From positions 4,282 to 68,281 of the forward strand of contig CAVIBR010000008.1 of assembly GCA_963641445.1 (NCBI GenBank): a stretch of DNA of 64,000 nucleotides, in the 5' to 3' direction. Under the pieces are notes generated by a model. That model was not told the origin of the DNA. It was given only the letters and a program-made list of their open reading frames with translations, and ran no database searches. Every line of letters starts with the position of its first letter. Position 1 is the stretch's first letter. The DNA is from Bacteroides uniformis (GTDB taxonomy: Bacteria; Bacillota_I; Bacilli_A; RFN20; CAG-826). The position numbers were made by a program, and so were the translations under genes. Positions 1 through 64,000 of this stretch are shown here, piece after piece.

Positions 1-498
1 ACCGATAATTTCGACAAAATCATTAAGAAATCAATGTTTGTTAGTAGAACAAACTTATACAAAGAAAATCCAAAATATGAAGAAATAGAGTCGGCGATTT
101 TCCATGATAATAAAATTAGCATCGAAGAAATAGCTACATCAGTTGGATTAAGCAAGGATGGCGTTAAATATAACATTCGAAAAATGAAAGATGCCTGTTT
201 GATAAGACGCGTGAAAAACGGCTATGAATTGGTTAACGACACTGATAGGCCATCTGATTATTTATCCCTTGAAAAGGATGTGCTAGTTGGCGCTATTAAT
301 TGGTGCAAGAACAATTTTGTTGTTAATGCTGATTTATTAGAAAGCAATGATTCCTTCGAGCTTAAGAAAAAATTGGAAGAAGAAGCTAGCATTTATCTTA
401 GCAATGGGCAATTTAAAGCGGTGATGTTACTTGCTGGATTTGATGCGGATAACATCGAAAAAATCAACTGGAATTTCAATGTTTCTCTCACTAAATAG
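1..498 (+). CDS. Partial CDS (5' end outside window): C-terminal winged-HTH domain, probably the C-terminus of an AlbA_2/HATPase_c_4-type regulator
   Basis: The frame is open from nt 1. The HTH-like segment IEEIATSVGLSKDGVKYNIRKMKDACLIRRVKNGYELVN resembles the C-terminus of the 62238..63545 protein. Confidence 0.45.
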   Translation, partial: TDNFDKIIKKSMFVSRTNLYKENPKYEEIESAIFHDNKISIEEIATSVGLSKDGVKYNIRKMKDACLIRRVKNGYELVNDTDRPSDYLSLEKDVLVGAINWCKNNFVVNADLLESNDSFELKKKLEEEASIYLSNGQFKAVMLLAGFDADNIEKINWNFNVSLTK

Positions 499-641
499 AT
501 AGAAAAATAAAAAAATGACTACACCGCTCACTACACCGATGACTGCACCGGCTCTAACTTTTGATGCCACGCTTCATCTTTTCAGATGGCTTTGTCTTTT
601 CCTAAATGTTGTTCAAATGTTATTATTTCTAGGCGAAAACT

Positions 642-1229
642 ATGAAGAAACATAAATCTAAAATTGGAACAATAATCAAAGCTACTTTCATCGTTGCTTT
701 GGCCGCATTCACCTTATCTTCATGTTCCTTAAGTTATAGCATCAATCATTATGATATCGATGAATTTAGCAAATGCGCTATCGGATATAGTAAAAGAAAT
801 GCCTTTATAGGGTACGTAACATATAACTTAGATACTAAAGAAATACATCTACCTTCTGAATTTAGGGGAGTTAAGATAGAAGATCTAGGCGGATATTATG
901 GAAAAGGTGTTCCAACTCCATTTTTCTTAGAATATGCTGGTATTGAACATGGCTTTATCACTGGTTTTGATGAGATAAATGAAGAAGATACCATTATTGA
1001 AACGAATATAGACATATATCTACCAAAATATTTAAAAAGCCGTTCTTATATCGATGAATATGTGACAGGTTTTAGGGAAAAGGGAAAAGAACCTGCCACA
1101 ATTTATATAGCTAGATGCAATTACTATATCGATAGCGAAAACGAGTATTTCTATACAAAGAACGGCAAGTTATTCAATAGAAGTGATGATAGTGTTGTAG
1201 ATAACCTGATATATCAGAACGATAACTAA
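642..1229 (+). CDS. Putative lipoprotein (signal peptide with LSSC lipobox)
   Basis: N-terminus MKKHKSKIGTIIKATFIVALAAFTLSSCS. There is no recognisable catalytic motif. Confidence 0.55.
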   Translation: MKKHKSKIGTIIKATFIVALAAFTLSSCSLSYSINHYDIDEFSKCAIGYSKRNAFIGYVTYNLDTKEIHLPSEFRGVKIEDLGGYYGKGVPTPFFLEYAGIEHGFITGFDEINEEDTIIETNIDIYLPKYLKSRSYIDEYVTGFREKGKEPATIYIARCNYYIDSENEYFYTKNGKLFNRSDDSVVDNLIYQNDN

Positions 1230-1356
1230 TACTTTTTTCTATTGCTCAAAACAAACCTTGAAAATGGTAAAATACTAATGGAAATCGAGATGTTTTCTTC
1301 ATTGAAAACAACTAACTGACATTATGAATATTTAGCGAAAGAAAGGGAGAATCAAT

Positions 1357-1947
1357 ATGTTTTCTATCGAAATAATAAAAGGCAATATAGTTGATTGCGA
1401 CACTGAAGCTATTGTAAATGCCGCTAACGAAGGCTTATATGGCGGAAGTGGAGTTTGTGGGGCGATATTTGAAGGCGCAGGATATGCAAAGATGCAGGAT
1501 GCTTGCAGGAAAATAGGCCATTGCAATATAGGTGAAGCAGTAATTACCGAAGGATTCGATCTGAAAGCTAAATACGTTATTCACGCGGTTGGTCCAAAGT
1601 ATCGTGATATAAACAGAGCATATAAGTATACGATTGAAGAAATCGAGGAAATCGGATACGAAAATATAATCGTTAACGAAAAACTCACCAATAAGCAATT
1701 GTATGATGCATATAAGCATTCATTGATGTTAGCTGAAAAGAATAAGATTACCTCTATTGCCTTTCCGACCATATCGGCAGGTGTTTATGGCTATCCAATT
1801 GATTTGGCGGCAAAAATTGAAATAGATGCGATAAACGATTATAGGAGAAACCATCCAAATTCATGCATTAGGAAGGTCGTGATCTGTGCGTTTATGGATA
1901 AAACTTATGATGTACTTATTAGGCTATCTAAGGAGATAAACTTATAA
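1357..1947 (+). CDS. Macro-domain protein (ADP-ribose binding / O-acetyl-ADP-ribose deacetylase-like, MacroD/YmdB family)
   Basis: Motifs IVNAANEGLYGGSGVCGAIFEGAG and HAVGP are present. An RBS (AAAGGGAG) lies upstream. Confidence 0.8.
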   Translation: MFSIEIIKGNIVDCDTEAIVNAANEGLYGGSGVCGAIFEGAGYAKMQDACRKIGHCNIGEAVITEGFDLKAKYVIHAVGPKYRDINRAYKYTIEEIEEIGYENIIVNEKLTNKQLYDAYKHSLMLAEKNKITSIAFPTISAGVYGYPIDLAAKIEIDAINDYRRNHPNSCIRKVVICAFMDKTYDVLIRLSKEINL

Positions 1948-2001
1948 GCATCGTCTAACGATGGCATGGGACTATTTAAATATGATTTGATTGATCAAAA
2001 T

Positions 2002-2592
2002 CTATTTTTCATATTCCCTTTTGATGAGTTTTACTAACAATTTCAGGTTAGTCTTGTTATATAATCCGGCTAGCCTTTCCATTAATTTGAAATCACAGGT
2101 TTCAAATTCATCCTCATCGATTCTCTTATCTAGAAAAAGAAGTTCTTTTAACTCTTTGACATTTTTCACCACTCGCCACTTGCAAAGTGAGTCACATAAC
2201 GCTTTTTCTTTCATTGCAATCTTAACGATATAGTCTCCATTTTCTAGATATGTGAGTCCTTCAGAGAATGCGTTTACAGGTATATCCGTATACTCATATC
2301 GTCCAAAAAAGTTCTCAAATGTCTTGTTTTTCCTATTTCCTAATGTAGCGGAAGTAATAGAAGTAACCCTTTCAGGAATCAATCCATAATAAGACAAAGC
2401 CCAATCAAAACTAAGATATGAAGGAGAAAGGATGACTGATGCTAACAAACATGGGTCAACGTTCTTATCCGTTTCATAGATTCCATTGGTTAATCTAATG
2501 ATCGTTCCCTTATCCGCCTCTCTTTTTATTTTGTCGAGAGGGTTTGAATAGTCATGGAATTTATCCTTTAACATGGATGTAGTAAGTATCAT
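2002..2592 (-). CDS. AbiEi-like / COG5340-like wHTH protein (putative antitoxin or regulator)
   Basis: The N-terminal motif DKGTIIRLTNGIYETD fits the AbiEi wHTH signature (G.i.Rl..GiY). The ATG at 2592 is preceded by AGAGG, whereas the ORF track started at a TTG at 2640. Confidence 0.4.
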   Translation of the reverse strand: MILTTSMLKDKFHDYSNPLDKIKREADKGTIIRLTNGIYETDKNVDPCLLASVILSPSYLSFDWALSYYGLIPERVTSITSATLGNRKNKTFENFFGRYEYTDIPVNAFSEGLTYLENGDYIVKIAMKEKALCDSLCKWRVVKNVKELKELLFLDKRIDEDEFETCDFKLMERLAGLYNKTNLKLLVKLIKREYEK

Positions 2593-2691
2593 ATTTGCAC
2601 CTCTAAATACAATTATATTGGATTTATTGGAGCAAATCAATTATATGAAATGGTGAAATATTTAAAATACAATTGAATTTTGAAGATAGAC

Positions 2692-3738
2692 TCATTTCAG
2701 ATGGTAGAAGGTAGCTCTCCCATTTCCTTCCTTCTTGATGAGGCGTTTTTCACAAAGTATTTTAAGCGATTGCTCGACAGAGCCTCTTCCAATTTCAGGG
2801 CATAGCTCCATGATGTCGTTCTTAGTGAATTTGCCAAGCTTTGATTTCACAGCTTTCTCAACCATCTCTAGTGCTGACATCTTATGCCCGACCATATTGA
2901 CCCTTTCTTCGAAATCTCGATAGGCGGCGAGTATTGTGCCTAATAGATATTTGATGAATGGGGTGTCATCATTCTCTGATTCCATCCATCCATTAGAGCT
3001 TAGCTGCAAGGTATCGTAATAATCGGGCTTCGTGATTTGGATTTTCTTTTCAAGCGAGATGTATTTTCCGATGACGTATCCGCTCCGATAGAGAAGAAGA
3101 GTTGTTAGCAGTCTGGACATTCTGCCATTCCCATCATTAAAGGGATGGATACAAAGGAAGTCATGAATGAAGATTGGGATAACGATCAAAGGATCCACAT
3201 TATATTTGTTGATGGCTTTGTCGTATTCCTCGCAAATGGCTTCAACGGCTTCCGGAGTCTCATATGGCTCTAGAGGCTTGAAGAGAACAACCTTGGTTCC
3301 GTCTGGATATACAGCATCTATCTCATTAGGAATATCCTTGAATCTCCCACCAAATCGGACATCGAGAAATTGGTACATTTCCTTATGAAGCTGAAGGATC
3401 GTGTTTGGCCTGATCGGGATATATTCAAAGCTCTCATGAACCATATTCAATGCGTAGCGATATCCTTGAATCTCCTTTTCACTTCTATTTCTAGGAGTTG
3501 TCTTATCTGTCATCAACTCTTTGAGTCTTTGATTGGTAGTGATGATTCCTTCGATTTCATTAGAAGCCTCGGTACTCTGAATTTTCGATATCTCCACGAG
3601 CTTATCTAAATCTTCTTTCTTTTGTTCAAGGAAGAGCTCTTGTCTTCCTTTGAATTCATGGATGAGACCGATGTAATTGATGATTTCCTTGTCGAATTTC
3701 CTATCGACTAGTTTTGAATAATCAAATTCTTTTCTCAC
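2692..3738 (-). CDS. Fic/DOC family protein (AMPylation-type NMP transferase) with C-terminal wHTH
   Basis: Canonical Fic motif HPFNDGNGRMSRLL. The C-terminus has an HTH-like segment. Confidence 0.85.
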   Translation of the reverse strand: MRKEFDYSKLVDRKFDKEIINYIGLIHEFKGRQELFLEQKKEDLDKLVEISKIQSTEASNEIEGIITTNQRLKELMTDKTTPRNRSEKEIQGYRYALNMVHESFEYIPIRPNTILQLHKEMYQFLDVRFGGRFKDIPNEIDAVYPDGTKVVLFKPLEPYETPEAVEAICEEYDKAINKYNVDPLIVIPIFIHDFLCIHPFNDGNGRMSRLLTTLLLYRSGYVIGKYISLEKKIQITKPDYYDTLQLSSNGWMESENDDTPFIKYLLGTILAAYRDFEERVNMVGHKMSALEMVEKAVKSKLGKFTKNDIMELCPEIGRGSVEQSLKILCEKRLIKKEGNGRATFYHLK

Positions 3739-4146
3739 AAAATATACCTCATTTCTTATTTATCGCCAAAATTATAATGTATTTTTGGTGATAAATGGAA
3801 GATTGAGTTATTTTATATGTATATAACCTTAATCTACTGCACAAAAAATCGATTTTATATGCAAAAAGCAGTTAAGAATATGCGAATAGATCAAAACGAA
3901 ATTCAAGGAATTCTTATAGATGAATAAATTGGATTGCTAGTGGAAGTGGTTTTCATCAAATCACTATAACGAAGATGAATTATTATCTTTGAACTCGATA
4001 TATGACAATTTTCATGTCATTATTGCGAAAAACTCGCAAATAAGCGTTCGTAAGTGTGATGGAGGGATTTTTTCACATACTAATAGATAGTATCTAGAAA
4101 AAGAAAAACACGAAGTTTCCCTTGTGTCAGTCTAAGGAATTCGTAT

Positions 4147-4314
4147 TAAGGAGGAAATCGAAGAGATTTAGATGAAGAATGCCGTATTCATCGTATTTTC
4201 CAGATCCATCATATTTTGTGATTAAGACTTTTTTATATGCATTATCGACTTTCTTTAATGGCCTAAGCTCTTGATTCATCTTATCTTTGGTAACGATGCT
4301 TGCATTTACCGGCT
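4147..4314 (-). pseudogene. Remnant of the C-terminal (DUF4143-like) end of an AAA_14 ATPase paralog
   Basis: A short ORF, ...KVLITKYDGSGKYDEYGILHLNLFDFL, resembles the C-terminus of the 5141..6424 protein (KMILTSHGGARKTEDGIYIVPISVL). Confidence 0.3.
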
Positions 4315-4619
4315 TGATATTGCTCCTAACTATATTTTCATTCGCTAGAAATATTCGAAGAGAATAGCGTTTTCGTTTGCTTTTGACTGGGATTACATTT
4401 CATAAAATTATCTCAAGAACACCGTTTTTTTATTAACGATTCGGAGAAAATGGGTCAGTTTTAGAGTGGAAATATCGGTCAGTTATAATAGAAAATATGG
4501 GTCAATAACTTCCTTTGCTAGTTTAGATTAAAGGCATTTAATAATGGCTTGTTCGACACTAAAATGAGTTCAAAGAAAATGCTAAATGGTTTTAGATACG
4601 ATGGCTTTTATTCGAAGGA

Positions 4620-4931
4620 ATGGTTGAAAGAGACATAGCGTTTTATGATTATGCAATCAATGCTAAGCTTTTCCATTATCAAGACTACAAAGGAAAAGAA
4701 ATTGATGCGGTTATTGAACTTGAAGATGGTTCTTGGTGCGCAATTGAAATCAAACTCGGCATAAATAAAGCGGAAGAATGGGCTAAAAACCTCGTCAAAG
4801 TGCGTGATGATATAGTGAAGAATGGTGGAAGAGCTCCTTTACTTAAATGTGTTATCTACGGTGTTGGAAATAAGGCATATAAGAATGAAGATGGAGTTTA
4901 TATTTTCCCTATAAGTGCTTTGAAAGATTGA
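4620..4931 (+). pseudogene. C-terminal fragment of an AAA_14/DUF4143 ATPase (N-terminal ATPase part missing)
   Basis: AVIELEDGSWCAIEIKLG...GVYIFPISALKD parallels the C-terminus of the full-length neighbour at 5141..6424. Confidence 0.5.
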
Positions 4932-5025
4932 AAAAGATTAACTTTTTGCTTATTTTAGGCGATAAAAAGCAATTTTTCGGATGCAAATGAACGCTTTTTA
5001 CTGATGAGAAATATACCTATTTTTT

Positions 5026-5088
5026 CAAAACACCGAAAATGAAACCTTCAAAACACCGAAAATGAAACCTTCAAAACACCGAAAATGA
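5026..5088. repeat. 23 bp tandem direct repeat (caaaacaccgaaaatgaaacctt), about 2.7 copies, upstream of the ATPase gene
   Basis: Seen directly in the sequence. It sits about 55 bp upstream of the ATG at 5141. Confidence 0.8.
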
Positions 5089-5140
5089 TTGATAAGCACC
5101 TTTTATTATCATAAAATAATGAAGAAGAGATGTATTAACT

Positions 5141-6424
5141 ATGAAGAAATATGTGAGTAGAACTATAGAGCCATATTTTCAAAGAAAATTGAACTCGTCT
5201 GGATGCGTCTTGGTTAGTGGCCCTAAGTTTTGTGGCAAAACGACTATGTGCAAGCATTATGCAAAATCAGTAATTTCTTTGAAAACAAGTAATGCTATTT
5301 TGCTTGCTTCTTCCGATCCTCGTTCAACTTTAATTGGAGAAAGGCCTCATTTGATTGATGAATGGCAGAAAGTTCCTGAAATATGGAATTTAATAAGAGA
5401 CTCTTTGGATGAAGATTATCAATTTGGAAAATATATACTTACAGGAAGTACAACTCCCGTTGATCCATCGAAAATCCAACATTCAGGCGCAGGAAGAATA
5501 TCGTCACTAATATTGAAGCCATTTACTTTGTGGGAATCGAAGGACTCGAGTGGGGAAATATCCTTGAGCGAGCTTTTTAGCAATTTAAAGTTCAAGACAG
5601 TGCATGAAAATGATAATCCAATGACTCTTTCAAAAATTGCTTATCTAGTATGTCGAGGTGGATGGCCTATTTCTCTTGAAGCGGAAGAAGAATACTCTAT
5701 TGATGTTACAACAAATTACTATGATGGATTGTTTAGGATAGAAGACGAGAATGACGAATTCGCCTTATTTTTGAAGAACAAAAATATCGATTTATTAAAA
5801 CTAATACTTAAGTGCTATGCCAGAAATATCTCGACTGAAGCAAAGAAAACTACCATGATAAAGGAGATATTAGATTCAGGAATTCGTTCAAAACTAGATG
5901 AAGACACTTTCGACTCATATGTAAAAATATTAAAAGATTTATATATCGTCTATGATATGCCTGCTTGGAATCTAAATCTTAGGTCCTCGGTTGCAGTAAG
6001 AAGCGCACCAACGCATCATTTTATAGATACCTCGATTGCAACTGCATCTTTAGGCATAACCCCAGATGATTTATTAAACGACATGCGATCATTTGGCTTC
6101 TTTTTTGAGGATATGGCCGTTCGTGATTTATCAGTTTACGCTGAGTCAATTGGCGGAAAACTAAAGCATTATCGAGACAGTATTGGTCAGGAAGTGGATG
6201 CTATTATTGAAACTAAAAATGGCGATTATTGTGCGATTGAAATCAAGATTTATTCTGAAAAAAATATCGAAGATGGAATTGCATCATTAAATAGGTTTGA
6301 AAACAAAGTTGCAAATAGCGGTAATAAGTTGCCAAGATTCAAAATGATTTTGACTAGTCACGGTGGAGCTCGCAAAACGGAAGATGGGATCTATATTGTC
6401 CCTATATCAGTTCTTAAGGATTGA
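5141..6424 (+). CDS. AAA+ ATPase, AAA_14 + DUF4143 family ('ATP-binding protein')
   Basis: Walker A VLVSGPKFCGKTT. The C-terminal DUF4143-like region ends ...YIVPISVLKD. The start has a good RBS. Confidence 0.8.
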   Translation: MKKYVSRTIEPYFQRKLNSSGCVLVSGPKFCGKTTMCKHYAKSVISLKTSNAILLASSDPRSTLIGERPHLIDEWQKVPEIWNLIRDSLDEDYQFGKYILTGSTTPVDPSKIQHSGAGRISSLILKPFTLWESKDSSGEISLSELFSNLKFKTVHENDNPMTLSKIAYLVCRGGWPISLEAEEEYSIDVTTNYYDGLFRIEDENDEFALFLKNKNIDLLKLILKCYARNISTEAKKTTMIKEILDSGIRSKLDEDTFDSYVKILKDLYIVYDMPAWNLNLRSSVAVRSAPTHHFIDTSIATASLGITPDDLLNDMRSFGFFFEDMAVRDLSVYAESIGGKLKHYRDSIGQEVDAIIETKNGDYCAIEIKIYSEKNIEDGIASLNRFENKVANSGNKLPRFKMILTSHGGARKTEDGIYIVPISVLKD

Positions 6425-6611
6425 TTTTGCGTCCTTTAAATTTACAAATATTTAGATGCTTGTTTTTTGAAAATTATGAGGATATTCCATGCGAGAAATA
6501 ACAAATTTTCGAATATGGATTTTTGCTGTATTTCACAAATTTTCGAACATGAAAATGTTATTAAACAAATGATAAATTCATTGAAAATGCCGATAATATC
6601 GAAGAATTCTA

Positions 6612-7262
6612 TTATAGGAGGACAATTCTATCCATCAATTCGTTGCAATAATCATTTACAAGATCTTCAGAATGTTCTTTATTGAATGATAAATATAGAG
6701 ATGAAATGAGTGTATTTTTTGAATACATAGATATATTCCATTTATTTGAATTTTCTTTCTTTTTCTTATACGAAAGATCATCTAAGGTAGGTGAACCAAG
6801 ATTTATCACATTATCTATTTTTAATAACCTGCTATCATCACTAGAGACAGTTTCACGTTTTTCTTCTAAGAAGGAAAAAGAGAATTTGAAATATTGGAAT
6901 GTTGTTTTAGAACCATCATTTCTTTTCGTTGATGCAGGAACAGGAGATCCCTCAAAGAGGAACTCAGAAACCATTCCAGAATAGTTATCAAAATCAAAAC
7001 ATGCAAAAGAAACAGAATTCATTTTCTTGAAATCAGAAACGAAATCTTTGAATTCAGCAAAAGAAGAGGAAGAATAGGAATAAATAGAAGATTCTCCATC
7101 TTGATGATCACTATATGCGGATTCACCGTTACTAGATGAGATATTGCTTTCTCCTGAAACTGAAGAACCTTTGGTTTCTTCCTTACATCCAATAAGTAAA
7201 AAGGCAAAAGAAGAAATGCAAATAAGTCTTTTGAATCTTTTGCTTTTTTCGATGTTTTTCAT
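6612..7262 (-). CDS. Putative lipoprotein (LLIGC lipobox), Ser-rich
   Basis: N-terminus MKNIEKSKRFKRLICISSFAFLLIGC. Confidence 0.55.
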   Translation of the reverse strand: MKNIEKSKRFKRLICISSFAFLLIGCKEETKGSSVSGESNISSSNGESAYSDHQDGESSIYSYSSSSFAEFKDFVSDFKKMNSVSFACFDFDNYSGMVSEFLFEGSPVPASTKRNDGSKTTFQYFKFSFSFLEEKRETVSSDDSRLLKIDNVINLGSPTLDDLSYKKKKENSNKWNISMYSKNTLISSLYLSFNKEHSEDLVNDYCNELMDRIVLL

Positions 7263-7767
7263 GTTTCTATTTTATTATATGAATCACCTAAAAACTATGA
7301 AAAAAAGAGGCTAAATATATTGAAATATTCAAAAATACCCTATATTTCGTGGATATTCGTAGAGTAACAAAAAACATAGAGATATTGGCATTTCATCAAA
7401 CGATTTCTCGTTTAAAAATGCAAAAATTCATTGCAAAACCCCATTATTTCATCTGAATGGTGAATAGTTTATGATTTAATGAGTGTTTTAAAGAGACTTC
7501 AACATATCTCGCTCTAAATCATATGTTTTGCCTGCTGATTAATTTATTTAATTTTTAGCTTCTTTCCATTTTCTATTCCGCTTTTTTGTGGAATTCCACA
7601 CTTTTGCTGAATAGAAATTTAATGGTCGACCCCTTCTAACGGAAGAACACCAAGTAGAAAAATCAATAACCTATTGATGAATTTTAATCGTTAACTCAAA
7701 ATTCCATTCGCCACTAAAAAAATGAATAGAAGAAGATGTAAAATATCTAAAAAGGAAGAAATAACAT

Positions 7768-7920
7768 ATGAAATACGAATACAAGATTATCAGCGAATCT
7801 GATTTAGAAGTCTTAGAATCTACGATTAATGAATTAGGGAGGAATGGCTGGAAGGTAATTTCCATGTTACATGAATATGAAGATGGCTCTTATACTGTAA
7901 CTCTAGAAAGAGCTAAATAA
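7768..7920 (+). CDS. Small DUF4177-like protein (50 aa); not in the ORF track
   Basis: MKYEYKIISESDLEVLESTINELGRNGWKVISMLHEYEDGSYTVTLERAK. The RBS is AAAAGGAAG. Confidence 0.5.
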   Translation: MKYEYKIISESDLEVLESTINELGRNGWKVISMLHEYEDGSYTVTLERAK

Positions 7921-8195
7921 GTTTCAAATAGTAGGAAGGCAATTATATCGCAACTGATTGCTTTGAAAGACACGCATTATCGGGTATGTTGAAAATCAAA
8001 GATAATGATGATAAGACCCTAAAAGATGAATATTATCGTATCAAGGGGCATTATGATGCACGTACGGATATCGCTAAAGATGAGTATTACCGTATCGTTG
8101 GTATGGTGATATTCTTACTTCATTGTTGAAATAAGTTTTTGTTTCATCTTCCAATGAACTATCAGTTGTTTTTTTAATGCGTAAAGGTAATTACG

Positions 8196-8570
8196 ATGCA
8201 GGGCTTAATGATGTTAAGAGAATATCTCGATGAGATTCTTTCTGGAAAGAAGACTTTCGATGCTAGAAACTATCCAACAAGTATCCGTGGAGATATTGCT
8301 TTAGTTGATACAAGGAAATCGGAAATTATTGGTTTGGTTAATTTAGTTGGTATCCATGTTATTAGACCGGAAGAATACCTTACCTGGCATCAAACAGGGA
8401 AATATAAGAATGCGATCTTTCAGCTGAAAGATACGAATTCAACGTATTATGCCTATGATTTCATCAATCCTCGAAGACTAGTGACTCCAATAAAGATAAA
8501 GAAGACGGGGAAGGTTTGGACTTTAATAGACGATAGCCTTCTTTTGGACGTGCAAGGAACATTATTCTGA
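8196..8570 (+). CDS. ASCH (PUA-like) domain protein
   Basis: N-terminal ...LREYLDEILSGKKTFDARNYP resembles the ASCH-domain signature. Confidence 0.6.
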   Translation: MQGLMMLREYLDEILSGKKTFDARNYPTSIRGDIALVDTRKSEIIGLVNLVGIHVIRPEEYLTWHQTGKYKNAIFQLKDTNSTYYAYDFINPRRLVTPIKIKKTGKVWTLIDDSLLLDVQGTLF

Positions 8571-8573
8571 AAT

Positions 8574-8638
8574 AAGGAACACTTAATGCATAAATAAGGA
8601 ACGAATAAGGAACCAACAAGGAACGAATAAGGAACGGA
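8574..8638. repeat. 11 bp tandem repeat (aataaggaacg), about 5 copies
   Basis: Seen directly. It lies between the ASCH gene and the next ATPase paralog. Confidence 0.8.
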
Positions 8639-8846
8639 AATTTAAGAATAAATATAGATATCATCGCATTTTATTCATGATTGTTATAAATTAACATTGC
8701 GTTGCCTAAAAAGAAGAAAACATACCTAATTTTATCGTTTGAGAAAAGAAGAATACGCCAAAGTATCCATCAAAAGTGCGCCAAAGTCTCCATTACTATT
8801 GCCTACTTTGGCGTTTTCTAGTAATATATCTCCAGAGAAACTTATT

Positions 8847-10121
8847 ATGAATGACTACAAAAAGAGAATAGTTGATGAGATATTAAAAGAAAAACTAGAA
8901 AGCAAAGCTGCGATTTTGATCGAAGGGCCTAAGTGGTGTGGCAAAACCACCGCGGCAGAACAAGCTTCAAAAAGCGTTCTATACATGACAAATCCAAGGT
9001 ATCTAAAACAAAACCTGATGCTTGCAGATTCTGATCCGACAATCCTTCTAAGAGGTGAAACGCCAAGACTAATTGATGAATGGCAAGTTGCTCCGAAGTT
9101 ATGGGATGCTGTTAGATTTGAAGCCGATCAAAGAAGAAGCTTTGGACAATTTATATTAACTGGTTCATCTCTTCCGCCAGATACTAGTGAAATTATTCAT
9201 ACTGGAACTGGCAGGTTTACTTGGGTTAAGATGCGACCTATGTCATTATTTGAATCAGGTGAGTCAAATGGCGTTATAAGTTTAGAAAAATTATTTGATG
9301 GCGAGACTGACATATATGGAGAATCTCATCTTTCCTTGGATGATGTTGCTTTTTTGACTTGTCGTGGAGGATGGCCTATTTCAACATATCTAAAAGGGAA
9401 AAGCGCTCTTTCGCAAGCTTATGATTATTTTGATGCAGTCGTTAATTCCGATATATCACGAGTTGATAATGTTGCTAGAGACCCAGAAAAAACCAAAAGA
9501 ATCATGGCTTCATATGCTAGATATCAAGGCGCACAAATAGGTGATGATGCAATAGTTAACGATATAAAGACATATGAAGATGAGCAAATAAGCGTTAAAA
9601 CGGTTCGTTCATATATTGATGCGTTGAAGAAAATTTTCGTTATTGAGGATATGAGGGCGTGGAATCCTAATTTACGTAGCAAAACCGCTATCAGAACATC
9701 GGATACAAGGTATTTCATCGATCCTTCGATAGCGGCAGCATCTTTAGGGTTTGGACCTGGCGATTTGCTTAACGATTTAAGAACGTTTGGCTTTATGTTT
9801 GAAACATTGGCTATTAGGGATCTAAGAATATACGCTGAAGCATTGAATGGTGATGTATATCATTTCAGAGACAAGAACGGCCTTGAATGTGATGCGGTCA
9901 TTCATTTAAGAAATGGCAATTATGGTTTAGTGGAAATCAAACTTGGTGGAGATATTCTTATCGAAGAAGGTGTAAAGAATTTGCTCAAGCTTAGAAATAT
10001 TATTGATACAAATAAGATGAAAGAACCATCTTTCTTGATGGTTCTAACTGCCATGGGAGATATTGCTTACAGAAGAGATGATGGTGTTCTTCTTGTACCT
10101 ATAGGTTGTCTTGGCAAATAA
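8847..10121 (+). CDS. AAA+ ATPase, AAA_14 + DUF4143 family (paralog of 5141..6424)
   Basis: Walker A ILIEGPKWCGKTT, with the same architecture as 5141..6424. Start is placed at MNDYKK by alignment of N-termini with the paralog. The ORF-track start at 8739 is probably over-extended. Confidence 0.75.
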   Translation: MNDYKKRIVDEILKEKLESKAAILIEGPKWCGKTTAAEQASKSVLYMTNPRYLKQNLMLADSDPTILLRGETPRLIDEWQVAPKLWDAVRFEADQRRSFGQFILTGSSLPPDTSEIIHTGTGRFTWVKMRPMSLFESGESNGVISLEKLFDGETDIYGESHLSLDDVAFLTCRGGWPISTYLKGKSALSQAYDYFDAVVNSDISRVDNVARDPEKTKRIMASYARYQGAQIGDDAIVNDIKTYEDEQISVKTVRSYIDALKKIFVIEDMRAWNPNLRSKTAIRTSDTRYFIDPSIAAASLGFGPGDLLNDLRTFGFMFETLAIRDLRIYAEALNGDVYHFRDKNGLECDAVIHLRNGNYGLVEIKLGGDILIEEGVKNLLKLRNIIDTNKMKEPSFLMVLTAMGDIAYRRDDGVLLVPIGCLGK

Positions 10122-10190
10122 GTCTATAAAAAACCCTATCCTTTGCTAATTTGACATGCGGAAACCATTAAAATCTAAAGAAATAATATC

Positions 10191-10245
10191 TTTGCCCTTA
10201 TTTTGCATCAAAAATTAAGGGAAAGCAAAAATGATTAAGGGCAAA
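10191..10245. repeat. Long-loop palindrome: tttgccctta ... taagggcaaa, 10 bp arms with a 35 nt loop
   Basis: The arms are exact reverse complements. It lies downstream of the ATPase gene. Confidence 0.6.
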
Positions 10246-10701
10246 CTAAGTTGTTGATCATTTAATTGAAGAAATGCAAATTTATAGGGTTATTGCGCAT
10301 GATTTTTGGATTTTTGATGTATTCAAAGAAAGATTTGATTGAGTTTTTCGATAGGTTTTAGTGATGTGCTTTGAATATACGTGTCCAGTGTTTCAAATAG
10401 CTTTTCTTGGCTAAATTAGTTGATGAACGAAAAAATGTACATGTCTTTCTTCATAATTAGAGAAGGGCTGGGAGAATGTAAGAATATATTATGAGTTTTT
10501 CAAGATGAATGAAGAAGCTAGCTTTGAATATTCGCTAGCTTTGGGCGGAGAAGTTCCAGGAAAGCTCAATTATTTAGATTTTGATGATATAGAATATGCC
10601 ATAAACGGAACGCCAAAATACCGAACTAATCTTTTTGCATTTCATTAATTGAGATGCATGCGTATTGTTTTAGCATTAGAATTTAAATGCGGAGTATTCA
10701 T

Positions 10702-11012
10702 ATGATAATCAAATGTCCTGAATGTGGAAAAGATGTGTCCTCAGAAGCCAATGCGTGCCCTTTTTGCGGATATCCTATTAATAAGAATAGAAAAAAGAAG
10801 TAAAACACAACGCAAATCATCACGCCGTTTGGAAAGATGTTGTTGGAGTTTCTGTTTCTGGCGGAGCGATGATCACCCTTTGCCCTATCCTAGTTTATTT
10901 TGGCCTTAAGAATCAAAATGATCTTCTTATTTTATCTGGGGCCATAGGCTTCATATTGTTGCTTTTCCCATTTATTATTTGTTTGCTAAATCTTGCCAAA
11001 CGGAATAGATAG
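10702..11012 (+). pseudogene. Zinc-ribbon ORF (33 aa) joined to a 2-TM ORF by a -1 frame change at A-AAA-AAG. Either a frameshifted gene or programmed -1 frameshifting.
   Basis: MIIKCPECGKDVSSEANACPFCGYPINKNRKKK stops 6 nt after the heptamer. The -1 frame continues EVKHNANHHAVWKDVVGVSVSGGAMITLCPILVYFGLKNQNDLLILSGAIGFILLLFPFIICLLNLAKRNR. Confidence 0.35.
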
Positions 11013-11068
11013 AGATTTTGCGAAAAACTGGTGTATCGGTGAAATATGAAAAAATAAAAAGTCGTTTT

Positions 11069-11776
11069 TGCACATGACTGATGATGAAGGCCTTTGCGGT
11101 ATAATCTGCTAAGCCCATGAATGACCAGAAAGAGATTTTCCATGAGGGCCGTTTGGCTCTCAGACTTGGCGGCCTGGCCAAGCGCCCTCCGTGAAAAGCA
11201 GACCGCCAAAATGAAAAATAAAAACGACCCAAGCTGGGCCGGCTCTTTGAAGTCGTATCCAGCAGATGACCAGAACCCGCTTTCGCCATCAGTGGAGCTC
11301 GTGGACAACACAATCTCCGAATGGTATCGCAAAAAGTGTGGTCGCCGAATGACTATCCAAGCCATCGAAGCTAAGAACGTTCTCGCTTTTCGAGGGCCAC
11401 ATAGCCCTAGGCTCAACGCTCGTCCACGACGGCGACAACTCTCATTCCCTGCTGATAGAGAAACTCGGGTTGAAGAGCGAGGCGCACAAGACGTCGGAGA
11501 CGGATGGAATGCCCGATTCGGAGAACCAGATGAGGGCCGTAAACGAGATCCACGCATTGCTGAAATCCTTCCTCCACAGCCACAGCAACTTCAAAAGAAG
11601 GGACCTTCAGGGGGTGGCTGAACCTGTTTTGGGTGATTTGGTCTGAGCCGGCGAACAGGATGGAGAAGATCGCCGAGTTCATAGAGATGGCGATATCGAA
11701 ACGGAAACGCATCAAGTATAGGGATGTCTTCCACAAAAAGCGCATAATTTAGGATATTTTCATCAGTCATGTGCAA
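11069..11776. mobile_element. About 710 bp GC-rich (roughly 50% GC, host about 32%) segment bounded by 16 bp perfect terminal inverted repeats (tgcacatgactgatga); MITE-like or a foreign insertion
   Basis: The left repeat is ttgcacatgactgatgatgaa at 11068-11088. The right repeat is ttcatcagtcatgtgcaa at 11759-11776. There is an abrupt composition shift. The internal ORFs are low-complexity and not convincing. Confidence 0.4.
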
Positions 11777-11893
11777 AAAATGACTTTTTTCAAAATCATG
11801 GTGAATATCATTTTTAGAACGTATTTTTGAGTCAGTTTTGCTATCAAAATAGCATATAATATTTGAGATGTGCGTAATTTCGGAGGTTGAAGA

Positions 11894-14800
11894 ATGCCAA
11901 AAGCCTTTAAATTTAAAGATGCTAACAAGCAATTGAAGTTTTATAAGAAACTTTTCTCTGATATGGATTTCGCCGAACGTTTTCCGATTTCTTGCGAAAA
12001 TGATCTTTTAAAACAGTTGAAATTATTGCAAACTAGCGGCTTTTTCGATGAATTAGTTGAAAAAGGAGTGAATGGAGGAGAATTTGATTTCAACCAGCCA
12101 AAACTAATGAGTTTCATTTCTAACGTTTATCGTCTTAAAGAAGGAACTAACTACGCTAAAAAATGCAAAGAAATACACGAATCGATGATTAAAGAAATGG
12201 TTCCTCCGATGACCGCATTATCGGATTCGTCTTTCATTTTACTTTGGATATTTTCTTCGAAAGCAGAGAAAAAAGCCGCTGAAGAAGCCTATAACAAACT
12301 AGTGAACAGCAGAAACAGCGATCTAGTTTTATCTGCAGTACACATTTTAGAGACAATTGATGGCTTGCCAAAAAGCAGTCTTGAAACCATAAAAAACGAT
12401 TATTCTACAAATAGGATAAGGTATAAACAGATCCTAAAGAAAATGAATCCTGATGTTTTCACCGAAGGTGGGAATGTTAAGATTTTCGAGGAATATATAA
12501 AAGAGCATGAAACGTTAATTGTGGAGCTAAATGAAATCGGCGCTTCCATTCAGCAAAGCAAAAAAGAAATCAAAGATTCTTTAGAGAGATTGCTTGCGGA
12601 AAAATTGATAAGCTCATTAAAGGCGATACCGGTAGAAGAACTTGCCAAGTCAAAAACGGGCATAAAGGTTAAATATTTAAAAGATGCAGGATATCATGAT
12701 TTAGCCGATATTCAACTTGCTTCTGGAGCGCAATTAGCATCCGTTTATGGCATTAGTCAAGATAAGGCGTATACAATCAAGAATGTTTGTAACGAATATT
12801 ACAAGCAAATACTTAAAGTTACCAAAATTAAGTTAAGCACCGATGACAAATCAAAAGCAGCCACTAGAGTTGTTAAGTCAATCTACGTTTATGCGAAGAA
12901 ACTGGAATTTTCAAAAAGAATAGGCAATCTTAATGCTGAATATGGCGATTCATTGAACCAAGCGTTTGCTAAATTAAAGAAAATTGGCAATGGTGTTATT
13001 TGGCCTTTTTTAAGCAAACTTGAAATTGGTGAAACTAGATCTGCTTTTGAATACGTTAAAAAAACTTTGTCAACAAATTACGAACCAAGTGCGAAGAAAG
13101 TATTGCAGGAATTTAGAAAAAATAAATCGAATTCAGACAATGCTTGGGATGATTTTGCCGTTAATTCTATTAACTATTACAACATTATTGAGGAAATATG
13201 TCCTGGATTGCTAGGAAATGGTGATTCTTTGTATGGGTTGCCGGAAGACCTTGCAAGGCAAATACAAGATGAATGCTATTTTCCTGATGGATTATTGTGC
13301 ACATTAAGAAAATACCAGGAATGGGGCGTTAAATATATTCTTCACCAAGAAAAAGTCCTTTTAGGCGATGAAATGGGTTTAGGAAAAACCATTCAAGCGA
13401 TTGCGACTATGGTTTCTTTAAAAAACACTGGTGGCACGCATTTTCTTGTTATTTGTCCAACTTCGGTTGTAACGAATTGGTGCAGGGAAATAATCAAGCA
13501 TAGTAAATTAAGAGTTACAAAAATACACGGAACAGGTAAAGAAACTGCTTTTAATTCGTGGTTGAAAACCGGTGGTGTAGCAGTTACAAATTACGAATCA
13601 ATTCCATATATAAATCTAAGAGAAAACTACAAAATCTCTTTGCTAGTCGTTGATGAGGCGCACTATATCAAAAACCCAAACGCGAGAAGAAGCGTTAATG
13701 CACGTTTATTAGCCTCTCATAGCGATAGACTTTTGTTTATGACTGGAACGGCTTTGGAAAACAGAGTTGATGAAATGATATCTTTGATTAGTGTCTTAAG
13801 ACCATCAATCGCCGATCAAATCAAACATCTAGCTTTCATGTCCTCGGCCCCGGAATTCAGAGAGAAAATAGCGCCTGTCTACTATAGGAGAAAACGTGAA
13901 GATGTTTTGACCGAATTGCCTGACAAAATAGAAAGTAAAGAATGGTGTGTTCTGAATCCTGAAGAAGAAACAATTTACGAAGAATCCATTCTTAGCAAAA
14001 ATTTTCAAAAAGCGAGAAGAATATCTTGGGATGTTGATGATTTAAATAAATCTAGCAAGGCTCAAAGGTTAAAGGAAATCGTTGATGAAGCGGAAGCTGA
14101 AGACCGCAAGATTTTGGTTTTTTCTTATTTTTTGGATACAATAAACAAAATCCATGATTTTCTTGATGGCAAATGCTTAAACCCGATTAACGGTTCAATT
14201 AATGTTAATAGAAGACAAGAAATTATCGATGAATTTGATAAGGCTCCGGCCGGAACGGTTTTGCTTGCACAAATTAATTCAGGCGGAACTGGTTTGAATA
14301 TACAATCTGCATCGGTTGTTGTAATTTGCGAGCCTCAATTTAAGCCGTCTGTTGAAAACCAAGCCATTTCTAGGGCTTATAGAATGGGACAATCCAGAAA
14401 AGTTCTCGTTTATAGATTGTTGTGTGAAAATTCTATCGATGAGAAACTTGTGGATATTCTTGAGGAAAAACAACAGCTTTTTGATGCGTTTGCGGATAAG
14501 TCCGTTGCTGCGGAAAAGACTTTTGAAATTGATGAAAAGACTTTTGGAGATGTTATTAAAGAAGAAATTGATAGAATCAACAAAAAACGTGAAATTCCTT
14601 CTGAATCAAGCCTAGATGTTCCTCCGAAAATCGAAAATCATGATAAGCCAACCGATTTAAAAGATTTTGACTATGAGCCAATCAATGTTACAAAAAACGG
14701 TAAAGAATATTATAAATCAATAATGAAGATGTCCTATGATGAATTGGTTCAATTTTTAATCAATAAGTATGGTCCAGCCAAATACGATTACTACACCAAT

Positions 14801-15292
14801 GAATATTGCACGACTAAAAACAAGAATGTTACTCGAACAAAAGAAGGACTTTACTGCCATCATATAGATGAAGATAAAGCTATTATGCTTTCAAATGATG
14901 CTTTCGCCAGGGCGAATCCTTTTGAATACCAAAAAGCGAATAGATTAGTTTATTGTAATTTTTTGGAACACTTTCTCTTACATATATTAATTGCGGAAGA
15001 GCCTAAAAAAGCTAATGCTAACAAAAAAGAACTTCAAGGAATCGGTGGAGCAGTTAGCTTTATTTGCAAACAACTTAATGATTTGTACAATGGCTACGAA
15101 TTTAAACAAGGGTGGATGAATAACACGACATCTATTGTAAAAAACGACTATGAAAGTTACATAATGATGCTAAAAAGGCTTTGGAACGATATTAAAAACG
15201 ATGAACTTTTATCGTTTATGATAAGAAAAAAAGAGTTGGCGATGGGCTGGGATGGCAGAATTTATCCAAAAGTATTAGAAGAACTAAAATAG
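11894..15292 (+). CDS. SNF2-family (Swi2/Snf2) helicase, 1132 aa, with a roughly 450 aa N-terminal domain (HhH-like) and a roughly 250 aa C-terminal extension
   Basis: Motif I LGDEMGLGKTIQAIA, motif II DEAHYIKN, MTGTALENR, and motif VI QAISRAYRMGQSRKVLVYRL. Confidence 0.85.
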   Translation: MPKAFKFKDANKQLKFYKKLFSDMDFAERFPISCENDLLKQLKLLQTSGFFDELVEKGVNGGEFDFNQPKLMSFISNVYRLKEGTNYAKKCKEIHESMIKEMVPPMTALSDSSFILLWIFSSKAEKKAAEEAYNKLVNSRNSDLVLSAVHILETIDGLPKSSLETIKNDYSTNRIRYKQILKKMNPDVFTEGGNVKIFEEYIKEHETLIVELNEIGASIQQSKKEIKDSLERLLAEKLISSLKAIPVEELAKSKTGIKVKYLKDAGYHDLADIQLASGAQLASVYGISQDKAYTIKNVCNEYYKQILKVTKIKLSTDDKSKAATRVVKSIYVYAKKLEFSKRIGNLNAEYGDSLNQAFAKLKKIGNGVIWPFLSKLEIGETRSAFEYVKKTLSTNYEPSAKKVLQEFRKNKSNSDNAWDDFAVNSINYYNIIEEICPGLLGNGDSLYGLPEDLARQIQDECYFPDGLLCTLRKYQEWGVKYILHQEKVLLGDEMGLGKTIQAIATMVSLKNTGGTHFLVICPTSVVTNWCREIIKHSKLRVTKIHGTGKETAFNSWLKTGGVAVTNYESIPYINLRENYKISLLVVDEAHYIKNPNARRSVNARLLASHSDRLLFMTGTALENRVDEMISLISVLRPSIADQIKHLAFMSSAPEFREKIAPVYYRRKREDVLTELPDKIESKEWCVLNPEEETIYEESILSKNFQKARRISWDVDDLNKSSKAQRLKEIVDEAEAEDRKILVFSYFLDTINKIHDFLDGKCLNPINGSINVNRRQEIIDEFDKAPAGTVLLAQINSGGTGLNIQSASVVVICEPQFKPSVENQAISRAYRMGQSRKVLVYRLLCENSIDEKLVDILEEKQQLFDAFADKSVAAEKTFEIDEKTFGDVIKEEIDRINKKREIPSESSLDVPPKIENHDKPTDLKDFDYEPINVTKNGKEYYKSIMKMSYDELVQFLINKYGPAKYDYYTNEYCTTKNKNVTRTKEGLYCHHIDEDKAIMLSNDAFARANPFEYQKANRLVYCNFLEHFLLHILIAEEPKKANANKKELQGIGGAVSFICKQLNDLYNGYEFKQGWMNNTTSIVKNDYESYIMMLKRLWNDIKNDELLSFMIRKKELAMGWDGRIYPKVLEELK

Positions 15293-15348
15293 CATTCACC
15301 TGAACACATTCAAAAACATGCTATAATGAGCATATATTTTATAAACTT

Positions 15349-16335
15349 ATGCAACCTAATGAGACAATGACTCCATCATATATCGATGATTGGTTGACAA
15401 TCATTGAACAAATGAACAATGACAATACGTATAAATTAGCTTGGGGAAGAGCGGTTATTGAATGTATTTGTCTTGATCGTTCTTATGAAGAAAATGGTGA
15501 GACCATTGTCGCATTCGATGAAATTGCCAGGTGCATGATTAGATATTATTGGAATCAGTTGTTTTTCTTCAAACTCAAACAATCTCCATATAAAGACAAA
15601 GAACCAATCATTTGCTCTGATGTTAATAAGCTAATTGATGAATGGAAAACGAATAAAAACAGCGTCATTCCTACCTGGTACGACGAAAAAGATGTTAGGA
15701 AAAATAATGAAGAATTGTTTGATAAGGTTCTAAAACACGTCTCTAAGACTTTGCATGAGAATGTTAGCTGGAGATTTAAGAATGTCCCCGGCAAAACATT
15801 AGAGATTTATAACTATGATAAGGCTAATTCCAGACTTATTTTCTCTAACGACGACGCGTCTTTGCTTAAGGACGCATACGGAATAATCTTATCGAAGTTA
15901 TTGAATTACAAATGGACTCAATTGCTAGAAAAGTTCAACTATCAGCCAAAGATTGCTTTGAAGGTTTCAGGCATTTCCGATAACAAAATTAGAAGAAACA
16001 ACCTTTCTAAATATAAGGAAGAATTGCTTAAGGAATATAATGGCAAAGCAATTGATTTCTATACGGGAAAAGAACTAGAAATGAACGATATTTCCATTGA
16101 TCATGTCATTCCATGGAGTTTTATGTATTCCGATGACATCTGGAATTTGGTTATCACATCAAAATCGAATAATTCTTCAAAGAGTAATTCCATACCTAGC
16201 GAGAATGTTATTGAGAGATTGAAGGAAAGAAATAACAAATTGAAAGACATTGTGAGCGGTTCATTCAAGTTAGATATCGAAGAAGCACTTAAAAACAATT
16301 ATATCGATAAGTTCTATTACGAATGTAGGTTATAG
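15349..16335 (+). CDS. HNH-endonuclease-domain protein with an N-terminal domain of unknown function
   Basis: C-terminal ISIDHVIPWSF...DIWNLVITSKSNNSSKSN fits the HNH spacing (DH...N...N). It is 56 bp downstream of the SNF2 gene. Confidence 0.55.
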   Translation: MQPNETMTPSYIDDWLTIIEQMNNDNTYKLAWGRAVIECICLDRSYEENGETIVAFDEIARCMIRYYWNQLFFFKLKQSPYKDKEPIICSDVNKLIDEWKTNKNSVIPTWYDEKDVRKNNEELFDKVLKHVSKTLHENVSWRFKNVPGKTLEIYNYDKANSRLIFSNDDASLLKDAYGIILSKLLNYKWTQLLEKFNYQPKIALKVSGISDNKIRRNNLSKYKEELLKEYNGKAIDFYTGKELEMNDISIDHVIPWSFMYSDDIWNLVITSKSNNSSKSNSIPSENVIERLKERNNKLKDIVSGSFKLDIEEALKNNYIDKFYYECRL

Positions 16336-16337
16336 AT

Positions 16338-16910
16338 ATGAGCGATTATTATAATGAGAACGCAAAATCTTTCATCGAAGACACGTTTAATTGCGACATG
16401 TCTGGCTTATATGAGTTTTTTGAACGATATTTGAATGATGCAAAAACTATCTTGGATTTAGGCTTTGGAAGTGCGAGGGATTCCCTATATTTCCAAAATA
16501 AAGGCTATACCGTGTATTCAATCGATCCGGCCTTAGAGTTTTGTGAAAATGCAAAAAAGCTAGGCCTTAAGCATGTATTTCAGATGAACGCTCAAGAAAT
16601 GAATTTTGAAAACCTTTTTGACGGAATCTGGGCTTGCGCGTCTTTGTTACACGTTCCATCAAATGAATTGAATGAAGTATTCAAGAAATGTAGTAATTCC
16701 TTAAAGGATAGTGGGACCATGTATGTTTCTTTTAAATATGGGGATTTTGAAGGAACAAGAAACGGAAGATTCTTTTTGGACTTGAATGAAGAATCCATAA
16801 AGAAGTATTTGGAAAATACAGGTCTATCGATTGTAGATACGATGATTACTAATGATGTAAGAGAAGATAAGTCTACAAAATGGTTGAATGTTATTTTGAA
16901 GAAAAAGTAA
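16338..16910 (+). CDS. Small class I SAM-dependent methyltransferase (Methyltransf_11/TehB-like)
   Basis: Motif I ILDLGFGSARDSLYF and post-I IWACASLLHV. It starts 2 bp after the HNH gene. Confidence 0.7.
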   Translation: MSDYYNENAKSFIEDTFNCDMSGLYEFFERYLNDAKTILDLGFGSARDSLYFQNKGYTVYSIDPALEFCENAKKLGLKHVFQMNAQEMNFENLFDGIWACASLLHVPSNELNEVFKKCSNSLKDSGTMYVSFKYGDFEGTRNGRFFLDLNEESIKKYLENTGLSIVDTMITNDVREDKSTKWLNVILKKK

Positions 16911-17019
16911 AAACCGTTTTGACTATTGGCGTTCAATTACGTTTAAATCGAGTTAATTTTTCCTATATTGAACTTTTTTACAATATATTGTAAGTTATCA
17001 TCGGAATTTAGAAGAGATT

Positions 17020-18384
17020 ATGTGGAGCTACTTTACCCCTATTGCAATATTCGAAGAACTTCGTTTCATTATCGAATTATTAGCCGCAGAAATCCTTTTT
17101 GTGATGCCAAATATCAAAAGAAGGAGTCATTTCTGGCTGAGGTTTGCCCTTGCTACATTTGTTATGCTCCTTCTATCTCAAGGCTATATTCTTCTTAAGT
17201 ATATGTTTGTCGCCTTAAGCATGCCACATATTGCAACTAACGTTATTGTCGTCGCATGGTATTGCTTATTGACTCTTGGGACTTGTTTTTATCAGCTTTT
17301 CCTATTTGATTTTGGCTTTGAGCAAGCAATTCTTCATACTATTTCAGGCTATGCTGTCTCGCATATCGAATACGCCTTCATTAATGAGATGCTAGCCTTA
17401 ACTCTTTTTCCGTCCTTAGGCGCAGGAGAAGATGTAACATATTTCCTTTTGTATATTCTTATTTCCCTCGTTTCTTATGCGGTTGTTCTCACTATCACGT
17501 ATTTCCTCTTAGTACGTCCATTTAAGGGATTAACATCTATCTACATGCCAAATAAGAAATCATCGATATTTGTTTATATCGTTATTCTTATTTTAACTGT
17601 CTTCCTTTGCTTTGCTGGGCAATATATCTATCGAGGGGATGATGTTTTGTATCCGGAATATATTGGTTTTACGGTTGAGATATTAGTATGTATCCTCGTT
17701 CTTTTCATTCAGTATTTCCTTTATGCGGAAAACAAGAGGAAGAGCGAGAAAGATATCGTTGATCAGCTTCTGCATGAGAATTCCCGTCAATTTGAATTGA
17801 AGAAGGAGTCAATCTCCTTGATCAATCAGAAATGCCACGATATGAAACATCAAATATCCGCGTTAAGGAATATGTCTATCGATGATAAGGAAGACACGAT
17901 TAAGAAGCTATCTGAAGAAATCATGATTTATGATTCATCGATAAGAACGAATAATGAGACATTGGATGTTCTTCTAATGGAAAAGCAATTATATTGCATC
18001 AACAAAGGCATCCGTTTGACTTATCTAGGGGACGGATCTCTTCTAAAAGGAATATCAACGACTGATTTATATACGATATTCGGGAACGCCCTTGATAATG
18101 CCATTGAAGCGGTATCCCTCACCGATAAGAAAGTAATTGATATTTCTTTGAAAGAACATGATGGAATGGTTCTTGTTTCAATATCGAATTATTATTCTAG
18201 CAAGATTGAGATGGAAAATGGTCTTCCTAAGACTTCAAAAGAAGATAAGAACTACCATGGATTCGGCATTAGATCAATCAATACGGTTGTTAAGAAATAT
18301 CACGGGATGATGAATATTTCGACTAAGGATAATATCTTTAGACTCAATATTCTTTTGCCCTTAAGTAAGGAGAGGAAGAAATGA
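17020..18384 (+). CDS. Membrane sensor histidine kinase, AgrC/LytS-like GHKL family (HATPase_c_5)
   Basis: Polytopic N-terminus. C-terminal GHKL motifs GNALDNAIEA and HGFGIRSI. Confidence 0.7.
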   Translation: MWSYFTPIAIFEELRFIIELLAAEILFVMPNIKRRSHFWLRFALATFVMLLLSQGYILLKYMFVALSMPHIATNVIVVAWYCLLTLGTCFYQLFLFDFGFEQAILHTISGYAVSHIEYAFINEMLALTLFPSLGAGEDVTYFLLYILISLVSYAVVLTITYFLLVRPFKGLTSIYMPNKKSSIFVYIVILILTVFLCFAGQYIYRGDDVLYPEYIGFTVEILVCILVLFIQYFLYAENKRKSEKDIVDQLLHENSRQFELKKESISLINQKCHDMKHQISALRNMSIDDKEDTIKKLSEEIMIYDSSIRTNNETLDVLLMEKQLYCINKGIRLTYLGDGSLLKGISTTDLYTIFGNALDNAIEAVSLTDKKVIDISLKEHDGMVLVSISNYYSSKIEMENGLPKTSKEDKNYHGFGIRSINTVVKKYHGMMNISTKDNIFRLNILLPLSKERKK

Positions 18385-19076
18385 TGAAGATTGGCATAGT
18401 TGAAGATGATGTTTTTGATCAAAAATCATTAGAAGAGATGGCTAAAGATTTCTTTGAAAGCCATTGTATCGAACATGAGATAAAAATCTTTTCTTCCGTG
18501 GATGAATATCTCAATTTCAAAGAGAAATTTGATTTATTGTATTTAGATATCATGCTAGGAAATAAGACTGGCATGGATTTAGCAAAGAAGATTCGTTCCT
18601 TTGGAGATGATGTGACTATTGTCTTTGTTACATCGTTGATGTCTTATGCGACAGAAGGCTATAGCGTGGATGCCTCCGCATATATCCTCAAACCTCTTTC
18701 AAAAGATGAATTCAAATTGAAGATGGAATGGGTCTTAAAGAAACTTGATGGCAAGAAAGTCTCGAAGATTGCTATAAATACCGATGAAGGAATTGTTAGT
18801 GTATCTATCAAAGACATCGCCTATATCGAAGTATTTGGCCATTACCTAACCTATCACATCAACGAGAAAGAATACAAGGCTAGGCAAACATTAGCCTCCG
18901 CGGAATCTTCTTTAGCGGATCATGGCTTTTTCAGGATCAGCAAATATTGCTTAGTGAACATCAATAAGATAGATAAATTCGAAGATAATTCCTTATATAT
19001 CGGTTCAGCTGAATTATCGATTTCTCGAAGCAGGAAACAGACTTTAAAGAGAAAAATCTTAGCAAGCATTGAATAG
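18381..19076 (+). CDS. Response regulator with LytTR DNA-binding domain
   Basis: REC domain (IVEDD...LDIML) plus a C-terminal LytTR-like region (SIKDIAYIEVFGHYL). It overlaps the kinase stop by 4 nt. Confidence 0.8.
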   Translation: MMKIGIVEDDVFDQKSLEEMAKDFFESHCIEHEIKIFSSVDEYLNFKEKFDLLYLDIMLGNKTGMDLAKKIRSFGDDVTIVFVTSLMSYATEGYSVDASAYILKPLSKDEFKLKMEWVLKKLDGKKVSKIAINTDEGIVSVSIKDIAYIEVFGHYLTYHINEKEYKARQTLASAESSLADHGFFRISKYCLVNINKIDKFEDNSLYIGSAELSISRSRKQTLKRKILASIE

Positions 19077-19205
19077 GGAGAAAAAAGAATTCTCTCTTTT
19101 CTTTTTCCTCACGTGCCTATTTTTTGACTTCTCATGCCCAATTTATGAAAACGCTTACATATTTTCCTATACTAGCCACGATCTTTTTCTAGGAGGAAAA
19201 ATAAC

Positions 19206-20468
19206 ATGAAAAAAGTCAATTTGGTTTTCTTGCTTGCATCTGCCTCTCTTTTAGCAGCATGCGGAGATAACACCACAAACTCATCATCACCATCTGATAC
19301 TAAGGATACTTCAGTTGCCTCATCATCAGTCGTTGAAGAAATCTCTTCAAAAGAAGAAGTTAAAAACGCTAAGTTAGTTCGTAGCTACATCGGGACCTTC
19401 GAAGGGGGTTATTACATCCCGGCCTATAAGATGGTTCAAGCTGGATTTGATAACTACGTCGTTGATCTATATGACGATAACACCTACGTTTCTAATCGTG
19501 TCACCTATATGGATATGTATGGCACACAAGGTTCAGTCGTTATCACGACAACTGGTTCCTATTCCACATCAGAAAATGAAGATGGAGATGGAATTGTTTC
19601 TTTATCTGATGCTCAATCAATCCTTTATACGACATGCGGAATGTTCTCTTTGCAATATTCTTGGAACAATGAAGGAATTGAAGATAGCACCTTCCCTGTT
19701 GCCTTATTAGGAACGTCCTCTGCCTCAGATACCCTTGATTTCTTTAAAGAAGAATACGGATTTGGCTATTCTTTCTTAACAACCGATACCAATTCTTTGA
19801 TCAAAGAAGTATATCTTCCAACAGCCTATGCTGAGCATTTCCATACCCCAGCTAAGGAAGCAACCGACACCGATCCAGCAACAGAAGAAAAGATTCTTTA
19901 TTCTCTTGATGGAGTTGTTAACCCATACAAAGGTGAAGCTAAGATCCATTCCTTTGGGAAAGCCATCAAGCATGTTTATATTGGCACTTTCGAAGGAGGA
20001 TATTACATCCCTGGATATTCCATGTTACAAGCCGGATTTGATAACTATGTTGTTACAACCTTTGCCGATGGAAGCTATAACGCGATAAATGTCAAATACA
20101 TGGATATGTATGGCACACAAGGTTCAGTCGTTTTAGAAACTGAAGGAAAATACACCGAAGATGAGAACGAAGATGGCGATACAATCATTAAGATCGGCGA
20201 AGCATCTTCCATCCTTTATACCACCTGCGGAATGTTCAACCTCCAATATAACTGGGGAGTTTCTGGCATGGAAGATTCCACATTCCCTGTTGCATTATTA
20301 GGTTCATCCTCTGCCTCTGATACCTTAGATTTCTTTAAGAGCGAATATGGCTATGCTTATTCTTTCTTAACAACCGATACAAATTGCACGGTTGGCGAGC
20401 TCACTCTTCCGGAAGAGATTGCTAAGCATTTCGTTAAAGAAGATTTAAACACTTCAGAAGCTGAATAA
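19206..20468 (+). CDS. Lipoprotein with two tandem, roughly 180 aa, homologous domains
   Basis: Lipobox LLAAC. The YIGTFEGGYYIP...YMDMYGTQGSVV...FPVALLG...SASDTLDFFK block occurs twice. Confidence 0.65.
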   Translation: MKKVNLVFLLASASLLAACGDNTTNSSSPSDTKDTSVASSSVVEEISSKEEVKNAKLVRSYIGTFEGGYYIPAYKMVQAGFDNYVVDLYDDNTYVSNRVTYMDMYGTQGSVVITTTGSYSTSENEDGDGIVSLSDAQSILYTTCGMFSLQYSWNNEGIEDSTFPVALLGTSSASDTLDFFKEEYGFGYSFLTTDTNSLIKEVYLPTAYAEHFHTPAKEATDTDPATEEKILYSLDGVVNPYKGEAKIHSFGKAIKHVYIGTFEGGYYIPGYSMLQAGFDNYVVTTFADGSYNAINVKYMDMYGTQGSVVLETEGKYTEDENEDGDTIIKIGEASSILYTTCGMFNLQYNWGVSGMEDSTFPVALLGSSSASDTLDFFKSEYGYAYSFLTTDTNCTVGELTLPEEIAKHFVKEDLNTSEAE

Positions 20469-20488
20469 GAAAAAGGGAGGAAAAATGA

Positions 20489-23410
20489 ATGGCTAAAAAC
20501 AAAAAACCATTTGCCCTTTGGAAATTGCTAACCGTCACTGGCGTTGGGGTGATTCTATCTGCAGCGATGGGTGTTGGCACAAGCATTGCTTATAACTATG
20601 AGAATCTTCTTGATGTTTATTTCACTCGTTCCGATTATAAGCCGCTTGATGGGGAAAAGGACAAATGCGAAGAAGTGGCCCGTGAGGGTATCGTTCTTCT
20701 TCAAAACAAAGATAATTTGTTGCCTTTGAATGTTGAAAAGCAAAACAAAATTGCCTTCTTAGGACAAGATAGCGCGGACTTCGTCTATGGCGGGTCCGGA
20801 TGCGGATCGGTTGATACAAGCTCTGCGCCAACCTTGAAAGACTCCTTTGAGGATGCAGGTTTCTCCGTTGATGAAGCAGCCTGGAAGTTCTACACCGAAG
20901 GAGAAGGCAAAAATTACCGTAAATCCGTTAAGGATGCTCAAGGTTCAGGAACTTTCGAAGTCAATGAAGTTCCCGCTAGCAAATACACGGATGATTTGAA
21001 GAATTCCATCAAGAAAGATGATGTCATTGTTTGCTGCATTGGCCGCTCTGGTGGAGAATCATATGATTTGCCATTATCTACATCATCATCTTTATATAAC
21101 TTGACTGGCGGGGAATATCTCTATCTCCAAATTGATGACAATGAGCGTGATATGTTGCGTCTTGCTTGCGAAACATCCAAAAACGTCGTTCTTATCGTCA
21201 ATTCAAATAATGCGATGGAATTAGGTTTCCTTGAAGATGAAGAATTCTCCAATATCAAATCCGTTTTATGGGTTCCTGGAGTTGGTCAAGAAGGTTTACG
21301 TGCCGTTGGAAAGGTGTTCAATGGCAAAGTGAATCCATCAGGTCGTCTTCCAGATACCTGGGCTTATGATTCAACATCTGCCCCATCTTTCAAGAATTTA
21401 GGCGATTTCTCACTTAATGGAATTAGCTATCCAAGTGCAAACCACGAAAGTGAATACCAAAAAGGTTCTAGCTATATTGTCTATGAAGAAGGAATCTATG
21501 TTGGCTATAAATATTACGAAACACGTTACGAGGATGTCGTTTTAGGAAGAGAAAAGGCTGGAATTTACGATTATTCCAAAGCTGTTCAATTCCCATTTGG
21601 CTATGGCTTAAGCTATACCGATTTCAAGTGGTCGGATTTCAAGGTTAGCGAAAAAGAAGACTCTTTTGAAGTTAGCATCACCGTTGAAAACGTTGGTGAT
21701 CAAGCTGGAAAAGATGTCGTTGAGATCTATATGCAATCGCCATATACCGATTACGATAAGGAAAATGGCGTTGAAAAGAGCTCCGTCCAACTTGTTGGCT
21801 ACGCTAAAACAAACGAACTTAAAGCGGATAAGACTTCTTTACGTAAGCAAACTCTCACAGTTACAATCGATAAGGAACAACTTGCTTCATATGATGCAAA
21901 AGGTGCAAAAACCTATATCGTTGATGCTGGGCAATATTATTTCTCCGCTGGAAGAAATGCCCATGATGCCTTAGATAACATTTTAACTAGGAAAGGTGCT
22001 ATAACTACTGGAGATTCTAGTTTAGTTGATTCTTCCTATTCTCCAAAAGAGATTGATAAGACGACATATTCTAAATCTAAATCCACGGGTTATACGATCA
22101 CTAATCAATTTGATGATTGCACGCCTGAATATTATGGCGAAGAAGCTGCAACCTATGTGACTCGTTCAGATTGGGAAGGAAGCCTTCCTGCAACATCTTA
22201 TAAGGATGGGTCTTGGACGGTTAACGAAACGATGAATGCTGCATTAGCTTGGAATAGAAGTGCCGATGTCGTTGATGCGACTGGCGTTGAGATGCCAACG
22301 AATTCATCAGGAGAAGGAGTTACAATCCATGATGCAGTCGTTGATGGAGTGGCAAAAGATTATTCCGATCCAATCTGGGATAAGCTTGTTAATGCCGTTT
22401 CCAAAAAGAAGATGCTTGAGCTTGTCCGCATGGGTGGCTATGCGACTATTGCCTTAAAAGCAATCGATCTTCCTGCAACCCAAGATAAAGATGGCCCATC
22501 AGGTGTTTCTGGAACGTTAGTTGGCGGAACATCATGTATGGCTTGGCCAGTTGAAACGATGATGGCTGCCACATGGAATGATAAATTAATAGAAGAAGTC
22601 GGTGTTATTATCGGAGATGATTCAATCCGTGTTGGAGTTGCCGGATGGTATGCTCCAGGTGCCGATATTCACCGTTCGCCATATTCTGGACGTAACTTCG
22701 AATATTATTCAGAAGACGGCTTCTTATCTGGCAAAATCGGTGCGGCTGAAGTTCGTGGCGTCCGTTCTAGAGGCGTTATTGCCTATATGAAACACTTTGC
22801 CTTGAACGACCAAGAAACTGGTCGTGGTGGCGGAGTTGTTATGGCCAATGAGCAATCAATCCGTGAAATTGCCTTAAAAGGTTTCGAACTTATCGTTCGT
22901 GAAGGTAAGGCAACAGCTGCAATGGCTGGCATGAATAGAGTTGGCGCGACCTGGGCTGGCTCAAATAGACACCTTATGACCGAAGTTCTTAGAAATGAAT
23001 GGGGGTTTGAAGGAATGGTTATCACCGATCAAGCCTCAGTCTCTGCAATGTTCTATGAAGATATCATCTCTGGCTTATGGGCTGGAACTGATATGTGGCT
23101 AAATACCGGATCTAGCTATTGGAATCTTGATACATTCTACGATAATGCGACAAATAACGCCAAAATCATGCAATCAGTCCATAAGGCCGCAAAGAATATC
23201 ATCTATGCCGTTGTTACATCAAATGCTAACGCAGATATGAATTTCAAAGTTGGTGATGAACTTGAAGGGGCAGAAACAAATACAAGCGTTCTTCCTTGGA
23301 GAGGATGGCTAACTGCCGCTGATGCAACAATCTGGGCCTTATCTGGTGTTGGAATTGGCCTTGCTACATTCTTCTACATCAAAGGAAAAAGAAAGAAACA
23401 AGCGGAATAA
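20489..23410 (+). CDS. Glycoside hydrolase family 3 (beta-glucosidase / beta-hexosaminidase-like), membrane-anchored at both ends
   Basis: GH3 signatures KHFALNDQETGR and GQDSADFVYGGSGCGSVDT. There is an N-terminal signal anchor and a C-terminal TM helix plus KRKK. Confidence 0.75.
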   Translation: MAKNKKPFALWKLLTVTGVGVILSAAMGVGTSIAYNYENLLDVYFTRSDYKPLDGEKDKCEEVAREGIVLLQNKDNLLPLNVEKQNKIAFLGQDSADFVYGGSGCGSVDTSSAPTLKDSFEDAGFSVDEAAWKFYTEGEGKNYRKSVKDAQGSGTFEVNEVPASKYTDDLKNSIKKDDVIVCCIGRSGGESYDLPLSTSSSLYNLTGGEYLYLQIDDNERDMLRLACETSKNVVLIVNSNNAMELGFLEDEEFSNIKSVLWVPGVGQEGLRAVGKVFNGKVNPSGRLPDTWAYDSTSAPSFKNLGDFSLNGISYPSANHESEYQKGSSYIVYEEGIYVGYKYYETRYEDVVLGREKAGIYDYSKAVQFPFGYGLSYTDFKWSDFKVSEKEDSFEVSITVENVGDQAGKDVVEIYMQSPYTDYDKENGVEKSSVQLVGYAKTNELKADKTSLRKQTLTVTIDKEQLASYDAKGAKTYIVDAGQYYFSAGRNAHDALDNILTRKGAITTGDSSLVDSSYSPKEIDKTTYSKSKSTGYTITNQFDDCTPEYYGEEAATYVTRSDWEGSLPATSYKDGSWTVNETMNAALAWNRSADVVDATGVEMPTNSSGEGVTIHDAVVDGVAKDYSDPIWDKLVNAVSKKKMLELVRMGGYATIALKAIDLPATQDKDGPSGVSGTLVGGTSCMAWPVETMMAATWNDKLIEEVGVIIGDDSIRVGVAGWYAPGADIHRSPYSGRNFEYYSEDGFLSGKIGAAEVRGVRSRGVIAYMKHFALNDQETGRGGGVVMANEQSIREIALKGFELIVREGKATAAMAGMNRVGATWAGSNRHLMTEVLRNEWGFEGMVITDQASVSAMFYEDIISGLWAGTDMWLNTGSSYWNLDTFYDNATNNAKIMQSVHKAAKNIIYAVVTSNANADMNFKVGDELEGAETNTSVLPWRGWLTAADATIWALSGVGIGLATFFYIKGKRKKQAE

Positions 23411-23430
23411 TTGTTACCTAATCTAAAGTT

Positions 23431-23460
23431 AAACCTTCACTTAATCGTGGAGGTTTTTCT
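23431..23460 (+). terminator. Rho-independent terminator after the GH3 gene
   Basis: aaaccttcac-ttaatc-gtggaggttt followed by a T-run. Confidence 0.55.
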
Positions 23461-23489
23461 AATAGGCTTGCAGGAATTGATTGTTTGGA

Positions 23490-23575
23490 TACTTTGCGTT
23501 TTGCGGCATTTTGAGGCAAAAAATACTTTGCGTTTTGAGGAATTTCAATACAGTAAATACTTTGCGTTTTGCTCG
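23490..23575. repeat. About 3 copies of the motif tactttgcgttttg (direct repeats)
   Basis: Seen directly. Confidence 0.6.
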
Positions 23576-23608
23576 GTTGTTTGTGTAAAAAAGACCTTAA
23601 TATCGAAA

Positions 23609-24949
23609 CTATAGCAAAAATGTCATGTATATTGGCAAATATGTTGTTTCACCATCGTAGCTTAGGGTTTTTGGTGAGACAACGATTCTATTGAATTTCA
23701 ATTGAGGGTATTTCTCTTTTAATGTAGATAAAGATGAAGTGGTGAAACGTTTTGTTGGTTTTAATTCGATTGCATTCATCTTGCCTTTTATGAACGTGAC
23801 AAAATCTATCTCATATCTTTTATTTTCATATTCAAACGTATGGTAGAAACATTTTCTTCCATTGAAAACAAGGCTTTGAACGACCAATTATTCATAAAGA
23901 CTACCGTAATTTGCTCCATCGAGATTTCCCGTTCTTATTTTTAAATATGTTTTTTCACAATCTTCGTTCATATCTCCAATTAATGAAGATAACATTAGCC
24001 CGACATCAAGGGGGTGTAGTTTGAAATTGCTTTCTTCTTTCATAAATGAGCCAAAGCTTAAATCAGAACAACGATACACTGAATTAACGATTTTAGAATC
24101 TTCTAAGTCTTTTAGTGATCTTTGATAAGACTGCATCATCCTAGGGTTTCTAGCGTTTGTTTTTATTCTTTTTGACCATGATTTCAAGGCCGGAAGCATG
24201 GAATTGTATATATTCAAAGCGTTAGTATGAGATTTGCTATCATGTTTTCTTAAATCACCTTCGTATAGCTTTAAGATATCTTGTTTTTCTTTTTCACAAC
24301 GAATGAAAGAGTTTGTTTCTTGATATAAAGAGATGACTTTTGGCATGCCGCCTAGGGCTAAATACAATCTGAAATCATTCATTAATTGAGCATGAACTGA
24401 TTCATTTATCAATCTATGTTGATTTAGGATGTCACGTAGTAGGTCGCACTTCTCATTCCAGCCGAAAGCCCAGCAGAATTCTTCAAAATCAAGTGGATGC
24501 ATCTCAATTCTTCTTTCTTCGGAAGGAATTTGGATATCCTGCGTATTTTCTCTTATTGAAATTAGGGAACCTGTTTCTATATAGTCGAATCTTCCATCTA
24601 AAACAAGTGCTTTTATTGCTTGTCTTGCGAGAGGAAAATGCTGAACTTCATCAAAGATGATTAAGTCGCCTTTTTTCAATACCTTTCCAAATATCAAAAA
24701 CAAATCGGAAAAGAATTGATCCATATAGAGATTATTTGATGGATCGATGTTTTTGAATAGGTTCTTAACTTCGTCAGAAGCATAGGCGAAATCGATATAG
24801 ATGTAGTTGCTATACTCATTTTTAGCAAATTCTTTGACGGTTGTCGTTTTTCCAACTCGCCTTGCTCCTTCGATTAAAAGAACGAAATTTTTGTTCTTCT
24901 CATTTTTCCATTCTAACATCTGATCATATATTTTTCTTTTGAATTCCAT
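23609..24949 (-). pseudogene. AAA_14/DUF4143 ATPase interrupted by an in-frame TAA (353 aa + stop + 92 aa, same frame)
   Basis: Walker A LLIEGARRVGKTT. The downstream 92 aa is the usual C-terminal domain. The TAA at 23888-23890 is in frame and the next ORF resumes immediately. Confidence 0.6.
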
Positions 24950-24987
24950 AAGCTCTCCTTGTACATTTTCTAAATGAAATTAACGAA

Positions 24988-25045
24988 AAAAACATGAAAA
25001 ACTTGTATTTGGAAGCATCCAAAAACATGAAAAACTTGTATTTGG
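24988..25045. repeat. 25 bp direct repeat x2 (aaaaacatgaaaaacttgtatttgg) in the upstream region of the ATPase pseudogene
   Basis: Seen directly. Confidence 0.8.
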
Positions 25046-25146
25046 GTTTTGTTCAAATTTTTGAAACAAAGAATTTTCGAATCAAATTGAGCGTATTTAT
25101 TACAAATTTTGCTTTTATAATTTTGCAAAAAGGCAATAATAAAAAC

Positions 25147-25191
25147 GAAAAGACCCTACTGTTGGCAGTCCAACATTCGGGTCTCACTTCA
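25147..25191 (+). repeat. 45 bp hairpin element, copy A (agaccc ... gggtct stem, 22 nt loop)
   Basis: 43 of 45 nt are identical to the reverse complement of 57785..57829. Confidence 0.75.
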
Positions 25192-25599
25192 GAAGTAGCA
25201 GATGATATAGGTTAAGATGAACTTGATTATTGGGATATAGAGTTTTTTCTTGCTTGTGACATTCAAATCTAAAACAACTAGCATGAAGGTATATAAGCCA
25301 ATTGAGATGAAGAACATCCAATTAGAAATTTCGTTGAAATACAAAGTGTATGCTTGCGTGAAATCCATATATTTTGATTTTATACGTACATATCATTTAA
25401 AAACAATGCGAAAAAAAGAAAGAAAAGAGTTCGTTTATGGGAGTTTGAAATTAATATCGATTTCAGAAATATGTTTGTTATGAAATAAAAACAAATGGCA
25501 AGAATATCGGATATTTCAAGATCATTTGCTTAATTTAAGTGGTTTTTGTGGGGATATTTTGATTTTGAAAGATTATTATTTAACTGATTTTTTAGATTA

Positions 25600-25655
25600 C
25601 TTCAATAACACTTCAATAGTTACTTCAACAACACTTCAATAAAGTGGTGACCTGA
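25600..25655. repeat. Short tandem repeat, roughly 12 bp (acacttcaata), about 4 copies
   Basis: Seen directly. Confidence 0.6.
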
Positions 25656-26948
25656 TTTCAATAGGAGAATCATTAGAATTTATAAGATTTAGAAATTACG
25701 TTTGGCAGAAATAAAAAAGCAATATCTTTCATCCCCTTTATTTCAACATGATTGTTGTTTTAAAAGGGATTTGGCGGTGATATTGCGTTTTTGTAATGGA
25801 TCTATTTACGTTTTGACATTCTTCGCTTAGCTCCCATTGTCTATCATTACGTGGAGTTTTGGAACCGCTCGTGGAATTGCACCACAAACTACCTTACTTA
25901 GACGGCCATAAGTGACGTGCGGAAGAGTTATAGAGGTCTTAACTATCTCTTGCTTCGGGTTTCATTATGGAGGGGTGAATAAGTCCCATAGAATTTTTGA
26001 GTCTTAACAAAGACTTATTTCTCATGCTGCGTATACTTACAACTTTGCCAACGCATGTTAGTTTTATCGAGTTTGCCTTCTCTAGATTATTAAGCCCAAA
26101 TAATCATGGGAGTCGCTACGTGATCATCTTTACCCTACATCTTTTTTAAGATGTAAGAGGAAGTGCGAGCACGAGCAATTTTCTAGGCATTGCTAATCGC
26201 CATCGGAGTTACTAACTAGTGGTTCCTTAATTTAACCGATACTATACCCGCTTCGATTAATAGCGAATGCTTCTACCCTATCGGAGTTGAACCGATACTC
26301 TACCTATTTAGGCATGCTTTACCATGAGTGTTGCTCTTAAGCTAAGGGAACGCGTATTTCTATAGCGCATCAGCTAGCGGCTTGTAGGTATCTTTTCATA
26401 AGTAAAAACATTTGTCAAATGGTGGTGTTTGCTTACCTTTATTAACTATCTAATCATCTATTTAATACAAAATATTAATGTAGTTAATAAAGGTAAAAAA
26501 ATGTGTTCAAAAAGAAAGGGGTTTTGATAGGCTTTTTTGAATATTTGAATTTTATATGCCTAACAAATGCATAGGGAAATAATATGCTTTTTCATTAATT
26601 GGACGAATTTTATCCGTGCAATCAATAACTAAGCCAGGCTTAATGTCTTTTTCCCTATTTGCCAAGAACATTTTGCCTTTGTTAGAACTGAAATTTTATG
26701 AAAATGCCACCTTAAGTCTAAAATTCATCAATTTTTAAATAGATACTCGCTAAAAAAGTTGGCTTGGCATCGATATAAAAAGACTTTTTTTGATTAAATG
26801 ACTAATCGACTAGCAATTTAATCGCAATTTTGATTTTTGGCTATGAATTTAGATCGTTATTTATGTTTTCTTTTTCTATCTATTTCATCTGACTTTTAAA
26901 GGAATATTCCGTTCGATATAATGTTTCTAGCGAAGGAAATAAACATAT

Positions 26949-27944
26949 ATGTATAAAGCGAATGATAAGAGATATTCTAAAATGCAATATTCAAAGTGCG
27001 GAAGAAGCGGGCTGTATTTACCTAAAATAGCTTTAGGATTTTGGCATAATTTCGGAGAACTAAGCGATTATAAAACGATGAAGGAAATCGTTTTTACGGC
27101 TTTTGATAATGGAATAACTTATTTCGATCTTGCTAACAATTACGGTCCAGAAGCAGGAGCGGCAGAAGAAAATCTAGGAAGAATCTTAAGTACTGATCTA
27201 AAGCCTTATCGTGATGAATTGATTATTTCAACAAAAGCAGGGTTCTATATGTGGGATGGCCCTTACGGAGATGGTGGAAGTAGGAAATACCTTATGGCTT
27301 CAATTGATCAATCATTAAAAAGATTAGGCTTACCATATGTTGATATTTTCTATCACCATAGGATGGATAAGGATACTCCACTAGAAGAAAGCATGCTTGC
27401 TCTTGCTGATATTGTAAGGCAAGGAAAAGCTTTATATATCGGTCTTTCTAACTATGATGCACCAACATTAAGGGAAGCAAGTAAGATTCTGAATGATCTT
27501 CATGTTCCGTTCATCGTGAATCAAAGTTGTTACAACATGCTAGATAGAACATATATGAATAATGGATTGATAGATACATCCTTAAAGTTAGGGCAAGGAA
27601 ACGTTGTTTTCTCTCCTTTAGCACAAGGATTATTAACCGATAGATATCTAAATGGTATTCCGGAAGACTCTAGAGTAAGACGTGATCCACGTTTCCTAAA
27701 TGAGTCTAGATTAACGGATGAATTATTAGCAAAACTTAGAGCATTAAACGATATCGCTAAAGAAAGAGATGAAAAGTTAGCGGATATGGCTCTTGAATGG
27801 ATATTGAAAGATAACAAGGTTACATCTTGCATTATTGGCGCTAGTAAGAAAGAACAAATTCTTATCAATTGCAGAGCCATCGAAGGAAAAGATTTTACTT
27901 CCGAGCAGTTAAAACGTATTGATGAAATTGTTTTAGGGAAGTAG
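26949..27944 (+). CDS. Aldo/keto reductase, YghZ (AKR14, L-glyceraldehyde-3-phosphate reductase)-like
   Basis: The N-terminus MYKANDKRYSKMQYSKCGRSGLYLPKIALGFWHNFG is colinear with E. coli YghZ as I remember it. It also has DLANNYGP and IISTKAG. Confidence 0.85.
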   Translation: MYKANDKRYSKMQYSKCGRSGLYLPKIALGFWHNFGELSDYKTMKEIVFTAFDNGITYFDLANNYGPEAGAAEENLGRILSTDLKPYRDELIISTKAGFYMWDGPYGDGGSRKYLMASIDQSLKRLGLPYVDIFYHHRMDKDTPLEESMLALADIVRQGKALYIGLSNYDAPTLREASKILNDLHVPFIVNQSCYNMLDRTYMNNGLIDTSLKLGQGNVVFSPLAQGLLTDRYLNGIPEDSRVRRDPRFLNESRLTDELLAKLRALNDIAKERDEKLADMALEWILKDNKVTSCIIGASKKEQILINCRAIEGKDFTSEQLKRIDEIVLGK

Positions 27945-28083
27945 AAGATCTTTTAGCGCTTAATATATAAGAAATTGACTAACAAGAATTTTTAGATATC
28001 AAAAATCAAGGTATTTTTGTCTTCGAAAAAGGGTAATAAATTAAAAAAACATAGAAAACATCTAACTTCTTAAAAAATACAAT

Positions 28084-28180
28084 CTCCGATTTTTATTCCT
28101 TTTTTGAGAAAACGATACCCCGATTTTATTCCTTTTTTTGAAAATCGATGTCCGGTTTTTATTCCTTTTTGCTTTAAGTT
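28084..28180. repeat. About 33 bp tandem repeat x3 (ccgatttttattcctttttt...)
   Basis: Seen directly upstream of 28284. Confidence 0.7.
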
Positions 28181-28283
28181 GACTAAAAGCAATGCATCTT
28201 TAGAAATAAACAAAATCTTTTATTAAAAGTTATAATTGAGGGAAAGAAAGTATAATTGCTTTATTACAAAGGAACGGTTAAAA

Positions 28284-28919
28284 ATGAAACAACTAGAAGA
28301 GAAACAATTAAAAGGCTTTCAAAATGAATTAGATAAAGTGCTGAATAGCTATATAAATATAAAGGATAAAAATGGTAAAGTTGTTTTTCAAATCGAACCT
28401 TTATGGATTGAGTATTATTTTTGGCTTGAAAATGGTGATAAATTGCAAGATCCTTCGTGTGATTATGGCAAAGTGGGCACGGAAAATAAGTTAACTGGCA
28501 ATAAATTATATTTTAGAAGTTTTAAACCTGGTAGTGATTGGAAACGTAACCGAATGGATATATGCGTAGGAAAAGACAATGGATATAGGTCGATTCTAAT
28601 AAAAAGAGCTAGATTTTTAAAAGCAGATGGAAAAGATGCGACTAGTGATAAAACAATTTATACTGACTCTCAAATCGCAAGCAAACTACTTGTATATGAT
28701 GGATACAAAAAATCTAATGCCAATGATGAATACGATTATTATAGTTACGAATTGATATCTAAAAATGGTGCATTGGAAAAAGAAAAAATAGGTTATTGTG
28801 GACGTATCGGAATATATGGGGACAAAAGCAATCCATTTAATGAAGAGCCATTGGCAGCATATATTAAAGACTTATTCGAAATTCGGACTTTTATAAAAGA
28901 TAAAACTGATAAAAACTAA
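28284..28919 (+). CDS. Hypothetical protein
   Basis: Start chosen at MKQLEEKQL with RBS AAAGGAACGG. I recognise no motif. Confidence 0.45.
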   Translation: MKQLEEKQLKGFQNELDKVLNSYINIKDKNGKVVFQIEPLWIEYYFWLENGDKLQDPSCDYGKVGTENKLTGNKLYFRSFKPGSDWKRNRMDICVGKDNGYRSILIKRARFLKADGKDATSDKTIYTDSQIASKLLVYDGYKKSNANDEYDYYSYELISKNGALEKEKIGYCGRIGIYGDKSNPFNEEPLAAYIKDLFEIRTFIKDKTDKN

Positions 28920-28993
28920 ATTGATTTTTCATCCAATTTAAACTACTTTTCTTAGTTCTTTTTTATACATGTTTTTTGATAAAAATTATTTCA

Positions 28994-29110
28994 GGGCGAA
29001 AAAGCATAAAAAATATACGATTTCGCCCTAAAAAGCAATTGACTTGAGATATACGGCTTTTAAAATATATTATATAGAGCGAAAAACACTAAATTTTATA
29101 CGATTTCGCC
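28994..29110 (+). repeat. Two copies of hairpin family 1 ([ag]gcgaaaa - 19 nt loop - tttcgc[ct]); the second abuts the RBS of the ATPase gene
   Basis: Copies at 28994-29030 and 29077-29110. Confidence 0.8.
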
Positions 29111-29120
29111 GGAGAATATT

Positions 29121-30542
29121 ATGATAGGCAGAGAAAAAGAAGTAAATGAGTTACTAGATTTATACAATGATTCTAGGGCGGAGTTAGTCGCCGTTTATGG
29201 CAGAAGAAGAGTTGGTAAAACGTTTTTAATCAACCAAACATTTAAAGACAAATTTACTTTTAAACATACCGCTTTATCCCCGGATGGCAATGAAGATGAA
29301 ACAATAGCATTACAATTAGAAAGTTTTTATAGCAGTTTAGTTAAATATGGTTTAGAAGAAACTAAGAAGCCTTCCACTTGGTTCGAAGCATTTGATTTGT
29401 TAGAGAAATTGCTTATCAAGAAAGATAACGGATCTAGGCAAGTTGTATTTTTCGATGAATTACCTTGGCTGGATACTACGAAATCATATTTTATAAAAGC
29501 ATTTGAGTCTTTTTGGAATTCATTTGGCTGCGATAGAGAGAATTTGATGCTGATTGTTTGTGGAAGTGCCAATTCTTGGATTCAAAACAATTTGATTAAC
29601 AATCATGGTGGTTTGTATGGACGTGTCACATATGAGATAAAACTTAGCGCTTTTAATTTAAAAGAGACAGAAGAATATCTAAGGTCCAACGGAATCCTTT
29701 TATCAAGATATGATATTGCAACCGCATATATGATAATGGGGGGAATACCTTATTATTTAGGATATCTCAAAAAAGGAAAAAGTCTTCCTCAGAATATCGA
29801 TGATATTTTCTTCAAGAAAGATGGACAATTATCGTTGGAATTTGATAGATTATTTCAATCATGTTTTGAAAATCCTGATTTTGCAAAGAAACTTGTTATT
29901 TTGCTAAATGAAAGAAAAATCGGATTAACGAGAAATGAAATTGTTGAAAAGCTATCTATTGGTGATGGAGGAAATTTAACAAAAGTTCTTAATTCATTAA
30001 TCTCTAGCGATTTTGTAATTAAATATATTCCATTTGGGACTAAATCAAAAATAAGCTATTACAAATTGATTGACCCATTTTGTATCTTTTATCTGAAATT
30101 TAAATACGAGAAAAGTCCAAGCGAAAGTTATTGGTCCGATAACGATACAAACTCCCAACTTAATTCATGGAAGGGACTAGCTTTTGAAAATGTCTGTTTC
30201 AATCATATAAACCAAATCAAAGATGCGTTAAGAGTTGGTGGAGTGGCAAGCAAAGAATCACCTTGGTATTTCAAAGGTATTGACAACAACGGACAAGTTG
30301 ATTTGGTTATTGAAAGAAATGATAATGTCGTAAATCTTTGCGAGATTAAATTCTATCAATATGATTTTTCCGTTGATCTGAATTATTACAAAAAATTAAA
30401 TTTAAGAATAGAAGCGGCTAGACCATATGTTTCTAAGAGAACTTGCATTTTCAATACTTTGATTACGACTTATGGGTTGCATCAAAATGAGTACAGCAAT
30501 GTTTTCCAAAACGTGATAACTCTTGATGCTCTATTTGAGTAG
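29121..30542 (+). CDS. ATPase of a second family (Arch_ATPase/DUF234-like), paralog 1
   Basis: N-terminus MIGREKEVNELLDLY...VYGRRRVGKTFLI. Confidence 0.8.
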   Translation: MIGREKEVNELLDLYNDSRAELVAVYGRRRVGKTFLINQTFKDKFTFKHTALSPDGNEDETIALQLESFYSSLVKYGLEETKKPSTWFEAFDLLEKLLIKKDNGSRQVVFFDELPWLDTTKSYFIKAFESFWNSFGCDRENLMLIVCGSANSWIQNNLINNHGGLYGRVTYEIKLSAFNLKETEEYLRSNGILLSRYDIATAYMIMGGIPYYLGYLKKGKSLPQNIDDIFFKKDGQLSLEFDRLFQSCFENPDFAKKLVILLNERKIGLTRNEIVEKLSIGDGGNLTKVLNSLISSDFVIKYIPFGTKSKISYYKLIDPFCIFYLKFKYEKSPSESYWSDNDTNSQLNSWKGLAFENVCFNHINQIKDALRVGGVASKESPWYFKGIDNNGQVDLVIERNDNVVNLCEIKFYQYDFSVDLNYYKKLNLRIEAARPYVSKRTCIFNTLITTYGLHQNEYSNVFQNVITLDALFE

Positions 30543-30580
30543 AAGATATTTCATTTATTTCCTTTATATATCAATAAACT

Positions 30581-30615
30581 AGAGCGAAAAACACTATAAT
30601 TGATACGATTTCGCT
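30581..30615 (+). repeat. Hairpin family 1, downstream copy
   Basis: agagcgaaaaacactataattgatacgatttcgct. Confidence 0.8.
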
Positions 30616-31031
30616 TTAGCTTATTTTCTATTGACATAATTATCTATATGAATGAGGGGTTTGTTTTCGCTTTCTAATAGATAATTAATATCCTATTTAT
30701 ATACAAAGATATAGATAACTAAATAATGGATATTCATAATTTTTTTGATCTATACGCAAAAGATACTGGAGTAAACATTTTTTATATAAAATGAAACTAC
30801 TGTAATCTCCATTCTTACAAAAAGTCCCTATTTTCCTAGGTTTCCTATTTATATAAAGATATTTATAGGATTACAAGAAAACAAAATATGTTTCATATAA
30901 AAATAGTAAAAGTAACAAAAATATAAAAAATATTACATTTTCTCTTGCAATGGTTACAAAAGGGTGTATTATATAGCCAAGAGATACAAAGCAGTTGAAC
31001 TTGTAACTCTTAGAAAAGTGAGGCAAAACTT

Positions 31032-32687
31032 ATGAAAAAGAAAAAATTACTCCTAACTGCATTGGTTCCTGCCACTTTATTTGGCATGGCCTCATGCGGT
31101 AACAACAACACCAGCTCAGATACAACTGAGAATTCAAATACTTCGGAATACAAAGAAGAAGACACATCCTTCGATAACTCCTTCTTACTAACATCCGGAG
31201 GCAACCGTCGCTTATCCGCAGAACCATTCATTGATGACGCGACACAGCAAATTATCGATGCGTTAATTTCTAAGGGTGGCGATCTTATCACCGGAGGTAT
31301 TACAACCTATGGTAAGACTGTCGTCATTAATCTTCTTAAAGAATGTGGAATTGACTTCAGAGACGCAACAGCTAAGACTCTTGATAAAATCCAAGAACAA
31401 CTTGGCGCCATCCAAGAGAAGATCACCGCTTTAGCGGAACAAGAAAATCAACACCATTCTGAAGAAATCCTTAACCCAGTTCTTAAACTTGTTAAGAAAG
31501 GTTCCCATTATAGCACCTACTTCGTTGTAAATGGCTTATGTGACTTAGTTGAGCTTGAAACGGATTCCACTTTAACCGAAGATCAAGTTGAAGCGGCAAG
31601 AAAACAATACTATACAGACGCAATCAGCAAACTCTTTATCGATGGTAAGCCATTCGCTGACTTCGTTACTGAAATAGCTGAAGCAGTTCTTACGCCAAAC
31701 GGCGCTGACTTATCAAAAGATATCTTCTATTACTATGATGAAACACTTGGCGTATACGATACCTGGTCAACATTGAAGATCCAAAACATCCAGAACTTCG
31801 CAGCCTATATCGATAGCGTTCTTGTCTCTTGTGCAAACATCGCTAAATTCCAGATGTATTATTACACCCAAGATATGGGCGATATCGCTAAGAAGAGCTA
31901 TGCGAAGATGATTGATACGATGGCCACTTCGATTAACGCCGTTAACGAAAAATTCAAAAAGACTCTTGAATCCCTTCAACCTCTTATCGAAAAGAGAGAC
32001 AAAGGCATTGTCACCTATATGAAGAGTGGCAAAGACTATTCAAGACGTATGGCAACCTTAACATATGACATCAATGATAAGGTTGGAGATAACGATTCTC
32101 GCCAAGGATTAATCAAAGACTTCCACCAATATGAAGATGGCAGAAGGGGTAACTTACTCCGTTACGCCTTACAATATGTGCCAGATACGACATTCGTTGC
32201 ACAAGTTGCAGCAGACTTCAAAACATATTCTCAAGCCTTCTATACACCTGATTACACGCTTATCGATTACTTGAAATATGCTGGATTCTATGCGGTAAAC
32301 CAAGATCTATTCGATAAATCACTTGGCTTGTATAACGCTAACATGTATGCCGATGGATATGGCTGGTATGGTGAAGACTATGACTATTGCGGTACATATT
32401 ACGACACACATGGCGATTATAAGAGAAAGGTTAACTACAGAGTTGCATCCTACCATAACTGGAATGGTAACCCCGTAAGGACAAGACTTGATAACGTTGA
32501 TGCTGGTAACTACTATCTCTGCTTCGCAACTCCTAGTGGAGATAAGCAAGTATTAGATGGCAAATACAGCCTTGTCTATATGAAAGATGAACTCTACACA
32601 GTTCAAAAAGCATCCTTCTTCGATGAATATTACGATGATGTTTATGACAACAACAAGACTGGTTGGTATTTACATGATTGCTGGTAA
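31032..32687 (+). CDS. Large lipoprotein (lipobox GMASCG), function unknown
   Basis: MKKKKLLLTALVPATLFGMASCGNNNT. Confidence 0.65.
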   Translation: MKKKKLLLTALVPATLFGMASCGNNNTSSDTTENSNTSEYKEEDTSFDNSFLLTSGGNRRLSAEPFIDDATQQIIDALISKGGDLITGGITTYGKTVVINLLKECGIDFRDATAKTLDKIQEQLGAIQEKITALAEQENQHHSEEILNPVLKLVKKGSHYSTYFVVNGLCDLVELETDSTLTEDQVEAARKQYYTDAISKLFIDGKPFADFVTEIAEAVLTPNGADLSKDIFYYYDETLGVYDTWSTLKIQNIQNFAAYIDSVLVSCANIAKFQMYYYTQDMGDIAKKSYAKMIDTMATSINAVNEKFKKTLESLQPLIEKRDKGIVTYMKSGKDYSRRMATLTYDINDKVGDNDSRQGLIKDFHQYEDGRRGNLLRYALQYVPDTTFVAQVAADFKTYSQAFYTPDYTLIDYLKYAGFYAVNQDLFDKSLGLYNANMYADGYGWYGEDYDYCGTYYDTHGDYKRKVNYRVASYHNWNGNPVRTRLDNVDAGNYYLCFATPSGDKQVLDGKYSLVYMKDELYTVQKASFFDEYYDDVYDNNKTGWYLHDCW

Positions 32688-32704
32688 GCACTAAGCAGAG
32701 TCTT

Positions 32705-32741
32705 AGAGGAACTAAAGAGAAATCTTAGTTCCTCTTTTTTG
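32705..32741 (+). terminator. Rho-independent terminator
   Basis: agaggaactaa-agagaaatc-ttagttcctct + tttttt. Confidence 0.75.
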
Positions 32742-33095
32742 TGCTAGAAAATCCAAATATCATATGCAAAACCCATCTAAAACTTCATTTCTAGAAATAT
32801 TAAATTCTTTTTGAACGTTACATAAATAATGTTACAAACGTCAATATGATATTATTCGCATCTCTAGCAAAAAGATGCTTAGCAATACGTATTTTTCTTC
32901 CTCTTGTATCTTAAGGATGAACCAATCTTAGAGAAATATCTAAATTAATGATGAAAATAGGAACAAATGTTCGATTAGATATGGGTCTCACTTAGACATC
33001 CTTAAGAATATAAGATTATTCTGGGAGGTGTTCGATATTAGAAATAAGAGAATTAGAAAGAAGAATACGAGTCTAGAAATTAAGGAGGAAAAAGA

Positions 33096-33728
33096 ATGAG
33101 TGTTGTTGTGGCGATAAAAGAAAATGGAAAGGTTTATATGGGTTGCGATTCCCAAGTTACTTGTGGAACGACCAAAAGCACTCTAAGCAATCCTAACAAC
33201 TTTAAGATGTGGAAAGTCAAAGGAGTTGATAATTGCCTTATGGCAAGCGTTGGGGACGTAAGAAATGCTTGCGTGATAAGAACAATAGAAGATCTTGTTA
33301 CCGAATACGATGCCTATAAAGGACGTATTTGTTATGAGTTTGTTGTGAATAGGATTCTTCCTACAATCATTGAACGTCTTCAAGATGCTAATTATCTAAA
33401 AAGAGATGAAGTCTTTAGAGATTTAGGCTCAAGCATCTTGTTTGCCTATAAAGATCAGCTATATGAGATCTGTTACGATGGGTCGGTGTTTGAAATTGAT
33501 GGCTGCGTAGCGCTTGGAAGTGGAATGAAACAAGCTCTTGGAAGCATGATTGAAAGAGAAGGGGAAGATCCAAAAACAAGGATCGTCAAAGCAATCAAAT
33601 CAAGCATGTCTGATATCTATGTCGATTATCCGATAATCTTATCTGATACGGAAACAACAGAATTTAATATAATCGCTAAGGAAAACGAAACAGATTACCT
33701 TAAATCCATCGAAGGTCAAACTAGATGA
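33096..33728 (+). CDS. HslV-like / proteasome-beta-like Ntn hydrolase (peptidase T1 family)
   Basis: MSVVVAIKENGKVYMGCDSQVTCG compares to HslV [23 protein letters not shown], and CVALGSGMKQALG to AIGSGGPYAQAA. The predicted N-terminal nucleophile is Ser2 rather than Thr. Strong RBS. Confidence 0.6.
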   Translation: MSVVVAIKENGKVYMGCDSQVTCGTTKSTLSNPNNFKMWKVKGVDNCLMASVGDVRNACVIRTIEDLVTEYDAYKGRICYEFVVNRILPTIIERLQDANYLKRDEVFRDLGSSILFAYKDQLYEICYDGSVFEIDGCVALGSGMKQALGSMIEREGEDPKTRIVKAIKSSMSDIYVDYPIILSDTETTEFNIIAKENETDYLKSIEGQTR

Positions 33729-33855
33729 AGTTCTTAGGACATATTTTATCTGGCTTGTCCTAGTTTCTTTAGGATATGTCATTTGCTATTTTGGTTGGTT
33801 AAATACGCTAATTAGATGGATTGAAAATTTAGACCATTAATTAAGGAGAATTTGA

Positions 33856-35148
33856 ATGGAAAAATATACTTTAGATAATTTTGGTGGATATGAAGAAGAA
33901 AAGATTGAAGCGGAGAAAATAATCAATTTCTTAAAAAATTATGATTATTACGTCTCACAAGGGGCGTATCTTCCTAAAGGGATGCTCATATACGGTCAAC
34001 CAGGAACAGGAAAGACGATGTTATCGAAGATCATCTCTAGCGAAGCAAACGTTCCTCTTGTCACTCTAGATTTGAAGAATTCTGCTAACTTCAATTTGAT
34101 TGACGCGATAAATAAGGTCTTTGATCAAGCGCTTAGCAAGACTCCATCCGTCTTATTGCTTGATGAGATTGATCAAACCGTTAAGATGAGAAGATACGGT
34201 GATGCGACCGATAGAGAGAATGATGTTCTTAGAACATTGCTAACAAGAATTGATGGAATCAATACCTCTGATGGGGTATTTATCATTGCAACATCAAACG
34301 TTTCCTCGGTTGAAGAATGTGACCAAGCCTTAACTAGACAAGGAAGAATTGAAAAATACATCAGCCTACATTTACCGAATATCGATGAAAGAAAAGAAAT
34401 TCTAAAAATCTATCTCAATAAGAATCACATATTCGATGATGTCAATGTTGCTACACTTGCTAAACGTACAAAAGGGTTTAGTGGATCATCAATTAAATCC
34501 TTGATCAATTCCGTCTTGATATGGGCCTTAAATGAGAAAGTGGATAATGTTTCTACAGATGATTTCTATCAATATATCCAGCAAATATCTCATCGTGGAA
34601 TCAATAAGAAAAAGACTTCTGATACGGATTTAAAGGCTACGGCATATCATGAATTAGGACATTTCATCTGTGACTATATTCTAAATAAGAATATTGGAAC
34701 AATATCAATTGAAACATATGGTGAGACCGCTGGAGCATATAGACGCGTTCAAGACGAAGAAAGAGAAAATACTAGCTATACAGCCTTAAAGAATGAAATT
34801 ACTGTTGCCTTAGGAGGACTTGCTGCAGTTGAAGTGTATCTAGGAGAAAAATACACTGGAGCAGCAAGCGATATCAAAAAGGCTAGAGGCATATATGAAG
34901 AAATGCTTGATAATGGGATGCTCGGCCTAGATAGACTAAATGAAGCACCATTAAGATTGAGGTCAATTGCTGTACTTAGCTTATCTGAGGAATACCTATC
35001 TAGAGAAGGAAAATTCATGACTGAATGTTATCAGGCTGCAACGAACATTATTAAAGAAAACAAAGAAATAATTGATAAGCTCTATCCAATCTTAGTTAAG
35101 AATAAAATCATCTTCGAATCTAAGATTAATGAGATATTGAAGAAGTAG
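33856..35148 (+). CDS. Soluble FtsH-like AAA+ ATPase with M41 metallopeptidase domain (no TM or periplasmic region)
   Basis: Walker A GQPGTGKT, Walker B LLLDEID, second region of homology ATSNVSSVEECDQALTRQGRIEKYI. M41 zinc motif TAYHELGHF plus a TGAASDIKKAR block like FtsH TGASNDIKVAT. Confidence 0.75.
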   Translation: MEKYTLDNFGGYEEEKIEAEKIINFLKNYDYYVSQGAYLPKGMLIYGQPGTGKTMLSKIISSEANVPLVTLDLKNSANFNLIDAINKVFDQALSKTPSVLLLDEIDQTVKMRRYGDATDRENDVLRTLLTRIDGINTSDGVFIIATSNVSSVEECDQALTRQGRIEKYISLHLPNIDERKEILKIYLNKNHIFDDVNVATLAKRTKGFSGSSIKSLINSVLIWALNEKVDNVSTDDFYQYIQQISHRGINKKKTSDTDLKATAYHELGHFICDYILNKNIGTISIETYGETAGAYRRVQDEERENTSYTALKNEITVALGGLAAVEVYLGEKYTGAASDIKKARGIYEEMLDNGMLGLDRLNEAPLRLRSIAVLSLSEEYLSREGKFMTECYQAATNIIKENKEIIDKLYPILVKNKIIFESKINEILKK

Positions 35149-35519
35149 ATTACAGGTATCTCGTAGTGGGATGCCTTTTAATATTGGAAAAACGGATTGA
35201 TTCTTTTTGATTTCGAATGGGATATTTGGATTGCCTAAAAGGTTATTCAATCTAGAGGAAATAGGTGCAAAGAGTTTCTTAAGGCGAAAGAAACATTATA
35301 ATGAAGAACCAGTCAATGAAAGTAAAAACATTCATCTTAGCAAAAATGTTTGGACGGCTTGTTAGAGAATAAGCAGATGTGCTTATCAAAAAGATGAATA
35401 AAGAAAAAACTACAGAAGTGATTAACAAGAGAATTTTCATCGTAGATTAGCAAAATAATAAAGCTTCACATATGTTTTTTGGATTTTTGAGCAATAAATT
35501 CTTTAAGTGGAATTTTTAT

Positions 35520-35640
35520 TTTTGGCGGAAAGTGTCAAAAAAAATTGAGTTTCCGCCAAAAATGTTTAGAATTTTTTCTTATTTTTATGATAAGATAATT
35601 GGCGGAAAGTACTAAAAAAATTGAGTTTCCGCCAAAAATG
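35520..35640 (+). repeat. Two copies of hairpin family 2 (ttttggcggaaa - 18 nt loop - tttccgccaaaa); the second abuts the RBS
   Basis: Copies at 35520-35564 and 35598-35640. Confidence 0.8.
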
Positions 35641-35652
35641 GAGGTTTAAAGT

Positions 35653-37071
35653 ATGATTATCGGAAGAGAAAAAGAAGTCAATATCTTGCAAGAAAATTAT
35701 AAGTCGGATGGATCATCATTTATTGCAGTTTATGGCAGAAGAAGAATTGGTAAAACTTTTCTTATCAATGAAACTTTGGGCGATAAAATTCTTTTTAGGC
35801 ATGCAGGCATTTATGGTGGCACTTGCAAACAGCAAATAAAGTCTTTCATGAAATCTCTTGCTGAATATGGATATGCTCCCCAAGACAACGTTAAGGATTG
35901 GTTTGACGCTTTCGAAGAATTGAAAAATTATATAAAGTCTTCCAATGAAAGCAAAAAGGTTTTGTTTTTTGATGAAATCGCTTGGATGTATACGAAAAAA
36001 TCTGATTTCGTTCGTGCATTAGAATATTTCTGGAATAGCTGGGCAAGTGCTAGAAAAGATATTATGTTAGTGATTTGCTCTTCTGCAACATCTTGGATAA
36101 TCAACAATATAGTTCATAGCAAAGGCGGTTTATATAATAGGATTACGGCACAAATATATTTAGAACCATTTACATTGAATGAGTGTGAAAAATATTGTGC
36201 ATACAAGAATTTAGCTTTGACTCGTAAACAAATAATTGAAACCTATATGGTTATTGGTGGTGTTCCATATTATTGGAATTATCTAAAAAAAGGAGAATCA
36301 GTTGCTAAATTTATTGATAACAATTTCTTTGCTAACAATTCTCCATTAAGTGATGAACTGAAATATATATTTTCTTCTTTGTTTTCTTCGCCTGAAGCTT
36401 ATTTAAAAATCATTGAGGCGTTATCAGAGAAAAAATATGGCTTAACTAGGCAAGAAATTCTAATTGAAACAAAGCAGGATGAAAACGGCAATTTCTCACA
36501 AAAAATAGAAGATTTAGTAAACTGCGGATTTATAAGAGAGTATTCATCTTTCAAATCGAAAAAGAAAGAAGTACTTTACCAATTGATTGATCCTTTTACC
36601 ATTTTCCATTTTCATTTTTTGAAGAAAAGAGTGAATGATGAGAATTTTTGGGCAAATCAAATAAATTCTCCTACTATAAACGCATGGAAAGGCCTTGCTT
36701 TTGAAAGAATCTGCCTGTTGCATCTAAATAGTATTAAGAAAGCAATGGGAATATTTGGAGTATATACATCAGTTTATCCTTTTTCATGCAAGCAAAATGA
36801 GGAGAAGAACATATTCGGATCTCAAATTGATATGGTTTTAGAAAGAAAAGACGATATTGTGAATCTTTTTAAAATTAAATATTATGATGAGCCTTTCTCA
36901 TTAACTAAAAAGCATCTTGAATTATTTTCAAGGAAAAAACATGATTTTGTGGAAGTTACAAAAACCAAATCATCTATTCATTTATCTTTGATTTCATTGA
37001 ATGGCGTAGTTGAAAACGAGTATCTTAATGAGATTCAAACCGTTCTTAACGAAGATGATTTGTTCTTATAA
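35653..37071 (+). CDS. ATPase of a second family (Arch_ATPase/DUF234-like), paralog 2
   Basis: MIIGREKEVNILQENY...VYGRRRIGKTFLI. Confidence 0.8.
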   Translation: MIIGREKEVNILQENYKSDGSSFIAVYGRRRIGKTFLINETLGDKILFRHAGIYGGTCKQQIKSFMKSLAEYGYAPQDNVKDWFDAFEELKNYIKSSNESKKVLFFDEIAWMYTKKSDFVRALEYFWNSWASARKDIMLVICSSATSWIINNIVHSKGGLYNRITAQIYLEPFTLNECEKYCAYKNLALTRKQIIETYMVIGGVPYYWNYLKKGESVAKFIDNNFFANNSPLSDELKYIFSSLFSSPEAYLKIIEALSEKKYGLTRQEILIETKQDENGNFSQKIEDLVNCGFIREYSSFKSKKKEVLYQLIDPFTIFHFHFLKKRVNDENFWANQINSPTINAWKGLAFERICLLHLNSIKKAMGIFGVYTSVYPFSCKQNEEKNIFGSQIDMVLERKDDIVNLFKIKYYDEPFSLTKKHLELFSRKKHDFVEVTKTKSSIHLSLISLNGVVENEYLNEIQTVLNEDDLFL

Positions 37072-37091
37072 ATTGTAGCTTTTTAATTATT

Positions 37092-37134
37092 TTTGGCGGA
37101 AAGTGCCTAAAAAATTGAGTTTCCGCCAAAAATG
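37092..37134 (+). repeat. Hairpin family 2, downstream copy
   Basis: ttttggcggaaagtgcctaaaaaattgagtttccgccaaaaatg. Confidence 0.8.
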
Positions 37135-37443
37135 TTAAAAATATCAATCAAAAACAAAGTTAAAATAAAGTATTTATCGAATTCTTTTGTTACCTATTTT
37201 TCACACCAACAAATTGTTGTTTTAACGCATTATAACGATGACTGTTTTGAAAAATGATAACAAATGATAACAAATGACAACAAATTTGACATAATACTCT
37301 AAGCAAGGAGGCTTATATGATAGGGAATTATACAATAGCCCATTCAATGTATCGTATGCGAACAACCAAAATGCTTTATTCCAAGAAAAGGCGAATTTGA
37401 AGAAATAAGAACTGTTTTTTCATCTGATGACCCTAGGACAAAA

Positions 37444-38376
37444 GTGTTTCTTATTGGTGGGTCTAGAGGATGTGGGAAGACCGTTTTACTTTCTCAACTC
37501 AAAGAACATTTCGATAAAAGTGATGATTGGGTTTGCGTTGATTTAAATCCGTTTTTAGATATGTTTGAACAACTTGCCTCTAAACTCTACTCGGAAGGAA
37601 AACTTAAACATCTATTTTTGAAAAGTGAATTTTCTATTTCTTTCAAGGGCATTTCCTTTTCTCTTTCTGGAGAGAATCCAGTTACTGATGCATCCTCATT
37701 AATAAAGGCGATGTTGCAGTATTTAAAAAAGAAAGGGAAACGTGTCTTGATAACTATTGATGATATATCAGGAAATTCTGAAGCAAAGGCTTTCTTCCAA
37801 GGCTACCAATCGTTCATTAGAGAGAAGTTTGATATCTTTCTCCTTATGACTGGTTTATATGAAAATGTATCTAATATTGTTAACGATAAAAGTCTAACCT
37901 TCCTTCTAAGGACTCCTAACATATACTTATCAAAGTTAAACGTTAGGGGGATTAGCCTTTCATATCAAAACCAGTTGGGCGTTGGCTTTGACAAGGCTTT
38001 AGAATTCGCAAAGCTTACTAAGGGCTACGCCTATGCATATCAATTACTTGGCGACCTTTTATACCGCACTGACAAAAAAATTACTGAAGAAATTCTTCAA
38101 TCTTTTGATTCTACATTAGAAGATAACGTATATAACAAGATTTGGAGCTCTTTATCTAAGAATCAAAAAACGATATGTTATGCGTTGTCTTCATTAAATA
38201 AAAAAGAAGTTAAAGAACTAATTGATTCAACTGGCTTCTCTAATTCGATGATTCAAGTATACAAAAAGAGAATGTATTTAGTGGGTATATTAGATTTATC
38301 AACTAGAGGAGAAATAGATTTTTCTTTGCCTAGATTTAAAGAATTTGTTAAATTTCAAAAAGCGTTAGAAGAATAA
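37444..38376 (+). CDS. Divergent P-loop ATPase paralog with no canonical start; possible pseudogene
   Basis: GGSRGCGKT. The frame is open back to 37339 with no ATG. The ORF track begins at a GTG. Confidence 0.4.
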   Translation: MFLIGGSRGCGKTVLLSQLKEHFDKSDDWVCVDLNPFLDMFEQLASKLYSEGKLKHLFLKSEFSISFKGISFSLSGENPVTDASSLIKAMLQYLKKKGKRVLITIDDISGNSEAKAFFQGYQSFIREKFDIFLLMTGLYENVSNIVNDKSLTFLLRTPNIYLSKLNVRGISLSYQNQLGVGFDKALEFAKLTKGYAYAYQLLGDLLYRTDKKITEEILQSFDSTLEDNVYNKIWSSLSKNQKTICYALSSLNKKEVKELIDSTGFSNSMIQVYKKRMYLVGILDLSTRGEIDFSLPRFKEFVKFQKALEE

Positions 38377-38447
38377 AATCATTTCTTAAAATTCAAATAT
38401 TGCATGCAAAACCCCTTTCTTTTCATGGAAAGGGGTGATTTTAGTTC

Positions 38448-48583: not shown

Positions 48584-51007
48584 ATGAAAAAAAGAACGTT
48601 AACGATCCTTCTAATTATTCCGTTTGTAATTTCTTTGATGACTTTTGCCTCTATCAAGATTCTTGATAACCAAGTCGCAGTAGATATTCTTGGCATTGAA
48701 TGGGATTATGATGAGAATGAAGGCTTCCAAATTGATAGCAATAATGGTTATGAGCTTAAAGCAAAGCCAATCATTGATCCAAATCTCATTTTAGCAAAAG
48801 GAAATGACCTCGTTTGGTCTTTGAAAAAGATCAATGAGACTGATGAAGATTTTGCCTCAATTGAAGAAAAAGATGGGAAATTCTATTTATATGCCCTCAA
48901 AAAAGGTGAGGTTGAAGTAGTTTGCTCAAACGAAAGAGGGAGCAAATCTAAGTATTTCACGGCGACAATATTTGAAGACGGAGCGATGGTTATCAATCCA
49001 AAACGCAAAGGCAGTGGATCGTCTCTTTCTTCACTTAAATATTACGGCTTATATGATTTTAATGAAGGCAAGAAGACTCTTTCGTCTTTTGAAATAACGT
49101 CTACATCTTATTTAGACAATGGAAAAAAGAGTGAAGAGAATCGTTTAGTTGATTCATCTAATAACGTTTCTTATTCAAATGGAAAGGTATCTCTTCTTTC
49201 TCCAGGTGAGGCATATCTTACCCTTGAAGAACCGACATATCGTTATCGTTCAACATATAAATTCAATGTAGTAGACGGAGTTAATGTTTATTCTTATTCA
49301 GATCTTCTTTTGGGAACAAATAAATCGCAAGATGGAGAAAATATCGTTTTACAAGTTAACCTTGAATCTTTGAAAAATACTTATTCATATGATACTGAAA
49401 CAAATAAATATATTGATACAAAGCTATCTTCTAGCGAAGGCAATACAGAATTATTTGGAAACTTTGATTTTACTAGCCAAAGATTCTCTTTCGATGAGGA
49501 ATATTACACGTTTACCACGACATACGATTCGACATATATCGATCAATACAACAAAGAGAAGAATGCATCAGTTAAGAAAGATGTTATTGCAGGTATTCAT
49601 TTAAGAAAGAACCTCTATGGAAATGGCTTTACCATCAATATGAATGGACTTTGTTATCCAAATCATGGCGAGATAGATAAATTCACTGGTAAAAGAGTTC
49701 CAAAAAAGAAGGATGAAGCGGCAGGCGGAGCATATGACTATTTCTATGGCCCATTACCATTCGTTTCCGTTGGAGATATGGTTTCTTTCCCACTTGTTAC
49801 TGCCTTAGGACAAGATAATTCTGGCATCTATATTGATGATGACAACGTCACATTAAACGATGTTAAGTTATCTAATTGTGATGAAGTGGATAATCTTTAC
49901 AATCTTTCTTATACGGGATCAATAATCGACATCAAAGGAAAGAACGTGACTATTTCTAATTCTATTCTTTCTAATGCGAAAGTATGTGTTAGAGCCTATG
50001 ATAGCGATAATCTTTTGATTGATAATTCAATCCTCAAGAATTCAGGCGATTTCACTCTCTTATTAGGCAGCGATAAGAAAGATTCGTATGATACAAATAG
50101 AAGAATCCAAGATTACGGCCTTGATATGTCTTATTCTGATTTCTTTGATAACGTTGATGAAAATAGGCAAGATACTGCAAACGGAGTATTAAATTCCTTC
50201 CTTAATGCGACAATGAATGGAACCCTAAAAGAAGGAGATTACAAGACTAAATTAGAACTTATCCAGAAATATCTTGATAACGATAAGAACGCTAAAAACT
50301 TTGTTGCGAATATCACCGTGAAAGATTCTTTCTTTGGAAGAAGTGGAGTCTTCTCAATTGCCTTTGAATCTATCTTTAATGGAGCGTTGCTCTATGGAAA
50401 GATCCCAACGATGATAACGAAGTTACTAGGCAGTTATCTTAACGCGCCATTGCCGGAGAAGTTAGGCGGAACCTCCTCCCCAGTTCATCTTACTTTAGAA
50501 GGAGATACAAGATTCTATGACTGGAAAGATGTCGATACAATCGATGTTTCTTCCCTTATCGAAGAAAACATTTCAAGAACGCTTAACCAAATGGGATATG
50601 GCGATAAGAATGTTACAATCGATGATATATTCCCAATGAAATCTGCTTTAAAGAAAGAAGCAGCTTCTAAGAACTTAGTGTATTCAAAAGATGGAAAGTC
50701 TTATTTGAATACTTCAATTGCCTATTATGGCGGGGGATTGAATAACTCCGTTATCGATATTAAGTCTGATTTGGCCTACAATACCTATAGCGATGAAACG
50801 GAAGTCTCCTTGCTTGATGAGACGATTGAAAATAATAAAGGCGGAGGCTATTCTTCCTTATTTGTCGATTGTGTTATCGTTACCATTGGCACTCATCCAT
50901 TTAGATTCATCACAAATGGAGAAAAAGAAAGTGATAATCCTATCTTATTTGATCAAGTTCCTTCCATTGAAGGATTAAAGAAACATTTGCAGGAGGCAAA
51001 AATATGA
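48584..51007 (+). CDS. Large secreted or surface protein with parallel beta-helix (pectin-lyase-fold) repeats
   Basis: N-terminal signal anchor. Repeated NxSIxxN-type rungs (NVTISNSILSNAKVCV...DNSILKNSGDF). Confidence 0.55.
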   Translation: MKKRTLTILLIIPFVISLMTFASIKILDNQVAVDILGIEWDYDENEGFQIDSNNGYELKAKPIIDPNLILAKGNDLVWSLKKINETDEDFASIEEKDGKFYLYALKKGEVEVVCSNERGSKSKYFTATIFEDGAMVINPKRKGSGSSLSSLKYYGLYDFNEGKKTLSSFEITSTSYLDNGKKSEENRLVDSSNNVSYSNGKVSLLSPGEAYLTLEEPTYRYRSTYKFNVVDGVNVYSYSDLLLGTNKSQDGENIVLQVNLESLKNTYSYDTETNKYIDTKLSSSEGNTELFGNFDFTSQRFSFDEEYYTFTTTYDSTYIDQYNKEKNASVKKDVIAGIHLRKNLYGNGFTINMNGLCYPNHGEIDKFTGKRVPKKKDEAAGGAYDYFYGPLPFVSVGDMVSFPLVTALGQDNSGIYIDDDNVTLNDVKLSNCDEVDNLYNLSYTGSIIDIKGKNVTISNSILSNAKVCVRAYDSDNLLIDNSILKNSGDFTLLLGSDKKDSYDTNRRIQDYGLDMSYSDFFDNVDENRQDTANGVLNSFLNATMNGTLKEGDYKTKLELIQKYLDNDKNAKNFVANITVKDSFFGRSGVFSIAFESIFNGALLYGKIPTMITKLLGSYLNAPLPEKLGGTSSPVHLTLEGDTRFYDWKDVDTIDVSSLIEENISRTLNQMGYGDKNVTIDDIFPMKSALKKEAASKNLVYSKDGKSYLNTSIAYYGGGLNNSVIDIKSDLAYNTYSDETEVSLLDETIENNKGGGYSSLFVDCVIVTIGTHPFRFITNGEKESDNPILFDQVPSIEGLKKHLQEAKI

Positions 51008-52119
51008 AAAAGAATTTATTGACGAGAATAGGGTTGCTGTTTGCAGCATTCGCTCTTTCTTCCCCTTTAGCATCATGCACATTTTTTAGCAGTGGCGGAT
51101 CGCAAATATCTAATGTTATAACAACATACGACGATACGACCGGGAATACCGTTGTTACCATTACCTTTACTGATGATGAACTTTCTCCTGTAACCTTTAT
51201 TATTCCTCGCGGAATCTCCGGAAAAGATGGCGTTTCTATCAAAAACGTTACATCGAAATTATCTAGCGATGGAAATAGCATCGAACTTACTATTTCTTAT
51301 TCTGATAGCAGTGTTCAAGATACCGTTATTACCGTTCCTGTCCTTCAAGGAAGAGGCATTAAAGAAGTCCATGTTGATAAAGATGAAAATGGAAATCCAA
51401 CAATTCAATTTATCTATACTGACGGAACGCTTAGCCCAGTGATCACTATGCCAGCCGGAAAAGATGGAAAAGGAATTGAAAGCTTTGAGGTTTCTGACCC
51501 TGACACATCAGGAAGAATAACGATTGTTGTTAAATTTAGCGATGGCACATCAACAAGTTTTGAAGTCAAAAACGGTAAAGATGCAGTATCTATTGCCAAT
51601 ATCACTTATAACGAAGAGGAATCTGATGAAACTCATTACGTCTTAACTATCACCTATACGGATGGATATGAAGAAAATGTTTCTTTAGATCGCCCACGTA
51701 CCAATCGTTGGTTTACTGGATCGACATCTCCTGAAGAAGATAATAATCTTTCTGAAGCAACAGAAGGAGATTTCTATATCAACCGTGTTAATGGCTATCT
51801 CTATCAAAAAGGAAGCGATGGCAAATGGGCATTCCTTTTTAGCATGAAAGGCGATAGCTCAGCAAAAGATGATGTATATTATGATGTCATATTTGATCCT
51901 AAAGAAGGGAAGATAAAGAATTATCAAGGCATGTATGTTGTGCCTGTCCTTGAAGGAAAAACGATTGCGTTAGCAAACATTCCAACCCCAGAATATGAGA
52001 ACCACACATTCTTGGGCTGGTATACGGATTTAGATAACGTTAATGCAGGCAAGTTCACTGATTTAACGCCAGTCACGACGAATTTGCATTTATATGCAAA
52101 ATATTCGGTTAACGATTAG
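51004..52119 (+). CDS. Lipoprotein with four roughly 45 aa tandem repeats and a C-terminal Listeria-Bacteroides (Flg_new) type repeat
   Basis: Lipobox LASCT. Repeats of the form T..I.Y.DG....I..GKDG. C-terminal FLGWYTDLDN...LHLYAKY. Confidence 0.6.
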   Translation: MKKNLLTRIGLLFAAFALSSPLASCTFFSSGGSQISNVITTYDDTTGNTVVTITFTDDELSPVTFIIPRGISGKDGVSIKNVTSKLSSDGNSIELTISYSDSSVQDTVITVPVLQGRGIKEVHVDKDENGNPTIQFIYTDGTLSPVITMPAGKDGKGIESFEVSDPDTSGRITIVVKFSDGTSTSFEVKNGKDAVSIANITYNEEESDETHYVLTITYTDGYEENVSLDRPRTNRWFTGSTSPEEDNNLSEATEGDFYINRVNGYLYQKGSDGKWAFLFSMKGDSSAKDDVYYDVIFDPKEGKIKNYQGMYVVPVLEGKTIALANIPTPEYENHTFLGWYTDLDNVNAGKFTDLTPVTTNLHLYAKYSVND

Positions 52120-52127
52120 TAATATTT

Positions 52128-53090
52128 ATGTGTACGGCTGCATCATTTAAGAGTAAAGATACATATTTCGGGAGAAATCTCGATTATGAGTTTTCCTATG
52201 GCGAGAAAATTGCAATAACGCCTAGGAGATATCCATTTCATTGGAGACATATAGGAATTAATGACAACCATTATGCGATTATAGGCATGGCTCATATAGA
52301 TAATAGTTATCCGTTATATTATGATGCGATGAATGAATGCGGTTTAGGAATTGCAGGATTAAATTTCGTTGGGAATGCTTCGTATAATGAAATAGATTTT
52401 TCTAAGACAAACGTTGCTCAATTTGAATTCATTCCTTATATTCTTGTAACATGCAAAAATGTTGCTGAAGCAAGAGAAGTAATTAATAAAATCAATATAA
52501 CGAATACTCCATATAATCCTCATTTCCCTCCATCAAGCTTACATTATATTTTGAAAGATTCATCTTCATGTATTGTTGTAGAATTTCAAAAAGACGGGAC
52601 CCATATATATGAAAATGAAACTGGATGCCTTGCAAACAACCCTCCATTTAATTATCAATTGGAGGCGTTAAAGAAATATTCTTTCCTCTCAAACTCTGAA
52701 CCAAGAAAAGATTTCTCATTTGATGACACTTTCTATTCCAGAGGAATGGGCTCTTATGGCCTTCCAGGCGATTTATCGAGTCAAAGTAGATTCATCCGTG
52801 CGGTTTTTGCTAGCCATTTTTCGATTTCTGAAGAAGATGAAAGATCTTCAGTGAATCAATTCTTCCATATTTTGGAAACTACTTGTCAGACAAGAGGACT
52901 TTGCAAGATTAATGATAAATTTGAGATAACGATATATACCTCATGTATGAATCTGGAAAAAGGAATCTATTATTACAAGACGTACGATAATAGTGAGATT
53001 GATGGAATTAGTCTAAGAAAAGAAAATTTAGATTCCGATCATTTGATAACGTATGAACTATTAGAAGGTTCTTTGAATATAAGAAATTAG
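52128..53090 (+). CDS. Choloylglycine hydrolase / penicillin V acylase family Ntn amidase (linear amide C-N hydrolase)
   Basis: Nucleophile Cys2 (MCTAASF...GRNLDYEF). The N-terminal MCTA...NLD motif is consistent with the CBAH family as I remember it. Confidence 0.75.
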   Translation: MCTAASFKSKDTYFGRNLDYEFSYGEKIAITPRRYPFHWRHIGINDNHYAIIGMAHIDNSYPLYYDAMNECGLGIAGLNFVGNASYNEIDFSKTNVAQFEFIPYILVTCKNVAEAREVINKINITNTPYNPHFPPSSLHYILKDSSSCIVVEFQKDGTHIYENETGCLANNPPFNYQLEALKKYSFLSNSEPRKDFSFDDTFYSRGMGSYGLPGDLSSQSRFIRAVFASHFSISEEDERSSVNQFFHILETTCQTRGLCKINDKFEITIYTSCMNLEKGIYYYKTYDNSEIDGISLRKENLDSDHLITYELLEGSLNIRN

Positions 53091-53116
53091 GTTTTTTGAT
53101 AAGCAAAATCTTTATA

Positions 53117-53157
53117 TTTCCCTAAAAGTAGTATTTTTCACCAAGTTTTAGGGAATT
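53117..53157 (-). repeat. Hairpin family 3 (ttccctaaaa - 20 nt loop - ttttagggaa), copy downstream of the minus-strand ATPase gene
   Basis: atttccctaaaagtagtatttttcaccaagttttagggaat. Confidence 0.8.
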
Positions 53158-53164
53158 ATAACTA

Positions 53165-54592
53165 TTAGAGGAATAAGTCTTCTCCGATAATTTCCTTTTG
53201 AATTACATCGGAATGAGAATTCTCTTTCAAACCGTTATTAGTAATCATCGTTAACACCAATTGTTCATTTGGTTTAACTTCATTTGCAAAGACTTGTATT
53301 TTGTGAAGAAGATTCTCTTCATAATCTTTTGTTATTTCATATTTGCCAATGGAATGTTTGATTTCACATACGTTTATGATCATGTCTCTTCTATGAATCA
53401 ATAAATCGATTTGAGCGCCAGGATCTGATTTTTTGCTTTTCCAGGAATATTCTTTTGTCATTACTCCTGATATCCCTAAAGCATTTTTAATCGAAGATAT
53501 ATTGTTTAGGCAAAGAATTTCAAAAGCATGTCCTGCCCAAGCATAATATGCAGGCGTATTTATGAATGATAGCCAATTGTCGAAAGAGGGTGAGATGAGA
53601 AAAGTTTTAGCAAACAAAGTGAATGGATCAATTAATTGGTAGAACTTATTGTTTTTTGCCGTGTTATAGTTTTCATAGGCTCTTACAAAACCACACTCGG
53701 ATAATTCTTCTAAAGCAGTAGTTAAGGATTTTCCATCACCTATAGATGAAATCGAAGCAAGTTCTTTTCTTTGCATACCCATGCTTTTCTTCATCAATGC
53801 TTCGATTATTTCTCTATGTTTCCCTTTTGCGTTGAATAGAGACCTAAACAAAGCCTGATATTCGTCATGCAACTGACCACTTTCTTTGAAACATAAATTA
53901 TCGATATTTTGAGCTAAGCTCATTTCTGAATCTAATAAATCCCAATAATATGGGATTCCGCCAAAAACCATGTAAGTTTCAATTATTTGGCTTTTTGTAT
54001 AATGCAATTTCAATTGCTCGCTATATAAAAGACATTCTTTCAATGAGAAAGGCATTAGATGTATTTTTCTTGTCAAACGATTATAAAAACCGCCAGTATC
54101 TTTGACCATGTTGTTCATAATCCAAGATGTAGCAGAACCACATACAATGAAGACTAAGTCGTTTTGCATTGAACCATAGGTATTCCAGAATGAATCTAAG
54201 CCTGCTTTAAAATCGCTTCTTTTCCCATCCATCCACGGTAATTCATCTAAGAATACAATTCTTTTCTTATAAATTGGATCACGATAAACGTTATCGCTTT
54301 CTAAGAATTTCTTTAGAAGCCTAAAAGCGTCAAGCCAATCCTTTGGCTCAGAGCCATCTTCAATCTTATAGCTATAATCAACCAAGGCATTGGTGAAATT
54401 CTTTAGTTGAAAAGCATTGTTTTTGTTATTTATGCCACTGGCATAGAAAGAGAACTTGTTGTTAAAGAACTTTTTAATAAGATATGTTTTGCCGACTCTT
54501 CGTCTTCCGTATAAAACCAAGAATTCTGGTTTAGAAGATTTTAGGCAAGATAGAAGTTCTTTTTGCTCATCAACACGACCGATTAAGTTCAT
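53165..54592 (-). CDS. ATPase of a second family (Arch_ATPase/DUF234-like), paralog 3
   Basis: MNLIGRVDEQKELLSCL...LYGRRRVGKTYLI. Same architecture as 29121 and 35653. Confidence 0.8.
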   Translation of the reverse strand: MNLIGRVDEQKELLSCLKSSKPEFLVLYGRRRVGKTYLIKKFFNNKFSFYASGINNKNNAFQLKNFTNALVDYSYKIEDGSEPKDWLDAFRLLKKFLESDNVYRDPIYKKRIVFLDELPWMDGKRSDFKAGLDSFWNTYGSMQNDLVFIVCGSATSWIMNNMVKDTGGFYNRLTRKIHLMPFSLKECLLYSEQLKLHYTKSQIIETYMVFGGIPYYWDLLDSEMSLAQNIDNLCFKESGQLHDEYQALFRSLFNAKGKHREIIEALMKKSMGMQRKELASISSIGDGKSLTTALEELSECGFVRAYENYNTAKNNKFYQLIDPFTLFAKTFLISPSFDNWLSFINTPAYYAWAGHAFEILCLNNISSIKNALGISGVMTKEYSWKSKKSDPGAQIDLLIHRRDMIINVCEIKHSIGKYEITKDYEENLLHKIQVFANEVKPNEQLVLTMITNNGLKENSHSDVIQKEIIGEDLFL

Positions 54593-54604
54593 ATAAAGCC
54601 TCCT

Positions 54605-54729
54605 ATTTCCCTAAAAGTTGTGGATTTTGATAAGTTTTAGGGAATTATAGATATATTATAGACTACTTTTTGAACTTATAAATAGTTATATTTCCCTAAA
54701 AGTTGTGTTTTCTAATAAGTTTTAGGTAA
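54605..54729 (-). repeat. Two copies of hairpin family 3 upstream of the minus-strand ATPase gene; the proximal one abuts the RBS
   Basis: Copies at 54605-54645 and 54689-54729. Confidence 0.8.
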
Positions 54730-54774
54730 TTATTAATTTTTGGAAGAGCTGTTTTTAAAATTAGAATATGAAAT

Positions 54775-57573
54775 TTATCTCCCTCTTGTTGGAGTATTTC
54801 TAGCAAGTACGATAAAGCTCTCTGCATGACTTGTTGGATTCTCTTTGAATGGATGGAAGAAGAGGCAGTAGCCATTTCCAGCATCTCTTCTTACCCAGGA
54901 ATTCCCGCTCATCGATTTTACAAAATCAGCTGTCAATCCCTCGTCGATTTTAATCCAGTGAGGATTGAAAAGGTTGGATTCAAGGAGTTCTTCACGTTTA
55001 TGGGAATTAAGATATTCTTGGAATATTGCATCGCCTTTCATGAAACGAATATATCCGTCTTTACATTCGATGATGCCAATTCCAACACGGCCAAATTCCA
55101 TAGATAGATCTAATGTTTTGCTATCTAATGACGCGCTTGTTAAGGAAAGAGATTCTAATTCCTTATAATATTGAATTTCCTTTTTGCTATGTGGCAAATA
55201 TTCTTTCTTTGTTTCTAGGAAGGAATATATTTCATCTGCTGGCAATGGTTTTGATATTAAATAGCCTTGTATATACTCGCATCCAATATTTTTAATAAAG
55301 GTGTATTCCTCAATGGTTTCGACTCCTTCCATAAGAGTTCCTATTGATAGTTTCATTCCCATTTCGATGATGCTATCGATGATCGCACGGCCTTTGTCTC
55401 TATTGGAGCCTTTAGGAAGGAATTTCATATCAAGTTTGATGACATCAAAGGAGAATTCCTTTAAAAGATTCAAAGAAGAATATTCAGAGCCAAAGTCATC
55501 CATCCAAATCTTAAATGAAGCGTCTTGTAATTTCTTGACAGCTTTCTTAAGAATCTCTTTTTCAGTAAGGAAGGTGCTTTCGGTTATTTCTAGGATAATT
55601 AAATCATGTGGAATGGAATATTTATCAACGATTTCAATGATTGTTTCGACAATATCATCTCTTTCAAAATCAAAACGTGAAAGATTGATTGAAGTTGGCA
55701 AAGGAGAGATTCCTTTCTTTAGGAGAATCGAATCTTTCTTGCATACTTCTTCAAGAACATATAAATCCAATTTAGATATCAAACGGTTTCCTTCCAAAAC
55801 GGAGATGAAATCGCTAGGAGGAATCAAACCTTTTGAAGGATGTTTCCATCTAGCTAACGCTTCAAGACTAGATATAGAAGAAGAAACGGTTTGGAGAATT
55901 GGCTGATAATAAACGACGATTTCATGATTTTCGATAGCAGAAGAAAAAGAAGTAAGTATCCATTGGGATATCTTGTTCTTTCTAGCCATCTTATCATCAT
56001 AATAATGATAATTTTCTTCAGGTTTTTCTTTGATGTAATCGCAAGCTATTTTGGCTAAGTCATTTCCTTGACGGATATTCATATCTTCTTTTAATAAAGC
56101 ACATCCGGCAATGATTCTTACGGCAGCATTCTTGCTAAAGGCCATGAATTCATCTTCGACTTTTTTAAAAGAAGCAGCAAAATCTTTCTCTTCACAAACC
56201 AAGGAAAAATGATCGTCGACAATTCTTGAAATCAAGCTTAATGGGAAATATTTCTTTAAGAGTTCTGCAACTTTTAGTAGTAATGAATCGCCATATTCAT
56301 AGCCAAGAGTGCTATTGAAGACTTTGAAGTTCAAAATGTTAATATGGCAAATAAGGATGTCTTTCTTCTCTTTTAACTCCTCTAGATAACGTTGACCATT
56401 TTGAAGATAACTTTGGAAAGTCATTAATTTAGTTAATGAATCGATGTTGTTAGAGGCTTTGCCTTCTCTCATGAATTCGTTTTTGTATGAATTTTTCATG
56501 AAGGCTTTTTGACAAATGACATTCTTTCCTTCGCTCTTAGCGTTATACAAAGTGAAATCAGCGGAATTGATCATCTCTTGGAATTCTTGTTCTGTTTTGA
56601 CATTCCCATAGACAAATCCAGCTGAAAATGTTGGATGTAACATGAATGTTTCTGAGATTTGAAGATTCTTAAGATCATTCATCGTTTTCTCTAGAAGTTC
56701 TTTGAAACGATAGGCATTTGAACCAGGATAAGCGATAAGGAATTCATCCCCGCCATAGTTAAAGCAAGAATCCGCGCCGAAATTTAAAATAAGAATATCG
56801 CCTAAGTCTCTTAAGATAATATCTCCGACATTATGACCATACATGTCATTGAAGAACTTGAAATCATCAATATCAATCATGCAAACGATCATGTCTTTAT
56901 TTAAGAAATCCTTGCTGTTTTTCTTTAAGGCATATCTATTCTTTAAGCCTGTTACTTCATGATGTTCACTTTTTTCGCGAACGGAAACATAGTTTTCAAG
57001 ATTGCTAAAACGAAGACTAAGAATAAGAAGAATAGCGCTTATGATCGCAGAATACGTGACTAAAAGGTGAACGGAGTCGATAGCGAATGTCTCTAATGAT
57101 TTGCTGAAATAATCTACGACAAGGAAGATAAGACAATAAACCGTTTGAATGGAAATGACTCTTAAAGGCAAATCAAAAACGAATAAAGGAAGAATGAATG
57201 ACAATATATAGAATGAGAAAGCATAGGAATCGCCGATATAGATACATCCATTTAAGATAGCAATGATAAAGGTTGGAATCTGAATGATATATAAGGTTGG
57301 AAGAATCCATTTAGAAGGAATCTCTTTTATGACTTTAGGCATTATGAGTAAAAGAAGAAGAGCATAGATTGTTCCAGTAAGAGAAAAAGAGAATAAAAGG
57401 ATGTTTTTCTCTAAAGCAATTCTCGAAATCATAACCGCTGTTTGGGTTATGAAATTTGCTATAAGAAAAAAGATGCATGATTTCCTGTTCTCTTGTTGAA
57501 TGTCACTCTTATAGAGGTAGTAGTCTCTTTTTCCGCGTAAGAGAACGATGTGCTTAAACAATCGAGATTTCAT
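54775..57573 (-). CDS. Membrane c-di-GMP signalling protein: polytopic N-terminus, GGDEF, a degenerate second GGDEF-like region, EAL, and an unassigned C-terminal domain
   Basis: GGDEF (NYGGDEFLIAY). EAL (LEALARW, DDFGSEYSSLNLL). The exact start is uncertain. Confidence 0.75.
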   Translation of the reverse strand: MKSRLFKHIVLLRGKRDYYLYKSDIQQENRKSCIFFLIANFITQTAVMISRIALEKNILLFSFSLTGTIYALLLLLIMPKVIKEIPSKWILPTLYIIQIPTFIIAILNGCIYIGDSYAFSFYILSFILPLFVFDLPLRVISIQTVYCLIFLVVDYFSKSLETFAIDSVHLLVTYSAIISAILLILSLRFSNLENYVSVREKSEHHEVTGLKNRYALKKNSKDFLNKDMIVCMIDIDDFKFFNDMYGHNVGDIILRDLGDILILNFGADSCFNYGGDEFLIAYPGSNAYRFKELLEKTMNDLKNLQISETFMLHPTFSAGFVYGNVKTEQEFQEMINSADFTLYNAKSEGKNVICQKAFMKNSYKNEFMREGKASNNIDSLTKLMTFQSYLQNGQRYLEELKEKKDILICHINILNFKVFNSTLGYEYGDSLLLKVAELLKKYFPLSLISRIVDDHFSLVCEEKDFAASFKKVEDEFMAFSKNAAVRIIAGCALLKEDMNIRQGNDLAKIACDYIKEKPEENYHYYDDKMARKNKISQWILTSFSSAIENHEIVVYYQPILQTVSSSISSLEALARWKHPSKGLIPPSDFISVLEGNRLISKLDLYVLEEVCKKDSILLKKGISPLPTSINLSRFDFERDDIVETIIEIVDKYSIPHDLIILEITESTFLTEKEILKKAVKKLQDASFKIWMDDFGSEYSSLNLLKEFSFDVIKLDMKFLPKGSNRDKGRAIIDSIIEMGMKLSIGTLMEGVETIEEYTFIKNIGCEYIQGYLISKPLPADEIYSFLETKKEYLPHSKKEIQYYKELESLSLTSASLDSKTLDLSMEFGRVGIGIIECKDGYIRFMKGDAIFQEYLNSHKREELLESNLFNPHWIKIDEGLTADFVKSMSGNSWVRRDAGNGYCLFFHPFKENPTSHAESFIVLARNTPTRGR

Positions 57574-57784
57574 AATAGTCTTGCAATTTTAAGTAAAGTC
57601 GCAAAAGAAGGAAATAAAATAATCTTTGCCTAATGAATGATTATCATTTCCAAGCTGTTTTATGTGACCGAATATATTCTAATATATTTCTCTACCAAAT
57701 TGTTAGATTATAAAGGAAATTCTTCATTTTCTTTATGCGGTAAACGAAAGAGAAAGAGCGATATCTTTTGAAAATATAGGGGTT

Positions 57785-57829
57785 TGAAGTGAGACCCGAA
57801 TGTTGGACTGCCGACAGGAGGGTCTTTTC
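57785..57829 (-). repeat. 45 bp hairpin element, copy B (inverted relative to copy A at 25147..25191)
   Basis: 43 of 45 nt match the reverse complement. Confidence 0.75.
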
Positions 57830-58086
57830 AAAATGAGAAAGTAAAAAATGTTATTAAGGAGTTATATAGAGCTGGTGCCGAAATTGGTGATGGCGGCACA
57901 GCTGATGCGATAAGGCATGAACTGGCCACCGACGAATTAGTCGGTGGAAAGAGTCACGTGAAGAAAGGAAAAGAACGATTAAAAAATCTTGAAAACATTT
58001 TGAAAAACCGTAATTTACCGGACAGTGACAAACAAATCGTCAAAGAATTATACGATGATTTGAAGGATGCATTAAAAGGAGTGAAA
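57793..58086 (+). pseudogene. Start-less ORF resembling an orphan C-terminal toxin module of a polymorphic toxin
   Basis: ...ELYRAGAEIGDGGTADAIRHELATDELVGGKSHVKKGKERLKNLENIL. There is no in-frame ATG. It opens inside repeat copy B. The toxin assignment is from memory of similar CT motifs and is unverified. Confidence 0.3.
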
Positions 58087-58087
58087 A

Positions 58088-58435
58088 ATGACAAGTAAAG
58101 ACTTAAATCAAAACCTGTTATCGAATTTGCCACAATTAAAGACTAAATTTGACGAAGAGACTTCTTGGCAAGAAGGGATTGATACCGGTAGTTTCATTGT
58201 TTTTGAAGACGTACTGATGCCTTATGTCAAAGAAATTGTAACCAACAAAAAGAAAAAAGAAATTGATCAGGTTTTCGAATATATAGAATCTTTAGCGAAC
58301 ACGAAGGATGAATATGTAGAAAATGTGGTTTATGTTGCTATCTTGGAAAACATCGCCTCATTTGATGATGAAGATAGGTACATCCAATATTTCAAAAGCA
58401 AAACTAAGGAAATTTTCGATAAAAACTATCGATAA
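58088..58435 (+). CDS. Small acidic cytoplasmic protein, immunity-protein-like
   Basis: 115 aa. It starts 1 nt after the toxin-like fragment. No motif recognised. Confidence 0.35.
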   Translation: MTSKDLNQNLLSNLPQLKTKFDEETSWQEGIDTGSFIVFEDVLMPYVKEIVTNKKKKEIDQVFEYIESLANTKDEYVENVVYVAILENIASFDDEDRYIQYFKSKTKEIFDKNYR

Positions 58436-58514
58436 GTTTCAAATAAAACCAAAATTCAACAAATTATTTGGTTACCGAAGGTAAATCCGAAACACATAGA
58501 AAATAATAAGAAAT

Positions 58515-58552
58515 GCATTTGAAAAGGCGTTCAGACTAATTGGAGAACGCCT
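58515..58552 (-). terminator. Rho-independent terminator of the P-type ATPase gene, overlapping its stop codon
   Basis: On the minus strand, aggcgttc-12 nt-gaacgcct followed by TTTTC. Confidence 0.6.
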
Positions 58553-61307
58553 ATAACAATCTTTTATATTTTCTTATGTATAGTTTCTTAACGAATTGAG
58601 TGAGAATTCCATAGATTATTACTTCAAGTAACAATATGAGGATGAAGATGGGTGATATGCTCACTAAATCGAATGTCTCATTCACTTTTGGAACATATAC
58701 GACAAAGAATCCAACAAGACAAGAAACGATAATGCCTAAACTAAGGGTGATTGATGGTCTAGCTTGGATAAGAGGAATCCTATCTGAACGTAAGAAGACG
58801 TATACGATGTTTTGCGTTATTAGTGATTCAATGAAGAAACCTGTTTGGAAGATACTTGCGAATATCAATCTATCAGACGTGCTTAGGTTGTAGTAATTAG
58901 TGAAATTAATTCCATCCGTATTTAGCATATTTGGACAAATGAAATACATCAATATAGCAAAGGAAGCCATATCTAAAAGACTTGATAATGGGCCAAAATA
59001 GAACATGAAGTTTCTTATTTGCTTAACAGAGAAATTAAGTGGCTGCATGATGTCTTTTTCTTCAACATTATCAAAGGGAATCATCGAGCAAGAGATATCA
59101 CTAATGATATCAAGCATGATGATATGAACGGCCTTAAGTGGGGCAAAAGGAATCCATAAGGCGCCAATGGATTGAGAAATCATATTGCCGAAGTTCGATG
59201 AAGTTTGACCTTTGACATATTTCATGACGTTGATATAGGATTTTCTTCCTTCGATTATGCCATCCTTTAAGGCTGTTAGATTGTTTTCTAACATGATGAT
59301 ATCGCTAGCTTGTTTAGCGATATCGGTTGCATCTTTAAAGGAGATGCCTACATCCGCGCTCTTTAATGCGGACGCGTCATTAATTCCATCTCCCATGAAT
59401 CCAACGACATGCTTATTCATCTTTAAAGCTTGAACTATTCTTTGCTTATCAAGTGGAGTGAGTTTCACGAAAAGGTTATGGCTTTCGACCTCTTTTTGAA
59501 GATCTTCATCACTCATCAAAGAGATATCATATCCAGTGAGATAAGATACATCCTTAAGATTTATCGCCTTGCAAATAGCAAGAGAAGAAGCGAGGGTGTC
59601 ACCAGTTAGAATTTTCACGTGAACGCCGTATTTCTCTAATGCTTCAATGGCAGCCTTTGCATCTTTCTTTGGACTGTCTTCAAAAGAAAGGAAGCCAATG
59701 AATGTCATATCTTTTTCATCTAAGGATGATATTTGCTCATTTTCCACGTCTTTTGTGGCAAGAATAAGGGTTCTTCTGCCTTTTGATGATTCTTTTTGAG
59801 CGATATCTTCAATCTTAGCGATATCATCTTTGTTTATCTCTCTTATTCCTGATGGAGTTTTAACGAAAGATATTGCCTCAAGCATATTATCTACCGCACC
59901 TTTGGAAACGATGAATTTCTTTCCATTTTTATCTTTCAATAAAACTGATAATTTCTTCCTAGCAAAATCAAAAGGAATCTCATCAAGCTTAATTATTCCT
60001 TCTTGCATTACCTCCGATATGGCTTTGTTTGTTGAAGCGTATTTAATGATTGATTGATCGATAACTGATTTGATTCCCGTTTGGTAATAGCTATTTAGGA
60101 ACGCTAAACGAAGAATCTTTATTGATGTATTCATATCAATATCGAAATATCGTGAAAGAGTAGAGGTATTTTCCGTCAATGTCCCGGTCTTATCCGTGCA
60201 AAGGACATCCATGCTGCCTAAATTGAAAATCGTATTGATATCTTTCACGATAACCTTTTTCTTTGACATTGAAACTGCCCCCTTTGCAAGATTTGATGTC
60301 ACTTGCATTGGAAGCAAGGAAGGAATAAGGCAAACAGCGACAGATATTGAGAATATGAAAGCGTTAATCCAGTTTGAGTAAGAGGTGAAGTCACCTGCTT
60401 TCAATATTCCATTCTCAAAATGAATATCGAAACCATCAATAAGGAAAATGATTGGAACGATGATGCAAATCAAAGTTAGAAGAAGTTTGGTTATTGATTG
60501 AATTCCTTTTTGAAAAGATACATTCACCTTCTTTTGAATGACCTTATCATTTAATTGGCCAAAAATCGTTTGGCTTGAAATGGAGAATACAACCCCTAAC
60601 CCTTTTCCTGAAACAACGCTAGAACCATTGAAAAGAATATTTGTAAGATCAAATGGGTTTACCTTGCTAATATCTCCTTGAGGGATATCTGTTCTTTTTT
60701 CAACTGGCAAAGATTCGCCAGTAAGACTAGATTGATCGATATATAAGTCTTTTGCATCAAGAAGTTTTATTTCTGCTGGAACCATATCGCCAGAAGAGAA
60801 TTCGATGATATCTCCTACAACAAGATCCTCGTTGCTTATTTCTTTTGAGACGCCATTTCTTATCACTCTAGATGTAGTCGCGGTTAAATCTTTTAATGAT
60901 GACGCGGATCTTTCAGATTTCAGGTTCTCCTTGTAACTAATCAAAGAAGAAATGAAAATGATTGTTAGGATGATTAATGGAGTGATATAGAAGGTTTTCT
61001 TATCGTTTTCTGATTCAGGAAAGAAATAGGAAATAAGTCCATTAAGGATGGCGATAACAAATAATATCAGGTTGAATAAAGTTAAGAATGATTTAATGAA
61101 TTTGACGAATTTGGAATCTTTTTTGGCTTTCTTTAGTGAGTTCCAGCCATATTTATTGACGGATTCTTCGACTTGAGAATCGTTTAAGCCTTTCGAAAGA
61201 TCCAAATTGAATTCTTTTTTCGTCTCTTCAAGACTCTTTTTGGAGAATTCATAAATTCTTTTTGAAGAATTGATGTTCTCTTTCTTTGTTGTTGCTTTCA
61301 TAAACAC
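58551..61307 (-). CDS. P-type cation-transporting ATPase (MgtA / Ca2+-ATPase-like, P2/P3 type)
   Basis: CTDKTGTLTEN phosphorylation site, TGESLPVEK, GDGINDASALKSADVGI. 918 aa with roughly 10 TM segments. Confidence 0.9.
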   Translation of the reverse strand: MFMKATTKKENINSSKRIYEFSKKSLEETKKEFNLDLSKGLNDSQVEESVNKYGWNSLKKAKKDSKFVKFIKSFLTLFNLILFVIAILNGLISYFFPESENDKKTFYITPLIILTIIFISSLISYKENLKSERSASSLKDLTATTSRVIRNGVSKEISNEDLVVGDIIEFSSGDMVPAEIKLLDAKDLYIDQSSLTGESLPVEKRTDIPQGDISKVNPFDLTNILFNGSSVVSGKGLGVVFSISSQTIFGQLNDKVIQKKVNVSFQKGIQSITKLLLTLICIIVPIIFLIDGFDIHFENGILKAGDFTSYSNWINAFIFSISVAVCLIPSLLPMQVTSNLAKGAVSMSKKKVIVKDINTIFNLGSMDVLCTDKTGTLTENTSTLSRYFDIDMNTSIKILRLAFLNSYYQTGIKSVIDQSIIKYASTNKAISEVMQEGIIKLDEIPFDFARKKLSVLLKDKNGKKFIVSKGAVDNMLEAISFVKTPSGIREINKDDIAKIEDIAQKESSKGRRTLILATKDVENEQISSLDEKDMTFIGFLSFEDSPKKDAKAAIEALEKYGVHVKILTGDTLASSLAICKAINLKDVSYLTGYDISLMSDEDLQKEVESHNLFVKLTPLDKQRIVQALKMNKHVVGFMGDGINDASALKSADVGISFKDATDIAKQASDIIMLENNLTALKDGIIEGRKSYINVMKYVKGQTSSNFGNMISQSIGALWIPFAPLKAVHIIMLDIISDISCSMIPFDNVEEKDIMQPLNFSVKQIRNFMFYFGPLSSLLDMASFAILMYFICPNMLNTDGINFTNYYNLSTSDRLIFASIFQTGFFIESLITQNIVYVFLRSDRIPLIQARPSITLSLGIIVSCLVGFFVVYVPKVNETFDLVSISPIFILILLLEVIIYGILTQFVKKLYIRKYKRLL

Positions 61308-62237
61308 CTCCTAATTAGTTTTGCTAACTAAGAGTAAGTTCAGTGGAGATTTTTCCAAATAAAAAAACCTTGCGACGCTTGAGCTTACACTTCTAGAGTA
61401 TTTGAATAATGTTATCTTTTACCTTGGCTTCGATAAGAGATGTTGACCAGCAATAGGAAGTCTCCTTCTTATTGCGGCAATTATCCGTGTCTACTAGTTA
61501 GCATGGCCTTGCTTAAGGCGGCAACAATATAGCATTAGAAAAATATGGTTGCAATAGGGGGAATGAATTTTTACAAATTAAAAATTTTTATGTTTTGATT
61601 GGCATGCCTCCCTTCATATTATTTGAGAAAAGAATAAGCGATAATTTATTCAAGGCTTATAAAAAACCTTCAATATTTAAGTAACTGCAATGTTATAAGA
61701 TTTTGGAACAACAGGATGACAAATGATGCGAGCGAAAAGAACGGAAAGGCGTCAATTGAAGAGTTCATGTCTTTAGATTAGAACCAAAATAAGAGTGCTA
61801 GACATAAGCTTTTAACGCTTCCATGTTAAAACATCTTTTCTTTCATAATGAATACATATCTTGACTGTTTTTGATATTTATTTTCTATTAAAATTTCACG
61901 CATTTTCATAAATCTTTACAAATTTCCGAAAAATATCGAATATGTCAAGGTTTTAAGAATTTAGGCGGAAAGAATTTTTGAAAATATGCCGCTTTTGCGG
62001 AAAGAATTAAATTCAAAAAGGCAAAATTACGGAAAGTATTTAAAGAATAAATGACTTAATATTCAAATAAAAATAATGATCTATCTTAATTAACGAAAGA
62101 TGATTTTTATTGTCTTAAAATGGTTTTACATAAACCATTAATTACTAATGTTCAGTTTTGGAAAATGTTTTAGTTTTCTAGAGATAACGAGCTTTCCATG
62201 GTAAAATTTTAATAGATAAAAGACGAGGTGATGGGAC

Positions 62238-63545
62238 GTGGATTTCAAAGAGGATCAGCATACAGAATTGAAGGAAAATTCAAAAAGCGGAACAATCATA
62301 AATGAGATTATTGCTTTTTTGAATACCTGCGATGGCGTTATCTATATCGGGGTTAAAGATGATGGACAATTAGTTGGAATAGATGATATTGATTCTGCAT
62401 CTTTATTCATTTCAAACATCGTTGCAGACCAAATTGAGCCAAGTCCTAGAGGACTCGTGGAAATTGACACGCCAATAATCGATGAGAAACAAATATTAAA
62501 AATCTCTATCAAGAAAGGCAATAAGCTTTATTATATCAAGAAATATGGAATGAGCAGTGCCGGTTGTTTTGAAAGAATCGGAACTTCATCAAGAGGAATG
62601 ACGCCTGAACAAATATTGAAGAGATTTGCTGAAACGATAAGCCTTCCGGAAAGGAAAATGGTTGATATACCATGCAATAGAACGGATTTGACTTTCTCAA
62701 AATTCAAGATGTATTTGGGCGCAAGAAACGTTCATTGGAACGAATCAAAGTTCGAAGAGAATTTCAATCTCTTAACACCAGACGGAAAATATAACCTCAT
62801 CGCTGATCTTCTTGCGGATGAAAATCTAGACTCAATAAAAGTCGCTATTTTCAGAGGCAAAGATAAATCTGATTACCTTAAAAGAAACGAATATGGATTT
62901 ACTTGTCTTTTGTATGCAATGGATCAGGCTAGCGAATACTGCTTAGCATTGAATGACACATATGTCGATACATCTAAAATGGTTAGACAAGAGAAGAAAT
63001 TATTTGATGAAGACGCATTTAGAGAAGCGTGGATTAACGCTGTTGTCCATAACAAATGGATCGATGGAATACCTCCAGCAATCTATTGGTTTGAAGATAG
63101 ATTGGAAATCATTTCATACGGAACGATTCCAAATGGAATGACAAAAGATGAGTTCCTATCAGGCAAGACCCATCCAGTAAACGAAGAATTAATGAAGATT
63201 TTTCTCCAATGTCACATCGTTGAACAAACGGGGCACGGAGTTCCAAAAGTTATTAAGAAATATGGCGTTAATGCCTATAATTTTGGCACGTCCACAATAA
63301 CCGTGACAATTCCTTTTGATAGGAATGGATTCAATGATGAACCCCAAAATGAACCCCAAAATGAACCCCAAAAAAGTATCTTTGAATTTATTATGGAGGA
63401 AATAGCTAACAATCCATCTATTTCAAAGACAAAACTTGCTGAGGATTGCGGCGTCTCGCTTTCAACAATTAAAAGAGTCCTCAAGAAAAATGGAATTGTC
63501 TTTATTGGTTCGAGCAAATCTGGGCATTGGGAAACCAAAAGGTGA
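62238..63545 (+). CDS. AlbA_2 (Schlafen-like) + HATPase_c_4 + C-terminal wHTH protein ('RecG-like putative transcriptional regulator' family)
   Basis: Domain-like N-terminus FKEDQHTELKENSK...GVIYIGVKDDGQLVGI. C-terminal HTH IANNPSISKTKLAEDCGVSLSTIKRVL. Contains an internal (EPQN)x3 repeat. Confidence 0.6.
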   Translation: MDFKEDQHTELKENSKSGTIINEIIAFLNTCDGVIYIGVKDDGQLVGIDDIDSASLFISNIVADQIEPSPRGLVEIDTPIIDEKQILKISIKKGNKLYYIKKYGMSSAGCFERIGTSSRGMTPEQILKRFAETISLPERKMVDIPCNRTDLTFSKFKMYLGARNVHWNESKFEENFNLLTPDGKYNLIADLLADENLDSIKVAIFRGKDKSDYLKRNEYGFTCLLYAMDQASEYCLALNDTYVDTSKMVRQEKKLFDEDAFREAWINAVVHNKWIDGIPPAIYWFEDRLEIISYGTIPNGMTKDEFLSGKTHPVNEELMKIFLQCHIVEQTGHGVPKVIKKYGVNAYNFGTSTITVTIPFDRNGFNDEPQNEPQNEPQKSIFEFIMEEIANNPSISKTKLAEDCGVSLSTIKRVLKKNGIVFIGSSKSGHWETKR

Positions 63546-63732
63546 TTTTTTCTGACGAAGCGTTTTTTGATGTTGTAGCGTCAAATAGAATTGCACGCAT
63601 TTTCCGCTTTAAATAACTTTATCGACTTTAGGCGAAAGTGATAATTATTCTGCGGTGTGCATGATGCTTTTTGAATAATTAAAATGCGCAAAACACCTTA
63701 CTAATGCTAAAAACAAGGCATACATGCATGAA

Positions 63733-64000
63733 TTAAGCAGCAGTTGCTGTATATTCATCTGCATTTATTTTCAAATAATAATTAGTATTGTTTCTAGTTA
63801 GATTGTAATCTGTTTTACTAATAGCTGTATCATCTTTTTTAATAGTGAAAACATAGCCAGTAGGAGATGTAACATTATCCGCACCTAAACTTACTTGTGG
63901 GAGATATGTATTAGTTATTGTTTTATCTTTTGCATTATCTTTAAGAGCAAGAGTGAAGATTTTATCGTTTATTACCTGATCATCTATTGAAGTAGGTGTT
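63733..64000 (-). CDS. Partial CDS (3' end only; continues beyond the window), hypothetical secreted or surface protein
   Basis: The minus-strand frame is open from the window edge to TAA at 63733 (...YLKINADEYTATAA*). Confidence 0.3.
   Translation of the reverse strand, partial: TPTSIDDQVINDKIFTLALKDNAKDKTITNTYLPQVSLGADNVTSPTGYVFTIKKDDTAISKTDYNLTRNNTNYYLKINADEYTATAA

Follow-up and report, generated by a model that had tools for sequence, protein, structure and literature searches.

The GC-rich segment at positions 11059 to 11786 of the window (the whole 64-kb stretch of DNA that was analysed) is, with high probability, the dead and fixed remnant of a single-gene DDE insertion sequence (IS) that belongs to a divergent branch of the IS1595 family, apparently one without a name. 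The element lies on the + strand and is 728 bp long. It was delimited by end-to-end alignment with the ~1.22-kb full-length copies on contigs L002, L003 and L022, with which it aligns throughout except for a 482-bp gap; relative to those copies it is internally deleted and pseudogenised. The ends were fixed by analogy with L022, in which an 8-bp duplication abuts AAGTCC...GGACTT, and A/T runs leave an ambiguity of no more than 3 nt per side (widest bounds, 11056 to 11789). The original prediction of foreign or mobile-element-derived DNA between terminal inverted repeats is borne out both by the homology to IS1595-family elements and by the repeats.

The sequence TGCACATGACTGATGA is found at 11069–11084 on the + strand and its reverse complement at 11760–11775. 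When up to two mismatches were allowed, this sequence had two matches in the 64-kb window, as compared with 0.10 expected, and none of 100 shuffled sequences reached two. The perfect repeats that had been reported earlier are therefore real, but the right-hand copy ends at 11775 rather than 11776, and the perfect repeat is 20 nt rather than 16 nt in length (11065–11084 and 11760–11779). With one mismatch and one T-run indel (~25/27 positions matching), the repeat extends over approximately 26–27 nt, out to 11059 and 11786. The left terminal inverted repeat (IRL, 11059–11084, + strand, perfect core 11065–11084) reads AAGTCGTTTTTGCACATGACTGATGA, an end sequence common to L002, L003, L022 and L023. 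The right repeat (IRR, 11760–11786, − strand, perfect core 11760–11779) has the reverse complement AAGTCATTTTTTGCACATGACTGATGA and differs from IRL by a G-to-A change, where a related strain (L017) has G, and by T6 in place of T5. Terminal inverted repeats, a feature of the IS1595 family, are thus present at both ends of the element, and these ends are common to four other members of the family.

The sharp step in G+C content predicted at the repeats was confirmed. The 5-kb flanks have G+C contents of 33.5% and 34.3%, against 50.5% for the element as a whole and 51.7% for its interior, and in 200-nt windows the value changes abruptly across the element, from 0.35 to 0.52–0.545 and then to 0.325. 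The elements of this family have G+C contents of 55–59%, in host flanks that range from ~33% to 52%, and the jump in composition arises because the element itself is GC-rich.

Six-frame translation revealed three + strand stretches resembling the end of a DDE transposase. These were resolved as three pieces of an IS1595-family transposase, situated in three different frames of the + strand and corresponding to residues 1 to ~40, ~204 to 295, and 295 to 338 of 340-aa relatives. The first piece (11211–11330, frame 3; tblastn) comprises the start codon and residues 1 to ~40 (MKNKNDPSWAGSLKSYP...SEWY), and residues 1–42 of protein P0004 matched it with 66.7% identity over 11211–11336. The second (11338–11613, frame 1; tblastn and the NCBIfam model NF033547) comprises residues ~204–295, with the HDGDNSHS motif and the ENxM...VNxxHALLKxFL region, and is 68.5% identical to residues 204–295 of P0003 (tblastn); it contains an in-frame TGA at 11350–11352 in place of a conserved Trp codon, TGG. 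The third (11612–11752, frame 2; tblastn) comprises residues 295–338 (GWLNLFWVIWSEPANRMEKIAEFIEMAISKRKRIKYRDVF) and the stop codon TAG at 11750–11752, and residues 295–338 of P0003 matched it at 11612–11743 with 81.8% identity.

Two of the lesions in the transposase gene are situated at the boundaries between these pieces. The junction of the internal deletion is situated at 11327–11340 (+ strand; gap columns 304–785 of the MAFFT alignment, A3), where blastn homology to the full-length copies ends at 11326/11327 and restarts at 11339/11341. The deletion removed ~482 bp, approximately residues 45–200, so that the CxxC...CxxC zinc ribbon and an N-terminal part of the DDE domain with its DE(T/A) motif are gone. 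Between the second and third pieces, a GGGGG run at 11610–11614 (+ strand; A3 columns ~1055–1060, and alignment A2) contains one base more than the full-length elements and constitutes a +1 frameshift, which is also present in L001. In all, ~540 bp of the 728-bp element aligns to transposase coding sequence, and ~60% of the transposase gene is left. The element is non-autonomous, because it cannot encode a transposase of its own. It had been stated in the original prediction that no reading frame resembled a real protein and that the terminal repeats enclosed no transposase; both statements are contradicted by the three clear transposase remnants, which together make up a deleted and frameshifted IS1595-family pseudogene. 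Elsewhere in the 64-kb window, no tblastn match to the transposase was found apart from a weak one to its zinc-ribbon segment at 46010–46084 (+ strand, E values of 0.03–0.1), which is probably due to an unrelated zinc-ribbon protein.

The assignment to the IS1595 family was examined with domain models and with full-length relatives. The reconstructed C-terminal part of the transposase matched NF033547 (transpos_IS1595) with an E value of 8e-5 and 22.5 bits; the match covers positions 128–212 of the 215 in the model, because only the surviving part of the protein can match. Pfam returned nothing significant for the reconstructed fragments, and the remnant was caught by the NCBIfam IS1595 model alone. 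In a collection of 5.8 billion proteins, 26 proteins were matched, with E values down to 8e-71 and most with lengths of 328–363 aa. They are 61–73% identical to the remnant over the retained parts, and their precomputed domains are PF12762 (DDE_Tnp_IS1595) and PF03811 (zinc ribbon). The full-length proteins P0002–P0005 scored 63–71 bits against NF033547 (E values of 1e-19 to 3e-17, positions 2–213), for which the curated cut-off is 75 bits, and full-length relatives scored 19–26 bits against Pfam PF12762, for which the cut-off is 27. Against NF050000, the IS1/IS1595 zinc-binding domain, they scored 40–46 bits and exceeded the cut-off of 28. The IS1/IS1595-type zinc-binding domain is accordingly found in the full-length relatives; in the window copy it falls inside the 482-bp deletion and is absent. 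The nearest annotated relatives, identified by tblastn against plasmids, are IS1595 elements that include ISSag10 and ISOar1, with 25–31% identity. Since the relatives score just under the cut-offs of the DDE models and have only 25–31% identity to named members, the homology to IS1595-type DDE transposases places the parent element in a divergent branch of that family. The family was defined by Siguier, Gagnevin and Chandler (2009), as cited in PMC12561309, where A/T-rich 8-bp direct repeats are given for its elements.

The full-length copies used for comparison were taken from contigs encoding four full-length proteins. In L002 (421–1637), L003 and L022 (2382–3600), in which the element is ~1.22 kb long, the termini are AAGTCG/C...GCACATGACTGAT, a TATAAT is situated ~15 nt inside the left repeat, and a leader of ~105 nt precedes a single open reading frame. 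The copy in L022 has TTCAAAAA on both sides of AAGTCC...GGACTT, a perfect duplication of 8 bp. Only in L022 could the junctions be read plainly, and L002 showed no clear-cut duplication. A few bases beyond each end of the IS in L022 (2350–2400 and 3590–3640), a direct repeat of 16 nt, GTAAATCGGCAAAAGT, was also observed, and its target is therefore a short, tandem-like repeat region. Other members of the family have decayed independently: P0024 has a different internal deletion, P0017 is a C-terminal fragment, and P0026 carries a frameshift.

The element was located in four contigs from three metagenome samples, in every case at the same locus; a further variant, P0151, was not placed. L001 (Logan SRR13434598) agrees with the window copy in its left junction, its deletion and its +1 frameshift. 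L017 (SRR19415659), whose SNF2 protein is 98% identical to that in the window, begins at window position 11761, and L031 (SRR19415678) and L032 (SRR19415659) both end at 11094. The element ends are thus at the same site in L017, L031 and L032, and the deleted interior was confirmed in L001 only. The Logan contigs of SRR19415659 and SRR19415678 break ~30–36 nt inside each end of the element; at k=31, an inverted repeat of only 20 nt would not account for these breaks, and further IS copies or variants may be present in those two samples.

Comparison of the window copy with that in L001 provides a measure of constraint. The two are 93.9% identical in the element and 93.1% identical in the upstream flank. 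When codons were compared in the native frames of the transposase, 9 non-synonymous and 3 synonymous changes were counted in one, and 6 and 1, respectively, in another; the non-synonymous changes include a conversion of HDGDNSH to HNGDNSH in L001. Because the element diverges at the same rate as its flanks and the changes are mostly non-synonymous, it appears to be a neutral relic.

An A/T-rich target-site duplication of 8 bp (7–9 bp), which is present in L022, was not found at the ends of the window copy. Its flanks are AAAATAAA and TTTTCAAA; all registers of the A/T runs were tried, and the best gave ~6/8 matches. The absence of the duplication from one old copy is compatible with later change in a flank or with recombination between copies; it may have been lost through rearrangement or change of a flank, or through recombination between two copies or insertions. 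Empty sites were sought among relatives. Exact look-ups of the SNF2 protein, the 460-aa AAA_14 protein and the 47-aa open reading frame yielded none; L017, L031 and L032 all stop just inside the ends of the element; and the next SNF2 relatives (at most 68% identical), as well as L033, with its 67%-identical relative of the upstream gene, are situated in unrelated contexts. Because no empty site was found in any relative, the insertion is deduced from homology rather than seen directly.

The following history would account for these observations. An element of ~1.22 kb and 55–59% G+C would have inserted into the A/T-rich spacer between a gene for a zinc-ribbon/membrane protein and that for the SNF2 helicase. 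Between terminal repeats of ~26 nt it would have carried a TATAAT promoter of its own and, behind a structured leader, a single gene encoding a 340-aa transposase, in which a zinc ribbon at the N-terminus was combined with a DDE domain of the IS1595 type. Deletion of 482 bp from the central part of this gene would have followed, together with acquisition of the +1 frameshift and the stop codon, after which no transposase could be made. Since that time it would have been inherited vertically, subject to neutral drift.

Two features upstream of the remnant gene are of potential regulatory significance. All six of the aligned family members have the TATAAT at 11100–11105 (+ strand; alignments A4 and A3) without change, and from this conservation and its position it is inferred to be the −10 hexamer of a promoter belonging to the element. 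A simple sigma-70 scan did not call this hexamer, because it has no good −35 sequence. The transposase mRNA leader (11106–11210, + strand) is predicted by RNAalifold to form a long hairpin. Equivalent leaders are found at L002 470–580, L003 47–156, L022 2430–2540 and L023 2391–2500, with conservation of the nucleotide sequence throughout the family. Of the 31 pairs that RNAalifold predicted from six sequences, five have compensatory changes. A second possible stem, TTGGCGGyyTG / CArrCCGCCAA, which terminates 3–4 nt before the ATG, shows covariation when L002 and L003 are compared. The leader contains no obvious Shine-Dalgarno sequence. The predicted hairpin is a property of the IS family as a whole, probably one that functions in translational control, and it is partly degraded in the window copy, where mismatches have been acquired.

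As had been predicted, the element is intergenic and precedes the SNF2 gene, whose ATG (11894) is 107 nt downstream of the element's right end. PADLOC classes the SNF2 protein as DpdE/DrmD-like; the protein also has a long N-terminal extension. Genes for an HNH protein and a small methyltransferase are situated downstream of it, and genes for two AAA_14/DUF4143 (PDC-S01) paralogs upstream. The window segments 5141–6424, 8739–10121 and 11894–16910 together contain a gene set resembling that of a defence island: the two PDC-S01-type AAA_14/DUF4143 paralogs, an ASCH protein, the SNF2 helicase, an HNH_4 nuclease and a small SAM methyltransferase. Beyond the defence-type genes is an AgrC/LytTR-type two-component pair. 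IS debris is common in such settings.

Other differences among the related contigs were observed on the upstream side of the element. The gene for the zinc-ribbon/membrane protein (10687–11012) is split in the window into open reading frames of 38 aa and 47 aa in different frames, because the A-run at 10791–10796 contains six A residues. In L001, L031 and L032 there are seven, and the gene, which encodes the 103-aa protein P0147, is intact; the six-A run may reflect a sequencing error in a homopolymer, recent pseudogene formation or phase variation. By comparison with window positions 10348–10511, L031 (3084–5103) and L032 (1427–3446) have ~1.86 kb of additional DNA between the AAA_14/DUF4143 gene and the zinc-ribbon gene. 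This DNA, absent from the window, contains genes for proteins of 441 aa and 199 aa with no Pfam match on record. In L033, three copies of GTGCATATTTTTGGAC, ~40 nt apart, were found at 700–880, downstream of the 67%-identical homologue of the zinc-ribbon gene.

The location of the element raises the question of whether it affects the expression of the SNF2 gene, and such an effect is possible. A terminator scan found no terminator-like site on the + strand between the element's TATAAT and the start of the SNF2 gene, so read-through transcription from the element into that gene is conceivable. A hybrid outward promoter at the right end was considered and rejected, as no acceptable −35/−10 pair was found by eye or by scan. 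It might be supposed, further, that the insert has been exapted, such that the relic promoter and leader, or the displacement of the original upstream sequence, now drives or modulates expression of the DpdE/DrmD-like SNF2 protein. Exaptation would explain the retention of the element in all of the related strains seen, its ends being present in three of the three related samples recovered, and it would be consistent with the common orientation of the remnant gene and the SNF2 gene, with the persistence of the family-invariant TATAAT at 11100–11105 and with the lack of a + strand terminator-like site before the SNF2 start. The strains that retain the element are only ~2–7% diverged, however, so that common descent accounts for its presence in all of them; the element and its flanks evolve equally fast, and the leader hairpin of the window copy contains mismatches. 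A separate TATAAT, at 11855–11860, is situated between the element and the SNF2 start, nearer the gene, which therefore need not depend on the insert. Taken together, these data make exaptation unlikely.

A broader proposal would hold that the relic is still active in some way: co-option of the retained promoter and of the covarying leader hairpin would have placed SNF2 under their control, or the deleted form would still be mobilised in trans and spread within the defence islands of an uncultured low-GC Bacillota lineage. Separately, the parent would represent an undescribed IS1595 clade with a structured leader for translational control. The proposal as a whole is considered decidedly unlikely.

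The segment had originally been described as resembling a miniature inverted-repeat transposable element (MITE), and the possibility was considered that the 728-bp form is still mobile, propagated in trans by a full-length copy elsewhere and present in several copies. The description holds to the extent that the element is non-autonomous and bounded by terminal repeats; it fails in that a transposase remnant is situated inside and no second copy was found. Continued mobility might be suggested by the nearly intact terminal repeats (20/20 perfect, ~25/27 overall), by other Bacillota-type metagenome assemblies in which full-length relatives share these ends, and by the contigs from two Logan samples that stop at 11094 and 11761, as repeats or variants can cause such stops. 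The two changes in ~53 nt of the repeats are, however, about what neutral drift would be expected to produce.

The searches for additional copies also argue against a mobile form. There is no second copy in the 64-kb window. An exact scan with a 19-mer of the terminal repeat in 185,579 GTDB species genomes identified 13 loci, of which only L016 (a 50–80-nt end fragment) and L004 (a 27–30-nt end-like match) showed any further similarity, the rest being chance matches. Scanning of the JGI metagenomes for the deletion junction produced two loci, both due to chance, and a 17-mer scan of IMG/VR produced four, all due to chance. No match to the element was obtained by blastn in PLSDB plasmids or INPHARED phages. 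The occurrences that could be located (L001, L017 and L031/L032) share one locus and its flanks, with the deleted interior seen in L001 only and P0151 unplaced. The checks originally proposed, for other copies, for empty sites and for target-site duplications, thus yielded none of the three: copies at different loci were not found in the window, GTDB, JGI, IMG/VR, plasmids or phages, empty sites were not found in relatives, and no intact duplication was found at the window ends. The MITE label is unsupported for this reason. The terminal repeats of a MITE are present without the target duplication, and at 728 bp, of which ~540 bp aligns to a transposase, the element is neither small nor free of coding remnants. 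A form that is still mobile is consequently regarded as highly improbable.

A third alternative is that the element encodes a small functional protein, e.g. a truncated transposase N-terminus that acts as a regulator. A chimeric open frame at 11121–11621 (+ strand) would encode 166 aa in full; with a start at the ATG at 11142 the product would be 159 aa, and with one at 11211 it would be 136 aa. The frame consists of read-through of the leader, 40 genuine N-terminal residues of the transposase, and ~97 residues from the DDE region read out of frame. The Arg-, Pro- and Gly-rich frames that were initially noted as being of low complexity arise where a GC-rich gene is read in the wrong frame beyond the deletion and the frameshift. 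The chimeric frame is uninterrupted in both the window and L001, its first 40 residues are those of an authentic transposase N-terminus, and it has been called as a protein in public records (P0152, P0025 and P0151). The 159-aa sequence is identical to P0152 (NCBI and Logan; on a contig of 70,892 nt), and P0151, on a 20.9-kb Logan contig, is a third variant of the 136-aa open reading frame. On the other side, ~97 of the 136 residues derive from the DDE-domain region out of frame, the zinc ribbon that could bind DNA was lost in the deletion, and no Pfam or NCBIfam family matches the chimeric frame. In comparison with L001, the out-of-frame tail shows 9 non-synonymous and 4 synonymous changes and the N-terminal portion 3 and 2, respectively, and on this substitution pattern a functional protein of 136–166 aa was rejected; there is very little likelihood that one is produced. 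The structured RNA that was originally offered as an alternative, i.e. a non-coding RNA gene or other RNA element, can be dismissed with near certainty: high G+C content in an AT-rich genome and a long-range inverted repeat are superficially RNA-like, but a permissive Rfam search of both strands over 10500–12500 revealed no match at E values up to 1, the minimum free energy of folding of the interior is not above background in stability (z-score +0.51, with 14 of 20 shuffled sequences folding at least as well), and homology to a protein-coding IS accounts fully for the sequence. The transposase leader is the one part of the element with an RNA-like character.

The preferred reading is thus that of an IS relic, and it serves to explain both the GC-rich island and the 159-aa 'hypothetical protein' P0152 as a transposase pseudogene, which the annotation should state. 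The relic would mark a past IS insertion in an accessory region of defence type (SNF2 helicase, HNH nuclease, methyltransferase and AAA_14/DUF4143 paralogs), and it points to a divergent IS1595-family clade, with a conserved leader structure, in uncultured Bacillota. The current understanding of insertion sequences is not, of course, challenged by these results; the find is routine rather than surprising.

It is instructive to compare the element with known systems. Like ISSag10, ISOar1, ISApl4 and other IS1595 elements, its full-length relatives are ~1.2 kb long, with a single open reading frame for a transposase that combines an N-terminal zinc-binding domain and an IS1595-type DDE domain. 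They share with that family short terminal inverted repeats and, in L022, an A/T-rich 8-bp duplication. In contrast to those elements, the relatives form a clade that is 25–31% identical to named members and just under the curated DDE cut-offs, their terminal sequence, AAGTCGTTTTTTGCACATGACTGAT, was matched to no named element, and the window copy lacks 482 bp, is frameshifted, contains a stop codon and has no target duplication. As in MITEs, the element is bounded by terminal inverted repeats, makes no transposase and is derived from an IS by internal deletion. Bacterial MITEs are usually under ~300–500 bp, and the element differs from them in its size of 728 bp, in its retention of ~60% of the transposase gene, and in that no second copy or target duplication was found. 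No essential difference separates the element from IS 'scars', or delta-IS pseudogenes: like them, it has near-intact ends and a disrupted transposase gene, and is fixed at one locus, where it decays neutrally. The window copy retains both of its ends, and its mobilisation in trans would therefore be possible in principle.

Follow-up and report, generated by a model that had tools for sequence, protein, structure and literature searches.

Inverted 45-bp hairpins 32.6 kb apart are probably independent members of a small dispersed palindromic repeat family

The window analyzed here, a 64-kb stretch of DNA, contains two near-identical 45-bp hairpin elements in inverted orientation, separated by 32.6 kb. 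Copy 1 sits 197 nt upstream of an AAA_14/PDC-S01 ATPase gene (23888–24949, minus strand) and ∼520 nt downstream of a terminator belonging to a conserved non-coding region. Copy 2 is 211 nt from the ATG of a divergent GGDEF-EAL gene (54775–57573, minus strand) and directly adjoins a truncated toxin fragment. The two copies share the sense in which they face an accessory gene: for copy 1 this is the minus-strand PDC-S01 ATPase gene, and for copy 2 it is the plus-strand toxin remnant, accompanied by its immunity gene. The elements and the genes at copy 2 are as follows:

25147..25191, minus strand: copy 1 of the palindromic repeat; stable strand UGAAGUGAGACCCGAAUGUUGGACUGCCAACAGUAGGGUCUUUUC, then GUUUUUAUUAUU
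57785..57829, plus strand: copy 2 of the palindromic repeat; 43/45 identical to copy 1, the terminator-like strand being the plus strand
57835..58098, plus strand: polymorphic-toxin gene, 5′-truncated C-terminal domain, an orphan fragment homologous to the L017 toxin
58088..58435, plus strand: DUF7674 gene, presumed immunity partner of the truncated toxin (PF24722, E = 3.7e-17; same pair in L017)

On the plus strand, positions 25147–25191 read GAAAAGACCCTACTGTTGGCAGTCCAACATTCGGGTCTCACTTCA, and the counterpart at 57785–57829, read on the minus strand, differs by two mismatches (A>C and T>C), which confirms the 43/45 identity reported in the original prediction; a scan of all 64 kb at ≤3 mismatches returned these two copies and no other, and 100 dinucleotide shuffles gave 0 matches. 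Identity between the copies ends abruptly at the same base on either side of the 45-mer, where unrelated flanks begin. The element is an imperfect palindrome from end to end that folds into a two-tier hairpin, with a 7-bp stem, a 3×3 internal loop, a 6-bp stem (TGTTGG/CCAACA), and a 4-nt loop; what had been described as a loop of about 20–22 nt is therefore not a loop, as it holds the second stem. The arms GAGACCCGAATGTTGG and AAGACCCTACTGTTGG form terminal inverted repeats that match at 12/16 positions. The calculated folding energy of copy 1 is −21.4 kcal/mol on the minus strand (z = −3.3) versus −17.2 on the plus strand, and that of copy 2 is −23.6 kcal/mol on the plus strand (z = −3.8) versus −15.6 on the other. 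The stable strand carries UUUUC directly after the hairpin (the U-tract is UUUUCGUUUUU or UUUUCAAAA in the window copies and UUUUCUUAUAU in the gut copies described below), and it is on this strand that wobble pairs form (G17-U52 in all copies, U30-G39 in copy 2) where the other strand has mismatches; the T>C change in copy 2 gives a U-G wobble on the plus strand and a C-A mismatch on the minus strand. The element occurs in only three sequence variants, with invariant stems and no covariation, and the stem has conserved flanks (TGAAGTG and CTTTTC), with 7 nt between the hairpin and a sharp end whose sequence is TTCA in every case. Native 3′ ends in the window look alike (for example, GGCGTTC-N12-GAACGCC, then TTTTCAA, after the P-type ATPase gene), and the 45-mer has no match in Rfam. 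An architecture shared with the hairpins that flank ATPase genes in the window had also been proposed; this holds for geometry but not for sequence or T-tract, those hairpins being direct repeats of other sequences without a T-tract.

One human-gut assembly (ENA ORPK01; contig coverage 4.4–5.0×) holds the repeat at unrelated loci, in four full-length copies that are 40/45 identical and in one half copy, in line with the earlier suggestion that the 45-mer could be one of many dispersed REP-like elements. The full copies share a 55-mer that terminates each contig: their flanks differ on the CACTTCA side, and on the GAAAAG (U-tract) side all four extend for at least 10 bases into a common sequence, TTATATGAGG, with a Shine-Dalgarno-like GAGG. 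In the gut assembly, the hairpin may not stand alone as a 45-bp unit but instead terminate a longer repeat. The half copy, at the other end of contig L019, consists of precisely the invariant 5′ arm TGAAGTGAGACCCAAATGTTGGAC, after which comes different sequence, possibly but not necessarily an IS, up to the end of the contig. All gut copies are at contig ends, the behavior expected of repeats that break assemblies. Their contexts include positions 24 nt past a tRNA-Thr, 36 nt past the stop codon of a lipoprotein gene, and downstream of plus-strand genes, as well as upstream of a pyrophosphatase gene and of a lipoprotein gene. All 7 known copies are intergenic; in this small sample, placement is compatible with a terminator in 4/7 copies and upstream of divergent gene starts in 3/7, and three copies lie 45–217 nt upstream of gene starts. 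The first base of Logan contig L014 falls inside copy 2, exactly 30 nt before the CACTTCA boundary. This distance equals k−1 for contigs built with k = 31 (PMC12424806), as a branch of the assembly graph at the edge of the repeat would give, and suggests a further copy in a near-identical strain. The pattern used for a scan of 185,579 reference genomes was too strict and would miss the gut variant.

The hairpin is absent from L004–L013, L015–L017, L022, and L023, and no orthologous position in ∼170 kb of related loci has it. The 45-mer is thus a discrete 45-bp unit with sharp ends, found at unrelated loci in at least two organisms and absent from the examined orthologous positions in relatives. 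The closest relative, L004, is without the hairpin and keeps an anchor outside the interval on the left (the end of an ASCH gene, window 8500–8606) as well as inside anchors at 25461–26502, at the aldo-keto reductase gene, and at about 32.8, 35.1, 37.25, and 38.3–38.5 kb, all in the same order and orientation as in the window. The site of copy 1 therefore shows no fixed inversion, L004 and the window being collinear across it. Compared with L004, variable defence-type cassettes are present on both sides of copy 1, and the view that the interval between the copies holds most of the accessory content is only partly true, “most” being too strong.

At the other end of the interval, the toxin fragment and the DUF7674 gene form a cassette that abuts copy 2. 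The frame of the fragment is open from 57793, and its first start codon is a GTG at 57958. The toxin domain is always at the extreme C-terminus in 1556 representative proteins (100–2300 aa), and the N-termini of proteins that carry it are Rhs-like and PT-TG-like. In the relative L017, an intact 155-aa toxin is paired with a DUF7674 gene, and nucleotide homology to L017 (86%) begins at 57835, 5 nt past the hairpin end at 57829; the lost 5′ part of the toxin gene was not found beside copy 1. Judged from the sequence, copy 2 is a genuine rearrangement junction, at which the toxin gene appears to have lost its 5′ part. A relation of the element to rearrangement, which the original prediction had raised, is therefore seen at copy 2, where the hairpin abuts the truncation point, but not as a fixed inversion at copy 1.

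Several known systems resemble the 45-mer in part. One is the pneumococcal SPRITE, an interspersed repeat resembling a terminator, for which neither a transposase nor a target-site duplication has been identified (PMC3049150). Like SPRITE, the 45-mer is a short interspersed intergenic repeat of a low-GC Gram-positive genome, in which a stem-loop is followed by a U-rich tract, with very short A/T-run terminal inverted repeats, a seemingly modest copy number, and some copies lying close to gene 3′ ends; unlike SPRITE, to which it has no sequence relationship, it is shorter (45 bp), has a two-tier stem with a 3×3 internal loop and a short U-tract (UUUUC), and is upstream of genes, not between convergent genes, in 3/7 copies. 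With REP elements and REPINs it shares the form of an imperfect palindrome of 20–45 nt dispersed in intergenic DNA. However, the GT[AG]G-type tetranucleotide is absent from its stem foot (no GTAG, GTGG, or CTAC), no close inverted doublets of the REPIN kind were seen, the window has no RAYT gene or Y1/HUH transposase, and its host is apparently a low-GC Firmicute or Mollicute-like organism of the gut, not a proteobacterium. REP elements are mobilized by RAYT (TnpA-REP) transposases, whose genes they usually flank; they can serve as terminators or RNA stabilizers and are a known substrate for rearrangement. MITEs (RUP, Correia/NEMIS, bcr1) are likewise non-autonomous, with sharp boundaries and unrelated flanks, and the arms of the 45-mer could be terminal inverted repeats placed head to head; in contrast to MITEs, 45 bp is below the usual size, no parental IS with matching ends was found in the window, and no target-site duplication is visible (no direct repeat surrounds either window copy, and the gut copies are readable on the CACTTCA-side flank only). 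Finally, the subterminal hairpins of IS200/IS605 elements are also imperfect and lie a few bases from the element end, as the gut hairpin may lie at the very end of a longer repeat, and the left-end hairpin of IS200 also acts as a terminator that blocks incoming transcription. Here, however, the end lacks a conserved target tetranucleotide next to it, the sequences examined contain no tnpA/tnpB, and the window copies are free 45-bp units.

One alternative treats the inverted pair as the recombination sites, or as the terminal inverted repeats, of a single 32.6-kb invertible or transposable segment. The copies are indeed inverted, with the same ends facing outward around the interval, as are the pairs of near-identical short sites used in DNA inversion (hix/gix; RecV-, Fim-, and Mpi-type), and the toxin gene truncation coincides with the outer end of copy 2. 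In L015, moreover, the aldo-keto reductase and GGDEF-EAL genes are adjacent on the same strand, whereas 27 kb separates them in the window, where they converge; therefore, some inversion has occurred in the neighborhood. Against this, the L015 arrangement requires a breakpoint just downstream of the reductase gene (27945–28235), where there is no copy, and the adjacency was not seen in two other relatives. When the main ORFs of ≥80 aa in the 64 kb (about 45 proteins) were scanned against Pfam, no recombinase of the serine or tyrosine type, integrase, or transposase came up, the interval is about ten times the size of a typical switch, and contigs L002/L003 and L014 contain only the window arrangement, the other orientation not being seen. 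The synteny and GC-skew comparison proposed for detecting an inversion or island likewise speaks against one: skew is positive both inside (0.055) and outside (0.091) the interval, with no reversal, and L004, without copy 1, is collinear across its position. With no visible target-site duplication and with family members at unrelated housekeeping loci elsewhere, we consider a single 32.6-kb segment very unlikely, and the proposal of an invertible or mobilizable segment or of former island boundaries finds no footing in these data. The interval was also rejected as an island or composite transposon: its GC content is not distinct, its inside anchors are shared with L004 and collinear with the outside anchor, and the missing 5′ portion of the toxin gene does not adjoin copy 1. 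The 32.6 kb between the copies is thus probably not a unit, their inverted orientation being incidental to two independent members of a dispersed repeat family.

A doubtful but more plausible alternative is that the hairpin bounds or terminates a longer mobile unit, either IS-like or a gene cassette with the hairpin in front, for which it would be an end or recombination site while also keeping incoming transcription out of the cassette; the two copies in the window would then be solo or minimal derivatives marking the 5′ edges of the PDC-S01 ATPase and toxin remnant-immunity cassettes. The extension of 4/4 gut copies into TTATATGAGG, where the contigs break, the retention of exactly the 5′ arm by the L019 half copy, and the shared sense in which both window copies face an accessory gene argue for such a unit, as does the precise gain or loss of the nearby PDC-S27 ATPase genes between hairpin direct repeats (L004 versus the window). 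Yet the window copies lose identity at the same base on both sides, as expected of a free 45-bp unit and not of a relic shortened at random; the sequences that follow the U-tract in copy 1, in copy 2, and in the gut copies bear no relation to one another; neither a transposase or recombinase (in the window or the gut loci examined) nor a conserved target motif beside the end was found; and at 4–5× coverage one contig end could be a coverage gap. More speculative, and in our view improbable, is that the 45-bp hairpin and the PDC-S27-flanking hairpins are attC-like single-strand recombination sites of an undescribed cassette-exchange system that would build a defence-island-like region in low-GC gut bacteria, with the recombinase encoded elsewhere and each cassette (ATPase gene, or toxin remnant plus immunity gene) preceded by its own hairpin. 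The precise gain or loss of hairpin-bounded ATPase cassettes relative to L004 and the location of copy 2 exactly at a cassette edge fit such exchange. Integron attC sites (R''-L''...L'-R') differ in having GTTRRRY at the outer end, whereas GTTGGAC in the 45-mer is at the apical stem, and the window has no integrase. A cis-regulatory RNA element or protein-binding operator common to the adjacent genes would agree with the conserved palindrome and with the three copies 45–217 nt upstream of gene starts, but is highly improbable: the neighbors are unrelated (GGDEF-EAL, pyrophosphatase, lipoprotein, tRNA-Thr, ATPase), orthologues of the GGDEF-EAL, aldo-keto reductase, and toxin-immunity genes occur in relatives without the element, and Rfam holds no match. 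Least probable of all is a coding remnant, that is, a homology “handle” of a polymorphic-toxin gene usable for toxin-tip swapping. The element does read DPNVGLPT(G/V)GSF, recalling the Rhs DPxGL motif, in a frame that is open in both copies and, in copy 2, continuous with the toxin domain; however, an in-frame TGA lies just before the D codon in both copies, copy 1 has neither a toxin domain after it nor coding sequence before it, homology to the toxin family begins only past the element (query residues 11–13 onward), and the gut copies adjoin tRNA and housekeeping genes.

On balance, we favor the reading that the 45-mer is a member of a small dispersed family of self-complementary intergenic repeats of the REP, SPRITE, or minimal-MITE kind, probably acting as a terminator and lying at a rearrangement junction. 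When transcribed on its stable strand, it is predicted to act as a Rho-independent terminator or insulator. At the DNA level, an enzyme whose gene lies elsewhere in the genome may spread or shuffle the copies, or the copies may recombine with one another; either process would leave some of them at rearrangement junctions, such as copy 2 with the 5′ loss of the toxin gene. On this reading, the accessory cassettes that the two window copies precede are different ones, each on the strand of its copy.

Small palindromic repeats are common yet poorly catalogued beyond the proteobacteria and a few pathogens, and this family, which is not in Rfam, is new to the catalogue although its kind is already known. 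The pair of repeats alone gives no ground to annotate the 32.6-kb interval as an island or invertible segment. The repeat breaks short-read assemblies of gut organisms, which accounts for the contig ends in the gut assembly, and it also sits at a rearrangement junction that can be demonstrated in a region of defence and toxin-immunity genes, where, if it is a terminator, it would insulate newly juxtaposed cassettes from each other.

The original prediction that a near-identical 45-bp element occurs twice in the window in inverted orientation was borne out, and the pair is real and non-random. Copy 1, GAAAAGACCCTACTGTTGGCAGTCCAACATTCGGGTCTCACTTCA, lies at 25147-25191, and copy 2, at 57785-57829, is its reverse complement with two substitutions. 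A search of the window tolerating up to three mismatches returned just these two sites, against none in 100 shuffled sequences, and a repeat finder reported the pair as 45 nt of 96% complementarity. Identity between the copies is lost abruptly at both ends of the element, and the flanks are unrelated. A pattern suited to finding further copies of the 45-mer is TGAAGTGAGACCCRAATGTTGGAC. A separate window search for weaker or incomplete copies, and for further two-tier hairpins, brought up no member of the family.

In the folded 45-mer, an outer stem of 7 bp (GAGACCC/GGGUCUU) is separated by a 3x3 internal loop from an inner stem of 6 bp (UGUUGG/CCAACA), which carries a 4-nt loop. Three further pairs join the flanks, making the whole 45-mer an imperfect palindrome. 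The 20 nt first described as a loop thus hold the inner stem. Folding energies are −21.4 and −23.6 kcal/mol on the favoured (more stably folding) strand of the two copies, with z-scores of −3.3 and −3.8, versus −17.2 and −15.6 kcal/mol on the opposite strand, where two wobble pairs would be read as C-A mismatches; one of these wobble pairs is a T>C difference that separates copies 1 and 2. The favoured strand is the minus strand for copy 1, with the hairpin followed by UUUUCGUUUUU, and the plus strand for copy 2, with the hairpin followed by UUUUCAAAA. Native 3′ ends in the window resemble the element (GGCGTTC-N12-GAACGCC and then TTTTCAA after a P-type ATPase gene), and we infer that the 45-mer probably acts as a one-strand terminator or insulator. 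Only three variants are known, with invariant stems, too few for covariation to be informative, and Rfam gave no credible match, either for the whole window at gathering thresholds or for the two loci at permissive ones.

The genes closest to the two copies are as follows.

23888-24949, minus strand, AAA_14 ATPase gene (PADLOC candidate family PDC-S01)
54775-57573, minus strand, GGDEF-EAL gene
58088-58435, DUF7674 gene

Copy 1 sits in a 2-kb ORF-poor gap, 197 nt upstream of the AAA_14 gene, and copy 2 sits between the start of the GGDEF-EAL gene, 211 nt away, and the DUF7674 gene. A stop codon splits the AAA_14 gene (23609-24949 in full) into ORFs of 353 and 92 aa, probably reflecting a pseudogene or a sequencing error. 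The window as a whole looks like a defence-island-type mosaic, with PDC-S01 and PDC-S27 ATPases, a DpdE/DrmD-like SNF2 helicase with HNH and methyltransferase genes, an AAA_5 and DUF2357 pair, an IetA-like AAA protease, and Fic, Macro and Schlafen/AlbA genes. A "protease pair" at 33096-35148 comprises a proteasome-like protein and an IetA-like AAA/M41 protein (PADLOC IetA, E = 5e-31), and a long plus-strand operon at 40175-53090 carries the AAA_5 and DUF2357 (McrBC-like) pair, an ABC ATPase, beta-helix and Listeria-Bacteroides-repeat proteins, and a choloylglycine hydrolase. Exact-protein look-ups of the DUF7674 and GGDEF-EAL proteins and a 46-aa ORF found nothing on record. Gene-specific tandem direct repeats (two to three units of 11-34 bp, at 5024-5092, 8571-8636, 23489-23590, 24988-25045 and 28066-28170) adjoin, upstream or downstream, the AAA_14-DUF4143 (PDC-S01) genes and a 227-aa gene at 28236, and may be operators or iterons.

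Copy 2 coincides with a genuine junction and marks the truncation of a toxin gene. The reading frame leaving the element stays open to 58098 and encodes an 86-residue domain (consensus ...KLKNxIxELYRPGAxIGDGGxADAIRHELxTGELVGGKSHIxKG...) that 1556 representative proteins of 100-2300 aa carry at their extreme C-terminus. Rhs-like or PT-TG-like N-termini in some of these mark it as a polymorphic-toxin C-terminal domain; others are short proteins. Neither Pfam nor NCBIfam has a model of it, and no structure has been solved. Together with the DUF7674 gene, it makes up an orphan module at 57793-58435, with a counterpart at 398-1209 of a related contig (L017), where an intact 155-aa toxin is followed by the DUF7674 gene. 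Nucleotide homology to L017 (86%, over 57835-58473) begins 5 nt past the end of the hairpin, so the toxin gene is without its first ∼70 codons, and the loss falls exactly at the start of the 45-mer. No part of the window, the surroundings of copy 1 included, contains the missing 5′ segment. We rejected as unlikely the idea that the 45-mer is a coding "handle" of the toxin.

The opposite side of copy 1 is occupied by a conserved non-coding region. Window positions 25461-26502 are free of ORFs, with ∼40% GC as against ∼27% in the flanks, and the core lies at ∼25700-26450 on the minus strand. The region is 81.5% conserved overall, and >90% in the core, in an equally intergenic stretch (1749-2786) of the closest relative, L004; 1-, 2- and 5-nt indels between the two show that it is not coding. 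A clear intrinsic terminator closes it on the minus strand: GCAATATC...GATATTGC and then UUUUUUAUUU, at ∼25712-25790. RNAalifold on the two sequences gave 169 pairs, 4 of them compensatory, 13 changed on one side and none broken, and Rfam had no match for the region, which is a candidate large (∼700 nt) structured RNA. The copy 1 hairpin was rejected as its terminator, since the region has its own ∼520 nt upstream.

Comparison with relatives bears on the suggestion that the two copies bound an invertible or mobilisable segment of 32.6 kb. L004, which is without the hairpin, has a reductase 93% identical to that of the window at the protein level and keeps the end of an ASCH gene outside copy 1 (window 8500-8606), the conserved non-coding region, the reductase gene and further pieces at ∼32.8, 35.1, 37.25 and 38.3-38.5 kb. 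All of these anchors have the same order and orientation as in the window, which means that copy 1 is not spanned by a fixed inversion; variable cassettes lie on both its flanks. GC skew is positive within the interval (0.055) and outside it (0.091 on each side), no target-site duplication flanks the interval, and Pfam scans of the main window ORFs of at least 80 aa found no transposase, integrase or invertase. With collinearity in L004, no reversal of skew, no recombinase and no target-site duplication, the segment was not borne out and we consider it very improbable; the 45-mer also did not pass tests as an island boundary or an inversion switch. A rearrangement did happen nearby: in a more distant relative (L015, 8831-12835), the aldo-keto reductase gene directly neighbours the GGDEF-EAL gene and shares its strand, whereas their window counterparts (26949-27944 and 54775-57573) are 27 kb apart and convergent. 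For that event, a breakpoint is required immediately downstream of the reductase gene, a position that holds no 45-mer. The adjacency is missing from two other relatives (L016 and L022), in which the GGDEF-EAL gene has other neighbours; the surroundings of that gene have thus been rearranged repeatedly.

A fourth short repeat family (AAAATNCAAATAT..GCAAAACCCC; direct at 7415-7441, 32748-32774 and 38388-38423, inverted at 26510-26545) lies at or beside the edges of L004-syntenic blocks, that is, at cassette junctions. Each ATPase_2 gene (PADLOC PDC-S27, E = 1.6e-183) is bracketed by gene-specific hairpin repeats, a pair immediately upstream and a single one immediately downstream, in direct orientation throughout, at the following window sites.

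28974-29120 and 30562-30625, first PDC-S27 locus
35523-35640 and 37093-37134, PDC-S27 locus
54592-54761 and 53103-53187, PDC-S27 locus

For the first locus, L004 has an "empty site" (12717-12880) with hairpin 1 and a single hybrid hairpin; the corresponding window arrangement, hairpin-hairpin-gene-hairpin, differs by 1505 bp. The left flank of the hybrid matches the window upstream of the gene and the right flank matches it downstream, so that the gain or loss of the gene with one hairpin (1505 bp) took place exactly from hairpin to hairpin, in the manner of a cassette.

Outside the window, a metagenome scan with only the outer stem and flanks fixed found four copies of the 45-mer, all in one human-gut assembly (ENA ORPK01), on contigs with 4.4-5.0x coverage.

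Gut copy, 24 nt past tRNA-Thr and 2.9 kb past a pyruvate formate-lyase gene
Gut copy, 36 nt past the stop of a lipoprotein gene
Gut copy, 45 nt upstream of inorganic pyrophosphatase
Gut copy, 217 nt upstream of a lipoprotein gene

These neighbours are ordinary chromosomal genes. The gut copies (GAAAAGACCCTCCTGTTGTTTGTCCAACATTTGGGTCTCACTTCA) are 40/45 identical to copy 1, and all five differences fall within the 22 positions left free by the search pattern, which fixed the outer stems and flanks; four are at unpaired positions and the fifth is in the loop-closing pair of the inner stem, a distribution that is not statistically significant. Every gut copy sits 9-10 nt from a contig end and reads on from CTTTTC into TTATATGAGG; the four share one 55-mer at this end and have four different flanks on the opposite side, the signature of a repeat breaking a k = 55 assembly. 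One of these contigs carries, at its opposite end, a half copy with the invariant 5′ arm followed by other sequence (TGAAGTGAGACCCAAATGTTGGAC-TTGCTTC). In a near-identical strain (98.6% identical to the window), a Logan contig starts exactly 30 nt before the CACTTCA boundary of copy 2, as expected from a graph branch at a repeat boundary, given that Logan graphs use k = 31 (PMC12424806). Copy 1 has only 28 bases in common at this contig start, and a further copy of the copy-2 variant thus probably exists in that strain.

Other searches were negative. A pattern fixing both stems, too strict on the inner stem, matched one chance palindrome in reference genomes (a Myxococcota MAG) and nothing in JGI/ENA metagenomes or viral contigs; scans of viral contigs with the outer stems, with the half element or with the half-copy junction also gave no matches. 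Plasmids and phages searched by BLAST with the 45-mer, or with the 1.85-kb region next to copy 1, yielded nothing relevant. The concatenated open-frame peptides of the 45-mer as a protein query had no match at E ≤ 10, a result that is uninformative because the known 73-aa ORF over copy 1 was missed as well. The hairpin is absent from ∼170 kb of related loci (L004-L013, L015-L017, L022 and L023) obtained via the aldo-keto reductase, GGDEF-EAL and toxin genes, so no neighbouring gene has it as a conserved regulatory element; an operator shared by the adjoining genes, an unlikely reading, was also rejected. Also rejected were a tRNA-derived att site (there is no tRNA in the window), an attC site, as which the element did not pass the test, and a dif/Xer site.

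According to the main rival, a longer mobile unit or cassette would have the hairpin as its end or as its recombination site. In all gut copies the same sequence follows, each window copy points into an accessory gene, and PDC-S27 gain or loss between direct hairpin repeats took place in the same region; we regard this reading as possible but doubtful. As regards an IS200/IS605 end, the hairpin is placed 7 nt from a sharp end that in all cases reads TTCA, and no conserved flank motif and no tnpA or tnpB gene turned up in the sequences compared. Best supported, and in our view somewhat probable, is a small dispersed palindromic repeat of the REP, SPRITE or MITE kind. The 45-mer lacks one defining REP feature, GT[AG]G at the stem foot, and has MITE-like arms but no target-site duplication. 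Functionally closest is SPRITE of S. pneumoniae, with no sequence relationship: a terminator-like interspersed repeat whose terminal repeats are only A/T tetranucleotides, for which no transposase is identified and a target-site duplication is not demonstrable (PMC3049150). The dispersed-repeat alternative in the original prediction is thus supported, with the addition that one copy marks the toxin-gene truncation. As a small dispersed repeat, the element would probably serve as a one-strand terminator or insulator located at rearrangement junctions, and the two window copies would be independent members of the family.

What the first reader, a model, noticed from the sequence alone, without database searches (positions are those of the whole stretch)
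28994..30615. ATPase paralog bracketed by its own hairpin family, one of three such cassettes
Gene 29121..30542 is preceded by two copies and followed by one copy of an element with 8 bp G/C-containing arms ([ag]gcgaaaa / tttcgc[ct]) around a 19 nt A/T loop. The RBS-proximal copy ends 10 nt before the ATG. The paralogs at 35653 and 53165 have the same layout built from different hairpin families (see the next two findings). Paralog-specific flanking hairpins in a fixed 2 + 1 arrangement suggest each ATPase gene moves or is converted together with its flanks as a mobile gene cassette, comparable to attC-bounded or PATE/IS200-end-bounded units. Alternatively the sites are gene-specific operators.
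Basis: seen in the sequence. Interest (0 to 1): 0.65.

Follow-up and report, generated by a model that had tools for sequence, protein, structure and literature searches.

The report
Gene-specific operator repeats around ATPase-nuclease genes
Each of three related ATPase-nuclease genes (an untested candidate phage-defence family) carries its own private palindromic DNA sites around its promoter and after its stop codon; these are most likely binding sites through which the protein controls its own gene, not hairpins that move the gene around.

Summary
Gene 29121-30542 has two inverted repeats (IRs) upstream and one downstream: GCGAAA-N19-TTTCGC, 3 matches against 0.09 expected. The paralogs at 35653 and 53165 repeat the layout with different arms.

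All three proteins are full-length PADLOC PDC-S27 members, built as an ORC/STAND-like AAA+ domain, a winged helix (wHTH) and a PD-(D/E)XK nuclease.

The repeats are a family-wide feature:
- 60 of 82 homologous loci from many phyla have their own IRs upstream, against 11 of 40 control regions.
- Successive dyads are spaced 26-27 bp apart, which fits arrays of half-sites.
- They flank or overlap predicted promoter elements. In Bacteroidota the -7 box lies inside or next to the IR.
- Arms stay conserved down to 62% protein identity while the flanks diverge.
- Cross-taxon DNA homology starts at the distal IR.

The downstream copy is present in only about 20% of loci.

I found no recombinase in the window and no IR copies elsewhere in it. 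Identical proteins always sit in one genomic context. There is no G·U bias and no Rfam match.

Best reading (0.6, binding inferred): these are DNA operator arrays bound by the encoded protein, giving a self-contained, autoregulated gene unit. The mobile-cassette reading is not supported as a mechanism.

The parts
28993..29029 (+). IR1 of gene A (distal operator): AGGGCGAAA-N19-TTTCGCCCT, ending 10 nt before the predicted -35
   Evidence: The 35-nt core is 100% identical to IR1 of locus L082, whose protein is 78% identical.
29039..29066 (+). Predicted sigma-70-type promoter TTGACT-N16-TAAAAT, lying between IR1 and IR2
   Evidence: a consensus match only. The -35 TTGACTTG is conserved in L082.
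29079..29109 (+). IR2 of gene A (proximal operator): GCGAAA-N19-TTTCGC, between the predicted -10 and the RBS GGAG (29111-29114)
   Evidence: As RNA it folds no better than shuffles.
29121..30542 (+). Gene A, 473 aa, PDC-S27 family. AAA+ domain residues 1-190 (Walker A G27-T34, Walker B D112-E113), lid 196-250, winged helix 252-316 (nt 29874-30068), PD-(D/E)XK nuclease 319-473 (E356, D394, E408, K410)
   Evidence: Pfam ATPase_2 65.9 bits. PADLOC PDC-S27 E 1.6e-183. AlphaFold2 pLDDT 93. Foldseek hits to 2qen, ORC/Cdc6 and Apaf-1. Conserved residues.
30583..30615 (+). IR3 of gene A (downstream copy): AGCGAAA-N19-TTTCGCT, 40 nt after the stop codon, with no terminator-like site
   Evidence: IR3 is conserved at the same place in L082 although the spacer before it has diverged.
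35520..35561 (+). IR1 of gene B: TTTTGGCGGAAA-N18-TTTCCGCCAAAA. The predicted -35 TTGAGT (35545) lies inside it
35599..35635 (+). IR2 of gene B, ending 17 nt before the ATG; the RBS GGAGG follows it
35653..37071 (+). Gene B, 472 aa, PDC-S27 paralog, 40% identical to A
37091..37131 (+). IR3 of gene B, 19 nt after the stop codon
54695..54726 (-). IR1 of gene C: (A)CCTAAAA-N18-TTTTAGG(G)
54607..54644 (-). IR2 of gene C: TTCCCTAAAA-N18-TTTTAGGGAA, starting about 10 nt after the predicted -10 TATAAT (54660-54655)
53165..54592 (-). Gene C, 475 aa, PDC-S27 paralog, 39% identical to A
53118..53155 (-). IR3 of gene C, 9 nt after the stop codon

Best explanation
The 'hairpins' are double-stranded DNA operators. 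Each is a pair of inverted half-sites: a variable G/C-rich core of about 6 bp lying about 13 bp from the dyad, with A/T-rich flanks. I infer that the winged-helix domain of the ATPase-nuclease encoded next to them recognises these half-sites.

The sites flank or overlap the gene's own promoter. IR1 sits at or upstream of the -35. IR2 sits between the -10 or transcription start and the RBS. Bound protein would therefore repress its own transcription. This would keep a potentially toxic ORC/STAND-like AAA+ nuclease at a low, self-set level.

The downstream copy, where present, would act as an auxiliary operator, for looping or as a roadblock. Each paralog has its own half-site core, so several paralogs can coexist in one genome without cross-talk. 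Promoter, operators and gene form one self-contained unit that keeps working after horizontal transfer.

Shown: the sites, their generality, their geometry, their position relative to predicted promoter elements, their selective conservation, and the protein's domain structure. Inferred: that the ATPase itself binds them, and that binding represses.
For: 1. The feature is general. 60 of 82 homologous loci (Lachnospiraceae, Prevotella, Bacteroidales, Treponema, Saprospiraceae, Propionibacteriaceae, Lentisphaerae) have an IR with arms of at least 8 bp in the 200 nt upstream, against 11 of 40 other intergenic regions (p=2e-6). Two or more IRs share arms in 24 of 82 loci against 2 of 40. Several loci that missed this cutoff have 7-bp arms.
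2. The geometry fits half-site arrays. Successive dyads are 26-27 bp apart in 27 of 56 cases, 31-32 bp in 10, and 74-83 bp in 11. Half-sites alternate in orientation, up to 5 dyads upstream plus 3 downstream in L062. In such an array each half-site belongs to two IRs.
3. The position fits operators. Predicted promoters lie between IR1 and IR2, or overlap IR1. In L085, TTGATT-N17-TATAAT ends 9 nt before IR2. In Bacteroidota loci the TAnnTTTG -7 box lies inside the IR loop or 3' arm (L008, L017, L033, L035, L041, L208) or directly after the IR (L038, L053, L057, L073). In those cases the transcript could not contain the hairpin.
4. Conservation is selective. The clade of gene A keeps GGGCGAAAA arms at 78, 68, 67 and 62% protein identity, in unrelated genomic contexts, while the sequence outside the IRs is not alignable.
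5. The only gene in the conserved unit is the ATPase. Cross-taxon homology runs from about -110 or -93 to the stop codon (L041/L043 at 88.6% identity; L039/44/47/51).
6. The protein has a confident wHTH (residues 252-316) after an ORC/Cdc6- and Apaf-like AAA+ module.
7. Paralogs within one genome have different arms. This holds for the window's three genes, for L018 against L071, for L066 against L073, and for the two genes in L266.
8. There is no RNA signature. Internal arm mismatches are 29 G·T, 22 A·C and 37 other. IR2 of gene A folds no better than shuffles. There is no Rfam match.
Against: Binding by the ATPase is not demonstrated.
- My attempts to show that wHTH residues covary with the half-site core found no domain-specific signal. 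Only an anecdotal pattern appeared: Arg at helix-3 position 6 in 7 of 8 proteins paired with TTGGCGGAAA arms.
- Proteins only 38-51% identical to gene B carry the same 10-bp arms. Specificity is therefore not a simple function of overall relatedness.
- Half-site cores about 27 bp apart are unusual for a simple wHTH dimer.
- In the Firmicutes-type loci, including this window, IR2 and IR3 would be transcribed, so an added RNA-level role is not excluded.
- Autoregulation does not explain why a downstream copy exists at all three window genes.
- Promoters are consensus predictions only.
- The control set is small (n=40), and 27% of control regions also have some IR.
- The IR was not detected for most of the distant (23-28% identical) relatives on viral contigs.
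Confidence: 0.6

Rival explanations
1. The sites are bound by the encoded ATPase, but gene regulation is secondary. The phased half-site array would be an assembly or parking platform, comparable to ORC on ORB elements. ATP-dependent oligomers of the AAA+ nuclease would load on it, deform the A/T-rich centre, and be held inactive on their own locus until a trigger such as infection releases or activates them.
For: The closest structures are ORC/Cdc6 and STAND oligomeric switches. Inverted half-sites flank A/T-rich centres at a fixed core spacing of about 27 bp and repeat every 26-27 bp, about 2.5 helical turns. Some arrays have up to 8 dyads on both sides of the gene (L062, L068), more than simple repression needs. 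Copies exist downstream of the gene. The nuclease catalytic residues are intact.
Against: There is no direct evidence for oligomerisation or DNA melting. The A/T centres are only 13-19 bp. Many loci have a single proximal IR (L087, L270), which is enough for repression but a poor platform. The one published test of a PDC-S27 representative showed no phage protection, so even the defence context is unproven.
Confidence: 0.15
2. The IRs would be recombination or transposition ends, like attC or REP/PATE/IS200, perhaps cut by the gene's own PD-(D/E)XK nuclease. The gene would then excise and insert together with its flanks.
For: The family is scattered across phyla, and the nearest relatives sit in unrelated genomic contexts. 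DNA homology between taxa starts exactly at the outer edge of IR1 and, in A against L082, ends at IR3. IR1 and IR3 are direct repeats in the window. The protein carries a nuclease domain.
Against: - No integrase, transposase or HUH protein was detected in the annotated ORFs of the 64 kb.
- The downstream IR matches in only 11 of 61 loci; several close relatives have a normal terminator instead.
- L041/L043 homology ends at the stop codon with no 3' IR.
- There are no solo IRs or extra copies in the window.
- Identical proteins sampled in 272 and 58 data blocks always have the same immediate neighbours.
- The IRs coincide with promoter elements and form 26-bp arrays, which recombination ends do not need.
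- I noticed no target-site duplications when reading the flanks by eye; this was not a formal test.
Confidence: 0.08
3. The elements act as RNA or single-stranded hairpins. A stem-loop at the 5' end of the mRNA (IR2) and one at the 3' end (IR3) would stabilise the transcript, terminate transcription or gate translation.
For: In the window and other Firmicutes-type loci the predicted start lies just before IR2, and IR3 follows the stop codon. Seven of the nine window elements fold better than all 200 shuffles, at -10 to -21 kcal/mol. The genes have no canonical terminator.
Against: - IR1 lies upstream of the predicted promoter, so the gene's own promoter would not transcribe it.
- IR2 of gene A is not stable (-4.1 kcal/mol, z -0.6).
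- In Bacteroidota loci the -7 box lies inside the IR.
- There is no excess of G·U-compatible mismatches on the sense strand (29 against 22, with 37 non-wobble).
- Loops of 13-19 nt are long and are themselves conserved.
- No U-tract follows the stems, and no Rfam family matches.
- Arrays of alternating half-sites cannot all pair at once.
Confidence: 0.07
4. The sites are recognised by some other host factor, or are by-products of local duplication and gene conversion with no function.
For: Copies within one locus are more alike than copies between loci; in L085 the two IRs are identical, loops included. This shows concerted evolution or recent duplication.
Against: Each paralog would need its own separate regulator, yet the conserved unit contains no other gene. 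Arms are conserved across genomes at 62-78% protein identity while the neighbouring sequence is not. The geometry is constant across phyla.
Confidence: 0.03

Closest known systems
PADLOC candidate defence system PDC-S27 (ATPase_2/DUF234 'AAA family ATPase', COG1672)
   Same: All three window proteins match the PDC-S27 profile over their full length (E about 1e-180). They have the published architecture of an ATPase fused to a PD-(D/E)XK domain.
   Different: PDC-S27 is defined by the protein alone. The papers I could search mention no flanking repeats, DNA-binding specificity or autoregulation. Its anti-phage role is unproven: the one representative tested in E. coli B was not among those that protected against T4, T5 or T7.
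Controller (C) proteins and C-boxes of restriction-modification systems; likewise autoregulated toxin-antitoxin and defence regulators such as BrxR/CapW (from my own knowledge)
   Same: A mobile, potentially toxic nuclease unit carries palindromic operators at its own promoter. Operator specificity differs between systems, so units are self-contained after transfer and do not cross-talk.
   Different: In those systems a small dedicated HTH protein is the regulator. Here no separate regulator gene exists, and the large AAA+ nuclease itself would have to bind. The sites are much longer (about 40-50 bp), with half-site cores about 27 bp apart, phased arrays and sometimes copies downstream of the gene.
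Archaeal Orc1/Cdc6 initiators with their adjacent ORB-containing origins
   Same: Both have an AAA+ plus winged-helix protein; ORC/Cdc6 structures are among the best Foldseek hits. The gene lies next to inverted recognition elements that flank an A/T-rich segment. Each paralog has its own cognate sites (from my own knowledge). Arch_ATPase/Cdc6 overlap is noted for Methanococcales initiator candidates.
   Different: There is no Cdc6 Pfam hit. The window proteins carry an extra C-terminal nuclease. The A/T centres are only 13-19 bp. Multiple units sit among ordinary chromosomal genes in bacteria that use DnaA. There is no evidence of replication initiation.
Integron attC cassettes / REP-PATE-IS200 elements
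   Same: Imperfect inverted repeats border a single gene.
   Different: There is no integrase or Y1 transposase. Two copies lie upstream around an internal promoter. There is no genome-wide family, and the downstream copy is usually absent in homologs.

Membership tests
PDC-S27 (PADLOC-DB v2) | Full-length match to the PDC-S27 profile HMM | tested here: met
   PDLC04984: E 1.6e-183, 2.9e-180 and 5.6e-181, covering residues 1-472 of 473
PDC-S27 (PADLOC-DB v2) | Confers protection against phage | not testable with these tools
   It is only a candidate family. One representative tested in E. coli B was not among the four of eight candidates that protected (PMC12881386).
Pfam ATPase_2 (PF01637), ORC/STAND-like AAA+ | Score above the gathering threshold, with Walker A and Walker B motifs intact | tested here: met
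   65.9, 54.5 and 43.6 bits against a cutoff of 33.2. G27-K33-T34 and D112-E113 are invariant in 47 sequences. Foldseek: 2qen E 1e-13, then Apaf-1 and ORC/Cdc6.
DUF234 / PD-(D/E)XK nuclease domain | Pfam DUF234 above threshold | tested here: inconclusive
   Gene A scores 21.3 bits against a cutoff of 22.5. B and C have no hit.
DUF234 / PD-(D/E)XK nuclease domain | Alpha-beta core with conserved E...D...ExK catalytic residues | tested here: met
   E356, D394 and K410 are invariant and E408 nearly so. The model shows helix 345-360 followed by strands 377-385, 390-399 and 403-410. DUF234 is classed as PD-(D/E)XK in PMC3424549.
Integron gene cassette (attC) | Integron integrase and attI nearby; a single attC at the 3' end of a usually promoterless gene | tested here: not met
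   No integrase in the window's annotated ORFs. Two of the three copies are upstream and bracket a predicted promoter.
REP / PATE / IS200-Y1 associated repeats | Many copies across the genome at unrelated genes, with a Y1 (RAYT/IS200) transposase | tested here: not met
   Each arm family occurs only at its own gene within the 64 kb. No Y1_Tnp hit. Only this window of the genome could be examined.
Rho-independent terminator (for the downstream copy) | G+C-rich stem, short loop, U-tract | tested here: not met
   0 terminator-like sites found. The IR3 loops are 17-19 nt and no T-run follows any of the three IR3 copies.
Autoregulatory operator of the encoded DNA-binding protein | Palindromic sites overlapping or flanking the gene's own promoter | tested here: met
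   The promoters are consensus predictions only.
Autoregulatory operator of the encoded DNA-binding protein | The encoded protein binds the sites and changes transcription | not testable with these tools
   A wHTH is present. Covariation tests were inconclusive.
Known RNA families (Rfam 15) | Match to a covariance model | tested here: not met
   No match at E<=0.1 in 28000-38000

The most novel reading that the evidence does not exclude
PDC-S27 genes, and perhaps the even more abundant PDC-S01 genes, are ORC-like 'initiator plus private replicator-like site' modules. The AAA+ nuclease would assemble in an ATP-dependent way on a phased array of its own hypervariable half-sites around its gene. 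The array would be more than an operator. It would be the platform that stores, licenses or triggers the nuclease, with specificity diversifying so that many paralogs stay insulated from each other in one genome. A more extreme version is that the protein cuts at these sites and so moves its own gene.
Probability: 0.15. Interest if true: 0.85.

Novelty: new variant of a known kind. Interest (0 to 1): 0.6.

Why it matters
PDC-S27 and its cousin PDC-S01 are among the most frequent 'candidate defence' genes in gut, rumen and archaeal genomes. Nothing is known about how they work, and the one published functional test was negative.

Each gene carries a private, conserved, geometrically fixed array of palindromic sites at its promoter. 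This gives four things:
- A concrete, testable biochemical handle: a predicted cognate DNA ligand for every family member.
- A possible reason why heterologous tests could mislead: expression may depend on, or be self-repressed through, the native operator, depending on how the gene was cloned.
- A large natural set of candidate orthogonal protein-operator pairs, useful for studying how winged-helix specificity evolves and for synthetic biology.
- A caution for annotation: these 'hairpins' should not be called terminators, REPs or mobile-element ends.

Tried and rejected
- **Covariation between protein regions and half-site similarity.** Spearman rho was 0.05-0.11 for every domain, and the wHTH was no better than the rest. 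A per-column Fisher scan against core classes gave top columns scattered over all domains, which indicates phylogenetic confounding. Inconclusive.
- **Metagenome scan with gene B's arms.** It returned at least 120 hits, but only 31 lie next to PDC-S27-like genes. At least 29 belong to an unrelated element of high-G+C soil bacteria next to DJ-1/PfpI-like genes, and the rest are miscellaneous, including one that lies about 70 nt from a tRNA gene. The pattern was therefore not specific enough to look for 'solo' sites.
- **Exact-protein look-ups of gene A's neighbours, to find empty sites.** Nothing on record.
- **Viral contigs.** 58 relatives were found, mostly distant (23-28% identity). Few have the typical IR at my thresholds, so the feature may be limited to the closer subfamily.
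- **Terminator reading of IR3.** Rejected.
- **REP reading.** Rejected.
- **Literature.** Searches for DUF234, COG1672, PF01637, Arch_ATPase, PABY2304 and PDC-S27 found no description of these repeats.
- **NCBIfam.** No model matches the three proteins. PDB sequence search: no hit.
Full report
**1. The observation**

Gene A (29121-30542) is preceded by two copies and followed by one copy of GCGAAA-N19-TTTCGC. The copies lie at 28996-29026, 29079-29109 and 30584-30614. These are the only three matches in the window. Shuffles give 0.09 on average, and none of 100 shuffles reaches three.

The perfect arms are 9, 6 and 7 bp. The loops are related to each other and point the same way. The proximal copy is followed by GGAG and then the ATG.

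The paralogs at 35653-37071 (B) and 53165-54592 on the minus strand (C) show the same 2+1 layout with other arms. B has TTGGCGGAAA/TTTCCGCCAA and C has TTCCCTAAAA/TTTTAGGGAA. None of the three arm families occurs anywhere else in the 64 kb. The three proteins are only about 40% identical to each other.

**2. What the genes are**

All three proteins pass Pfam ATPase_2. Gene A also has a sub-threshold DUF234 hit. All three match the PADLOC profile PDC-S27 over their full length, with E about 1e-180. PDC-S27 is a candidate single-gene defence system, described as an ATPase fused to a PD-(D/E)XK domain (PMC12988326; PMC3424549).

An AlphaFold2 model of gene A (pLDDT 93) shows four parts:
- an AAA+ core, residues 1-190;
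- a lid, residues 196-250;
- a canonical winged helix, residues 252-316, with three helices and a beta-hairpin wing;
- a C-terminal alpha/beta domain carrying invariant E356, D394 and K410, with E408 nearly invariant.

The closest solved structures are the Pyrococcus ATPase_2 protein 2qen, then Apaf-1, CED-4 and NLR proteins, and ORC/Cdc6. The protein is therefore an ORC/STAND-like switch ATPase with a DNA-binding domain and a nuclease.

The family is very large: 7971 of the 8000 scored candidates reached E<=1e-20. In the only experimental test I found, a PDC-S27 representative was not among the candidates that protected E. coli B from T4, T5 or T7 (PMC12881386).

**3. The repeats are a family trait, not a peculiarity of this window**

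I fetched 80 homologous loci from representative genomes. They cover Lachnospiraceae, Prevotella, Bacteroidales, Treponema, Succinivibrionaceae, Saprospiraceae, Propionibacteriaceae, Lentisphaerae and others. Most have their own inverted repeats upstream, with arm sequences that differ from locus to locus.

- An IR with perfect arms of at least 8 bp and a 10-28 nt spacer occurs in the 200 nt upstream of 60 of 82 family genes. The figure for other intergenic-like regions of the same loci is 11 of 40 (Fisher p=2e-6).
- Two or more IRs share arms in 24 of 82 family loci against 2 of 40 controls.
- Some loci that missed the cutoff have 7-bp arms.
- A matching downstream copy is present in only 11 of 61 loci that could be scored.

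Layouts range from 1+0 (L087, L270) through 2+0 (L084, L085) and 2+1 (the window, L082, L028) to 5+3 dyads (L062). The '2+1' pattern is therefore a local variant. The proximal upstream site is the constant element.

**4. Geometry**

I aligned the sites on their dyad. They share one frame: a variable G/C-rich core of about 6 bp lies about 12-17 nt from the centre. Examples of the core are GCGGA, GCCAA, GGCTT, GTCCA, CCCTA and GCGAA. Inside the core lies A/T-rich sequence, often AAA(C/G)T followed by an A- or T-tract. Outside it there is often a palindromic TATAAT-like stretch.

Centre-to-centre distances between successive upstream dyads peak sharply at 26-27 bp (27 of 56). Smaller groups lie at 31-32 bp (10) and 74-83 bp (11, about three periods). 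The window's genes fall in the last group.

In the dense arrays the half-sites alternate in orientation, so each half-site belongs to two overlapping 'hairpins' (L032, L041, L059, L062, L063). This is what an array of protein-binding half-sites looks like. It is not how a set of stem-loops behaves.

**5. Position relative to the promoter**

For gene A, a sigma-70-like TTGACT-N16-TAAAAT lies between IR1 and IR2, and its -35 is conserved in L082. For gene B, the best match places the -35 inside IR1. For gene C, TTTATA-N16-TATAAT ends about 10 nt before IR2. In L085, TTGATT-N17-TATAAT ends 9 nt before IR2.

In Bacteroidota loci, whose promoters use a TAnnTTTG -7 box (from my own knowledge), the box takes one of two positions. 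It lies inside the loop or 3' arm of the proximal IR in L008, L017, L033, L035, L041 and L208. It lies immediately downstream of a single IR in L038, L053, L057 and L073. In the first group transcription would start within or after the 3' arm, so the RNA cannot contain the hairpin.

All promoters here are consensus predictions.

**6. Conservation and the unit of inheritance**

Relatives of gene A at 78% (L082), 73% (L084), 68% (L085), 67% (L002) and 62% (L087) protein identity sit in unrelated genomic contexts. Four of these are IMPDH-guaA, DHH phosphoesterases, rpsR-ssb-rpsF and GGDEF-EAL. All keep GGGCGAAAA- or AGCGAAA-type arms at the same distances from the ATG.

IR1 of L082 is identical to IR1 of gene A over 35 nt, while the sequence just outside is not alignable. 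IR3 is conserved between gene A and L082 although the spacer between the stop codon and IR3 has diverged.

Between other taxa, DNA homology begins at the distal IR and ends at the stop codon. L041/L043 are 88.6% identical from -110 to +4. L039, L044, L047 and L051 align from about -93 to between -1 and +22. The inherited unit is therefore operators + promoter + gene, and it contains no other gene.

Paralogs within one genome have different arms. This holds for the window, for L018 against L071, for L066 against L073, and for the two genes in L266.

**7. Tests of the rival readings**

*RNA or single-stranded hairpin.*
- Internal arm mismatches show no sense-strand G·U bias: 29 G·T, 22 A·C and 37 other.
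- IR2 of gene A folds no better than shuffles.
- There is no terminator-like site and no Rfam match.

*Mobile cassette.*
- No integrase, transposase or HUH protein is found among the annotated ORFs of the window.
- There are no extra or solo copies in the window.
- The downstream repeat is usually absent.
- Two identical proteins, each seen in many samples (272 and 58 data blocks), always have the same immediate neighbours.

Horizontal transfer over long timescales is evident, but nothing points to the IRs as its mechanism.

*REP-like family.* Rejected for this window. A metagenome scan with gene B's arms returned at least 120 hits. Thirty-one lie next to PDC-S27-like genes. These genes are only 38-51% identical to the best-matching window paralog, usually B. 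The rest are unrelated, including at least 29 copies of a soil element next to DJ-1/PfpI-like genes.

**8. What I could not show**

I could not show that the ATPase itself binds the sites. Two covariation analyses found no wHTH-specific signal. There is only a hint: Arg at helix-3 position 6 in 7 of 8 proteins paired with TTGGCGGAAA arms. The inference rests on three things: the absence of any other gene in the conserved unit, the presence of a winged helix, and the gene-by-gene specificity of the sites.

**9. Verdict**

The best-supported explanation is that these are gene-specific DNA operator arrays for the encoded ORC-like ATPase-nuclease, which make each gene a self-contained, autoregulated and mutually insulated unit (confidence 0.6).

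A less conventional version remains open at about 0.15. In it the array is an assembly or sequestration platform rather than just an operator. The attC/PATE-like cassette mechanism is unlikely (about 0.08).

I found no description of these sites in the literature available to me. They would be a new variant of a known kind, namely autoregulated mobile nuclease genes, with ORC/ORB-like geometry.

Noticed in passing
window 5024-5088 (before ATG 5141); 8756-8813 (before ATG 8848); 24988-25043 minus strand (before ATG 24949): The PDC-S01-like AAA_14/DUF4143 ATPase genes in the window also have private repeats just upstream. The first has three tandem 23-nt repeats TTCAAAACACCGAAAATGAAACC. The second has CGCCAAAGT three times (two direct, one inverted). 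The third has two copies of AAATACAAGTTTTTCATGTTTTT 33 nt apart. The 'own cis-sites' principle may extend to the even more abundant PDC-S01 family.
   Followed up: partly
window 37254-37283 and 37318-38376: Directly after gene B's downstream IR lies a frameshifted ATPase_2 gene: an ATG at 37318, an early stop, then an ORF resuming at 37444. It is preceded by ATGATAACAA / ATGATAACAA / ATGACAACAA direct repeats. It is probably a decaying fourth family member with a different repeat type.
   Followed up: partly
whole window: The density of ORC-like ATPase-nuclease genes is unusual. There are three PDC-S27 genes, three PDC-S01-like genes (5141-6424, 8848-10121, 23888-24949), a DUF4143 fragment (4620-4931) and the ATPase_2 pseudogene, all within 64 kb. 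They are interspersed with ordinary genes (aldo-keto reductase, GH3, bile-salt hydrolase, GGDEF-EAL, P-type ATPase) and with Fic, Macro, Schlafen/AlbA_2 and SNF2+HNH+methyltransferase genes.
   Followed up: partly
window 33096-35148: Between genes A and B lies a pair of genes: an HslV/proteasome-like subunit (210 aa) and a soluble FtsH-like AAA + M41 peptidase (430 aa, with weak PADLOC IetA-like AAA matches). A 551-aa protein with no Pfam hit (31032-32687) precedes them. This could be another conflict-type module.
   Followed up: no
window 8590-8639: A run of AAGGAAC(G/C)AATA-like repeats lies downstream of the ASCH-domain gene 8196-8570 and about 200 nt upstream of the PDC-S01-like gene.
   Followed up: no
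L062 (Bacteroidales MAG) about -170 to -25 and +6 to +96 relative to the gene; L063, L032, L041, L059: These loci have very regular arrays of alternating TTGGCCAAAA-type half-sites with a 26-bp dyad period. L062 has five dyads upstream and three downstream of one PDC-S27 gene.
   Followed up: partly
L090, L095, L102, L120-L126, L171, L205 and other high-G+C soil metagenome contigs: An unrelated conserved element, TTGGCGGAAA-[TGTCAAAGAANCCTCGT or its complement]-TTTCCGCCAA, lies next to a DJ-1/PfpI-like gene. It has no Rfam match and is presumably the operator of another regulator.
   Followed up: partly
L266-L269 (GCA_910588955.1 and gut metagenomes): Two different ATPase_2 paralogs bracket a Fic gene and a sortase gene downstream of lysS. 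The first has AAAGCGGCGGT arms. The second has A/T-rich AAATCAATTTTAAT arms.
   Followed up: no
L053 upstream against downstream IR: The downstream copy has the A-tract of its centre inverted relative to the upstream copy. The relative orientation of upstream and downstream sites is therefore not fixed across the family.
   Followed up: no

What the first reader, a model, noticed from the sequence alone, without database searches (positions are those of the whole stretch)
33096..35148. HslV-like Ntn peptidase paired with a TM-less FtsH (AAA+M41): a possible non-canonical ATP-dependent protease module
The 210 aa protein aligns with HslV over both the N-terminal nucleophile region and the GSG loop, but would expose Ser rather than Thr after Met removal. 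The 430 aa gene 128 bp downstream is unmistakably FtsH-like (Walker A and B, second region of homology, HEXGH and the downstream Asp ligand). It lacks the entire N-terminal transmembrane and periplasmic module, so it should be cytosolic. Canonical HslV pairs with the ClpX-like HslU. An HslV homolog next to an FtsH-clade unfoldase-protease is not an arrangement I know. The pair is embedded between the hairpin-bracketed ATPase cassettes, which is a defence-island-like context.
Basis: partly seen in the sequence, partly recalled or inferred. Interest (0 to 1): 0.7.

Follow-up and report, generated by a model that had tools for sequence, protein, structure and literature searches.

The report
Proteasome-like peptidase plus soluble FtsH-like protease
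Two adjacent genes encode a proteasome-type peptidase with a serine nucleophile and a membrane-free FtsH-like ATP-dependent zinc protease; the pairing recurs in several distant gut and rumen bacteria and has not been described, but the FtsH-like partner lacks the loop that normally threads substrates, so it is probably not a simple unfoldase for the peptidase.

Summary
ORFs 33096-33728 (210 aa) and 33856-35148 (430 aa) are intact, on the same strand, each with its own ribosome-binding site, and bracketed by two stable terminator-like hairpins.

- **Gene 1:** a proteasome/HslV/BPH-fold Ntn peptidase from a tightly conserved family. Met-Ser start, Asp18, Lys37 and Gly-Ser-Gly are conserved.
- **Gene 2:** not an ftsH pseudogene. 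It belongs to its own family of about 430-aa soluble AAA+M41 proteins. Walker A/B, arginine fingers, HEXXH and the Asp zinc ligand are conserved. There is no membrane segment, and 0 of 40 members keep the pore-1 aromatic loop.

**Co-conservation is real but facultative.** A proteasome-like gene lies next to or near the AAA-M41 gene in 6 of 11 AAA-M41 lineages, down to about 30% identity. None of 32 unbiased peptidase loci carries AAA-M41; 20 carry a kinase-VWA-VWA-PP2C (TerY-P-like) module and 3 a 370-aa classical AAA ATPase with an intact pore loop.

**Best reading:** a minimal two-protease variant of a mix-and-match regulated-proteolysis cassette of variable, probably conflict or stress, islands. 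I rate it a new variant of a known kind, interest about 0.6.

The parts
32705..32740 (+). Terminator-like hairpin (11-bp stem AGAGGAACTAA/TTAGTTCCTCT, then a T run) that ends the upstream lipoprotein gene. It marks the left boundary of the two-gene unit.
   Evidence: Sequence read. Folding gives -16 kcal/mol, z -3.1, with 0 of 200 shuffles as stable. The consensus scan missed it because the loop is longer than 8 nt.
33082..33088 (+). Ribosome-binding site AAGGAGG, 7 nt upstream of the ATG of the peptidase gene.
   Evidence: Sequence read.
33096..33728 (+). Gene 1: a 210-aa proteasome-family (HslV/BPH-like) Ntn peptidase. Predicted nucleophile Ser2 (33099-33101), Asp18 (33147-33149), Lys37 (33204-33206), Gly-Ser-Gly 141-143 (33516-33524).
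   Evidence: ORF. PF00227 above its cut-off. Family invariants. Profile alignment to HslV and BPH. AlphaFold2 model at pLDDT 90.3 and fold search.
33729..33855 (+). 127-nt spacer with the ribosome-binding site AAGGAG (33843-33848) for gene 2. It holds no terminator-like site and no unusual structure.
   Evidence: Sequence. Terminator scan. Fold z -0.72. No Rfam match.
33856..35148 (+). Gene 2: a 430-aa soluble FtsH-family AAA+ / M41 zinc protease. Walker A 33994-34017, degenerate pore-1 region D72-D83 at 34069-34104, Walker B 34162-34167, arginine-finger region 34336-34347, HELGH 34648-34662, Asp339 zinc ligand 34870-34872.
   Evidence: ORF. Pfam, NCBIfam and PADLOC results. Family alignment A2. 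CDC48 and FtsH alignments. Pore-loop and hydropathy counts.
35154..35176 (+). Terminator-like hairpin followed by TTTTAATATT, 6 nt after the stop codon of gene 2. It marks the right boundary of the unit.
   Evidence: Terminator scan. Folding gives -12 kcal/mol, z -3.4, with 0 of 200 shuffles as stable.

Best explanation
The two genes form one transcription unit: a minimal two-protease version of a mobile, mix-and-match regulated-proteolysis cassette. Such cassettes occur in variable (probably conflict or stress) islands of gut and rumen Bacillota (Acholeplasmatales, Erysipelotrichaceae, Clostridia).

Gene 1 makes a proteasome-fold Ntn peptidase that exposes Ser as nucleophile after Met removal. 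By analogy with HslV, BPH and 20S it presumably forms a self-compartmentalising ring (inferred).

Gene 2 makes a cytosolic hexameric FtsH-type machine (inferred from conserved arginine fingers and the M41 disk). Its ATPase and zinc-protease sites are intact, but it has no membrane anchor and no pore-1 aromatic loop. It is therefore unlikely to thread folded substrates.

I propose that it acts as an ATP-dependent partner: a regulator, activator or second-stage protease. It could dock through the AAA face that loss of the membrane module exposes, or it could process the peptidase, or the peptides the peptidase releases. I do not think it is a canonical unfoldase.

In sister loci the unfoldase role is more plausibly filled by a separate 370-aa classical AAA ATPase with an intact KW[YF]G pore loop, and signal input by a kinase / 2xVWA / PP2C (TerY-P-like) module with a WYL regulator. 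The window carries none of these.

- Shown: gene integrity, domains, conserved catalytic residues, loss of the TM module and pore loop, and recurrence of the pairing.
- Inferred: co-transcription, oligomeric state, physical interaction, and the defence or stress role.
For: One unit:
- Same strand, own Shine-Dalgarno sites, no terminator between the genes, and stable hairpins immediately before and after.

Catalytic competence:
- S2, D18, K37 and GSG are invariant or nearly so in 34-40 family members and align to HslV Thr1, Asp17, Lys33 and GSGG.
- In the AAA-M41 family, Walker A/B, R161, G163-R164, HExGH and D339 are invariant or nearly so in 40 members.

Recurrence of the pair (percent identity, Ntn / AAA-M41):
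- L177, 31/51%, gap 52 nt.
- L002/L003, 42/40%, gap 14 nt.
- L011, 59/39%, with a 110-aa gene between.
- L039, four tandem Ntn paralogs followed by AAA-M41, about 30%.
- L044, AAA-M41 - Sel1 - p206 - AAA370 - Ntn - inactive Ntn - VWA, with a divergent WYL gene.
- Strain-level relatives keep both genes on the same seven contigs.

Both families also sit in the same kind of island. The kinase-VWA-VWA-PP2C-WYL module follows the Ntn gene in 20 of 32 loci and precedes AAA-M41 in L012.

Loss of the pore loop: 0 of 40 short AAA-M41 against 66 of 68 true FtsH. Every AAA370 keeps SKW[YF]G.

Conflict-type context:
- PDC-S27 candidates flank the pair.
- WYL regulators, ADP-ribosylglycohydrolase and Macro genes, and an ICE context occur in relatives.
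- The TerY-P triad is described as a signalling switch, and a TerY-P-like module as a stand-alone antiphage system (PMC10542128).
Against: - No experiment and no multimer model supports a physical complex.
- Seen from the peptidase side the pairing is rare: 0 of 32 unbiased loci.
- AAA-M41 has other upstream partners in 5 of 11 lineages.
- Pairwise divergences of the two proteins correlate only weakly (r 0.45 over 15 pairs), which suggests repeated re-association rather than strict co-inheritance.
- No known defence model covers the pair. PADLOC gives nothing for the peptidase, and only AAA-core similarity to IetA for gene 2.
- The defence role rests on neighbourhood alone, and PDC-S27 is itself only a candidate.
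- No C-terminal HbYX-type docking motif is visible in AAA-M41 or AAA370.
Confidence: 0.45

Rival explanations
1. The soluble FtsH-like protein is the unfoldase that recognises, unfolds and feeds substrates into the HslV-like peptidase ring, as a non-canonical HslUV or PAN-20S analogue.
For: - The AAA domain belongs to the classical clade that includes the proteasomal ATPases (PAN 144 bits, CDC48 119 bits).
- ATPase motifs and arginine fingers are conserved.
- Loss of the membrane module frees the substrate-entry face of the ring.
- The pairing recurs.
Against: - The pore-1 aromatic-hydrophobic-Gly loop, held responsible for substrate binding and translocation in FtsH (PMC9020784), is absent in all 40 family members. 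It is replaced by short, variable, often acidic segments.
- The fused M41 disk occupies the exit face of the AAA ring.
- Where a canonical pore loop exists in these cassettes, it is on a separate protein (AAA370), and the window lacks that protein.
- There is no HbYX motif or HslU-like C-terminal tail.
Confidence: 0.15
2. A guard, or toxin-antitoxin-like, arrangement. AAA-M41 is the constant component. It continuously degrades or restrains the product of whatever variable gene lies upstream (the Ntn peptidase here; a small Cys/His protein, a TPR/Sel1 protein or others elsewhere). The restraint is released when infection or stress inactivates or titrates the protease.
For: - The upstream partner varies while the downstream AAA-M41 is conserved: Ntn, the p126-147 family, TPR p296, Sel1 p286 and p563.
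- The genes are closely spaced, with gaps of 14-52 nt in several loci.
- ADP-ribosylglycohydrolase or Macro genes lie nearby.
Against: - The Ntn family mostly exists without AAA-M41 (0 of 32 loci), so it does not intrinsically need this neutraliser.
- There is no evidence that the peptidase is toxic.
- Without a pore loop, degradation of a folded partner is not obviously possible.
Confidence: 0.2
3. Two functionally independent genes lie side by side only because both are cargo of the same variable or defence-type islands.
For: - Both families are patchy, and each has several alternative neighbours.
- The correlation of their divergences is weak.
- The region is a mosaic of cassettes.
Against: - The order and strand are the same, with short or no spacers, in at least five further lineages at 27-59% identity.
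- Both families are rare: 33 of 185,579 species genomes matched the peptidase, and a few dozen 50%-identity clusters of short AAA-M41 appear among the best 150 of 1.84 billion representatives.
- There is no terminator between the two genes in the window.
Confidence: 0.15
4. Gene 2 is a 5'-truncated remnant of the housekeeping ftsH.
For: It aligns to FtsH only from model position 158 onward.
Against: - It is only about 30% identical to full-length FtsH.
- Dozens of independent clusters of 425-480-aa proteins share the same start, MxK..L.DIAGY.
- The frame is intact, it has its own ribosome-binding site, and the catalytic residues are conserved.
Confidence: 0.01

Closest known systems
HslV (ClpQ) / HslVU, including B. 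subtilis CodWX
   Same: Single-gene proteasome-fold Ntn peptidase of about 180-210 aa, with the nucleophile directly after the initiator Met. Asp17, Lys33 and GSG equivalents are conserved. A Ser nucleophile has a precedent in CodW. It is genetically coupled to an AAA+ protein.
   Different: It scores far below the HslV equivalog cut-offs (22 against 137-158 bits). The neighbouring AAA+ is of the FtsH/classical clade, not the HslU (HCLR) clade, and it is fused to its own protease. By fold it is as close to BPH and 20S beta subunits as to HslV.
BPH and the uncharacterised proteasome homologs of Fuchs, Alva & Lupas 2021 (AAH, PPH, Firmicute clusters FC1-FC5)
   Same: A bacterial stand-alone proteasome-like protein of patchy distribution. 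The best structural match is BPH. Distant relatives (25-30%) are annotated 'peptidase HslV family' in large phages and in a Bacillus linear plasmid, as that paper describes for AAH and PPH.
   Different: That survey reported no conserved context and explicitly no co-occurring AAA+ partner. This family shows three recurrent contexts: TerY-P-like, AAA370 and AAA-M41. I could not test which of their clusters, if any, it belongs to, because their sequences are not held.
FtsH (AAA+ / M41 membrane protease)
   Same: The same fused AAA+ plus lid plus M41 architecture. Walker A/B, second region of homology, HEXXH and the Asp ligand all align to T. maritima FtsH.
   Different: It has no N-terminal transmembrane helices or periplasmic domain. 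It lacks the FVG pore-1 motif. It scores 250 bits against the 600-bit cut-off of the FtsH equivalog. It is encoded in variable islands next to accessory genes rather than as a housekeeping gene.
IetAS anti-phage system (AAA ATPase IetA plus subtilisin-like protease IetS)
   Same: A two-gene AAA ATPase plus protease module in defence islands. The AAA core of gene 2 matches IetA models (106 bits; NCBIfam IteA 92 bits against a cut-off of 510).
   Different: The similarity is confined to the generic AAA core. There is no S8 protease. The proteases here are of the M41 and Ntn types, and the score is far below the curated cut-off.
TerY-P triad (VWA + PP2C + Ser/Thr kinase) signalling or defence modules
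   Same: In 20 of 32 sister loci the same peptidase family is the first gene of a kinase-VWA-VWA-PP2C array, often with a WYL regulator. TerY-P is described as a phosphorylation switch, and a TerY-P-like variant as an antiphage system.
   Different: The window has no kinase, VWA or PP2C gene. The VWA and PP2C proteins of the sister loci hit no PADLOC model. A proteasome-like component is not part of the described triad.
Archaeal and actinobacterial 20S proteasome with PAN, Mpa or CDC48
   Same: A proteasome-fold peptidase linked to classical-clade AAA ATPases. Some sister loci carry alternating active and inactive Ntn paralogs reminiscent of beta and alpha subunits.
   Different: The window has no alpha subunit, there is no HbYX motif, and no Pup/ubiquitin-like tagging genes were seen near it. 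The AAA partner here lacks a pore loop.

Membership tests
Proteasome-like Ntn peptidase superfamily (Pfam PF00227) | Sequence match above the curated threshold | tested here: met
   35.3 bits against a cut-off of 22.4, covering residues 4-152.
Proteasome-like Ntn peptidase superfamily (Pfam PF00227) | Alpha-beta-beta-alpha Ntn fold | tested here: met
   The AlphaFold2 model has pLDDT 90.3. Foldseek top hits are BPH, 20S beta and HslV at E 3e-11 to 1e-8, probability 1.00.
Proteasome-like Ntn peptidase superfamily (Pfam PF00227) | N-terminal Thr/Ser nucleophile with Asp17 and Lys33 equivalents | tested here: met
   S2 and D18 are invariant in both alignments; K37 is invariant in A3 and nearly invariant in A1 (34 and 40 sequences). 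They align to HslV T1, D17 and K33. Met removal is inferred, not shown.
HslV (ClpQ) | Match to the HslV equivalog models above their cut-offs | tested here: not met
   NF003964 22.5 bits against 137; TIGR03692 21.9 bits against 157.75.
HslV (ClpQ) | Adjacent hslU (ClpY) partner | tested here: not met
   The adjacent AAA+ gene is of the FtsH family, AAA+M41. Whether hslVU exists elsewhere in the genome cannot be seen from this window.
HslV (ClpQ) | Dodecamer of two hexameric rings | not testable with these tools
   No multimer prediction or experiment is available.
FtsH (TIGR01241 equivalog) | Fused AAA+ and M41 domains with HEXXH and an Asp zinc ligand | tested here: met
   PF00004 3.7e-24 and PF01434 6.3e-18. 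HELGH and D339 are conserved and align to T. maritima FtsH.
FtsH (TIGR01241 equivalog) | N-terminal transmembrane helices and extracytoplasmic domain (PF06480) | tested here: not met
   The alignment starts at model position 158. There is no PF06480 hit. Maximum hydropathy is 1.08 against 2.73 in a true FtsH.
FtsH (TIGR01241 equivalog) | Pore-1 FVG (aromatic-hydrophobic-Gly) motif | tested here: not met
   0 of 40 family members against 66 of 68 full-length FtsH. The window has S-A-N-F where CDC48 has M-W-Y-G.
FtsH (TIGR01241 equivalog) | Score above the curated cut-off | tested here: not met
   250 bits against 600.
IetAS defence system | IetA ATPase above its cut-off together with an IetS subtilisin-like protease | tested here: not met
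   NCBIfam IteA scores 92.5 bits against 510. The PADLOC IetA match covers the AAA core only. No S8 protease was detected among the neighbouring ORFs (29121-38376) scanned.
TerY-P(-like) triad | Ser/Thr kinase, VWA and PP2C genes in the locus | tested here: not met
   tblastn with the sister-locus kinase, VWA and PP2C proteins finds nothing in the 64-kb window. They are present in 20 of 32 sister loci.
Fuchs et al. 2021 clusters (AAH, PPH, FC1-FC5 and others) | Clustering with their reference sequences | not testable with these tools
   The reference accessions are listed, but the sequences and alignments are not held.

The most novel reading that the evidence does not exclude
The window shows the smallest form of a previously unrecognised proteasome-like degradation system of Bacillota. 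In it a Ser1 proteasome-family peptidase, in some genomes diversified into alternating active and inactive (beta- and alpha-like) paralogs, works with classical-clade AAA partners: a 370-aa unfoldase and a soluble FtsH-derived AAA-metalloprotease. Input would come from VWA proteins and a kinase/PP2C switch under a WYL regulator. That would be a bacterial counterpart, convergent or ancestral-like, of the AAA / VWA / metalloprotease-equipped proteasome, used for infection- or stress-triggered proteolysis.
Probability: 0.15. Interest if true: 0.85.

Novelty: new variant of a known kind. Interest (0 to 1): 0.6.

Why it matters
HslV pairs with HslU, an ATPase from a different AAA+ clade than the proteasomal ATPases. 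The 2021 survey of 22 new proteasome homologs found no AAA+ partner for any of them (PMC8665760). This leaves open how proteasome-like peptidases acquired their ATPase partners.

A proteasome-fold peptidase that is repeatedly linked to classical-clade AAA proteins gives a concrete, clonable system for testing that question. The same loci are also linked to VWA, kinase and PP2C modules, and in some genomes they carry paralog arrays that alternate active and inactive copies.

Separately, a soluble FtsH-type protease that keeps its ATPase and zinc sites but has lost both the membrane anchor and the substrate-threading loop is an unusual natural variant. It could show what the AAA ring does when it cannot translocate.

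If the cassette proves to be an anti-phage or stress module, it would add a proteasome-type effector to the list of bacterial conflict systems.

Tried and rejected
1. A single-sequence genome scan for the peptidase found nothing. The alignment-based scan worked.
2. Viral contigs hold no member of the peptidase family. Their only AAA-M41 matches are generic FtsH homologs at 33% identity or less, mostly in giant-virus bins. I therefore dropped the idea that the pair is phage-borne.
3. Annotated phages and plasmids hold only 25-30% relatives of the peptidase, in replication-type neighbourhoods without AAA-M41.
4. I tested whether the 147-, 296- and 204-aa genes near AAA-M41 in L001 and L012 are hidden Ntn homologs. 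They are not.
5. I tested whether AAA370 or AAA-M41 is an IetA ortholog. The similarity is confined to the AAA core.
6. I looked for an RNA element or a small ORF in the 408-nt leader, the 127-nt spacer and the 504-nt trailer. There are no Rfam hits and no convincing small ORFs.
7. A 30-nt inverted repeat flanks the pair (32737-32766 / 35469-35498, 80% complementary) together with a related direct repeat. A search allowing up to 3 mismatches finds only the seed copy, so I treat these as weak or chance.
I rebuilt the alignment.
9. Literature searches for this pairing returned nothing relevant.
10. The supplement of Fuchs et al. holds no sequences to test cluster membership.
11. The organism was not identified.
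Full report
**1. What is in the sequence**

The window holds two intact ORFs on the + strand exactly as reported: 33096-33728 (210 aa) and 33856-35148 (430 aa). They are separated by 127 nt.

Each has a strong Shine-Dalgarno sequence: AAGGAGG at 33082-33088 and AAGGAG at 33843-33848.

The upstream lipoprotein gene (31032-32687) ends in an 11-bp-stem hairpin plus a T run at 32705-32740. A second hairpin plus T run sits at 35154-35176, just after gene 2. Both are much more stable than shuffled sequence (z -3.1 and -3.4, with 0 of 200 shuffles as stable). The spacer between the two genes is not unusually structured (z -0.7) and holds no terminator-like site.

No Rfam family and no convincing small ORF lies in the leader, spacer or trailer. 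The simplest reading is a two-gene transcription unit. This is inferred, not shown.

**2. Gene 1**

- It passes Pfam Proteasome (35.3 bits against 22.4).
- It is far below the HslV equivalog cut-offs (about 22 bits against 137-158).
- It has more than 600 relatives at the 90%-cluster level, most 55-70% identical and about 200-215 aa long.
- In alignments of 34 and 40 members, S2, D18, G141 and Y175-V-D177 are invariant in both. K37, G143 and Y178-P179 are invariant in one and nearly invariant in the other, and S142 is nearly invariant.
- The family profile hits HslV (1m4y, 6e-7) and BPH (5ovu, 3.5e-5). The register places S2 on Thr1, D18 on Asp17, K37 on Lys33 and GSG on the HslV GSGG.
- An AlphaFold2 model (pLDDT 90.3, pTM 0.88) retrieves BPH, 20S beta subunits and HslV (E 3e-11 to 1e-8, TM 0.6-0.7, 15-21% identity).

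It is therefore a genuine proteasome-fold Ntn peptidase with a complete catalytic set and a Ser nucleophile, but it is not an HslV ortholog.

A Ser nucleophile has precedent: B. subtilis CodW (PMC7468587) and the 'Thr1/Ser1' listing of Fuchs et al..

**3. Gene 2**

It carries AAA, AAA-lid and Peptidase_M41 domains. It aligns to the FtsH model from position 158 onward, at 250 bits against a 600-bit cut-off.

It is not a truncated ftsH, for three reasons:
- It is about 30% identical to full-length FtsH.
- An exhaustive representative search lists dozens of 50%-identity clusters of 425-500-aa proteins at 33-51% identity.
- These share the same N-terminus.

In 40 members the following are invariant or nearly so: Walker A (G47..K53-T54), Walker B (D103-E104), R161, G163-R164, H265-E-x-G-H269 and D339. 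HELGH and GAASDI align to HEAGH and GAANDI of T. maritima FtsH. No hydrophobic segment exists.

One new point changes the functional reading. The pore-1 loop is gone. Where CDC48-D2 has M-W-Y-G and FtsH has F-V/A-G, the window protein has S-A-N-F. The family has short, variable, often acidic segments at this position. An aromatic-hydrophobic-Gly motif occurs in 0 of 40 members, against 66 of 68 full-length FtsH from the same search. The FVG phenylalanine is the residue held responsible for substrate binding and translocation in FtsH (PMC9020784).

**4. Is the pair co-conserved?**

*From the AAA-M41 side (11 lineages examined)*

A proteasome-like gene is adjacent or close in six:
- The window itself.
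- L177: Ntn 31% and AAA-M41 51% identical to the window proteins, gap 52 nt.
- L002/L003: 42% and 40%, gap 14 nt.
- L011: 59% and 39%, with a 110-aa gene between.
- L039: four tandem Ntn paralogs, then AAA-M41.
- L044: AAA-M41 - Sel1 protein - p206 - AAA370 - Ntn - inactive Ntn - VWA, with a divergent WYL gene.

The other five have different upstream genes:
- A small, unannotated 126-147-aa family, MAYYLVL.KCGH.GR...IPRVKHNHKDAIL, in L001, L129 and L131/132.
- A TPR-like protein in L012.
- A 563-aa protein in L130.

*From the peptidase side*

An unbiased sample came from 33 species-representative genomes and 42 metagenome contigs. It gave 32 close-family loci with at least 3 kb downstream:

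| Neighbour of the Ntn gene | Loci (of 32) |
|---|---|
| Ser/Thr kinase - VWA - VWA - PP2C array, often followed by a WYL/WCX regulator | 20 |
| 370-aa classical AAA ATPase (AAA370); one of these loci also has the kinase array | 3 |
| ClpP-like gene in an ICE | 1 |
| None of these | 9 |
| AAA-M41 | 0 |

The pairing is therefore real and ancient enough to be seen at about 30% identity. It is also facultative. Pairwise divergences of the two proteins correlate only weakly (r 0.45), which suggests repeated re-assortment.

At strain level, relatives at 90% identity or more keep both genes on the same seven contigs.

**5. The wider system**

AAA370 (L002, L011, L015, L030, L034, L035, L042, L044) always keeps the canonical SKW[YF]G[ED]xE pore loop. 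It is therefore the better candidate for an unfoldase. The window has no AAA370, kinase, VWA or PP2C gene.

The kinase/VWA/PP2C combination corresponds to the TerY-P triad. That triad is described as a phosphorylation-dependent switch associated with restriction-type systems, and a TerY-P-like variant is described as a stand-alone antiphage system (PMC10542128). The VWA and PP2C proteins here match no PADLOC model.

AAA-M41 also appears downstream of such an array in L012, on a contig cut inside the kinase gene. It appears next to ADP-ribosylglycohydrolase or Macro genes in L012, L131/132 and L129.

In the window the pair lies in a mosaic region between hairpin-bracketed ATPase_2/DUF234 genes that match the PADLOC candidate PDC-S27 at 1e-183 and 3e-180. 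That mosaic is in turn embedded among ordinary chromosomal genes: a GH3 glycosidase, an aldo-keto reductase and an M18 aminopeptidase.

**6. How it most likely works**

*Shown*
- Both proteins retain complete catalytic sites.
- AAA-M41 retains the inter-subunit arginine fingers expected of a ring ATPase.
- AAA-M41 lacks the membrane anchor and the pore-1 loop.
- The two genes are recurrent neighbours.

*Inferred*
- Ntn forms an HslV/BPH-like ring.
- AAA-M41 forms an FtsH-like hexamer. Soluble FtsH domains can hexamerise on their own (PMC9020784).
- The two act together in regulated proteolysis.

Because AAA-M41 cannot be expected to thread folded substrates, I favour a partner role over an HslU-like unfoldase role. 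That role could be allosteric activation or gating through the AAA face exposed by loss of the membrane module. It could equally be processing of the peptidase, or of the peptides it releases.

I put the 'functional two-protease cassette of a conflict/stress island' reading at about 0.45. The rivals are:

| Rival reading | Confidence |
|---|---|
| Guard / toxin-antitoxin-like | 0.20 |
| Classical unfoldase model | 0.15 |
| Mere co-location | 0.15 |
| ftsH pseudogene | about 0.01 |

**7. Comparison with what is known, and novelty**

The peptidase belongs to the proteasome-like superfamily but fails the HslV membership test. The ATPase-protease belongs to the FtsH family in architecture and active sites, but fails three defining FtsH features: membrane module, pore motif and score cut-off.

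Fuchs, Alva and Lupas (2021) catalogued 22 new proteasome homologs, including five Firmicute clusters and phage-linked groups. They stated that they found no informative genomic context and no co-occurring AAA+ partner. I could not test which of their clusters this family corresponds to.

No paper describing a proteasome-like / soluble-FtsH pairing, or a proteasome-like gene heading TerY-P-like arrays, turned up in the searchable library. That is absence of evidence within that library only.

I rate the finding a new variant of a known kind, with interest 0.6. The most novel reading not excluded is a proteasome-like system of Bacillota with classical AAA partners, alpha/beta-like paralogs, and VWA and phospho-signalling input. 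I give it about 0.15 probability, and it would be of high interest if true.

Noticed in passing
window 28974-30625 and 35523-37134; also 53165-54592 (-) and 37444-38376: Two about 1.42-kb ATPase_2/DUF234 genes (PADLOC candidate PDC-S27, 1e-183 and 3e-180; 39% identical to each other) are each bracketed by copies of their own hairpin repeat, GGGCGAAA...TTTCGCCC and GGCGGAAA...TTTCCGCC. A third paralog lies at 53165-54592 on the minus strand, and a 5'-truncated-looking relative at 37444-38376.
   Followed up: partly
L039 10001-14281 (uncultured Coprobacillus MAG): Four tandem proteasome-like paralogs lie directly upstream of a soluble AAA-M41 gene. They alternate between copies with the Met-Ser...D[ST]Q catalytic N-terminus and copies that have lost it (active, inactive, active, inactive), which is reminiscent of beta and alpha differentiation.
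   Followed up: partly
L044 4158-14509 (uncultured Clostridia MAG): An all-in-one array: a divergent WYL regulator, then AAA-M41 - Sel1-repeat protein - 206-aa protein - AAA370 - active Ntn - inactive Ntn paralog - VWA - two unknown proteins. It is the strongest single hint that all these components belong to one pathway.
   Followed up: partly
L001 3825-4268; L129 295-675; L131 47-442: A small unannotated protein family (126-147 aa, motif MAYYLVL.KCGH.GR...AENG.EAA.IAR.IPRVKHNHKDAIL, no Pfam hit) lies immediately upstream of AAA-M41 in three lineages, in place of the proteasome-like gene.
   Followed up: partly
L012 4050-4886; L131 1822-2649; L129 5216-5779: ADP-ribosylglycohydrolase genes (two lineages) and a Macro-domain gene (one lineage) lie within a few genes of soluble AAA-M41. 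This suggests a link to ADP-ribosylation-based conflict systems.
   Followed up: no
L004/L005/L016 6001-11664: In an Acholeplasmatales MAG the same peptidase family is followed by a 162-aa unknown protein, a ClpP-like protease, a 527-aa unknown protein, a VirD4/TraG-type coupling protein and an FtsK-gamma protein. This places it inside a conjugative-element-like module.
   Followed up: no
L012 8387-13269: Downstream of AAA-M41 and a WYL regulator lies an 1152-aa FtsK/SpoIIIE-family ATPase followed by several 86-92-aa proteins. The layout resembles an EssC plus WXG100-type secretion cluster. This resemblance rests on my own knowledge and was not tested.
   Followed up: no
window 32737-32774, 35211-35237, 35469-35498, 38388-38414: Weakly similar copies of a roughly 27-30-nt AT-rich element (AAAATCCAAATATCATATGCAAAACCC) occur at the borders of the pair and of the neighbouring cassette, in direct and inverted orientation at 78-85% identity. 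A search allowing 3 mismatches or fewer finds only the seed copy, so this may be chance.
   Followed up: partly
window 28066-28170: Three tandem copies of a 33-nt-period repeat (CTTTTTT.GA.AA...CCGATTTTTATTCCTTTTT) lie upstream of the ORF at 28236-28919 (family D4).
   Followed up: no
window 31032-32687: A 551-aa predicted lipoprotein (signal peptide with lipobox ...FGMASCGNN) has no family assignment in Pfam, NCBIfam, PHROGs or PADLOC. It lies just upstream of the pair but is separately terminated.
   Followed up: partly

What the first reader, a model, noticed from the sequence alone, without database searches (positions are those of the whole stretch)
35520..37134. Second hairpin-bracketed ATPase cassette (family 2: ttttggcggaaa / tttccgccaaaa)
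Three copies at 35520-35564, 35598-35640 and 37092-37134 have 12 bp perfect arms and an 18 nt loop (gtgtcaaaaaaaattgag and variants). The layout is identical to cassette 1: the second copy is fused to the RBS. The downstream neighbour at 37444 is a start-less, divergent paralog.
Basis: seen in the sequence. Interest (0 to 1): 0.55.

Follow-up and report, generated by a model that had tools for sequence, protein, structure and literature searches.

The report
Cognate DNA-binding palindromes of an ATPase-nuclease gene
The three "hairpins" around this gene are most likely double-stranded DNA palindromes bound by the winged-helix domain of the protein the gene encodes (an uncharacterised Orc/Cdc6-like ATPase-nuclease of the widespread "PDC-S27" defence-candidate family), which gives that family its first predicted DNA target and a one-residue/one-base specificity rule that can be tested.

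Summary
Three copies of GGCGGAAA-N17/18-TTTCCGCC lie two upstream and one downstream of ORF 35653-37071.

The ORF encodes an AAA+ ATPase, a winged helix (wHTH) and a PD-(D/E)xK nuclease. It matches PADLOC candidate PDC-S27 and folds like Orc1/Cdc6.

Homologs in many phyla carry the same kind of palindrome next to the gene. Aligned on the dyad, the half-site consensus is TATAnTTnGCsrAAA around an A/T-rich, non-complementary centre.

- There is no strand bias.
- In Bacteroidota the dyad lies 36-39.5 nt (or about 10 or 21 nt further) upstream of the -7 promoter box, so it is not transcribed.
- One protein column, residue 277 just before the wHTH recognition helix, co-varies with half-site base 13. 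D/E goes with G, N with T, S/T with C (z = 16.6; next best 7.0). Three of three prospective predictions held.

I therefore read the repeats as cognate operators, probably autoregulatory, rather than RNA hairpins.

Gene and palindromes are gained and lost together: there is an empty site in a related genome and a tandem-array polymorphism in gut Bacteroidales. The role of the downstream copy is unresolved.

The neighbour at 37444 is a decaying, unrelated P-loop NTPase gene.

The parts
35518..35563 (.). Palindrome O1 ('hairpin 1'). Arms ATTTTTGGCGGAAA / TTTCCGCCAAAAAT with an 18-bp A-tract centre. It ends 1 nt before the putative -35 hexamer.
   Evidence: (I11)
35565..35596 (+). Putative sigma-70 core promoter between O1 and O2: -35 TTTAGA (35565-35570), then 17 nt, then -10 TGATAA (35588-35593) or TAAGAT (35591-35596). 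Inferred by analogy with orthologs that have TTGACA-17-TATATT (L082) and TTGAAT-17-TATATT (L083) in the same place. The consensus scan instead offers TTGAGT(35545)-16-TAGAAT(35572).
   Evidence: read from the sequence, no TSS data
35599..35635 (.). Palindrome O2 ('hairpin 2'). Arms TTGGCGGAAA / TTTCCGCCAA with a 17-bp centre. It starts at about +1 of the putative promoter and ends 4 nt before the SD.
35640..35644 (+). Shine-Dalgarno sequence GGAGG
35653..37071 (+). Gene for a 472-aa AAA+ ATPase (Walker A G28-T35, Walker B D107-E108), a wHTH (about residues 247-312) and a PD-(D/E)xK domain (about 340-470; D393, E407, K409). PADLOC family PDC-S27; Pfam ATPase_2.
36481..36483 (+). Codon of E277, the residue just before wHTH recognition helix H3 (residues 279-290). 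Its identity across the family predicts half-site base 13, which is G here.
37089..37133 (.). Palindrome O3 ('hairpin 3'), 17 nt after the stop codon. Same arms as O1. Its flanks (ATTTTTG... and ...AAAAATGTT) also resemble those of O1.
   Evidence: (I3)
37317..38376 (+). Neighbouring pseudogene of an unrelated P-loop NTPase. Start lost and N-terminus frameshifted here; the start is intact in L085 and L266. Not part of the system.

Best explanation
The three repeats are double-stranded palindromic binding sites (operators) for the protein encoded between them.

Each site has two inverted half-sites. The family consensus, read outer to inner at 23 to 9 nt from the dyad, is TATAnTTnGCsrAAA. Here it reads ATTTTTGGCGGAAA. 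The half-sites flank an A/T-rich centre of about 18 bp, and their centres are about 32 bp (three helical turns) apart.

Each half-site is read by the winged-helix domain of one protomer of the AAA+/wHTH/PD-(D/E)xK protein. Residue 277, at the N-terminal edge of the recognition helix, sets the preference at half-site position 13. That is why each paralog has its own arm sequence.

In this lineage O1 sits directly upstream of the -35 hexamer and O2 covers the start site and the 5' leader. The protein therefore most likely controls its own promoter. I favour autorepression, which would keep a potentially toxic ATP-dependent nuclease low.

O3, just after the stop codon, is either a third site (looping or roadblock) or the leftover operator of a lost tandem cassette.

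What is shown (computationally): the site architecture, its family-wide association with the gene, the absence of strand bias, the phasing with the promoter, the residue-base covariation, and the gain and loss of gene plus sites as one unit.

What is inferred: binding as a dimer, the sign of regulation, the role of O3, and the biological role of the nuclease.
For: 1. Protein. It has Pfam ATPase_2 and a full-length PADLOC PDC-S27 match, E = 3e-180. The AF2 model has pLDDT 92 and shows AAA+, lid, wHTH (H3 at 279-290) and a PD-(D/E)xK domain. The best structural matches are 2QEN and Orc/Cdc6, including DNA-bound archaeal Orc1/Cdc6 2QBY. Walker A and B and D393 are invariant, and E407 and K409 nearly invariant (at least 90%), in 66 homologs.

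2. Association. In 83 homolog loci from many phyla, inverted-repeat density is 5.5/kb in the 300 nt upstream and 3.9/kb in the 150 nt downstream. It is 0.5-0.9/kb in coding sequence and far flanks.

3. Specificity of the association. Of 30 metagenome matches to the arm pattern that have an A5/T5 tract in the centre, 17 lie within 350 bp of such a gene. Of the 90 matches without a tract, none does.

4. Half-site. A dyad-anchored alignment of 150 sites gives a conserved half-site, with A at position 10 in 87% and C at position 14 in 75%. The centre (positions 1-6) is only 25-40% self-complementary, and positions 1-3 are 80-96% A/T.

5. No strand bias. The central tract is an A-run in 38 upstream sites and a T-run in 43. 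Loop composition is A 711 / T 736 and G 315 / C 302. Arm mismatches compatible with sense-strand G.U number 20, against 14 of the antisense type.

6. Promoter phasing in Bacteroidota. The distance from dyad to TAnnTTTG is 36-39.5 nt in 26 of 53 loci (35-39.5 nt in 28), with further clusters near 48 and 58. Without first selecting palindromes, 25 of 70 loci have at least 8 of 9 complementary pairs at that position. None of 210 control positions does.

7. Covariation. A mutual-information scan of all protein columns against 10 DNA positions in 79 non-redundant loci gave one outlier: residue 277 with base 13, z = 16.6, 0.81 bit. The next best is z = 7.0.

8. The rule. D/E goes with G (30 of 39), N with T (8 of 11), S/T with C (12 of 13), counting loci where base 13 could be called. 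The rule holds in 51 of 64 loci, permutation p below 1e-5. Among nearest-neighbour protein pairs, when the residue class differs the base differs in 18 of 21. When the class is the same the base is the same in 20 of 27.

9. Prospective test. In four loci fetched afterwards, N gave T twice and E gave G once, as predicted. G277 gave C, as in the one earlier Gly case.

10. Orthologs at 66-71% identity in different genomic contexts keep the O1 / promoter / O2 / SD / gene / O3 layout.
Against: - Nothing here shows binding or regulation directly, and the TSS is not mapped.
- The consensus promoter scan does not call the TTTAGA/TGATAA pair. It offers an alternative, TTGAGT-16-TAGAAT.
- A near-identical strain (L085) has a 76-bp deletion that fuses O1 and O2 and removes the proposed promoter. 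Yet the gene is intact there.
- Some family members have perfect arms of 20-28 bp. That is longer than a wHTH half-site needs and hints at a structural or recombinational constraint as well.
- A downstream copy is not needed for autoregulation, yet 22 of 67 loci have one.
- The specificity rule has exceptions (13 of 64). One is paralog C of this window, with D277 but T at position 13.
- The covariation was computed on sites that were chosen for being palindromic.
Confidence: 0.72

Rival explanations
1. The repeats act as single-stranded or cruciform DNA structures that mark the ends of a mobile or excisable cassette, in the manner of integron attC sites or transposon ends. The encoded AAA+/PD-(D/E)xK protein would recognise its own flanking palindromes and cut or recombine there. 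This does not exclude protein binding to the sites. It differs in what the binding is for.
For: - The gene is flanked by direct copies of its palindrome in 22 of 67 loci. In L024 the two 54-bp copies are identical.
- Some arms reach 20-28 bp.
- Gene and palindromes are present or absent as one unit relative to L266.
- In gut Bacteroidales strains, cassettes in a tandem array are lost individually, with breakpoints next to or inside palindromes and orphan palindromes left behind.
- L085 shows recombination between O1 and O2.
- Orthologs sit in unrelated genomic contexts.
- The nuclease catalytic residues are conserved.
Against: - No near-identical copies were seen in different contexts. The three paralogs in the window are only about 40% identical.
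- Two thirds of loci have no downstream copy.
- The empty site in L266 holds no solo palindrome, and no target-site duplication is evident.
- One breakpoint in the gut array is a 7-bp microhomology. That suggests ordinary illegitimate recombination.
- The fixed helical phasing with the promoter is not expected for element ends.
- No integrase or transposase was found among the ORFs scanned.
Confidence: 0.13
2. The repeats act as RNA hairpins: a 5'-terminal stem-loop (copy 2) that stabilises the mRNA or tunes translation, and a 3' stem-loop (copy 3) that ends or protects the transcript.
For: - As RNA, the three copies fold well: -21.1, -14.8 and -19.9 kcal/mol, z = -5.3, -3.9 and -5.9.
- In this SD-using lineage copy 2 lies between the putative promoter and the SD, and copy 3 directly follows the stop.
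- No canonical terminator follows the gene.
Against: - Copy 1 lies upstream of the promoter.
- In Bacteroidota the only upstream copy lies upstream of the -7 box, so it is not transcribed.
- The central tract is an A-run or a T-run equally often, and G.U-type mismatches show no strand preference.
- The 'loop' is 11-20 nt and unpaired.
- The stems are followed by A-runs, not U-runs, and no terminator is called.
- The hairpin does not include the SD. If transcription starts inside the 5' arm it barely folds: -6.6 kcal/mol, z = -0.8.
- There is no Rfam match.
- It does not explain the residue 277 / base 13 covariation.
Confidence: 0.07
3. The repeats are generic repeated extragenic palindromes (REP/MITE-like), or binding sites of some host factor, and lie near these genes by chance.
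For: They are short AT-flanked palindromes in intergenic DNA. A few orphan copies exist with no adjacent ATPase gene, for example L261 and L153.
Against: - In the window the arm sequence occurs as a palindrome only at the cassette.
- Each paralog has its own arms.
- The association with the gene family holds across phyla.
- Arm sequence co-varies with a residue of the adjacent protein.
Confidence: 0.03

Closest known systems
PADLOC 'phage defence candidate' PDC-S27 (single-gene ATPase + PD-(D/E)xK; Pfam ATPase_2/DUF234, COG1672)
   Same: The protein is a full-length member by HMM, E = 3e-180 over residues 2-471. It has the described ATPase plus PD-(D/E)xK architecture (PMC12988326; PMC3424549). 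It is abundant in gut, rumen and archaeal genomes (PMC13356809; 10.1101/2025.11.08.687337).
   Different: The papers found here describe only the protein, which was picked up by 'guilt by embedding'. None mentions a wHTH, cognate palindromes or autoregulation. The one representative tested gave no protection against T4, T5 or T7 in E. coli (PMC12881386). The DNA sites and the specificity residue are new information about the family. The defence role itself remains unproven.
Archaeal Orc1/Cdc6 initiators and their origin recognition boxes (ORB)
   Same: The best structural matches after 2QEN are Orc/Cdc6 proteins with the same AAA+ / lid / winged-helix order, including DNA-bound 2QBY. From my own knowledge: ORB elements are inverted repeats flanking an A/T-rich unwinding element, and they usually lie next to the orc1/cdc6 gene. 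That geometry matches what is seen here.
   Different: There is no significant sequence match to any PDB chain and only 11-17% identity in the structural alignments. The protein carries an extra C-terminal nuclease domain. The A/T-rich spacer is only about 18 bp. There are several to dozens of divergent paralogs per genome, each with its own site, and the sites are phased with the gene's promoter. Nothing suggests replication.
Autoregulatory palindromic operators of restriction-modification controller (C) proteins, and of defence-island regulators such as BrxR/CapW (from my own knowledge)
   Same: Palindromic operators, often two, lie at the promoter of the regulator's own gene or operon. Different family members have different operator sequences. 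The presumed purpose is to keep a dangerous nuclease under tight control.
   Different: Here the DNA-binding domain is part of the ATPase-nuclease itself, not a separate small regulator. The half-sites are about 32 bp apart rather than adjacent. A third of loci also carry a copy after the stop codon.
Integron gene cassettes with attC sites
   Same: Each is a single ORF bracketed by imperfect palindromes whose sequence varies between cassettes while their symmetry is kept. Cassettes are gained and lost as units.
   Different: No IntI or attI was found among the ORFs scanned. There is no R''/R' GTTRRRY core. The arms share a family consensus that tracks a residue of the cassette's own protein. 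Each cassette has its own promoter. The cassettes in the window are 5-16 kb apart, not in an array.

Membership tests
PADLOC PDC-S27 / Pfam ATPase_2 (PF01637) + DUF234-type PD-(D/E)xK | Full-length match to the family HMM | tested here: met
   PDLC04984 matches at E = 2.9e-180 over residues 2-471 of 472. ATPase_2 scores 54.5 bits against a cut-off of 33.2.
PADLOC PDC-S27 / Pfam ATPase_2 (PF01637) + DUF234-type PD-(D/E)xK | C-terminal PD-(D/E)xK nuclease domain with catalytic D...E.K | tested here: met
   The AF2 model shows an alpha-beta-beta-beta-alpha-beta core at residues 340-448. D393 is invariant and E407 and K409 at least 90% conserved in 66 homologs. The Pfam DUF234 hit itself is seen only in paralog A and falls below the cut-off (21.3 against 22.5 bits).
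PADLOC PDC-S27 / Pfam ATPase_2 (PF01637) + DUF234-type PD-(D/E)xK | Anti-phage activity | not testable with these tools
   The label is a candidate only. One representative gave no protection in E. coli (PMC12881386).
Orc1/Cdc6 replication initiators | AAA+ / lid / winged-helix fold | tested here: met
   Foldseek probability 1.00 to Orc/Cdc6 chains including 2QBY_A, 1FNN and 1W5S, with TM-scores of 0.3-0.44.
Orc1/Cdc6 replication initiators | Sequence membership (Cdc6/Orc1 Pfam families) and no extra catalytic domain | tested here: not met
   No Cdc6/Orc Pfam hit and no PDB sequence hit. The protein has an extra nuclease domain.
Orc1/Cdc6 replication initiators | Sites function as a replication origin / MCM loading | not testable with these tools
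   GC skew across 33-40 kb shows no distinct switch at the cassette. This was not otherwise tested.
Integron cassette / attC | IntI integrase and attI in the neighbourhood; promoterless ORFs in an array | tested here: not met
   No integrase was found among the 28 ORFs scanned with Pfam. Not every ORF of the window was scanned. The cassettes are 5-16 kb apart and each has promoter-like hexamers or a -7 box.
Integron cassette / attC | attC architecture: R''-L''...L'-R' with a GTTRRRY core and extrahelical bases | tested here: not met
   The dyad-anchored consensus is TATAnTTnGCsrAAA, with no such core.
Intrinsic (rho-independent) terminator | GC-rich stem, 3-8 nt loop, U-tract | tested here: not met
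   No terminator-like site in 35400-37350. The loops are 17-18 nt and the stems are followed by A-runs.
Any Rfam RNA family | Covariance-model match | tested here: not met
   No match at gathering score anywhere in the window. Only sub-threshold eukaryotic miRNA/snoRNA noise appears at E up to 10.
Palindromic autoregulatory operator (functional class, not a sequence family) | Fixed position and helical phase relative to the core promoter | tested here: met
   The distance from dyad to TAnnTTTG is 36-39.5 nt, with further clusters about 10 and 21 nt longer. The positional test gave 25 of 70 loci against 0 of 210 controls. In SD-using loci, O1 abuts the -35 hexamer and O2 starts near +1.
Palindromic autoregulatory operator (functional class, not a sequence family) | Site sequence is read by the protein encoded next to it | tested here: met
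   By covariation only: residue 277 with base 13, z = 16.6; the rule holds in 51 of 64 loci; 3 of 3 prospective predictions held. Physical binding was not tested.
Palindromic autoregulatory operator (functional class, not a sequence family) | Binding changes transcription of the gene | not testable with these tools
   No expression or TSS data are available.

The most novel reading that the evidence does not exclude
PDC-S27 genes are self-addressed nuclease cassettes. The Orc/Cdc6-like ATPase would assemble on its own flanking palindromes, with specificity set by residue 277 and neighbouring residues. It would then use its PD-(D/E)xK domain to cut or recombine there. That would excise, exchange or mobilise the gene-plus-site unit. 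This would be a previously undescribed kind of recombination or mobility module, and would explain the tandem arrays, the orphan palindromes, the flanking direct copies and the very long perfect arms. A milder form of the same idea: the family is a large natural library of ATP-dependent, sequence-specific nucleases whose target can be read from one or a few wHTH residues.
Probability: 0.12. Interest if true: 0.85.

Novelty: new variant of a known kind. Interest (0 to 1): 0.63.

Why it matters
PDC-S27 is among the most abundant unexplained "defence candidates" in gut, rumen and archaeal genomes. It is reported in 71% of Halobacteria genomes and in thousands of copies in rumen MAGs. No mechanism is known, and the one published phage test was negative.

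If these proteins are sequence-specific DNA binders, each with its own palindrome next to its own gene, three things follow:
- The family gains a concrete, cheap experimental handle: EMSA, ChIP and residue-277 swaps.
- The many paralogs per genome become understandable as a set of mutually non-cross-reacting specificities.
- The "defence" label should be treated with caution until the role of the nuclease is known.

The D/E-G, N-T, S/T(/G)-C rule matches classical amino-acid/base preferences (Asp/Glu with C, Asn with A, Ser/Thr with G on the other strand). It is a rare case where a recognition code can be read from genome context alone.

For annotation, these palindromes should not be called terminators, riboswitch-like leaders or MITEs.

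Tried and rejected
- **Rfam.** I ran it at gathering score on the whole window and at E up to 10 on 35400-37350. It returned only noise.
- **Intrinsic terminator.** None is predicted.
- **RNA reading.** I tested it by strand asymmetry of loop tracts and of G.U-type mismatches and by position relative to the Bacteroidota -7 box. I rejected it as the general function.
- **Literature, 'DUF234'.** The search was swamped by DUF2345 papers. Searches for COG1672, PF01637, PF03008, PDC-S27, PDC-S01 and DUF4143 found only surveys and the PD-(D/E)xK classification. None mentions repeats.
- **Exact-protein look-up.** The look-up with the window translation failed, but the identical cluster representative P0001 worked.
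- **Empty-site search through the upstream neighbour.** That FtsH-like protein has almost no close relatives. Only one informative genome, L266, was found, and at about 83% identity the junction cannot be placed to the nucleotide.
- **Metagenome pattern scan.** 90 of the 120 hits were unrelated GC-rich or nested palindromes. They served as a negative set.
- **Second viral-contig scan.** It returned almost the same loci as the first, so it gave no independent test set. I used four further protein look-ups as a small prospective test instead.
- **Other covarying pairs.** The next best are residue 21 with position 9, 232 with 15, 427 with 13, and 225 with 11, at z = 5.6-7.0. They are not clearly above background and I do not interpret them.
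- **Organism.** The source was not identified. The window has no rRNA or tRNA, and I ran no further search on it.
Full report
**1. The observation.**
- O1: arms 35518-35531 / 35550-35563, 14 bp perfect, 18-nt centre.
- O2: arms 35599-35608 / 35626-35635, 10 bp perfect, 17-nt centre.
- O3: arms 37089-37102 / 37120-37133, 14 bp perfect, 17-nt centre.

GGCGGAAA occurs 8 times in the window against 1.29 expected, and six of these are the arms. The full pattern never appeared in 100 shuffles. O2 ends 4 nt before the GGAGG of ORF 35653-37071, and O3 begins 17 nt after its stop codon.

Two paralogs (about 40% identity) have the same layout of two upstream copies and one downstream copy, with different arms:
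- ORF 53165-54592(-), arms CCCTAAAA/TTTTAGGG.
- ORF 29121-30542(+), arms GCGAAA/TTTCGC.

**2. The protein.**
The ORF hits Pfam ATPase_2 and matches the PADLOC model PDC-S27 over its full length at E = 3e-180. NCBIfam and the PDB sequence search returned nothing.

An AF2 model built on 66 homologs has pLDDT 92. It shows:
- an AAA+ domain and lid at about residues 1-245;
- a winged helix at 247-312, with H3 at 279-290 and the wing at 294-311;
- a PD-(D/E)xK core at about 340-448.

Walker A and B and D393 are invariant, and E407 and K409 are conserved in at least 90% of the homologs. Foldseek ranks the Pyrococcus ATPase_2 protein 2QEN first. Orc/Cdc6 proteins follow, including archaeal Orc1/Cdc6 bound to origin DNA.

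In the literature PDC-S27 is a 'guilt-by-embedding' defence candidate, described only as an ATPase fused to a PD-(D/E)xK domain (PMC12988326; PMC3424549). The single representative tested did not protect E. coli against T4, T5 or T7 (PMC12881386). I found no paper that mentions repeats next to these genes.

**3. The repeats are a family-wide feature.**
A scan of one genome per species returned 584 relatives. I examined the best 80, which come from Bacteroidales, Lachnospiraceae, Christensenella, Kiritimatiellae, Lentisphaerae, Treponema, Succinatimonas and others.

Inverted repeats with loops of 10-24 nt are about 6-10 times denser in the 300 nt upstream (5.5/kb) and the 150 nt downstream (3.9/kb) of the gene than in coding sequence or far flanks (0.5-0.9/kb). 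Arm sequences differ from locus to locus.

Orthologs at 66-71% identity sit in unrelated genomic contexts. They keep the exact layout O1, then -35/-10, then O2, SD, gene and O3. Clear promoters lie between O1 and O2: TTGACA-17-TATATT in L082 and TTGAAT-17-TATATT in L083.

A metagenome scan for the arm pattern gave 120 hits. Thirty of them have an A5 or T5 tract in the centre, and 17 of those lie within 350 bp of a PDC-S27 gene. None of the other 90 does.

**4. Anatomy of a site.**
Anchoring 150 sites on their dyad shows that the variable 'loop length' is an artefact. It depends on how far chance complementarity runs inward.

In a common register the half-site reads, outer to inner, T A T A n T T n G C s r A A A at 23 to 9 nt from the dyad. 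Position 10 is A in 87% and position 14 is C in 75%. Positions 1-6 are self-complementary in only 25-40% of sites, and positions 1-3 are 80-96% A/T. Half-site centres are about 32 bp apart, roughly three helical turns.

Non-redundant loci have one (47), two (18) or three (2) upstream copies. Dyad spacings cluster near 52 and at 73-84 bp. A same-arm copy lies within 170 nt after the stop in 22 of 67 loci.

**5. DNA, not RNA.**
On the sense strand the central tract is an A-run in 38 upstream sites and a T-run in 43. Loop composition is symmetric (A 711 / T 736; G 315 / C 302). Arm mismatches compatible with G.U on the sense strand number 20, against 14 of the antisense type.

In Bacteroidota-type loci the -7 promoter box TAnnTTTG lies 24-36 nt before the ATG, downstream of the proximal palindrome. 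The dyad-to-box distance is 36-39.5 nt in 26 of 53 loci, with further clusters near 48 and 58. That is helical phasing.

I also tested this without selecting palindromes first. At a dyad 36.5-39 nt upstream of the box, 25 of 70 loci have at least 8 of 9 complementary pairs. None of 210 control positions does.

As RNA, O2 would fold at -14.8 kcal/mol but leaves the SD free. If transcription starts inside its 5' arm it barely folds. No terminator and no Rfam family is called.

**6. The adjacent protein reads the site.**
I computed mutual information between every protein column and ten variable half-site positions in 79 non-redundant loci. One outlier emerged: residue 277 (window numbering) with base 13, z = 16.6 and 0.81 bit. 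The next best pair has z = 7.0.

Residue 277 is in the turn just before recognition helix H3 of the wHTH. Among loci where base 13 could be called, the table is:
- D/E with G in 30 of 39 loci;
- N with T in 8 of 11;
- S/T with C in 12 of 13.

On the opposite strand these pairings are Asp/Glu with C, Asn with A and Ser/Thr with G, the classical preferences (my own knowledge).

The rule holds in 51 of 64 loci (permutation p below 1e-5). It also holds among closest relatives. When the residue class differs the base differs in 18 of 21 pairs, and when the class is the same the base is the same in 20 of 27.

With the identical flank TTGGC-x-, D-type proteins have G (seven loci, including this one with E277), S-type proteins have C (two loci) and the one N-type protein has T.

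As a small prospective test I fetched four further loci chosen only by their residue. N gave T twice and E gave G once. G277 gave C, as in the one earlier Gly case.

In the window, cassette B (E277, G) and cassette A (D, G) obey the rule. Cassette C (D, T) is an exception.

**7. Cassette behaviour.**
A strain with about 98% identical flanks (L085) has a clean 76-bp deletion. It fuses O1 and O2 into one palindrome and removes the DNA between them.

A more distant relative, L266, has about 83% nucleotide identity in the upstream neighbour. It carries the same left neighbour, plus an intact 213-aa ORF of which the window keeps only a remnant. The same right-hand NTPase gene follows about 100 nt later. 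Neither the ATPase gene nor any palindrome lies between them.

In a human-gut Bacteroidales locus, strains differ in three ways:
- Some have P1a-P1b-gene1 followed by only the first 15 nt of a second palindrome, P2. The junction there is a 7-bp microhomology.
- Some have gene1 plus an orphan P2 and unrelated cargo.
- Some have P1a-P1b left as orphans, followed by P2-gene2.

So gene and site travel together, palindromes are frequent breakpoints, and a 'downstream' palindrome can be the operator of the next cassette or a relic of one. No integrase or transposase was found among 28 ORFs scanned in the window.

**8. Interpretation.**
The best-supported reading is that O1-O3 are cognate double-stranded binding sites for the wHTH of the encoded protein. 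Paralog-specific recognition is set in part by residue 277. I put my confidence that they are such sites at about 0.8.

Their placement argues for control of the gene's own promoter. In SD-using lineages they abut the -35 hexamer and cover +1. In Bacteroidota they sit at a fixed phase upstream of the -7 box. I favour autorepression of a potentially toxic nuclease, at about 0.55. An activating role for the upstream site, centred near -60, cannot be excluded.

The role of O3 and the meaning of very long arms in some loci remain open. They leave room for a recombinational or mobility function of the same protein-site pair (about 0.13).

**9.
- The cassette picture is right.
- The hairpin/RNA picture is not the best one.
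- The neighbour at 37444 is indeed start-less, with its ATG lost and a frameshift; its start is intact in L085 and L266.
- That neighbour shows no significant similarity to the cassette ATPase (E = 0.68).

**10. Limits.**
Everything here is computational.
- The covariation used sites that were pre-selected as palindromes.
- The TSS and the sign of regulation are inferred.
- The promoter hexamers in this window are weak, and the consensus scan prefers another pair.
- The L085 deletion shows that the two-site arrangement is dispensable, at least in the short term.
- The source organism was not identified.

Noticed in passing
window 28989-30616: A third cassette of the same kind. ORF 29121-30542(+) is a 473-aa ATPase_2 protein with a weak DUF234 hit. 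Palindromes with arms (G)GCGAAA/TTTCGC(C) lie at about 28989-29033, 29078-29112 and 30581-30616. A TTGACT-16-TAAAAT promoter lies between the first two.
   Followed up: partly
ORF 53165-54592(-) has palindromes with arms CCCTAAAA/TTTTAGGG at about 54729-54692, 54647-54604 and 53166-53107. It is an exception to the specificity rule: D277 but T at half-site position 13.
   Followed up: partly
window 5024-5090; 8750-8819; 24985-25046: Three genes of the sister family PDC-S01 (AAA_14 + DUF4143) lie at 5141-6424(+), about 8848-10121(+) and 23888-24949(-, AAA_14 only). Each has its own repeats just upstream: three tandem copies of TTCAAAACACCGAAAATGAAACC; GCCAAAGT twice direct and once inverted; and two direct copies of CCAAATACAAGTTTTTCATGTTTTT. 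The sister family may also carry cognate sites.
   Followed up: no
window 33096-35148: A proteasome-type subunit (210 aa) is followed by a soluble FtsH-like AAA + M41 protease (430 aa, no membrane anchor). This pair has very few close relatives among 5.8 billion proteins: only four hits at 45% identity or more.
   Followed up: no
window 37234-37296 and 37317-38376: A decaying P-loop NTPase gene is preceded by three tandem ATGA(T/C)AACAA units. The related genome L266 has two sets of these units and an intact start codon.
   Followed up: partly
L085:2788-3222 versus window 35149-35660: In a strain about 98% identical, O1 and O2 are fused by a clean 76-bp deletion between their shared 27-nt segments. 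The repeats are recombination-prone.
   Followed up: yes
L162, L190, L194, L200, L247, L260 (human-gut metagenome contigs): A tandem array of PDC-S27 cassettes shows strain-level presence/absence of single cassettes, orphan palindromes, and a 3.4-kb alternative cargo of two convergent ORFs (659 and 260 aa) inserted right after an orphan palindrome.
   Followed up: partly
L208:8181-8218 and L201:5423-5460: A palindrome with the same TTGGCGGAAA arms lies near a distant ATPase_2 + DUF234 gene (23% identity to the window protein). It is about 80 nt downstream of the stop in L208 and about 1.3 kb downstream in L201.
   Followed up: no
window 11894-15292 and 40175-51007: An SNF2-family helicase (1132 aa) and a run of seven ORFs without any Pfam hit (40175-51007) lie in the same window as six ATPase-nuclease genes. 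The region may be a defence or variable island.
   Followed up: no
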